From: Mytilus trossulus
Lineage: Eukaryota
Direction: 5' to 3'
Length of the DNA: 64,000 nt
Assembly (NCBI RefSeq): GCF_036588685.1
Contig: NC_086375.1
Location: 14,074,001 to 14,138,000 of the forward strand
Shown: positions 1-64,000 of the stretch, one piece after another
How the letters are laid out: each line of letters opens with the position of its first letter
How positions within the stretch are numbered: the stretch's first letter is position 1
Program-made: the position numbers and the translations under genes
The notes under the pieces: generated by a model
Seen by the model: the letters and a program-made list of their open reading frames with translations, nothing else
The model's database searches: none
Told to the model about the DNA's origin: nothing

Positions 1-40
1 CAATAAGAAACATAAGGATTATTATCTATCATTTAGTCAG

Positions 41-381
41 ATCTGACTGACACTGAAAACGACATCACCATCGAGGATGGTATTGATTTCTTCAAAACAG
101 ACAACTGTAATGTGCAGATGAACAATGAATACAACAACATCCCACCTAAAAGTCACATGAACATAAGCAATGATGGTATTGTTTTTATCAGAACACTTAA
201 CTGTAATAGACAGATCGACAAGGAATACAACAACATCCCACCCAAAAGTCACATGAACCAAAGGAATGATGGTATTGATGTCACCAGAACACTTAACAGT
301 AATGGACAGATTGACAAGGAACACAGCAAAATTCCACCTAAAAGTCACATGACTTCGTCTTCTTTCAGCAACATTCCTTAA
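41..381 (+). CDS. Probable terminal exon of an upstream gene (starts outside the window); three ~32-aa repeats (DGI...EYNNIPPKSHM)
   Basis: AG acceptor at 39-40 (atttagtcag). The frame is open from 43 to TAA at 379-381. A 96-bp tandem repeat (gatggtatt at 76, 172, 268) preserves the frame. No recognisable homology. Confidence 0.55.
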
Positions 382-1532
382 ACTCACCATATAATGTTTT
401 TTGAGAGAAATTCAACCAATGGAAAAAAGTGACAAATTTTGTGTCTAAGCTTCCAAACTGTACACTTGTTATGAAACATATTTTTATAATGAAATTAAAC
501 ATTGTAGTGCAAGTTTTAAAAGCTCGTGTGTGTGTGTATGTGTGTTTTAAATAACAAAATTGTGATGTTGGAAATATTATAAATACATCTTGTTTTATTT
601 TACACACACACACATAAAAAGATTGACTTTTATAAATTGTGACTTGGACGAAGAGTTGTCTCATTGGCAACCAATCACATCTTCATATATTTATTTACAG
701 ACTAAGCCAAGGTTTTAATGTGGTAATTCACAAAGTAGCAGTCAACAGGAAAATAAATCACCTTTACACCTTAAACTAACACCTTAAGAATGAATGACGA
801 CTGTCCTTGTTCTTATTTTAAAATGCAGCAAGCTTAGAAAAAAGAAGTATGATCAAATATTATACGACTAAAATTATCGACCTTCCGCACTTGAGGCATA
901 CACTCTACTATGAGATCACTAAACTATACCATAGTCAATTTCAGTCGTTTTCCCTCATATTTGTGTTTAAGCAGTTTTGTGTAGGGCGCATTCCCTTGAA
1001 CCAGGAGTATGACAAAGAATGTCTCGTTTTTTTTTTCTAAAAAGGTTTATTGGATGGTACAAAGACCCTGTTGATAAATATTGCCTATCAACTTCACAAA
1101 TAATACACGACTGTTTTGAAGTATAGATTATAATGTTCTTTTATTTGTCTTTATTAATATTACCTTTACTGTTTGGTCTGCTTTTGGTCAAGTTCATTTG
1201 ACGTGGCTCTGTATTTAAACATCCCGTCATTGTGTTGTTTGCACTATCTTTCAGTGTTTTATTGATGGATTTGGCATACATCGATCAAATCAAAAAATGT
1301 GAAAGCGTTTGCAGAGGTTGTTTGGTTGAATATATGCCTTATTGTGCTTCTTTGTTAAAAATTTAAAATTGAGAATGAAATTTGGGAATATGTCAAAGAC
1401 ACAACACCCCGATCATAGAACAGGCAACAGCAGAAGGTCACCATAGGTCTTCAATGCAGCTTGAAATTCCTTCACCAGGAAGCGTCCTTCAGCTGGTCCC
1501 TGAACAAATATATATAATAGTTCAGTAATAAT

Positions 1533-2171
1533 TGTCACAAATAGAAACTGTGTGTATCTGTGTCTGGGAAATGTGTAGTCCTGGAACCACACACATACAA
1601 TAAACAGTACGACAAGTCTGCACGGACTCTAACTCTGGGACTAACTCTTGTAACAAAAGACGACTTTGGTAAGCGCGATGTATAATCTAATAAGTTTAGC
1701 ATGGAATACAATTGTACAGAGTTGGAACTGCTCAGTGTAATACTAAATCCAATCTGCCACATCAAAATAATAACAAAGATTATACAGCAATCCAAAAACT
1801 AATTTAATAGACTTGACAAATATTTCTCTAAATTAGTGAGAAATTTCAATTAATGGTTTTCAGAAAAAATAGCACATAGATAATGATAATCAATAGAACA
1901 TACAAACTTATTTATGGAATTAAAGTCTTGGCTTGTCATATATGAATAATAGATCGTTTTGAAGTAAAATGTCGCTAATTGAAAAAACAAATTAAAACAT
2001 AAAATAAGATTAGCTTAATCTTCTTAACTTGAATTAAATCTTGCATAATAAAAATAACAAAATCCCTTAGTGAAATATTGCAAATATAGCAAAACAGTGA
2101 TTTTACAAAATCTTTTATAAAATGACCGAAAAGTCTCAAAATCATTTTTTGTCCATTTTTCCACTGTGACA
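1533..2171. mobile_element. Probable solo LTR (639 bp), Gypsy-like
   Basis: Termini TGTCACA...TGTGACA with 4-bp TSD TAAT (1529-1532, 2172-2175). It splits a dispersed repeat that runs ~1370-1532 and resumes at 2172. Confidence 0.7.
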
Positions 2172-3450
2172 TAATGAACGCCAAATGTACACAATAAACT
2201 AAATTTAAAAGTTACACAAGACTAGCAAAGGTCAGAGGCTTCTGATTTGGGACAGGCGCAAAAATGCGGCAGGGTAAAACATGTTTATGAGATCTCAACT
2301 CTCCCCTATACCTCTAGCCTTATGTTTGTTTTTGTTGTGATTAAGATGCGTGTGGTACTTACACGTCCTCTCATTTTTTTGTTTTAAATATTCTCATTTT
2401 ATTTGGCATTGAGCTTATTCGTCTAGTTATTGTTTTATTGATAAACTTGTTTGTTGTTATCTTTTATATATGTTTTGTGCTTTGTCTGTATGCCTTTTTA
2501 TATTTCTTGGTTATATTTGATGTGGCTCTGTACTTATACGTCCCGTCATTGAGTTATTGTACTATGAAAAATTAATGCCAATGTGTGCTTCTTTGTTACA
2601 TATTTGTTTGTTTTTTTAATTTAGATTATAAAAAAATATATATTGACTGCTGTATATTTGATATTTGTATATATAATGTCTGCTTGCTTTGTTCACGCAT
2701 CGTTGTCAATATAATGGAAATTAATGCGACTGTTATTCAAGTGAGAGGCTTCGCTAGCTATAAAACCAGATTCAGTCCACCATTTTCTGCGTAAAGAAAA
2801 TACCGGCACCAAGTCAGGAATATTAGGTTGTTGTCAATTCGTTTAAAGTGTTTGAGATATTGATTTTGCCAGCTGATTAGATAGATATAGGAAGATGTGG
2901 TGTGAGTGCCAATGAGACAAATCTCCATCCAAATAACAATTTAAAAATTAAACCATTATAGGTTAAAGTACGGCCTTCAACACGGAGCCTTGGCTCACAC
3001 CGAACAACAAGCTATAAAGGGCCCCAAAATTACTAGTGTAAAACCATTCAAACGGGAAAACCAACGGTCTAATCTATATAAACAAAACGAGAAACGAGAA
3101 ACACGTATATATTACATAAACAAACGACAACTACTGTACATCAGATTCCTGACTTAGGACAGGTGCAAACATTTGCAGCGGGATTAAACGTTTTAATGTG
3201 CCCAAACCTTCTCCCTTTTTCTGAAACAATAGCATAACATCACAACATATAAAAACATACGATAAAATATCAATTAGCAGACTTAACTCAATCAAAAAAC
3301 GTATGATTACACAATGAACGAATAAATTTGATCTGCGATATCTGAATACAAATGCACGAACTTATATATAGAAATTGACTGAGGATCATTTGAAAATTAA
3401 ACTAAACGAAAAAAAGAGATGAATTCAGCATCCCAATTGTGATCTTCTCC

Positions 3451-3815
3451 TTGATAACTATTGACAGCACTGGGTCGATGCCACTACTGGTGGACGTTTC
3501 GTCCCCGAGGGTATCACCAGCCCAGTAGTCAACACTCCGGTGTTGACATGAATATCAATAATGTGGTCATTTTTATAAATTTCCTGTTTACAATACTTTG
3601 AATTTTTCGAAAAACTAAGGATTTTCTTATCCAAGGCATAGATTACCTTAGCCATATTTGGCACAACTTTTGGGAATTTTGAATCCTCAATGCTCTTCAA
3701 CTTTGTACTTGTTTGGCTTTATAAATATTTTGATTTGAGCGTCACTGATGAGTCTTATGTAGACGAAACGCGCGTCTGGCGTACTTAATTATAATCCTGG
3801 TACCTTTGATAACTA
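3451..3815 (+). mobile_element. Retrozyme monomer (355-bp unit plus 10-nt terminal redundancy), subfamily A
   Basis: ttgataacta at 3451 and 3806 (period 355). Contains a hammerhead core. Flanked by ttctcc direct repeats (3445-3450, 3818-3823) inside a Penelope-like RT remnant. Confidence 0.8.
3739..3782 (+). ncRNA. Type I hammerhead ribozyme (intact core)
   Basis: GCGUCA-CUGAUGA-GUCU/UAUGU/AGAC-GAAA-CGCGCG-UC^UGGCGU. Stem I GCGUCA:UGGCGU, stem II GUCU:AGAC, palindromic stem III ACGCGCGU. GUC cleavage after 3776. Confidence 0.9.
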
Positions 3816-6404
3816 TATTCTCCATTTTTAAACCAAGAGTTCCAAATGGTGAAGTTGAAATCATCGCTTCGTAAACTTGCTATCGCGAGTTGGTAAACCA
3901 TTATAGAATATCCGTTTCACATATGATATCAGATATGTTCCTCAGGTAGCACTACATAGTTAGAAAAAAATATTAAAATTTGATCTTATAGATTTTACCA
4001 TCACTTTTCATTGCTTTCTTTCAATATTAAGCTTACTGTTTGTGTCATTCATGTACATGTATATGTATGTGTTTAGAATCTTCAGTAATAAAATAGTAAA
4101 ATATAATTTCTTGTGTGTGTATCTGTGGCAACAATCTGCATTTATTTGTTTAAAAAAGTGTGGGGGTGGTCACATATTTCCCAACAATTTGGCTAAAAGT
4201 AGAATTTCGATCGCTTGAGGAAATACTTTTTTTTTGTTTTTTGAAACTGTTTCCATATATTTTTCAATAAATCCAATGAAAATAATATGTCTTTCGTCTC
4301 ATTTTCTTGTAAAAATGCTTCAAAAACTTCGTGCAGAAAAAAGTCTTTGTATACATTGCATTACATTCGGGGCAGATGGACGGTCTAGCTATGGAAATCA
4401 AAGAGTCAAACAGAAAATAGCCAATAAAACATGTAAACAATGATCTTGTTGTTCCTATTAAATAGATTTACTTATAGAAGCGTTCAATTCTTAAAACTGT
4501 AAGGTTATGCTGAAAATGTATAATTGGGAAAACATTTAAATACATGTGTGGCTAATCGGAAATATATTATGTTGTCCTAAATTACAACTCTAGGGTAAAA
4601 GAAAAAGGTTTTAAGACCAAGAATGTCTTATTTTCTTTTTCAATTTCTTTTTAAAAATCCCGGCCTATTTGCAATAATTTTAATGTTAATTGTTTGTGCT
4701 CAGAATATGTAAAATATTCAGAATAAGAAAAATGTGGACCGATTCATGCGTGGTATTAGTAAACACTTCAGTTAATACCTGTAATTACTAATCAGATTGA
4801 TAATATATTGGCCGAAAACGTTAAAGGGTTTTAGACAAAAAGGAACTAAATAGAATACCATACGGCTAACTCTTACTGAGGGAGTTGTAAGTAAAGGGAT
4901 ATGAATTGTAGGCTGATTTGAGGGGATTAGAAATCAAAGGTCCTTTCAATTAAATTTGAAACAGTTTGTTTTTTTCTATTTTCAAAACTATGGGAACTCT
5001 TCATCACACGAAAAAACAATTCAAGAAAAAAAAGTACAGAATGGGATCATCCTTTTAGTTTCTCAGTGCAGGTCACTAGTACGGTTTGCTTAATGCAAGG
5101 GGCAACTTTCTTCAATACTGATGACGTTGTATGTAAAAGATTTTTAAATGGAATTTCTAAGTAATGGTGATTCGACGTATTACGTACAGTAATTGTTTTT
5201 TTATTGGCTTATGCATGATGATGATATGATTGCTTTCTGATTCTGTAACAGTTACTTGGTATAAAAAGGAAGACCCATTTGTGGCCTTGGCGATTGTTTT
5301 TACTCTGGAATCTGGTTTTTGTCTCTTTGACACAATCCCCATTTCTATTCTCAATTTTGTTGAACTCTCATAAACGGAGTTTTACAAAACAGGACGGAAG
5401 GTACCAGAGGGACAATCAAACTCATCAATCGAAAATAAAGTCTACAAAAACAATTCTATCATACAAATTATCTTATTTAGAAAAGGTGGTTTTATGAGGG
5501 TAAAAGAAAAATGGTATTTTCATGGTAATGTAATTGACATAAATAATAAGTTTTGTTACTTAGGAGTACTACTGATTTCAAACGGTACACTCTTTTAAAA
5601 CTCAGAAATATTAGCTGAGCAATATATATTGTTGATAAAAGAAAATGCCTGTACCACGTCAGGAATATGACAGTTGTTTTGCATTCATTTGGTATGTTTG
5701 AAATTTTAAATCACCATATAATAAAGGACTTTCCTTTTCTATTTTCCACTGAGTTCGCTATTTTTGTTATTTTTGTTTAAAGAAAACCCCTAAACTGAAA
5801 ATGCCAAAAGAAACAACATTGCAATTGATTTTTAATCTTTAACCCTTCAACCTAAATTTTGAAAAGTACATGAAAGTTATACTGCAATGAAAATGGGATA
5901 TTGTTTTACTCAAGGTTTTTTTATTTTATAGAAATATGTACGATGTGGTATCAGTGCTAGTGAGACGATTTCTATATCCAGGTCACAATGTGTAAAAGGA
6001 AACCATTATGGTCACTGTACAGCCTTCAACATGGATTCTTGGCTCACAGCGTTTTAACCTATGCGAATGTTTAAGGATCTTAATATAGGTCACCTCTTGG
6101 ATAGCTCCAATCTGATTCTAGCAATTGTAAGGTAAGCTCGATCTGTGTTAAAACAACTCAAGATCGCCTCTAGCTCAGTTAATTAACATAGTGCATGGTT
6201 AAGAACATCTTTAAATAGCAAATCAACAGTACATGTTTACCTATACCATTTTTCGAAAAATCAAATAAATATTTTCATATATTAAAAACAATTGTTTGAG
6301 TACAATATATTTTTACTATATTAAGCAACGGTACAATATGTTTGTCTGTTATTGTTTTAATTTGATAATTTTGACTCCCATGTTCTTGTGGTGAAGAGCA
6401 TTGA

Positions 6405-6930
6405 TTAAAGTCATTAGAAACGAGTGACCAGTGAAAAATAATGTTCTTCCAATTCTTGAACCAATGCATACAAATATCATAATCTTAGTCTTCTGTCATC
6501 GAATTGATCATTTTTTTCGTGTAATTTTCGTTTAATCGTCAATTTTTTTTCCACCGGTCAGTGTTGTTGTGAAATATGGCAGGTAATTAAAGTTCGTGTT
6601 TTGAAGCCGAAGTCTAACGATTGTCACCTGTTTGTCAAAAATTGACGAAAAATAAACAAAAAAGCATGGAAATTGAGCACGTGTTTAACATGTAAATTCA
6701 GATAATAGTTTATTTTAAGGACATCCATGCGTATTGTGATCACCGGATTTTTACGAGATGGGTCACACTGAGGTCACTTTGCATACGGAAAATATGTCGA
6801 GGGAATTAGCAATTAAAATTGAGTAAACTTCTTCTAAATATGAATAAATTAAAGAATTTTCTTCAGAAAAAAGTATATGTACATAAGTTTTATAATGAAA
6901 ACTATCCATTGAGTTATAAAAAAAACATAA
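6405..6930 (+). repeat. Dispersed repeat, second copy at ~53865-54390
   Basis: Shared blocks ccaattcttgaaccaatgcat, ggtcactttgcatacggaaaatatgtc and tataatgaaaactatccattg in the same order in both places. Confidence 0.7.
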
Positions 6931-9049
6931 TACATATCTTTGTCAACAGTTAGTAAATATGTCTAAAAATACATTTTAAAATTAGAAATTACTGGTAATA
7001 ACAGGTCAGTTTCAATTGTTTCATGTTTATATTAACTAAGTGCTTCAAGTATTCATATATTTCCTAGTAATTACATGTCATTCCTAATTTCCTATATGTA
7101 ACATATATATATAATTTAAAGAGTAAATATCAATTTTCTGAAAACGAGAAGGTGTCAATATTCTAAAAATATCATATCAAACTGATTATAGAGTTCAAAG
7201 TCGACACTTTATCTAGCCGACTTAAACAAAATATGGAAAAGGGAAGCAAACGAGTCATTACAAATATTTAAAATACAAGGTAGGAGATTATTTTTCATTT
7301 TAATCTAAATATATAAATGTATTGACTGAATTATTATTTAGAGCAGTGGTGAAGTGAAAACAAGTGAAGTAACACTTCGTTCGAAACAAGGAAAACAATC
7401 AATCGGTTATTTATAATGAAAACAATTGAAGTTATTTCTTAAACATAACCTTATATTTTGACAAATAATCTGCTAAATTATTTTATTTCATTAATTTGTT
7501 GATTGATTTGATTGTCAGTAGTATTGTGCTATTTGGGAATTTTTTTTGTGGAGGAAGGCGGAGTGCCAAGGAGGACCACCAACCTTCGGTAAGAAAACTA
7601 AGAAAACTAACAGTCATAGCCAATCAAGATTGGAATATAGCACACATGTCAAATTTGGCATTCGCACACATCACCTGACCTTTTTACAGACTAGGCCTGG
7701 GATTACATGTGTGGTTACAACTGTAAATTTAACCTTGTCCCTCGGATTTCTTATGTTAAGAATTACCAAGTGTTAGAATATGTATAAAGTGCCAAGAAAA
7801 TCAACATAACAATGTAAGAGCAGATCTGATTCTTTTACTTCCTCCCTGACAGGAACTGAAACCTGTATATTTCTCTTCCTACTTCTACAAATAGTATATA
7901 GTAAAATAGCAAATTCAAATTCTATTGTCATATTATATTATTTATCAGGATGATAGTTAATAAACTTGTTACACTGCTATTTAGGATAATAAGTTTATGG
8001 TTAAATATATTTTATTTGCAAAAGTAGCAGAAGGGATTTGACACAAGTTATAACAACATTAGAGACGATCTCTCCCAGTATAAATATAAACAAAAAGTAC
8101 ATTAGATAATGACGAAAAAACATAGTTGGAATGCATGTCATACATGCTACAAACAAAAATTAAAAATAAAAAGTCGAAACAAAAATACAATTTAATAAGG
8201 AATAATAATGAAAAAACTGGACTGCAGTGAAGGGTTGCAAAGTAGAAATTTAACATGTTAATTGATTGTTTTAAATCTTTGTGTTATTCTTAAATTAGAT
8301 TGTACGGACTCAAAAATGTCTTTGTTTTGCTGAAAATAAATGTCACCGTCACCAGCTTATAGAAGCTCAATGGATATATCATATCCTTCTAATTTTTAAA
8401 ACAGTATTTCTCTTGCTTCGTTGTGAAAAACGCACTTTAAAAAATATAGTATACTATCTTCAACAGGGTGGCCACAGCTGCATGCGGGACTAGGTTTAAT
8501 ATAAACACGATATAATTTGATTTTGAATGTAACGCGTCTTCTGTTTGGCAAACGTTATTTTGTAATGAGCCCATAGACATAATTTAGTCATGGTTTTATA
8601 CGGTTTAGAATGGAATTTAGAATTAAATTATAAAAAATGATTGTAATATTTTTTCTGTCTATTCGAAATAACGCGCGTTATTCAGTGTGCACCACATTTT
8701 TTTTTTATATTTCTTCATCACTGTGTATCATCGCCACCGGAAATTGGATACTAACGAAGCGGAGAGAAATAGAAAAAAAAGTAAACAAGTTAAGAATTCA
8801 TTCAATTTAAAGCATTTCAATTCAATGGATGAGGGTGCCGATTAAGAAATGATTTTCTGATATATAATTCTTTAAAGAAATAGGCCGATAAATACAAAAT
8901 TAATAAAAGAATTTGTGTAATACTCCAAAACTTGCCACTTAGTACCGGAAAATTTTGAGGTCGATCGTCCTCTGTCGCCCCATTCTCAAGATATTGAACT
9001 GTTTTTCATTATTTTTTCAAACACGAAAGAAAGGGGAGAAATCCAAAAA

Positions 9050-9690
9050 AGTAATTATTGCATTTAAATTAAAAAAAAAATATTATACCAATTGAATAAG
9101 AAATATTGAATGCAAATGATTTTTATACCAATTGAATAAAAAATATTGCATTTGAATGAAAATTATAATGTTTGAATGAAAAATTCTAACATTTGAATAA
9201 AAAAATTTGCATTCAAATGAAAAAATATTGCATTTAAATGAAAAATAAAGGCAACAGTAGTATACCGCTGTTCAAAACTCATAAATCCATGGACAAAAAA
9301 CTAAATCGGGGTAACAAACTAAAACCGAGGGAAGCGCATTAAATATAAGAGGAGAACAACGTCACAACACCAAAACGTAACACACACAGAAACGGACCAA
9401 GCAACAGACAAAACACCACGAGAATAACAAATATAACATCAAAACCAAATACATGAATTTGGGATAGACAAGTAAAAAATTGTGCATTTAAATGAAAAAA
9501 TATACCTTTTAAATGAAAAATTATACCATTTGAATAAAAAATATTGCATTTAAATGAAAAAATATACCATTTGAATAAAAAAACACTTCATGTAAATGAA
9601 AAAATATACCAGTCAAATGAAAAAATATTGCATTTTAATGAAGAAATATACCAATTAAATATATAATACTGCAGTTAAATGAAAAATATC
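9050..9690. repeat. Degenerate ~21-bp AT-rich minisatellite (aatgaaaaaatattgcattta / aatataccattt) interrupted by a dispersed repeat at ~9244-9473
   Basis: The unit recurs on both sides of an aataaaggcaacagtagtataccgctgttc insertion. Confidence 0.7.
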
Positions 9691-10170
9691 GAATTTTTGC
9701 AACCAATACCATGCCAAAGTTAGGCATTTGTTTTGTACATCTAATGGATACTAAAACTTAAAAAGATTTCAACCGGCACATGATTGTCTTTACACGGTGT
9801 TTTGTGAGATGTAAACAAATCTATGTATGTCCAATTGTTATGATGAACTGTACGTTTATATTGATATCTATGACATTTTTAAAATGTGAATCATACCAGC
9901 GGCACATCTATATACAGATAAAAATTCTGATAGCCAATATTGGCGAAACCAGATTCGTAACTTATGTTAAATCAATTTCGATTTTTAATGCGTTGGAACA
10001 TAATGGGAACATAGGGTCACAAGCTAATTGCGATTAATGACAAACCCAGACGAACTCTTATTCCCATAACAAAATATAACTTTTAGAATAAATGGATGAT
10101 TATAGCTTTAAACGTGATTTTTTTTTTAATCAAAGGATTAAAATTGATTGTACGTTGTTATTTATTCATA

Positions 10171-10267
10171 GGTTAGACAATACATGGTCATGTTTTATGA
10201 AGATTTAAGCACAACGCGAAGCCGAGGGCTTAAATCTTTATAAAACATGACCAAGTATTGTCTGACC
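10171..10267. repeat. Long imperfect palindrome (~40-bp arms) with GCGAAGC in the spacer
   Basis: ggttagacaatacatggtcatgttttatgaagatttaagc pairs with gcttaaatctttataaaacatgaccaagtattgtctgacc. Confidence 0.8.
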
Positions 10268-11789
10268 AATTTAGAACATACACACATTCGAGTGACCTTA
10301 CAAAATTATCCTTTCCCATTGTAATATTCAAACATTTGAAGTGTTCACTTTTTATAATGAACTAAATGTAAAACTTAGGTTTAAATAATCATTTCAATGG
10401 ATGGAATGAAAAAGCTCGGACATAGTTTGTGAGGACCAAATTGTGGATAAATTGGGTTTTTTTTCTGCTTCAGGTAAAATTTTATACTTACATATCTTTA
10501 GATTTTTTTGTTTTAAAAAGCATCACATTGTTATATAAATCCCCTTTTTTGAAATTTCACTTTTTTTATAAATATAAAATTCTGTATGTATAGTTAAATT
10601 TATACCATTCAATTAAGTGTTACTTTTTATTGATAAATTTACATGTATTGTGTTTCTCCAAAAACAATTCTTTGCTTTAAATATCAACAGTCTGGCATTG
10701 TTTCTTGAAAAGACAATCTCTCCAATTTCAGGTATATAAATCAAATAAGTATTATTTTACATATATCTCACCCAAATTGATTTTGTTTATTTTATATATG
10801 TGTACCGTTAGAAAATGTATGAAAATTTGCTAAATTCAAAATGTTTTGATTTAATGTTTGCTCTTTCATCTTTAATCAGTAAGCTCTTCTCCCATGGAAA
10901 ATACCTCAGGGGATTGTTCACTTCGTTAGTTCAGTTATTAAGAGTTCACTTTCATAATTAACTGACAATGAAAAGTCATTCATGTATAGCATTTCATAGT
11001 GCATGGAAAACCGTGTACTATGAAAATTAGAGGGAAAACACTGACTTTTCATTGGACGAGGAGGGGTGAGTATGTTCTAATTGAAATAAAATCGACTGCA
11101 GAGCACTCGATATGGTAGAATATTTTCTTCGACGTGAACCTGTCTACACATATTTTTTTTTTTATTAATTTACCTGTTAAGATTTTGAAAATCACAATAC
11201 CAATTGTTCTGATCAGATGCACAATTTGACATAACGAAAATCTATGCGACTACCATATATGTGAGAGTTTAAGCTACCGATAAAACCAGGTTAAATCCTT
11301 CTTTTTCGACGTAAGGAAATACCTACAGCAATTCAGAAATGCGACAGTTGTTTTCTTTTCGTTTGATGTGTTTCAGCTTTTGAATTTGCCATTTCATAAG
11401 GAACTTTCCGTTTTATTTTTTTTCCTAGGAGTTCGGTATTTTTGTTATTTTACTTTTTTCGACAATGAATGTCTTTTCTGAGAGACCAAAATATTTGAAA
11501 ATCCAAACCTTATTAAAAAGAAAATGGAGACCTGATAAATAAAAAACGTACAAAATGTATAGCAAAAGTTAAATGCAAAAAAACAACATACATATTGACT
11601 GTGACCATGAGTTAACTACTATATTTTGTTTACATGTTTTCAGTATTATCTTGACAAAACCTATCTACGGTAGGTATAACAGAACCTCTAATAGAATTAA
11701 TATTAGGGGACATTGCCCTACGATGATGATGTTTATGTACTGTCTGTGTGTTCCTGCTTATCATAAGAAAAAAAAACGAAAGACATGAG

Positions 11790-12035
11790 TATTTGGTCCT
11801 CAATGCTCTTCAACTTCGTAATTTATTTGGCCTTTTAAACATTTTTTTTATTCGGGCGTCATTGATGAGTCTTTTGTAGACGAAACGCGCGTCTTGCGTA
11901 TCTATGATGAGTTCATATACATGTAAGAAGACGATACATTTGTTTTAGCCTTTTAAACATTTTTAAAAACGAGCTTCACTGATGAGTTTTTTGTAAACGA
12001 AACGCGTGTCTGGCGTATCTATGATGAGTTTATAT
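11790..12035 (+). mobile_element. Two truncated retrozyme subfamily-B fragments, each with a hammerhead (11856-11899 core UUGAUGA; ~11973-12016 core CUGAUGA)
   Basis: gcgtca-ttgatga-gtct..agac-gaaa-cgcgcg-tc and gcttca-ctgatga-gttt..aaac-gaaa-cgcgtg-tc-tggcgt; each is followed by tctatgatgagtt. Confidence 0.75.
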
Positions 12036-12319
12036 ACATGTTAGAAAACGATCTAAATCAGTCCTGGTACTGTAAAAAATTATCGCAAAAGAAATTTAAT
12101 TAAAATCATTCAATTAAAAAAACCTTTTTACACATTTAGATACATTCATGTCTTCTTTTTTCAGTTAATTTACCAGATGAAATAGTGGTTTTCATCATTA
12201 GTGAGGCAACAACAAAGACGTATGCCAGCTTGAAAGCCACGAAATTTGCCATATAACTATTAGTTTGTTTTAATTGTTTCAACGTTTATGGTTAGCAAAG
12301 GAATAAAGAACACATTACT

Positions 12320-12536
12320 ATGGCTTCTCTTTCTGTAGAGGAAGAAAACTATGTTCGAATGAGCTTGTTCTTGACAGGAATTTCTCCCCGTGCAGCTAGA
12401 GCCTTTTTTGATAGTGAGTTTGCTCCCGCGTGTTTAGATGCGTCAATAAAGAAAGAGTATAACAAATTGCTTGCCTTGAAACAGGAACATAGAATCAACC
12501 AATCACAGTGGAACCTTCTGTTTCCAAGATTTCCTG
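12320..12536 (+). CDS. HEPN-coiled coil-STAND-ankyrin (NLR-like) gene, coding exon 1 (start of DZIP3-like HEPN domain)
   Basis: ATG at 12320. EEENYVRMSLFLTGISPRAARAFFDSEF...INQSQWNLLFP is typical of invertebrate DZIP3-like HEPN N-termini. Donor G|gtaagt at 12537; phase 1 matches exon 2. Confidence 0.85.
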
Positions 12537-13597
12537 GTAAGTGCATACAAAATTGTATAAGATATGTTATAAAATTCCCAAAAATACTACTGTATATCAT
12601 ATTTATGTCCAAAGCTTCTTTTCTTAAGATGTCAAAGTGCATCAAGTGTAAATCTTAAATCTTATTTCTAGTATTTTAATTTTTTTGTTAACACCAAACA
12701 CGCATAGAATTTAAAAAAATGATTATTCTTGCGATGATAAATTAAATTATCCTTTGCAGATAAACTATTTGGAAGAGGTTTTTTTTTAAATTCAAAGGTC
12801 ACAGTTCACGTCTCTGCACACAACCTCACAACTTTCAGAAAAAACAATGATTCCAAATTTTACTTTATATCTGCTTATTTGATTGAATCAAATTCATATT
12901 GAATGTTTATGATAGATGGACAGCAGAGAAAGTATAATTGGTCTCTAAAGTTTAGATTTAATTCGTCAAAGTTAAAGAGCTTTGTTTCAATCAACACATT
13001 TTTAATATATACACTGTTAAGCATACCAAAGTTCAATATGACATCCCCAACACATTAAATAACATATTACATTTTATCCAATAGCGTGTCATGTGAAACT
13101 TTTTTTAAATTTTGTTCAGACCCAACTGGACACAACACAAACTGGAAAATCAAATGAATTGAATGTGTTCATAAAAACCTTAGTTGACATTTTAATTAAA
13201 GGTAAAAACAATAACCCCACACTTGTCGTTATGTCATATCTTGAATAGATATAGTGAGATATGGTATGAGGTCATGAGGACCAATGGGACAACACTCTAT
13301 CTAAGTCACAATTTGTAAAAGTGTACTTTTATAGGACAGAGGAAGAAATTCAACACGGAGCAGTGGCTCACACCTATTTTCAAGCTTTAAAACACCCCAA
13401 AAATGATTATTGTAAAACCATTCAAACAGGGAACAAACGGTTTGATCTTTAAAAAAACGAGAAACAGTTATGAACCTATCAATAACTGACAACCACTGAA
13501 TAACAGGATCCTTACTTAGGACAGGTGCATAAAAATACAGCGGGTTTTAACGTTGTGATAGGCACCAATCGTCACCCTAAATTGAAACAATAGTTAA

Positions 13598-13846
13598 GGC
13601 TCATTATAACAAACGGACAAATATGACTGTATTTACATGCCAACAATTACTCTGAGTACAGGAAAAAAATGTTCATCAAAAACCAAGAAATTTTTTATTT
13701 TTCTTACACACAAAATGCATTTAACTTTTATATATTTAATGGATGCTAGGCATTAAAACTTTCCAAACAGCAAAAGTAAGTCTGTACACAAAGTTGTTTT
13801 TTGAGGTGAAAATACGGCCATATTTGTCCATTTGTAAGGATGAGCC
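13598..13846. mobile_element. MITE with TTAA TSD (Kolobok-like non-autonomous element) in intron 1
   Basis: TTAA|GGCTCATTATACAAACGGACAAATATG ... CATATTTGTCCATTTGTAAGGATGAGCC|TTAA. Confidence 0.75.
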
Positions 13847-14814
13847 TTAAACATCCCAACCTAGAAAGATATAATATAAAATTTCAATTCAAAGGGCTTT
13901 ACTCAATAAAAGACGAAATAACAAAATAACAAGCCATCAAATTGAGAATGGAAATGGTGAATGTGTCGAAGAGACAACAACCCTACCAAATAGCAGAACA
14001 CTGCCGACGACCACCAATGGATCTTGAACACAGCGAAAAAATCCCGCACCCAGAGGCGGAAACGACAGAATAAATTTGATCTAAGACACAATAAAATTAC
14101 TAAATGAAAAAAGGGGTGAGATGTAAAACAATATCAGAGAGACAACCATTACACTGGACAGAAGTGTAAAATAAAATAACGTACATAGATAAATAAGAAT
14201 GATTTTGTTTTACAGTAAATGGATTGTTTTAAGAAAATAAATAATTTTGTTGTTCTAAGTACGGGAACAGAAGTGAAAATGTATCGTCACACCAAACCTT
14301 TATCAAAGGTGGTGTTTATTAAAAATAGTGGGTAGGGACATAACACTAAATAAGTAAAAATTTAGGACGCCTCCGGGTATGGGAATTTCTCGCTACATTG
14401 AAGACCTGTTGTTGACCTTCTGCTGTTGTCTTTTCTATGGTCGGGTTGTTGTCTGTTTTACACATTCCCCATTTCCATTCTCAATGTTATTAAATAACAA
14501 AATTGCATAAAAAATTGTATCAACCGGTCAAATTAAAACGAATGTAGGAAAGTACTCTTTAAGAGTACTCGCAGTTATTGAAAGATAATTAAAAGCAAAA
14601 AACAATTAAGAACAAAAAGTCATGTAGAGACTGAAATTAACCAAAACACTTCATAGGGATTTATTAATTACAATTAATAGAAATGAAGAAAAAGTAACTT
14701 CATATAGGGAAACGAGAAGAAAGTCTACCATCAATGACAAAGCATCGAACTTCTAGTAGGTTTAAACATGTTTGTTAACAACCGTTCTTACCCTACCTAT
14801 CTTGATGTAATTCA

Positions 14815-15025
14815 AGATGATTTCAGCTTTCCAATTGTGAACTCTCCATTTTGAGTAGCAACATTCCAGCAGCACCTGCATACGGGGTATATATTTCCCA
14901 ATTGATACGATATTTCCGTGCTTCCATTTCCTATCATGATTTTCTTGATTGAGGTTGCTGCTCATAAGGAAGCTATCAAACCAAGAGTTCCAAATAGTGA
15001 AGTTGAAATCATTCCTTCGTAAATT
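14815..15025 (+). pseudogene. Penelope-like RT C-terminal fragment
   Basis: Translates with frameshifts to DDFSFPIVN..SNIPAAPAYGVYISQLIRY, the same motif as the remnant at 33700-34775. Confidence 0.6.
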
Positions 15026-15289
15026 CTCAATGTAAAAAGTAAAAAAACAAAAATAATGAACTCCGAGGAAAATTCAAAAAGGAAAATCAAAAATCAAAAG
15101 GCAAAATCAAAAGTCCAAACACATCAATTGATTTATTTTTTCAACTGTCATACAAGTGATACGATTGGATAGCTTCAAAACCAAGTTTAATTCACCATTT
15201 TTGATACGAAAGGGAGGAAGGAATATGACAGTTGTTTTCCAGTTTCTTAAACTTATGAAATGAGATTTAGTGTCAGATTTATTTTCCAG

Positions 15290-15519
15290 ATGTTCCAGAC
15301 TCTAAAACATTTGATGTGACTTTAATGACGTCATTGCTGAGGAATTTGACTCCAATGAATCCTCCCCGTTGTGGATTTGACAGGTTACCTTCTGACTTAG
15401 ACACCACACCAGCTGCAGATTTAGCCAGAATAAAATATTACAGGAATTACCTAGCTCATTTGGAGAATGGCAAGATAGACACTTCTGTCTTCAATACAAC
15501 GTGGACTGATATGACTGGT
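15290..15519 (+). CDS. NLR-like gene coding exon 2 (HEPN core with RxxxxH motif)
   Basis: Acceptor attttccag|. Reads (D)VPDSKTFDVTLMTSLLRNL...DLARIKYYRNYLAH...WTDMTG, with RNYLAH at 15442-15459. Donor gtatgt at 15520, phase 0. Confidence 0.9.
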
Positions 15520-16600
15520 GTATGTATATATCAATATCATTTTAACTGTTTAAGTGAGAGGGTTAGCGCTATAGAACCAGGTTTAATCCACCATTTTCTA
15601 CATTTGAAAATGCCTGTACCAAGTCAGGAATATGACAGTTCTTGTCCATTCGTTTTTGATGCGTTTTGTTTTTTGATTTTGCCATGTGATTATGGACTTT
15701 CGAAATTGATTTTCCTCTGAGTTCGGTATTTTTGTGATTTTACTTTTTCCTTGTGACTACATCTTCTCCGTACCAGTAAAAGATCGCGACAAATTTTATC
15801 TTAAAAAATTGCTCGTTATCTCCTTCGCATGATTTGTCCTATTCTGACAGAAGCAATATCAACACTCCATATGAGAGCTATTTTCCCTTATGCATGTGAT
15901 ATACGTGATAAGCATTTCTATTTTGTAAACCATAAGTGATAGAGACCGAGGATCTTCTGATTGAAGTTCGTGGTCCAAAATAAGAAAATTAGGTCATAAA
16001 TAAAATTTTCGTTTTGACTCAATGAAAAACTGTATAAGATATCGACAGCATAGTTTTACAAAATTGTCAGTTGCGACATGTCGTAACGAGTGAATTTTGG
16101 TTTGACAGGGTACGCTCACATCAAATTGGAGTTTTCTCCCCTCTCATATTGAAAGTTAGTCATAAAGTGATATACCACACTAACCATATATGATTAAGAC
16201 CTATGGTCTTTTGATTTGAAGCCCTTGGTTTATTACCTTGAAATTGAACCCTAGGTCATAGGTTAAATTGACTTCTAAATTTTGACCTTGCTTTTACATA
16301 ATATGTAATAACGATAAAGCCATGTGACTGTTTGCACTACGTTGCAAGACACTTGACCATGGAAAAGCCAACCAGAATTGGAAACCGGAAGTAGATATTT
16401 TTTGTACTTATTTAATGTAAAAGTATTTTGAAAAATATAATTTTAGAATCAGTATCAAGTAAACTATGAAAAAAACCCGGAAGTGACATATTTCAAACTG
16501 GAAGAAAAAATATATCTCCTTTATTTTGAAAAAAATGTATAGAAACAATATATTTTTGGAATCTAGGTACAATCAGCTATCATTTGACGCTGGATATGAT

Positions 16601-16772
16601 TATCTTAGGGTGGTATAATCAGACTTTTTAGGCACAATAAGAAATACTAGTTGTTTCTAGTTGTAATGATTCTAAACTCCATTTGCATACAAATCACAAC
16701 GTCATAAGTAGCATGACGTTACAATACATACATAGCGGTACCGCGAACGTCTAATGAACACAGTCCTGAACA
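16601..16772 (-). repeat. 3' LTR of the BEL/Pao element
   Basis: Minus strand reads TGTTCAGG...TAAGATA; 6 mismatches against 22334-22505. Confidence 0.92.
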
Positions 16773-16989
16773 TTCTGGGGGCCCGCGAATGATAATTTAA
16801 GCAATAAATAAAGAGAAAATATTAAAATGAAATAACTATTGTCTCTCAATTGAAATAAACTTTAACTATTTACACTTAAACAGTCTTTATGCTTTACGGA
16901 ACGGTTGAATCCAACTTTTGATTTTCTCCTTGGCATCAGTTTTTGCTTTTCTGGTTGAAGTAATAGTATTGTCACTAGAATCACACGGA

Positions 16990-19900
16990 CTATCTGTATA
17001 GCTTACTTATTGGTCTAGACGTCGTGCCTTTTTTAGTGCGTAAAATGGCAGACCTACAAAGTCCATCTCTCCCATAAACTAACTTAACGATACTCGCTAT
17101 ATTCCACACTGTCCTTGGGGTATCATCATGAATCTGTACAATGTCGCCCACTTTAATGATTTGAGTGTTAATTCCGTTGTTTCTATGTTGTTCCCTAAGT
17201 GAAGTGAGACATTCTCGTCGCCATCTGTTCCAAAAGTCGTGAATAATGCGTTTTTGAACACTAGATTGTCTATTTGCTGTGTAATGTGTTAAGTTTTGTA
17301 CGTTCTTCTCACTGTTGAAATTAATTGTTCCTGAATACGGCAAAGGTTTAATCCGTCTTCCATAGAGAAGATGAGACGGTGTAAGCGGTTCATCATCGGT
17401 AAGGTCCGTTGATACGTGGGTTAAAGGACGATCATTTAAAATAGCCTCTATCTCGGTCACAATTGTCTCTAGCACTCTAAAAGTAACGCGTGCTCGTCCT
17501 AACACTTTCTTTATGCAATTCTTGGTCAAGCCGATCAATCGTTCCCACCAACCACCATACCATGGTGCACGCTTCGGAATAAATTTCCACTGAGTTCCAT
17601 ATATGTTGAGCTGTTCCTGAATAGAAGTAGATTTTGTAAGCATTTCAATATCCTTCGCTGTTGCGGTATATGTTGTACAATTGTCAGACATCATGATTTT
17701 TGGTAACGATTTGCGGCTGGTGAATCTCCTAAACGCTAGAATGAATGTTTGTTCAGTAAGGTCTTCAACGATTTCCAAATGCACAGCTCTAGTTTTAGCG
17801 CAGGTGAATAGACAAATATATGCTTTACTTATACTGTTGCTTTTTGTTCTCACATTCAATGATCCTGTGAAGTCGACACCGGTTACGGTAAACGGTGGTG
17901 AATCATTAAGTCTGTCGGACGGTAGTAGTGGTGGGTCGGGTGTATGATATGGTCTTCCGGTAATTTTACGGGAAGTAACGCAATTACGGAGTATTGATTT
18001 CACACATTGTCGAATCAATGGGATCCAGTAAGACTGGCGAATAAATGTCACTGTACTTTCTAATCCAGAATGAAAACTCCTTGCGTGTGCATCCATCACA
18101 ATTAATAAACAAAGTCTGTCTTTGTTTGGTATTAGTACTGGAAATTTAGCTGATTCATCAATAGGTGCATTGTTAATTCTCCCGCCACAGCGGATAATGT
18201 TGAATTTATCCATGTACAATCTAAGTTGCTTCACTAGCGCATTTTTCTCTGATTTGTTGTTTAAACTCCCAATAACATCCGGGTATTTACGCAGTTGCGA
18301 ATCTCGGATCCATGAAGTCGAAGCAGTCTATATTTCATTGACACTAAGATTTCCTGTTAGTTTGTCATTATTTCTACAGTTGTTAATGAATCGGTACATG
18401 TATGCTGTTATACGCAAAAGTTTTTGGTATGAGCTGTAGCGTTGTATATCCATAATTTTACTTATTCCTTCATAAGATCTGATTTCCTGTTGCGGTTCAC
18501 TAGTTGATTGTCCTTGCTCAATTGTAGTGCTAAGAATGTGTGATTCTTTTTTCTTCCACTGTGGCCAGTTTGATTTGTCAGTGAGCCATTCGGGTCCCTT
18601 CATCCAAAGATCCAATTCTAAGAATTTGGTTGCAGTTAGTCCTCTCGATAGCATATCTGCCGGATTTGAATATGTCGGACAGTACTTCCATGTGTATTCT
18701 TGAGTTATTTCGTTAATTTCCTTCACTCGATTACTAACGAAAACGGGTAATTGTTTCTCAGTAGTAAGCCAACTTAAAGTTATCTGACTGTCACTCCATA
18801 ATGTGACGCTGGTAACATCCAAGTGTGATTTCAAATGCTTGACGAGTCTTGCGCCTATCAAAGCTGCACTGAGTTCTAACTTCGGGATTGTTAACTGTTT
18901 CAGAGGTGTCACGCGATTCTTTGACATGATAAGTACGGTTTCTTTTCCACTGACTAAATATGCGCATGCTCCATAGGCTTTCAAGCTTGCATCCGTAAAA
19001 ACATGTAATTCTACATTGTCTGATTTTTCTTTGAAATACGGTCTATTAATTTCCAAATGTGAACATTCATGAATATCTCGTAATACACACTTCCATTCTG
19101 TTGTAATTTCAGATGTAAGAGGTTCATCCCAATTTAATCCTTTCTCTCACAAAGTCTGCATAAGCATCTTACTACGCACAGTAACTGGACCAATAAGTCC
19201 GAGTGGATCATAGATTTTCGACGATTGTCTTAAAATCTCTCGTTTTATCATACGTGTATCTTCAATATCGGTGTATTCCGGTTTGGCGAAAGTGAGTGTG
19301 TCGTTACAAGTGTTCCATCTCAATCCAAGAACTTTTATGAGTTCATCTTTGTCTAATACGTCGTGTGAATTTGCGCGGTCTCGCAAAAGTTGAGAATTTG
19401 ACGCCCATGAGCGCAAGTTAAATCCTGCTCTAGTGAATAAGTCTCTTGATGCATCAAAATATTTCAGTAATGCACTCTCTGTAGGAAAACTCGAGAGTAT
19501 ATTATCAACATACAAATCGTTCTTTAAAGTGTCAGTAAATTCACAACGGTTCTCTCTCAAGTGTTTTTGTAGAACGGAATTCAGTATGAATGGCGATGAA
19601 GTGGCGCCAAATAATACTGACTTAAATCGGTAAGTTGATAGTGGAGTTGATGGGTCTGTTGGTGTATCGAACCAAAAGAAACGTGTGACATCTCTATCCT
19701 GTGTCTCTAGTCCCACGTTCAAGAACGCCTTCTCTATATCAGTAGTAACGGCAAATTGGTGTTAACGAAATCTTAAAAGAATGCCGACTAAGATATTTAA
19801 ATTGGGTGGAGTAGTCATCAGACAATCATTAAGACTAGACGATTCTGGTGTTGCTTTACAACAGCAGTCGAATACGACCCTGATTGGTGTTGTAGTTGAA

Positions 19901-22316
19901 TCTTTTCTCACAGCATGATGCGGAATATAGTGTATTTTGCTCTTTTCATCGGCCTCATTAGTAATATCCACTTTCTCTATGAAGCCCCTTTTCTCCTGCT
20001 CAGCCATTATTTTTCCAGTAGTTTTGGGTTCTTTGCTAAGTCTTCTTACTACACTTTCCGTCCTTCGTTGTGCAATGGTTTTATTTGTCGGTAACGTAGG
20101 GTGATCCTCTTTCCATGGTAACGTTACAAAATATCTGTTGTCATGGTAACGAATTTGTTTCTCTTCATAAGTCTTTTGAATATCCATCTGTTCTTCTAAC
20201 TTTGTGGTGTCAATTTTCTCGGTAGCCAGTGACTTTATTTTCCAAAATTTCTCCAAGTCGTACTCATCGGTTTTTGTTGCGATCATCACGTTCATCATTG
20301 AAGCTCTTTGTATCCATGCATCTGTGTCAGAGTTGTGTGAATGTAGCGTTCCAGACAACAGGTATCCGATTTTTGATTGAACAGCTGTCGGTCCTTCGCC
20401 TCGGATAATATCATTCTGAACAATTGACCAGAAGTAATCAGCTCCAATTAGAATAGAAATTTTAAAGTTTTCATCTGCTGTTACTGGGTGAGCTAATTTG
20501 ATTCCTGACAAATATGTAAGTTTTGCTGCTTGGCGTACATAGGTTCTCATCGGTGCTGCGATCTCTGGAACGATCAAGACTCGAATCGGCAGTTTACCTT
20601 CTGTAGTTATGAGATATACCAATCCTGTTCTCAAATGGCGAATTTTAGTACTATTTGCATTGTCTCCAAATCCGGATGGGTTAACGCTTTCAGTTCCAGT
20701 ATGTTTGAGTTTCAATTTCTCGGCTAATTCCTCTGTGATAAATGAGCGCTGTGCGCCTTCGTCAAACAATATTTTTGCATCAAGTATTTTATGTTCTGCA
20801 CTTACTGGGTTAATTGCTGTCTTCAAAAGTACACGATCTAGTGATTGCGATTGTAAGATAGTGTCTGGTTCCTCCGCGTTGTGTTGAATTGTGCCTACGG
20901 TTATATCCCCTGTTGGTTTGTTGTCTTCATTTGTTTTAACATTGTCTTTGCAAATGCTGGTGTGATGACGTTTGTGACACTTGTTGCAAGTTTTAGTAGA
21001 TTTACATGCGGATAAGCTATGGTGTCCTAGACAGTAAAAGCATAATCGATCTTTTTTCACGATTGACATCCGGCCATTGTAATCAGATACTTTAGTGCAA
21101 TTAACAGACGAGTGTGGCTCCTTATAGTACGCACAGAGTGGCTTTGGTTTAGTGTTACTTGCGTTTGTATTCTTGTTACCTCTATTTCGATTACTATAAT
21201 TTGTATTTGTCAGAAAGGCGGCGGTAGCTGTAGGGGGTTCTAACTGTTCTGAAGTTTTGCCTGCATCCATAATATAAAGTTCATCGAAAATTCCACGACG
21301 TAATTCATTCAGTTGTAAATCTGTAGATCTTTATTGTCTGGCAAGATTTCTGCGGATTTCACCGGGTAGTTTGTTCATAATGATGGGCACTAAAAATGCT
21401 CCGTATGTGTCTTCACTTTGACCTAATGACTCCAAACCTCTAATGTGTATCTCAATTTCATCGTAGTAGTTTTTCATGCTTGATATCGTGTATTTAGGGG
21501 CTGGTATATCAACTAGTGCTTGCATATACTTCTGTGTTATAACATGCGATTGTCCATATCTTTCTTGCAGTAAAGAAATAGCGTTCTCATAATTTGCATG
21601 TGTAAGCGCAAACCCTGTGACGGTTTTCAATGCCTCATCATGGAGTAGCGACTTCAAATAATTAAATTTCTGAACGTTTCCAAGAGTAGTGTTTTCGTGA
21701 ACGGATATCTCGTATGAATCCCAAAATGACTGCCACTGCATAATATTATCATCAAAGGTAGGAAGATTCAATTTGGCAACTTGTTGTACTCATTTAATCT
21801 AGTGTTACTACGTGAAAACTGAGTTTCCGGTTCACGGAAGTTTGAATTACATGTATTCTGTTTATTGTATCTCTCGGGTTGAGCATAACTTTGTTGATCA
21901 TGAACGGGCTGATCATGAACGGGCTGATCATGAGCGGGCTGAGCAGAGGCGGGCTGAGCAGAGGCGGAATGTGAAGGGCCGCTATAACTGACGAAATATT
22001 TTGCATTTGTACTAAGTGTGGATGTATTGACAAGAATGAGCTTTTGTATTGCGTTATTTTTCCATCTAATGTGTAAGCATACTCATCTGAATCGACGATC
22101 TCGGCTTCTACTTCTCCTTCATCAAGATTTTCTAGAATGTCCTCATTTAGTTTTTGTAGTGTCTCTTGTTTCTTCAACAGATTGTTCACAATTTTAGTTA
22201 ACTCTTCAGTGTTCACGGGCTCATCTCCGTCGTCTCGGATGTCCTCAAATTTCTTCAAAAGTCGGGAAAAAAACGCTTCTGTGTCCTGCACGTATCGAAC
22301 GTAGTTTGGAACTCAT
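16990..22316 (-). pseudogene. BEL/Pao gag-pol polyprotein, disrupted
   Basis: ORFs 21331-21771, 19762-21270, 19147-19722, 18328-19056 and 16990-18234 share one frame and are separated by single in-frame stops. Gag is frameshifted (A7 run at 22267-22273 and again near 21772). Likely start is MSSKLRSIRAGHRS at 22316. Confidence 0.9.
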
Positions 22317-22332
22317 CCTGGTCACGGCACCA
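22315..22332 (-). promoter_or_regulatory. Primer binding site complementary to the tRNA-His 3' end
   Basis: Minus strand TGGTGCCGTGACCAGGAT, 1 nt from the 5' LTR; matches the tRNA-His end ...ATCCTGGTCACGGCA-CCA (recalled sequence). Confidence 0.85.
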
Positions 22333-22333
22333 A

Positions 22334-22505
22334 TATCTTAGAGTGGTATAATCAGACTTTTTAGGCACAATAAGAAATACTAGTTGTTTCTACTTGTAAT
22401 GATTCTAAACTCCATTTGCACATAAATCACAACGGCATAAGTAGCATGACGTTACAATACATACATAGCGGTACCGCGAACGTTTAATGAACACAGTCCT
22501 GAACA
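22334..22505 (-). repeat. 5' LTR of the BEL/Pao element
   Basis: Direct repeat of 16601-16772, adjacent to the PBS. Confidence 0.92.
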
Positions 22506-22779
22506 ATGATATTTCAAACTGAATTTTCATAGTTCTATATCAAAATTGATCTTTATGGGTGGAAAGCGAACAACTGATTTTTGATTGTTATTTCTTGTTA
22601 ATAATTAGACTGTTATGTTTTGTCATGATGTGGCCTTCTAAAGCTAAGTATATGGTTTAGAGTTTTGTTCATTGTTGCAAGCTGTATTGTTACCAATAGT
22701 TGCTTACGTACACACCTCATTTGTTCTCTATTGGATAGTTGTCGAAAATTTATTTCATTTAAAAATTTATAACATACAA

Positions 22780-23630
22780 TAGTTATCAAAGGTACCAGGA
22801 TTATAATTTAGTACGCCAGACGCGCGTTTCGTCTACATAAGACTCATCAGTGACGCTCATATCAAAATATTTATAAAGCCAAACAAGTGAAAAGTTGAAG
22901 AGCATTGAGGATCCAAAATTCCCCAAAATTGTGCCAAATACAGCTAAGGTTTTCTATGTCTGGAATAAGAAAATCCTTAGTTTTTCGAAAAATTCAAAGT
23001 TTTGTAAACAGGAAATTTATAAAAATGACCACATTATTGATATTCATGTCAACACCGAAGTGTTGACTACTGGGCTGGTGATACCCTCGGGGACGAAACG
23101 TCCACCAGCAGTGGCATCGACCCAGTGGTGTAAATAGTTATCAAAGGTACCAGGATTATAATTTAGTACGCCAGACGCGCGTTTCGTCTACATAAGACTC
23201 ATCAGTGACGCTCATATCAAAATATTTATAAAGCCAAACAAGTGAAAAGTCGAAGAGCATTGAGGATCCAAAATTCCAAAAATATTGTGCCAAATACAGC
23301 TAAGGTTTTCTATGCCTGGAATAAGAAAATCCTTAGTTTTTCGAAAAAATCAAAGTTTTGTAAACAGGAAATTTATAAAAATGACCACATTATTGATATT
23401 CATGTCAACACCGAAGTGTTAACTACTGGGCTGGTGATACCCTCGGGGACGAAACGTCAACCAGCAGTGGCATCGACCCAGTGGTGTAAATAGTTATCAA
23501 AGGTACCAGGATTATAATTTAGTACGCCAGACGCGCGTTTCGTCTACATAAGACTCATCAGTGACGCTCATATCAAAATATTTATAAAGCCAAACAAGTG
23601 AAAAGTTGAAGAAGAGCATTGAGGATCCAA
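22780..23630 (-). mobile_element. Tandem retrozyme array (~2.4 x 355 bp) with three intact hammerheads on the minus strand (22813-22856, 23168-23211, 23524-23567)
   Basis: agttatcaaaggtacc at 22781, 23136 and 23492. Each unit has acgccagacgcgcgtttcgtctacataagactcatcagtgacgc, the reverse complement of a type I hammerhead. Confidence 0.88.
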
Positions 23631-24002
23631 CGTGCGTCTGTCGTACTAAATTATAATCCTGGTACCTTTGATAACTATTTACACCACTGGGTCGATGTCA
23701 TTGCTGGTAGACGTTTCGTCCCCGATGGTATCACCAGCCCAGTAGTCAACACTTCGGTGTTGACATAAATATCAATAATGTAGTCATTTTATACAAGCTA
23801 AGGATTTTCTTATCCCAGGAATATATTACCTTAGCCGTATATGGCACATCTTTTTGGAACTTTGGATCATCAATGCTCTCCAACTATTTACTTTTTTGGC
23901 GTAATACGTATTTTGATATGAGCGTCACTGATGAGTCAAATGTAGACGAAACGCGCGTCTGGCGTACTAAATTAGAATCCTTATAGGTACCTTTGATAAC
24001 TA
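23631..24002 (+). mobile_element. Inverted retrozyme copy (internally deleted) joined head-to-head to the array
   Basis: Reverse complement of the preceding units; ends ggtacctttgataacta at 24002. Confidence 0.85.
23922..23965 (+). ncRNA. Type I hammerhead ribozyme, sense to the host pre-mRNA
   Basis: GCGUCA-CUGAUGA-GUC/AAAUGUA/GAC-GAAA-CGCGCG-UC^UGGCGU; predicted cut after 23959. Confidence 0.8.
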
Positions 24003-24018
24003 TAATCATATGTTACAG

Positions 24019-24334
24019 GCCATTGCAAGATTGGGTGGACAGCAAATGAAGCAGGAGTGTGACCATTTGAAGACCAAACCTCTAGATCAAACCAACACAG
24101 AAATAATGATAGAAGTCAAACGATCTAATGATGAAATCAAGGAACTTAAGGAATCGTTAAGAAGTCTGAAGTGCTCACATATTGACATGAGAAAATCTCA
24201 TGAACTACTACATGAAAACCACGAAAAGGTAAAGAAATCACATGAAAGGTTACAGGAAGACCATGCAAATATAACAAGAGAAATGGAAACATTGAAAACC
24301 TCTCAGCAGGATACAGTACCATGGAATATTAGAG
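24019..24334 (+). CDS. NLR-like gene coding exon 3 (end of HEPN plus coiled coil)
   Basis: Acceptor tgttacag|GCC. AIARLGG continues WTDMTG in phase 0, followed by a heptad-rich segment. Donor G|gtaaat at 24335, phase 1. Confidence 0.87.
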
Positions 24335-25529
24335 GTAAATAGTTCACGTACTCAGTTATTTTGAAGAATCAGATTACATTGAATTCGGAATGGTAAACAG
24401 TTGTTAAGGATCATAATTTGTACTTTGAAATGTTAGTGGTTGAAATTCTGAAGGCCTCGGTGATTGTCAAGGAGACAACTCTTCACAAGAGACCAAATGA
24501 CACAGATATGAACTAAAGTTCACCATGTTTTGTTAAGGGAGCTAATTGATAATTCCTTAAAATGTTTAATGTCTAAACTTTATGGTGTACAGAGTATTTT
24601 GAAAGTTTTAGATTGATATTTGGAGGACAGATAAAAACCGTGAAATTTTGAATTAACTCCGAGAGAATAAGCCTCTACCTTTAAAAAGGTTTAAATTTGA
24701 GTTTAAGTTTTGACCTTAGAATGAGGAAGGTAAACACTTGGAAGTTACATGCTACTTATGTATATTTTTTCAACTAAATTACTTGTTGTTTTCATGGAGA
24801 TTATATGGCTTGCCCTCTCATTATCATTTAGTGACAGAAACTTTTGCAAAGCTAACAAAGTGAGAAAAAAGTGATTTTGTCAGTTTAAAAGTGTTTGCTG
24901 TGTTTATTCTTGCGTTGCTTATTACTATGAAGATTATTAGGCTCTTCACCTTATAATCATTATCTGTTAATGATTTTATCATTCTTACAATATTGAATGT
25001 CAAAATAACATCATATCAAAAAATATCTCCGTGCCAACAGTTTATTTTGCTTTGTACGAATCTGTTAATATTGTCTCGATTAATAAGAGGCATAAGAGCA
25101 CACACAAATGTTAAACCTGCTTTATTCTATTAGTGCCAGGTCAGAGTCAGTAGCCTGCAATACAGGGGTTTGACTTAATGGATTGCTGTATCATTGTAAA
25201 TTTAACCTTTTCCCTATTTGATATATAAAGAAACAGTGTTATTTTCAACTTAAAGCTCCAAACTCCTGTGTGATTACCTACGTAACCTTTTATTGCAACC
25301 AAATATTTTACTAGTTATTAGTTTCTGTATTTTATTTGATGGAAACATGTACTCAGATAATTGTATGGTCATTCATTGTAAGATGTAAGGTTTTCTTTAC
25401 ATAATGTCCCATGTGTTGGCAAATTTTTTTCACTCCAGTTTTGGAATTAAATTACTAAGGTTTTATAAAAAAAAAATGAGGTGATGTGACATAATTGATA
25501 TATTAACAAGATCAATATAATGAATCTTA

Positions 25530-37974: not shown

Positions 37975-39237
37975 GGTAACACTACAGTCTAACAATGATT
38001 TTTTGAAGACATTTTTTCATCACCTAATTTCGAAGTAAGTATTATTCTGCACAGTTTGTAAAAATCCCAAAGTCACAGCAGGGAGTTAATCGATAATGAA
38101 CTTCTGTAAATGAAAGCTTATGGTTATTAATCTTAATATATAGACATTTGGGAGGGGCTAATATGTCAATCATCTGTTGATACCAGTGTCCTGACCGTAA
38201 AATAAAAAAAATAAAAAAGAGCGTGGTCTTGATATTTTTAGGAGCAATTTTTTTGTACACACTTTTAATGTTCTAGCTAATTTCACACATAGTTTGTTTC
38301 TTTTTTTTAAATTTGAATAAAAATTATTCTTTATATATGGAGAATAGTGATGTTAAACATTGATTATATTCAGCTGGTCAATCATGTTTAACTCTTATCT
38401 TAGACTGTCTGGAAAAAGACGGAGCATTTTCTATATTAAATTACTATTTCACAGATGTTGATCAAATCTGTGACGTCAAACTCTCGCCAAATGCCAAGTT
38501 AGTGTTGGTCAGTCAGTGAGTCAGTGCACATATAATTCAAAATTTACAGCATTAGAGAATCAAAGACACAAAGTGTGTGGTTTTAATGATAAAGTAATGG
38601 TATTTGAACACTCCTGATGTGTTCCCAGTGGAATTTTGGTATTTATATTGGCTTTATAGGGGTTCTAAGGGGGGAATTTCGTTTTTTTAAGTAATTTCTA
38701 AGAACACTTTTTCATGAGAATTGTAAGGAAAAATGAAAATAAAAACTTTACGGGTACCCCCTTTGGCGTACCTTTGATATGTATGATCAAACGGTGTATT
38801 TTCTACAATACCATTTCCCAGTTTTTGAATGATTTGTTTCTTAATGAATTTATATATAGGTCTCCATAGATGAAATGTGAAATGAGGTTTGGCACCCAGC
38901 AGTTAAATCAATATATCTTCTTACTAGAGGCATGTATCAAAAATCTAACAAATGGTTTGGTAGATGGTATATTGCTGATTAAAGGTATGAAAACAATTTT
39001 TTACTACCATTTGACATGAATGTCCAATTTTTTGTAGAAAACCACTTTTTGGGCAATTAATGAGCTATATTTTAAGATAAATCAAACCAAAAATAGATTA
39101 ATATATAGATTAAGAAAGAGTTAAATTTCAGCTTTAAAATGAGTTAAAGATTTTTAAAAATCCATTGAGTAGTTTTGGAGAAATTAATCTTTAAAGACTG
39201 TTGATTGGAGTCAGAAAAATATGACTGTAGTGCTACC
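37975..39237. mobile_element. Non-autonomous TIR element (Kolobok-like) with TCAA target duplication
   Basis: TCAA|GGTAACACTACAGTC ... GACTGTAGTGCTACC|TCAA; no coding capacity. Confidence 0.7.
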
Positions 39238-41928
39238 TCAATATGAAATAATGGTTTTATGTTATCAAAATGGGGAGGCAATTTTAAATGATGAAATCTT
39301 AAAAGATGTAATATATAGGTTTAAAAAAATCAATGCATCTGTTCATTTATCTAATATTCAAGAATTTCGTTCATGATCTAAATATTTATCGATACGAGGG
39401 AACAACCCATGGTAATACACAGCTGTATATAATTATACACTTACATTCATTGAAATTCATAAAGGAAAATCTCTTATCAGGTTGCAAAATTAAAAGCTCA
39501 AACACATCAAACAAATGGAAAACAACTGTCATATTCCTGACTTTGTACATGAAATCATTTATGTAGAAAATTGTGGATTAAACCTGGTTTTAAACTAGCT
39601 AAAACTATCACTTGTTATACAGTCGAAAAAAAAATCCATTATATGACAACAAACAAACATAACAGGTAAAATGTGAATCACTATAAAAGTAATCAAATAT
39701 GGTAACAAAGAAAAACAAAATGTCATATAGAAAAATTACATAAGCAAAATAAAAGAAAGACAAAAATTCAAAAAGTGACCATAATACAAAAATGCGATGG
39801 TAGAACGTTTAGGTACTAAGCCACACCAAGAGATTATAAACAAAATCGGGCTAAACAGCAAACGTTAAAAATTAACAAAGACAAATTAAAGAACTTATGA
39901 CACTTAATTAGAAAGATGAAAAATGTCAATATCTAGAATCTATACTTCACGAACATCATGTATTATATATGTATACGGAGTGTATACGAAACATTTTCTT
40001 TACAAGGTCCTTTGCTCTTTAAAGTATTATGTAGCTGACCAAGTTAGCGTTATAAAACTAGCAGCTCCGTGCAAAGGTCTGTCTCACTCAAATTTAACAT
40101 GGAAGCATAATTTATGAAATAGTTCAAATAACCTTAATACTTTTAGTCAAACATTGAAGTTTACTTATCTCGAAATCTACTATAAAACATAAAAAATGAA
40201 GAAAAAAAGAAATAGTAAGAATGGAACATAATAACAGACAACACCAACATCCAATAATGCAATCTATTGTATTCCATTACCAACAAGATAAATTCTTAAT
40301 AATTTTTAACAAAAAGTAAAAGTGATCGGCTCTTCGGCACATAATTGAAACCAGGGTAAGCATGTGCTGACTACTACACAAATTGGAGAAGTTGTCAGCG
40401 CTTTTGGGTATGACCAGTTTATAATTAATAAAGCCAGAAATAACACGAATACCATACTTTCTAACAACTCTTCCTAAAAGTGAACTCAAATCTGCAGTAT
40501 GTGTGTGATGCAACATAGTACTTTAAATCGCAATAGTATTGAGAGAGAACATTTTCACTGAGTTATTTATTTCTTCTTATGGAAAAAAGATGTAAGGATT
40601 ATCCCTCTTCTAAAATGACCGGTTTTAAAAGAAAATGCTCTTTTACAAATATTACATTTAATGTTTTAGAGGAAATAAACAATATGAAATGTTTCCCGTG
40701 AAAAAAATAAGTTTGAAAAAATCTGCAAAAAGGGGACAATCCAAAAAGATCGCTGGTCAAAATGGAAAAATAGATACATTGACTATTTGATTGTCAAATT
40801 GATAAGTTGTCTTGTGTCAAAAATTTTGATAACGCAGCGAAAATACTTGAACGAAGATAAAAGACACAATAGCAAAATTAAATCTAATGAAAAAAACTAG
40901 GACACAAATTTGTGGGATAACAAAATATCTCAAACAGTTTTTTTTTTTTATTAAATAAGATAACAAATATTTATTTCAAAATGATTTCTCAATTTCCGTT
41001 AAAACGACAACTAGTCATCGTTGCTATGTAGGTACGACCTTGTCATAATTTTAATTACTCTTGGTATACCTATATTTGTTTTAATAAAAATGTATTCTTA
41101 TTTCATCTGTTTGAAGCAATTTGATAGCTAATTACTTGTTCACTAAATGCAACGGTTAGTTTACTAATCAGATAGCATAATTTGCTCAGGAATAGACCAA
41201 CAACATAAAACATAAAAGGGTTCATGAGAAATGAGGTTAGTCTTGTGAGACAATCTAACCTGCTCGAACGAATTTCAAACGAGCAGCTACTTTGTACAGA
41301 CTTCATAAAAGCATATTTTGTAAACCTGGTAAATAAGGACTTATTTATCTAGTCCTAATGGATTATCCCCCAGTTTGAAATTTCGGTAAAGAAACCGAAT
41401 TTTGACACGGTCAAATCGAATCTACAAGAAAATGTATACATATTTCAAACAAAATTGTTCCTACACATAACTGTATTTTTTTTTAAGGGGTAAGATATTT
41501 TGGATTATTTTGTTATCAATAACAAATGCTTTGAATCACTGCAAAGCCCTTGTTGAAAGTTTAATCTGAAAATAATAGAAAAATTGAATTTCGTAAAGGA
41601 GGGTACATACATTTTTTTCCTATGCAGCAAAAGTACTGCAATCTGATTGGTTGACTACGCCGGTGTAAATGACACTCCACCTTCTTTTACCCCGGGATAA
41701 ATAAAATTTTGCCAAAATAAAGAAAAAAAATAAAATTAAAAAAAAATAACAAGAAGAAAATGTTTAAGAAAGTTTAAAAGAAAACCATATTTTTTAAATC
41801 TTTTTAAAAATATTACGCTGGAAATTTTTCATTACCATTTTTACAATTTTACATCCTGGTTTAAAAATGAGTAAATGAATTGTTCATAAGCAATACATTC
41901 ATTATCGTGGTGTAAGCAGGGGTGCACG

Positions 41929-42030
41929 GAATTTTTCACCGTTGTTGAAAATTCATACACCCATTCGGCTTCGTCTCAGGGTATATGAATTTTCAGGGTA
42001 TATGAATTTTCAACAACGGTGTAAAAATTC
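41929..42030. repeat. Long imperfect palindrome with a TCGGCTTCG spacer and an internal duplication
   Basis: gaatttttcaccgttgttgaaaattcatacaccc pairs with gggtatatgaattttcaacaacggtgtaaaaattc. Confidence 0.75.
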
Positions 42031-43917
42031 TTGATTACACCAAGACAATTAATAGTATCCCCTGTTCTTCATAAAGACGTACCTGTTTGTACTACCAAAT
42101 GTCTGGTAACCAGTGTGCCCTTATATTCAATAAATGTATGTTCAATTCTCCATCCTACGTCAGAAAAGCGTTGTTGACATGAAATTATTGCCACTTTATT
42201 TGATCTTAAGATACTTTTTAATCGTGAAAAAAGCAGAATTAAACCCAAAAACAATTGGCTTCATTTTGATGGTTTTATTTGTTTTAAGATATTCTTCTAT
42301 TGATGTCAGATCTAGAGTATTCAATAGCACAGCTAGTTGTAATAGTAAAAGAATAATATAATGCTTTCGTCTGAACATATCAGATCTAATTCATTTAACA
42401 ACTAAATGTCTTTCATTCAGAACCCTGGATCGAGTGAAAAACAGCCATAGATACACAGTTCAAAGTTGTTGGTCATATATTTATTATAATGACTCTATAT
42501 AATTTTGGGATCAGAGTAATCTTTCAATAAAAAAGCATGTTTAATCTAACTTCACAAAACGCAATGTATAGGAGAATCGAAAGACACCAACAGGACATTC
42601 ATAAGTCAAAAATAAAAAAAATAAAAAGACAACAAAAAACAGTACAAGAAAAAAAAACATTGAAAACGAAAGCCTGAGAAACAAGTACCCTTACAAAATC
42701 AGGAGGTGGTCCCAGCTGTTCCCGAATGGTAAGACGTTCCTTCTCAACATATGGCGCCCGTCGTGTAATTCATGTAAGTACTAACCCGTTGATAAGTCTA
42801 ATTCGGAAGGTCAATTTTTTGGAAAGGGAGGCCAGACTGTTGAGAAGACATTTGCAACATTTCCGTCATCATCTTGTGAAACATATATTATATAATGTTC
42901 TACCAACTCATAATGGCATCCGTATAAAAAAGGAGTAATGATGCATATTAAATATTCACTTTCTTATTAGTTTTGATGTAATTCTTAATGTCTTATTGTG
43001 TGTTTTAATAATTTATCCTTTATTTCAAAAATCGATTAAATAGAAAACATGTTTTATGAACAATAAAATATCGAATCAATGTTATGCTTTACTGATAAGA
43101 AATTTAGTTTTCGGTAAGAGCATCAACAGGGAATTATAAATATATACACATGGAAAAAATTATTGCAACACCTTGATTTTTTAAAACTTGAAAAATCAGC
43201 CTTTTTGTTTGGATGAAATATAATAAAATATGTGTAAAATATTATTGAAACATAATTTATGATAACATTGGCATTGAAACGAACAAAAACTTTAAAAAAA
43301 AAAAATGATTTATATAACCACAATTTTAATACCAAAATGGAGTGTTTTTTGTACCAAAAAAATGCATTTTATAACTTTTACTGTAGTCGAAATTTACAAT
43401 GTCAGACATTTCAAAATTAATCCTAAGATGACTGTTCATATCATGGTTGATCGTTATACGCCAAAGAGTTAATACTTTGTGCGCAGTCTCCATTCAAACG
43501 GATAACCGCATCTAAACGTCTTCTGATTCCTGCTATAAATCGACTAATTTGCTGCTAAGGTAGCAGCAACCATTTCTGATGAAGGGCATTGTTTATTTCA
43601 TGATGTGTTTGAGCTGGGGTGTCCTTTCGCGCACTTTCCTGCAAAATAGTTTCATAAATATGCTCGATATGGTTCAAATCCGGACTACGATCGTGCCAAT
43701 GAAAATGAACCGAATTCCATTTGAACATTGGAATTTCCTCCACGATGCTAATTTCCAACTTTGGTGAGCTCTGCACTACATTGGATACGGAAAACTGTTT
43801 GTCTGTTCGTTAGCAAAGGTCTCCGAAATGGTCTTATCGCACGATAACCAGTAGCGATGAGTCGATCTCGAACAGTTCTTGTTAAAAGGCTGCTGTATTG
43901 CCACCACTCTCTTTTAA

Positions 43918-46900
43918 TAGTGCGGTGACAATTAAGGTAAATTAAAACATTTAATGCACCAAAATACCTCACGGCTAATTTTGGTCTTATTTTGAAGATA
44001 AATATAATACCCTTCTATTAAGGCATGTCGTAGAATGCCAAAGTGGTGCAGATTTTTGAAAATTGCGATTAAAGGTTAAAAGGGGGGATTTTAAAAAATC
44101 GGAATTTTTGGACATTTTGGACGATTTCTGGATAGTCGCTCATGATAACTGAGAAAAAAATTCAATGGAAGCAAGCTCTTAGGGTGCTGCACAAATTCAG
44201 CTTCTAATATTTATGCCAGATTGACATAGATTAGTGATGTTCACCCTCGCAGCCAATATGGAAGAAAATGATAAAGATTATCTTTATTTACAAAAAATAT
44301 CGATAAAAAATATTTATATTTAATAAAGATATTTTTGGGAAAGTTTTGTTAAGATACCATAAAGAATAAAGGAGAAGTTAGAACTGTAAAGTTTACACCC
44401 GGTCCATGATTCAATGAAAAAATGATCAAATTCATAATTCCTTTTGGAAATAAAAAAATAATGTTGAAATTATAAAAATAGTCTTGATGCATAACTGTCA
44501 GCATGAACACGATAGTATATGAAGTTTTATTGATGACAATAGGTCAACCAGTCTAAGAGTAATATCATTTTGAAAATGCATGACGATGTGTGCATCCCCC
44601 TTTTTTTATAAAACAACGCAAACAACAAAAAATCAAGAGTAGACTCTTGACTTTTACCGTTTTAAAGCACTATATATATCACACAAACACGATTTACAGA
44701 AAATTTGATACAAATGAAGATATTTGTGTATATTTCAATAACATTTGACATTATTATGCACGTCCGATAATTTGAAGTCGTTACGAAAAACTAACACAAA
44801 AAAGTACATGTTATGCTTCTAAAATATTTGATAAAGTTTGCAGTTGGTTTACAAGCATGCAAACCTGTTGCAATGTTTATTAGCGATTACATACCGCCGT
44901 ATCCCTTCGAATCTGTGATTATAGTCTTCTCTGTTGCCATATCACTCTATATGCCATTGAATACACCAGGCTTTTGTCTGACTGCAAACTTTCCGGACAT
45001 TAAAGCTGAATAAGTGTCTTTTGGGAGATTCAGCATGTCAATTAAATAAGCTGGTGTCCACCTAGCATAATCTGTTTTGTTTGCAAGAAGAAACAATGCA
45101 ACATAGAAGACACGGATTGGTGGTGTAAAGTTCAATCTCCATCACGTTCTGCTTTGACATTCATAATCATAACGTCAACGGCTCGTAAAACATTTCCCAA
45201 AATTTAAAAGTTGAAGATGCTTTATAAGAAAACTCTCTGAACTCCGAAATCAACGAAGATAACTGTTCCCGGAAAAGAATTAAAAATTCAGAGAGATCTA
45301 ATACCTTTGTATTAAGGTCACTGAATGCATCATGACAAAAAAGCATTGTTTGCCAGATTTTTCGTCTATGCTAGCAATTTTTCGTTGGTTTGAACACCAT
45401 TGAAAACATTTCTTGAACCATAATGCCATCACAGTTTCATATGCTAATGTGTAAGCTCTAACACCGCGATTAAACTGCTTGCCTTGGAGAATATGATCTA
45501 CAGTACATCCTGCAAATGCACCCAAATCGACCAATAAATCCCGAAGCCCAGCCATATTTTGCCTATTGCTGAAATGTAACTAGAAACCATGTGAAATCAA
45601 CATAATCTAACAACGTGTGGGTGAAAAATCTGAGACAAAGACCACTTTACTTGTTGGGCTATGGCATAAAGCTGTTGGTCGAAGGTCTGTTCTGGGTTAT
45701 TATGACCTGCAGCCTTTGACATTTCTACGCATTTCACAATTGTCGTATATACTGTTGCCATGTCAGCAGTTTTTGCGTCTATGATTGGAGGATATGCAAC
45801 GACGGAAAGTCTTTTGTAAAAGCCTGTCCAAAAAGGTATCATTTGTTTTTTTATCATTTTAAAACCAATGTAGTTCAACAATGTCGCGTGTAAGTGATCG
45901 GAGCAATACCCAAGCCTTATCAGACACGTTAGATTTATTGGTTGCACATGATTCGATTTGGCAGTATGGCTCGGTACATTTAGGTGGGCCGAATCTTTCC
46001 TTAGGCTTATAGAAAGGCAAACATGACATGAGACTAGAAGTGTTTTCATCCATAGTTTCTGCATTAATATCAACGTTGTCAGACCCGTCTTGAATGGAGT
46101 CTCCACCTGAAATTTTAGGACATATTCAATTGGGGATGTATGTTTCATTTTGGGAACTTATAATTTCATGGTTAGCTGAACTAGTCAAAAATTGTCTAAC
46201 CTCAGTGTAAGACGCACAAAAGCCATGCGAATGTAAAGTTTCAATAAGATTTTTAGAACCATAATCATGATGCAACTGAAGAGCCAATGATAAACTAAAA
46301 GGTGTAAACTATTTTTTTATGCAGCGATATCACACACTCGACTAAAGCAATACATTTCCGTACTGTATCACCTGAGAGTGAATTGAAATCATTCTCCATA
46401 TGAAAATAGTTATCATCTATTACTAGTAATCTGGCAAGAAAGTTTATCAAAGAGGTAGGTATGAATTGTAAAGCCGTAGAGATAGAAACTTCCGAAGGAG
46501 ATGGATAAAATTCAGCCGAAATTTTGAAGGATAGTAAACTGCTTCTCAAAATTTTTGCAGCATCATGTAGGGTCTGATCTTCTTGATGTATGGAATCATT
46601 AACAAAACTGGTTTTCATCTCAGAAAATTCCGCTTTAAAACTACTGGCAGCGCGAATAGCCTCAGAAACACTGATAGAGCTACTGAAAATCATATTTGAT
46701 TTACCCTGTCCTCTTTGAGACTGAACAACAATGCGATCACCGTAGTGATTTTTCAGTTTGTGTTGCAGTTTATAAGTTGTATATCTACTTCTAATTTCTT
46801 GTGGGAGAATGGAACAATACGTGTCTAGTAAATTCGACAACGAAAATGCTTTCTTATTAAAAAAACAGATCATCGTGTAGAACTTCCGTCAGGTTCTTGA

Positions 46901-48354
46901 AAGCAATATCATGCTCCGCCTCATTTGAAACATCATCGGAAGGTTCCCTTTTCCAGTTCAGCATATAGTTAGCAATGCATGTTGAATGATACAATGCCTT
47001 GTCCTTGAAGTTCTCCATAGAGAGTAAACTTACCATTTGATAGTCAAAGTTGTCTTTTGCTGCATTTAATATATTATCAGCACGTTCAACAGACTCGTAA
47101 TTGCTTATCTCGCTTGTAAGACTTTTGTTTACAGAATAAACATTTAGGCCAGTCTAATTGTAATACCGTTGAGCGTGTTTTAACACAAGTTGGTTCAAAC
47201 ACAAAATGGTTTGCACTCGATGTTGAGCATACTTCTTTACCTATTTGAAATGTTTCCAATTTTTTTTTACTTGTATAGGCTTTATAACACGACCTATGAT
47301 ATTTTATTTGTTCTAATGGAACCACTTTCATTGATTCAAATTCATCATAAAGGCGGCGATAAAAAATACCCTGTCTGACATCTATTGCGTCTAAAAGAGT
47401 AGTCTTCCCTTTTTTCTGTTGCATTGACAAATGTTCATTAGTAGATATTTGGCAAATAACGCATAATTCCCAATTACTCTTAAGCCTACTCCTTTTTGGA
47501 ACTGAGTGAGCAAACTTAACAGGACTCGTGTCCATTATTTTCCGGGTTATTTCGGGGATGTACCAATGTGGTTTAAAATTAGTTTATTCAACAAAATTAA
47601 CAAGAAATAAAACAACTAAAAATCACTAACACATAAAATCTGTATACTCAGTCAAAAACTAGACATGGACAATGATTAAAATATGTCTTACTATAGATGA
47701 AAAAAAAGAAAATACACAGTTTTATTTTCTGGGGAAAACAGCAAATCATAAGTCAGGGGGAAATAGGAAAAGGGAAAGCAACAAGACTTAATGAGGTGAA
47801 AATCAAATAGTAAAACTGCTAAATGATAAGTATTATAAAACGGCCCGAAAAACTTAATTTGCATACTTTTTCGCAATTTTAGGCATTAAAACTTCTTGCA
47901 TATTGATTATTATACTGTTTTTTGTGAAAATGTGCCACTGATGATATATATAAGAAATGGTATATACTTTGTCAGACGGTAACATTGTAAAAAAATGACA
48001 TATACATTTGAAAATCGTCCAATTCACTTAATTTATATGATCATATGATAAGAAAGTTTGATATCAATTTAAAGCTGATACAGTACTCTTTCATATGATA
48101 ACAACTTTTGTGTTGATATCTTCATTCGGGAATTAGTTATAAACGTTCGCGTTTTTGAAAATGAAAAAGAAAAAAATCGGAAAGTCACACTTTATCGCAA
48201 TTTTACAAAAAACTGCACCGCGGGAAAACTCTACGACAGGGCTAAAATGAAAGTATAATGTTAACTCTATCTTCGTGTGCATTTTCAGCCGTGGTGTATT
48301 TCGGTGCATTAAACTCCTTAACTAAGCGACTTTTCCTGATTTGTCACTCCACTA
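43918..48354 (-). mobile_element. Academ-like DNA transposon, decayed and 3'-deleted
   Basis: Long imperfect TIRs TAGTG..GTGACAA...TTTAATGCACC.AAATAC...TGTCGTAGA...GGTGCAG. Fragments CVICQ..YHRSCY, LHSHGFCASY, TFDQQLYAIA, VVRL..FH and GLRDLL..ILQGKQFNRGVRA. The superfamily call is from recalled motifs and termini. Confidence 0.7.
44890..47535 (-). pseudogene. Fragmented transposase of the Academ-like element
   Basis: ORFs 47086-47535, 46295-46873, 45597-46148, 45298-45555 and 44947-45135 are colinear pieces broken by stops and frameshifts. Confidence 0.75.
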
Positions 48355-50034
48355 AACGTACTGTCTTGTATGCAATGGGTTTCCTTCTGATCAACCTTCA
48401 TTATGCTTGATTTTCCTTAGCAAATGGTATAGGGGGTCTTCATTATCTCGGAATGTCTTTAACAGCGTGTATTGCCTGATTTATTCTCAAAACGACTTAT
48501 AGTGAAATGGTGATGACCAACAATACGTGCAGTTTTTACAGCGACATCCCTGTTTCCCTTATGCTGATAATCTGCCATTTTGCTGCAGGTAAGAGTTGTC
48601 AAGGACCCATTATAAGGTGTCAATCACATAACTTTAAAAATTTGGTTATTTAAAGGGTTGAAAACAATGAGGATAAACACAACTGTTTTGCTGTTTACGG
48701 ATACAGTAGCTGCATGTGCAGATAAAAAATTATCGAGTCGATATTTATTGATTAAACTCAGGTGATACTAAAGTAATGTTTAACTAGTTCTTTTTTACCA
48801 AATTGTATCCCAAAAAAATGAAGAGTGTTTTTTTAATTTCAATTTCAATTTGATGTTGCAATACTTTTTTCCATGTGTATATATATTATTTACTATATTT
48901 TGGCGAAAATCTTTCAAACCTTTTAGTATATTTAAAATTCGTCTGTCATAATTTGATGATTGAGACGGAATTTTGTCAATATCGAAATCTCGAAGGTCTA
49001 GAAAAAAGTAAAATCACAAAAATACTGAACTCAGAGGAAAATCAAATCGGCAAGTCCCTTATCACATGACAAGCTCAAACGACAAAACACATCAAAAAAG
49101 AAAGGACAAGAACTGTCACATTCCTGACATGGAACAGACATTTTCAAAATGTTGAAAACGGTGTATTGAAACTGCTTTCATAGCGCTGAACCTCTCACTT
49201 ATACGAAAGTTGCATCAAAATTATTGATAATGATGCGTGAGCAAAACAAACAGACACAATAGGTAAAAAAATCACAAATAATAATAGAAAGTCTAATTCG
49301 GTAGGTCATATTCGTGAAAAGGGAACGGGATTGCAGTTACAACATAAGGAACATATCCGATATCATCTATTTGTAAGATATTCCATAATGTTGAACCAAC
49401 TCGTGATGGCGTCCGTAAAATTTACGAAGTGATGATTTTAAGCTTCCCAATGCTTCACTCTTGGGAATCTTAAATCAACTCCTTTGTCGTTGAGTTTTGT
49501 TTTCGACAGACCCTCATAGTCTAATTCTAGATATAAATCCTAATCAAGTGTCAAAATCAAATGCTCAAACACATCAAACAAAGAAAAAACATCTGCCATA
49601 TACCTGACTTGGTACAGGCATTTCCTATGTAGAAAAATGGGGGATAAAACCTGGTTTTATAGCGCTAAACCTCTCACTTTGTACAACAGTCTCGTCAAAT
49701 TCCGTTATATTTACAATCATGCGTGAACTAAACAGACATCATAAATAAAATAGTAGATATATGGGTACAGCAGTCATCCTCGTGTTACAATTTTAAAAGT
49801 AACAATTTAACAGAACACAAAACCATCTATCAAATTTGAAACACACTCATTGCTTCGTGTGTATGACGTCAGAATATTTATACGTCACATTTTTTTGTCG
49901 TTCAATGTTTATACCAACAATTTTATAATTTCACATGGGCAATGTTAACATCCAGTGTTAAAAAATCAAAAGTATGTAAATATTAATTTAAGAAATAGAC
50001 CGGGCTTTTAGAATAGTCCAAAAGTTGAATAAGA

Positions 50035-50600
50035 AGTTATCAAATGTACCAGGATTATAATTTAATACGCCAGACGCGCGTTTCGTCTACATAAGACTCA
50101 CCAGTGACGCTCTAATAAAAAAAAGTTATGACCCCAAACAAGTTCAAAGTTGAAGAGCATTGAGGACCCAAAATTCCGAAATGTTGTGCCAAATACGGCT
50201 ACGGTAATCTATACCTAGGATAAGAAAATCCTTAGTTTTCCAAAAAATCATAGTTTTGTAACAGAAAATTTATAAGAATGACCATATAATTGATACTCAG
50301 GTAAACACAGAAGTGCTGACTACTGGGCTGGTGATACTCTCGGGGACGAAACGTCCACTAGCAGTGGCAGCGACCCAGTGATGTAAATAGTTATCAAATG
50401 TACACGGATTATAATTTTATACGCCAGACGCGCGTTTCGTCTACATAAGTGACGCTCTAATAATAAAAAGTTTTTTAAGCCAAACAAGTACAAAGTTTAA
50501 GAGCATTGAGGACCCAAAATCCAAAATGTTGTGCCAAATACGGCTAAGGTTATCTATTCCTGAGATAAGAAAATTCTTAGGTTTTTTTCCAAAAAATTAT
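50035..50600 (-). mobile_element. Retrozyme subfamily-A, ~1.6 units, with damaged hammerheads (50067-50110 core CUGGUGA; second core deleted)
   Basis: agttatcaaatgtac at 50035 and ~50389; homologous to 22780-23630. Confidence 0.8.
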
Positions 50601-51289
50601 AAGAATCCACAAATGGTTTTAATTCAAATAAGCGATTAAATAATTTAGACGTTTGTGGTTCAACGTATTTTCTAATTTACAATAGAAATATAACCTAAAG
50701 ACATATTATCGAACAATATCATACTGACAGGATCTGTTTAAGTATAGAGTCATGTTATAAGAACCAAAGAATCACAAAAAGTCGCATATACAAATCACAC
50801 CAACAAAAATGAAAGATAAAATAATCACATTAACGGAATGTTTAGATACCAAGCCACGTTAAATGGATATCACAAACACAACCTAACAGTAAAAGTAAAA
50901 TTTATAATAGAACAAAGAAAAATAAAAGAACAATATAACAAGTTGTTAAGATGATAAGTAAGCGGGAAAATATCGAAAGAAATCGACTGAATTCCAAAGA
51001 AAGAGAGACCAGTAGAGTCGATAGGCTAATCATCAATGGCTTTACATGTATCTCCCGCCATGTAAATAAACTCACAGTCGAAAAAGCATAATCAATACCT
51101 CACATGTTAGACGGGTATACTGGTATCCGAAGGTCTAAGAAAATCATGTTGCTAGTGAATTGAGATAACGACACCAACACTTTATATTACTCAACCTATT
51201 CGTGCCAGTGACGTTTTCTCGATTTCAAATGGTTTTTCTCGTAGCAGTTTTCTTTCATGAATTCAACATCTGAAATTGTAATTGTCAAA

Positions 51290-52438
51290 CAAAATGGGAA
51301 AATTTGTATAGCGAGTATATAAATTGGGAAAAATTTGGCTATATCTAAGTAAAATGAATATTAATAGAAAAGTTAAAGAATTTCAATGGAAATGTATACA
51401 CAGGATTATATATACAGAAAACAGACTGAAAATAATGCGCATGTCAAATGGAAAATGTGATGAAATTATTGAAACTCTTGAGCATTTATTTTATCAATGT
51501 AACAATGTTAAACAATTTACAGAAACAGTTGTTAGAAATTTACAACTTTGTAACTAACTTTATAAACGACGAGGTTCTCGTTGAAAAAGATATTTTATTA
51601 GGAATTTGTACAGAGAATTCGAATAATTTCATTGTTAATGCAATAATACTTTATTTCAAATGGGCCATTTGGAAAATACGTAATAAATGCAAATTCGATA
51701 AAATTAAACTGAATGTGCAGTCTATACAGGCTATGATAAAACTGCACATGAAAAACGAATTAAAATTTCTTCTGCTACGCTCGGATATAAAGTATATATG
51801 CAAAACAAAAATTTAGGAAGATGTACTTAGTTCTACTGCTCTAAACGAAAGGTGTGTTCGATTCCATATATACTTATCTTATTGTATATTGTGTATAAAG
51901 AAGTGAACACTTTGTTATTATAACAGAAAGAAAAAACAATATTTTTTATTGTAATTATTATTTGAATCTATGTCTGTGCATATTAGTTACATAAGTAAAT
52001 TACCACATATATTATCCTTAGTAATACATTTGTACTCACCACATGTACTTTATCCTTTTTTATAATCCATATATATATATTAAAGAATACTTTGAAATTC
52101 TGTTCAATCACATCAAAATTCTTCAAGTCAAAATATAACTTATTTTCGCAATCAAATTTTAAAGTATTTCCAGTTTAAATCAACACATGTTTGTTCAGTG
52201 AACCGGATATACGATAGTGATTTTATACAGTGATCTTTTCAGGTGTGAAAATCAATTGTATTGGTTATTTAAATATAATTATGTATGTAAAACTATTGTA
52301 TAAACTCATTTGATATTTTCCCTGGTCAAGTGAGGCTGTTCAAAAACAGGGGCCCCTAAGTATGCGACCTGGGCTACTTAGGTATTTATATATCAGGAAA
52401 TGATTGAATAAAATATTTGTTATTGCTAAAAAAAAAAA
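51290..52438 (+). pseudogene. 3' remnant of an L1/Tx1-like LINE (C-terminal zinc finger, 3' UTR, A tail)
   Basis: KVKEFQWKCIHRIIYTENRL..GKC..ETLEHLFYQC...KWAIWKIRN; AATAAA followed by a poly(A) run at ~52407-52438. Confidence 0.65.

Positions 52439-64000: not shown

Follow-up and report, generated by a model that had tools for sequence, protein, structure and literature searches.

Known retrozymes and the elements proposed to move them

The closest described system is the non-LTR retrozyme of the mussel Mytilus galloprovincialis (Cervera and de la Pena 2020, PMC7229834), which upholds a statement in the preliminary description of the DNA studied here, namely that the class had already been reported in mussels. 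Matched by its description, it is very probably the same element as ours or a close relative. The available portions of that paper propose Penelope-like elements (PLEs) as candidate mobilizers, and contain no fixed 3' end, initiation element or Naiad. Vertebrate retrozymes have been tied to PLE terminal sequence and were proposed to hijack PLE enzymes (Li, Clavereau, Pollet, bioRxiv 10.64898/2026.07.22.740005), based on homology and co-occurrence in Xenopus; the accessible part of that preprint includes no mollusc, end mapping, Naiad partner or structural signal. For animal retrozymes, the identity of the copying enzyme has so far been a matter of proposals.

Naiad PLEs (Craig et al. 2021, PMC8557442) show 5' truncation and partial tandems, as do the retrozymes of the current study, but the latter are protein-free and carry a hammerhead, and the available sections of that article give no RNA element shared with retrozymes. 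According to the same sections inverted 5' arms are frequent in Naiads, whereas they were found at 0 of the 43 Naiad loci here. For the lizard PLE Poseidon_Ac (Frangieh et al. 2024), the accessible text of PMC11167929 reports internal initiation in vitro, with a binding and required region that extends 3' of the start site. Poseidon_Ac resembles the present case in its A/T-rich targets and in genomic ends that match start sites. Unlike it, Poseidon_Ac is a canonical PLE with a C-terminal endonuclease and has two start sites, from which a 30-40-nt tail results; in the present case each family has one narrow range of ends, and a Naiad partner and a non-autonomous RNA template would be involved. 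Helenus/Ajax (PMC10886601) was also considered and, as far as its available text goes, is unrelated. No published account of a link between Naiads and retrozymes was found in a literature search. The elements themselves are already known, and the addition made here is their proposed mobilization by Naiads via a stem-loop.

Hammerhead retrozymes in the window

The window, a stretch of 64,000 nucleotides from M. trossulus (contig NC_086375.1, positions 14,074,001 to 14,138,000), contains ~355-bp repeats that had been described as hammerhead retrozymes with about 12 cores in two subfamilies. Rfam, a strict descriptor, and measurements of units and identity confirmed this, giving 12 type I hammerhead cores in these units: five intact, one near-intact and six damaged (table 1). 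Units are 355 and 356 bp long in family A and 364 bp in family B; family A units are 83-98% identical to each other and 71-79% identical to those of family B. A 13th core (~26800, minus strand) is dead and was rejected as a further retrozyme copy, being a relic within the 3' UTR of a Naiad-2 element.

The motif has the core elements CUGANGA, GAAA and NUH, is enclosed by stems I-III and has its ends in stem I (RF00163, type I). The five cores previously called intact scored ~33 bits with the Rfam Hammerhead_1 model (33.0, 32.9; E 2.4e-4 over the window), and the strict descriptor returned exactly these five and none in each of 30 shuffles. Weaker matches were located at 50067, 11856, 30554 and 11973. 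All of these were obtained in E-value mode; the scan of the whole window at gathering thresholds (34 bits for Hammerhead_1) gave 0 matches, the best cores falling one bit short with full-length model alignments. The core near 11973, which had also been regarded as intact, retains its catalytic core and has one mismatch in stem I, and the six cores described as damaged are present in mutated or deleted form. Genome-wide there were 18,401 exact cores, and 0 in the control. Among six cores from four families, 7 of 14 pairs had changed on both sides and 97.6% of cells were paired, with compensatory changes in all three stems.

The repeated '80-aa ORFs' run from stop to stop on the strand antisense to the ribozyme, the antisense position having been proposed before; no ATG-started frame of at least 75 aa is among them, and none has a Pfam match. 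In common with metazoan non-LTR retrozymes, the elements have tandem units within 150-450 bp with one hammerhead each, a GC content below 50%, many dispersed copies, no protein-coding capacity, and a footprint of retrotransposition (target duplication, 5' truncation).

Table 1. Retrozyme copies and their Naiad hosts in the window.
Feature	Position	Strand	Remarks
Family A copy, 5'-truncated	3451..3817	+	hammerhead 3739-3782 intact; end ~41 nt past cleavage site; stem-loop 3461-3530
Two short family B-like fragments	11792..12052	+	117-bp duplication
Core, family B-like	11856-11899	+	damaged: C3U and stem I mismatch
Core, family B-like	11973-12016	+	near-intact: catalytic core intact, one stem I mismatch
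Young family A array, 2.4 units	22778..23630	-	fixed 3' end at 22778
Hammerheads of young family A array	22813-22856, 23168-23211, 23524-23567	-	intact
Conserved stem-loop, common with Naiad	23065..23134	-	second copy ~23421-23490; first helix 6 nt beyond array-end position
Older family A copy	23639..24003	+	89% identical, 34-bp deletion; head-to-head with minus-strand array
Hammerhead of older family A copy	23922-23965	+	intact; copy ends at +40
Family B array, ~1.9 units (364 bp)	25528..26221	+	cores ~25773-25816 and 26137-26180, both damaged
Naiad family-2 element, 3' end	26242..27079	-	87% identical; 3' UTR holds dead retrozyme relic ~26750-27004
Family B fragment	30514..30662	-	core 30554-30597 damaged: G8A, stem I broken
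Retrozyme-like body fragment	32991..33110	-	no ribozyme core
Old Naiad family-1-like 3' remnant	48999..50956	-	74-81% identical; hosts array 50032-50597, same orientation
Family A array, 1.6 units	50032..50597	-	within Naiad 3' UTR remnant; 7-nt duplication
Cores of array 50032-50597	50067-50110; near 50421	-	A6G; 13-nt deletion

One head-to-head pair occurs in the window (23630/23639), a layout not seen in the sampled loci. Its origin as a two-armed single event is unlikely given that the arms are only 89% identical, and is also disfavored by the differing tail copies of the plus arm and by the finding of such arms at 0 of 76 other loci.

The short palindromic stem III had been taken to suggest dimeric cleavage. 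Co-folding predicts a double hammerhead, and the palindrome persists in the different families by means of compensatory changes; on these models dimeric cleavage of the copies is plausible. Against this, a genomic repeat cloned from M. galloprovincialis self-cleaves as a monomer (~0.1/min), and the dimer requirement is stated for amphibian, not invertebrate, motifs in the available text of PMC7229834. Obligate dimeric hammerheads of the amphibian type cleave poorly as monomers and have a helix III of a single base pair, whereas here it comprises two pairs and a tetraloop.

Over the body of the unit, first mates of raw RNA reads favored the strand opposite to that of the ribozyme by ~5:1, and this bias inverted with element orientation; strand direction is uncalibrated, as the host ankyrin/NTPase exon had too few reads. 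There was no pile-up of read starts at the cleavage site, which is non-decisive in fragmented libraries, and in short reads a circle junction looks the same as a tandem junction.

Array ends and a stem-loop common to retrozymes and Naiads

For family A, the loci used were the 40 that scored best among 4021 candidates and, having been chosen in this way, are therefore the youngest copies. Of their main arrays, all 34 whose 3' end is visible finish at +34 to +48 from the cleavage site (13 at +41), and the 35 visible 5' ends are spread across positions 1-330. Family C arrays finish at +30 to +38 in 18 of 20 cases (11 at +34), and family B arrays at +44 to +54 in 12 of 18 (~+48). The first helix of a stem-loop begins at +48 in family A, +40 in C and +54 in B. 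Since the end follows this stem-loop across three families (+41, ~+48 and +34 in A, B and C, respectively), the fixed 3' end is set by the 60-nt stem-loop starting 5-6 nt further on, and not by the ribozyme cut. Target duplications of at least 5 nt flanked 10 of 29 retrozyme junctions versus 2.3 when permuted, a count reached in 0 of 1000 permutations. At query positions 307 and ~50, apparent array ends resembling LTR-type termini resulted from search clipping and were absent from the fetched loci.

Three Naiad families are present in the same genome, which are young, have intact ORFs, share 55-66% protein identity and lack a canonical hammerhead. Their identity as Naiads follows from a GIY-YIG endonuclease N-terminal to the reverse transcriptase, the CxC and DKA motifs, and an upstream Cys motif. 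The PLE families considered were those brought up by one search for GIY-YIG and one with a protein; in each case 150 candidates were covered, out of 615 and 3313, respectively. A profile for which 63 sequences were taken, all from retrozymes, matched Naiad-3 at 9 of 11 loci (E 2e-18 to 5e-17), Naiad-2 at 7 of 9 (E 1e-9 to 8e-8) and Naiad-1 at 19 of 25 (E 1e-4 to 5e-4), and matched none of 15 canonical PLE loci.

Naiad insertions finish 3-10 nt ahead of the same helix, and the stem-loop is a cis element of both groups, located correspondingly with respect to their 3' ends. Independent folds of retrozyme families A, B and C, Naiad-3 and Naiad-2a gave identical predicted helices. Eight of the 13 outer pairs had changed on both sides, and 99% of cells were paired versus 25-48% in slid controls. 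The shared stem-loop could be a relic of common inheritance, but a functional role is favored by its covariation and by the constancy of its spacing. The earlier suggestion of Penelope-like mobilization is supported, and the stem-loop common to both groups allows it to be narrowed to the Naiad clade.

In a Naiad-1 3' UTR, a 27-29-nt retrozyme tail was rejected as a shared terminus, since it had been inserted into a single UTR repeat. Naiad target duplications of at least 5 nt were weakly enriched (4 of 16 versus 1.5, p 0.048; mean length p 0.11). Naiad termini abutted retrozymes in 5 of 40 cases versus 9 of 120 nearby controls, which is no clear excess, and a mutual insertion preference is unsupported.

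Proposed mobilization and alternative explanations

It is likely that these elements are protein-free non-LTR retrozymes inserted by the Naiad reverse transcriptase. With less assurance, though in preference to other readings, we propose that the 60-nt stem-loop is a portable recruitment and start signal of this enzyme, and that the ribozyme circles are minimal parasites (signal plus hammerhead) copied in a rolling-circle, target-primed manner by a ribozyme-free retrotransposon. The position of the stem-loop just past the fixed ends, its covariation and its absence from canonical PLEs suggest that the Naiad reverse transcriptase binds it and initiates internally.

As taken from the published mussel retrozyme, multimeric transcripts would self-cleave to monomers, which are then ligated into circles; cleavage may employ the double hammerhead via the palindromic stem III besides the monomer fold. 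The Naiad protein would bind the stem-loop, its endonuclease would nick A/T-rich DNA, and the reverse transcriptase would start at an internal site of the RNA, 4-7 nt 5' of the stem-loop. Head-to-tail arrays whose 5' ends are random would result from copying round the template. As the start point precedes the signal, a circle or a tandem transcript would be required to restore the signal in the new copy.

The covarying fold of three young Naiad and three retrozyme families, at equal distance from their insertion ends, points to a specific protein, a 60-nt RNA and a predicted start nucleotide. If true, this would identify both the enzyme behind animal retrozyme mobilization and its cis element, explain the need of retrozymes to be tandem or circular, and show parasites that bear ribozymes to be driven by a PLE clade that lacks them. 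Internal initiation, shown in one lizard element, would then apply to the Naiad clade as well, and a compact signal for reverse-transcribing circular RNA would become available.

A less probable explanation, to which we give perhaps one chance in several, keeps the Naiad partner and takes an uncleaved, linear, multimeric read-through transcript as the template, the ribozyme serving RNA accumulation only. It agrees with RNA read depth, which is steady across the cleavage site without a drop, with the average difference of 0.5-17 bases between monomers of the same array, and with the available results for Poseidon_Ac, in which ribozyme mutants had no effect on insertion in vitro and unprocessed RNA was the main substrate (PMC11167929). 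However, circles dominate mussel retrozyme RNA in the accessible part of PMC7229834, and 7 of 72 arrays have 5' ends clustered at -6 to +1 around the point of cleavage (p 0.001, for an interval picked post hoc), a hint that the template has a special point at the junction. Monomers were closer within than between arrays in 23 of 23 arrays from other loci, which fits one template and also the copying of a homogeneous source array.

It is improbable that the retrozyme arose from a Naiad 5' end and is now moved by a canonical hammerhead PLE or another non-LTR reverse transcriptase, with the stem-loop as a relic or a stabilizer of the circle. The genome does contain intact ORFs of canonical PLEs, one family (L112/L118) carries its own hammerhead, and Xenopus retrozymes are, from the available preprint text, similar to pseudo-LTRs of annotated PLEs. 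This origin is opposed by the three families in which the 3' end follows the stem-loop and not the ribozyme cut, and by the lack of the element at all 15 canonical PLE loci. Furthermore, inverted arms over the ORF were found at 5 of these 15 loci, whereas adjacent inverted arms were seen at 0 of 76 retrozyme and 0 of 43 Naiad loci.

Plain satellite DNA spread by unequal crossing-over, with a hammerhead look-alike, is a very remote prospect: local amplification probably contributes to arrays that exceed 9 kb or reach dozens of units, but the satellite reading is already contradicted by the pattern of one fixed and one random end, and is opposed by the target duplications, the short arrays scattered over contigs C1-C12, C14 and C20, and the compensatory changes in all three hammerhead stems.

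The retrozyme repeat and its families

The retrozyme of the window is an already known element; what the analysis adds, well supported by sequence comparison, is a candidate mobilising clade and a putative start signal. Hammerhead repeats have already been reported from mussels, so the repeat as first noted belongs to a known class, as the preliminary description had supposed. According to PMC7229834, M. galloprovincialis carries ~5000 type I hammerheads of two families in 350–390-bp repeats, a cloned repeat self-cleaves at ~0.1/min, retrozyme circles are abundant and ligated by RtcB, and Penelope-like elements (PLEs) were put forward as candidate mobilisers. By description, the class is common to both mussels. 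A 2026 preprint on Xenopus links retrozymes to PLEs (bioRxiv 10.64898/2026.07.22.740005); its available text contains no mollusc, no Naiad partner and no end mapping. No published link between Naiad PLEs and retrozymes was found in the literature searched, most subscription papers lying outside its scope and supplements possibly bearing on it.

The ~355-bp hammerhead repeats, two subfamilies and about 12 ribozyme copies of the preliminary description were borne out by BLAST/nhmmer, Rfam and a strict descriptor. Twelve cores were recovered, five intact, one (11973) with an intact catalytic core and one mismatch in stem I, and six damaged by core substitutions or deletion. Rfam Hammerhead_1 gave five full-length alignments in the whole window at 33 bits (E 2.4e-4), one bit under the gathering score of 34, and four further, weaker matches; the descriptor returned the identical five cores, and none in 30 shuffles. 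Window GC is 32.6%. Family A has a unit of 355/356 bp (83–98% identity among copies) and family B one of 364 bp (71–79% identity to A). The repeated '80-aa ORFs' are indeed stop-to-stop frames antisense to the ribozyme strand, with no Pfam match. At 23630/23639 two family A copies, one young and one older, meet head to head, with a cleavage site 5 nt downstream of the start of the older arm.

Exact matches to the A/B core pattern number 18,401 in the genome (1.3 Gb, 14 large contigs), with 0 in the control. Family C, traced from a loose end in RNA reads, has a 350-bp unit with 66% identity to A and 789 exact 30-mer matches; family D, a fourth hammerhead family, has a 548-bp unit adjoining canonical (non-Naiad) PLEs. 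When six cores of A–D were aligned, 7 of 14 pairs differed in both members, with 97.6% of cells paired; for six related sequences these figures are descriptive and carry no probability.

Coordinates of features in the window and, with L or G prefixes, at other genome loci (retrozyme copies and fragments by BLAST and nhmmer with one unit; truncated Naiad ends are from three families)
Feature	Position	Strand	Remark
Retrozyme copy	3451–3817	+
Retrozyme copy	11792–12052	+
Retrozyme copy	22778–23630	-
Retrozyme copy	23639–24003	+
Retrozyme copy	25528–26221	+
Retrozyme copy	30514–30662	-
Retrozyme copy	50032–50597	-
Retrozyme fragments	near 26800–27000 and 33000–33100
Naiad-2 3' end	26242–27079		UTR with dead retrozyme relic
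5'-truncated Naiad 3' end	2575–2878
5'-truncated Naiad 3' end	5640–5773
5'-truncated Naiad 3' end	9243–9474		Naiad-2; splits minisatellite
5'-truncated Naiad 3' end	11244–11465
5'-truncated Naiad 3' end	15032–15127
5'-truncated Naiad 3' end	15549–15751		98% identity to young Naiad-1 copy
5'-truncated Naiad 3' end	39453–39656
5'-truncated Naiad 3' end	61977–62316
5'-truncated Naiad 3' end	63111–64000
nSTAND3 NTPase-ankyrin gene exons	12320–30195	+	636-aa frame at 28285–30195
BEL/Pao-type LTR retrotransposon	16601–22505	-	172-bp terminal repeats, 97% identity
Array unrelated to retrozyme	36149–37496		eight 166-bp units, 92% identity
Degenerate 21-bp minisatellite	9074–9686
Broken frames	45298–47535	-	several; no Pfam match
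Family D repeat	L109:374–1507		core resembles family C
Family D repeat	L113:5763–5806		core resembles family C
Family D repeat	L114:7876–8465		core resembles family C
Naiad stem-loop tandem arrays	G000:C12:27544251–27545100 and L217:4–378		131-bp, 77-bp periods
Canonical PLE 3'-end hammerhead	L112:~4390–4430 and L118:~4820–4860		stem III non-palindromic

Insertion ends and a candidate Naiad partner

Positions are counted in nt past the cleavage site on the ribozyme strand. In family A (37 loci out of the best 40 of 4021 scored candidates, the youngest; L026 and L027 are duplicates), all 34 arrays whose 3' end is visible stop at +34 to +48 (13 of them at +41), and the 35 visible 5' ends are scattered over 1–330. 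The corresponding 3' ends lie at +30 to +38 in 18 of 20 family C loci (11 at +34). Family B (20 loci, one overlapping locus left out) has older arrays and noisier ends than A: 12 of 18 lie at +44 to +54, four reach the query boundary, and two are at +37 and +57. Loose ends also fall at +41 to +43 (23131–23133) in raw RNA reads and in contigs from other runs. In each of the three families the 3' end lies 5–6 nt ahead of the first helix of a conserved 60-nt stem-loop, which begins at +48 (A), +40 (C) and +54 (B); folding z values for the three were -3.0, -2.8 and -2.1. The 3' end does not coincide with the ribozyme cut, and the distance between the two varies by family.

Target duplications of at least 5 nt were found at 10 of 29 usable junctions, compared with 2.3 after permutation (0 of 1000 permutations); the set comprised 40 arrays of >90% identity, less junctions without an anchor motif (7), at locus edges (3) or duplicated (1). 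The ends and duplications are a target-primed footprint. Grouping of 5' ends at -6 to +1 of the cleavage site (7 of 72 arrays, in an interval set post hoc) gives a hint only of a cluster there. Adjoining inverted arms were seen at 0 of 76 retrozyme and 0 of 43 Naiad loci; of 15 canonical PLE loci, 5 have them, spanning the ORF.

Genome (GIY-YIG, best 150 of 615 candidates scored) and protein (best 150 of 3313) searches for PLEs gave, among the candidates scored, several canonical families and three ribozyme-free Naiad families. By diagnostics taken from PMC8557442, the Naiad open frames (1056, 927 and 1000 aa; 55–66% identity) have the endonuclease first, CxC and DKA, and the Naiad-1 cysteine motif has long spacing of the kind that paper notes for mussels. 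Naiad 3' ends are fixed (23 termini in Naiad-1, 11 in Naiad-3, 8 in Naiad-2), and in tandem Naiads the retrozyme stem-loop follows this end, shortly before or overlapping the open-frame start. A profile built from 63 retrozyme-only sequences matched Naiad-3 in 9 of 11 loci (E 2e-18 to 5e-17), Naiad-2 in 7 of 9 (E 1e-9 to 8e-8), Naiad-1, with a hairpin inserted, in 19 of 25 (E 1e-4 to 5e-4), and canonical PLEs in 0 of 15. Searching for the hairpin-bearing form with a gapped pattern gave 62 matches, 51 of Naiad-1 type. Independent predicted folds of retrozymes A, B and C, Naiad-3 and Naiad-2a converge on identical helices, and Naiad-1 is predicted to retain both outer helices; one decayed Naiad-2 copy has a different predicted fold. 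Both sides are altered in 8 of 13 outer-helix pairs, with 99% of cells paired (25–48% in slid controls). Against the partnership, enrichment of target duplications at Naiad insertions is only weak: 4 of 16 (p 0.048), with p 0.11 for mean length. The Naiad clade is a well-supported candidate mobiliser of the known retrozyme, with the stem-loop as putative start signal.

The Naiad protein would bind the stem-loop, prime just 5' of it and go on copying, around a circular template or along a multimeric one. A related Penelope-like enzyme (PMC11167929) is described as initiating internally at A/T-rich targets, and the RNA that it requires lies 3' of its start site; by analogy, Naiad may initiate within the retrozyme. 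Outside the window, whose own row mixes two arrays and was set apart, monomers were closer within than between arrays in 23 of 23 cases, which fits either a circle or a multimer template. The Naiad stem-loop was absent from the three family D repeats tabulated, and family D may be a retrozyme with another mobiliser.

The stem-loop region of Naiad itself also forms short tandem arrays, and one canonical PLE family has its own 3'-end hammerhead. A second conserved hairpin (unit ~103–126 of A, B and C, e.g. ~23048–23071, minus strand) lies directly 3' of the shared stem-loop, with a UUCG loop in A and C and compensatory stem changes; it is absent from Naiads.

Cleavage and RNA

Cleavage and circles, known from the close relative (PMC7229834), are presumed here by analogy. 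Stem III consists of two pairs and a tetraloop. At family level it has four forms, all palindromic (ACGCGCGU, AUGCGCAU, AUCUAGAU and AUCCGGAU); some changes sit in the loop and are relevant only if the loop pairs with a second copy. In family A the monomer hammerhead fold has -5.7 kcal/mol against a monomer minimum of -9.2, and the two-copy co-fold minimum is exactly the double hammerhead (-29.5), which is likewise the co-fold minimum in C and D. The hammerheads here are predicted to be dimer-capable. The dimeric cleavage suggested earlier is supported to that extent; against an obligate dimer, the cloned M. galloprovincialis monomer self-cleaves, its authors ascribing a dimer requirement to amphibian motifs (PMC7229834).

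In raw RNA runs under the species label with the repeat present, 5975 of 8.7 million records fell on one retrozyme unit, circles being indistinguishable from tandems. First mates were opposite the ribozyme strand (~5:1) over the unit body, and the bias was inverted (~2:1) on plus-strand B copies. Adjoining Naiad-end repeats were likewise strand-biased, and single-copy flanks had almost no depth. Under the usual library convention, with direction uncalibrated, the reads would represent sense RNA; the depth, though not the strand bias, could come from DNA carry-over scaled up by copy number.

Naiad traces and neighbouring features

The array at 50032–50597 interrupts an old Naiad-1-like 3' UTR in matching orientation with a 7-nt duplication, and in one subfamily of Naiad-1 a UTR repeat contains a retrozyme tail of 27 nt. 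Many other dispersed window repeats are Naiad 3' ends. These traces show long coexistence of Naiads and retrozymes, rather than a preference of either for the other as target.

The broken frames at 45298–47535 are possibly a decayed DNA transposon. The BEL/Pao-type element has fragmented ORFs (DUF1758, integrase, DUF5641) and ends ~270 bp from a young retrozyme array. Frames at 12320 and 24010 may be part of the NTPase-ankyrin gene, which has almost no RNA read coverage; several retrozyme copies lie between its frames, one stopping 6 nt short of the ATG at 24010.
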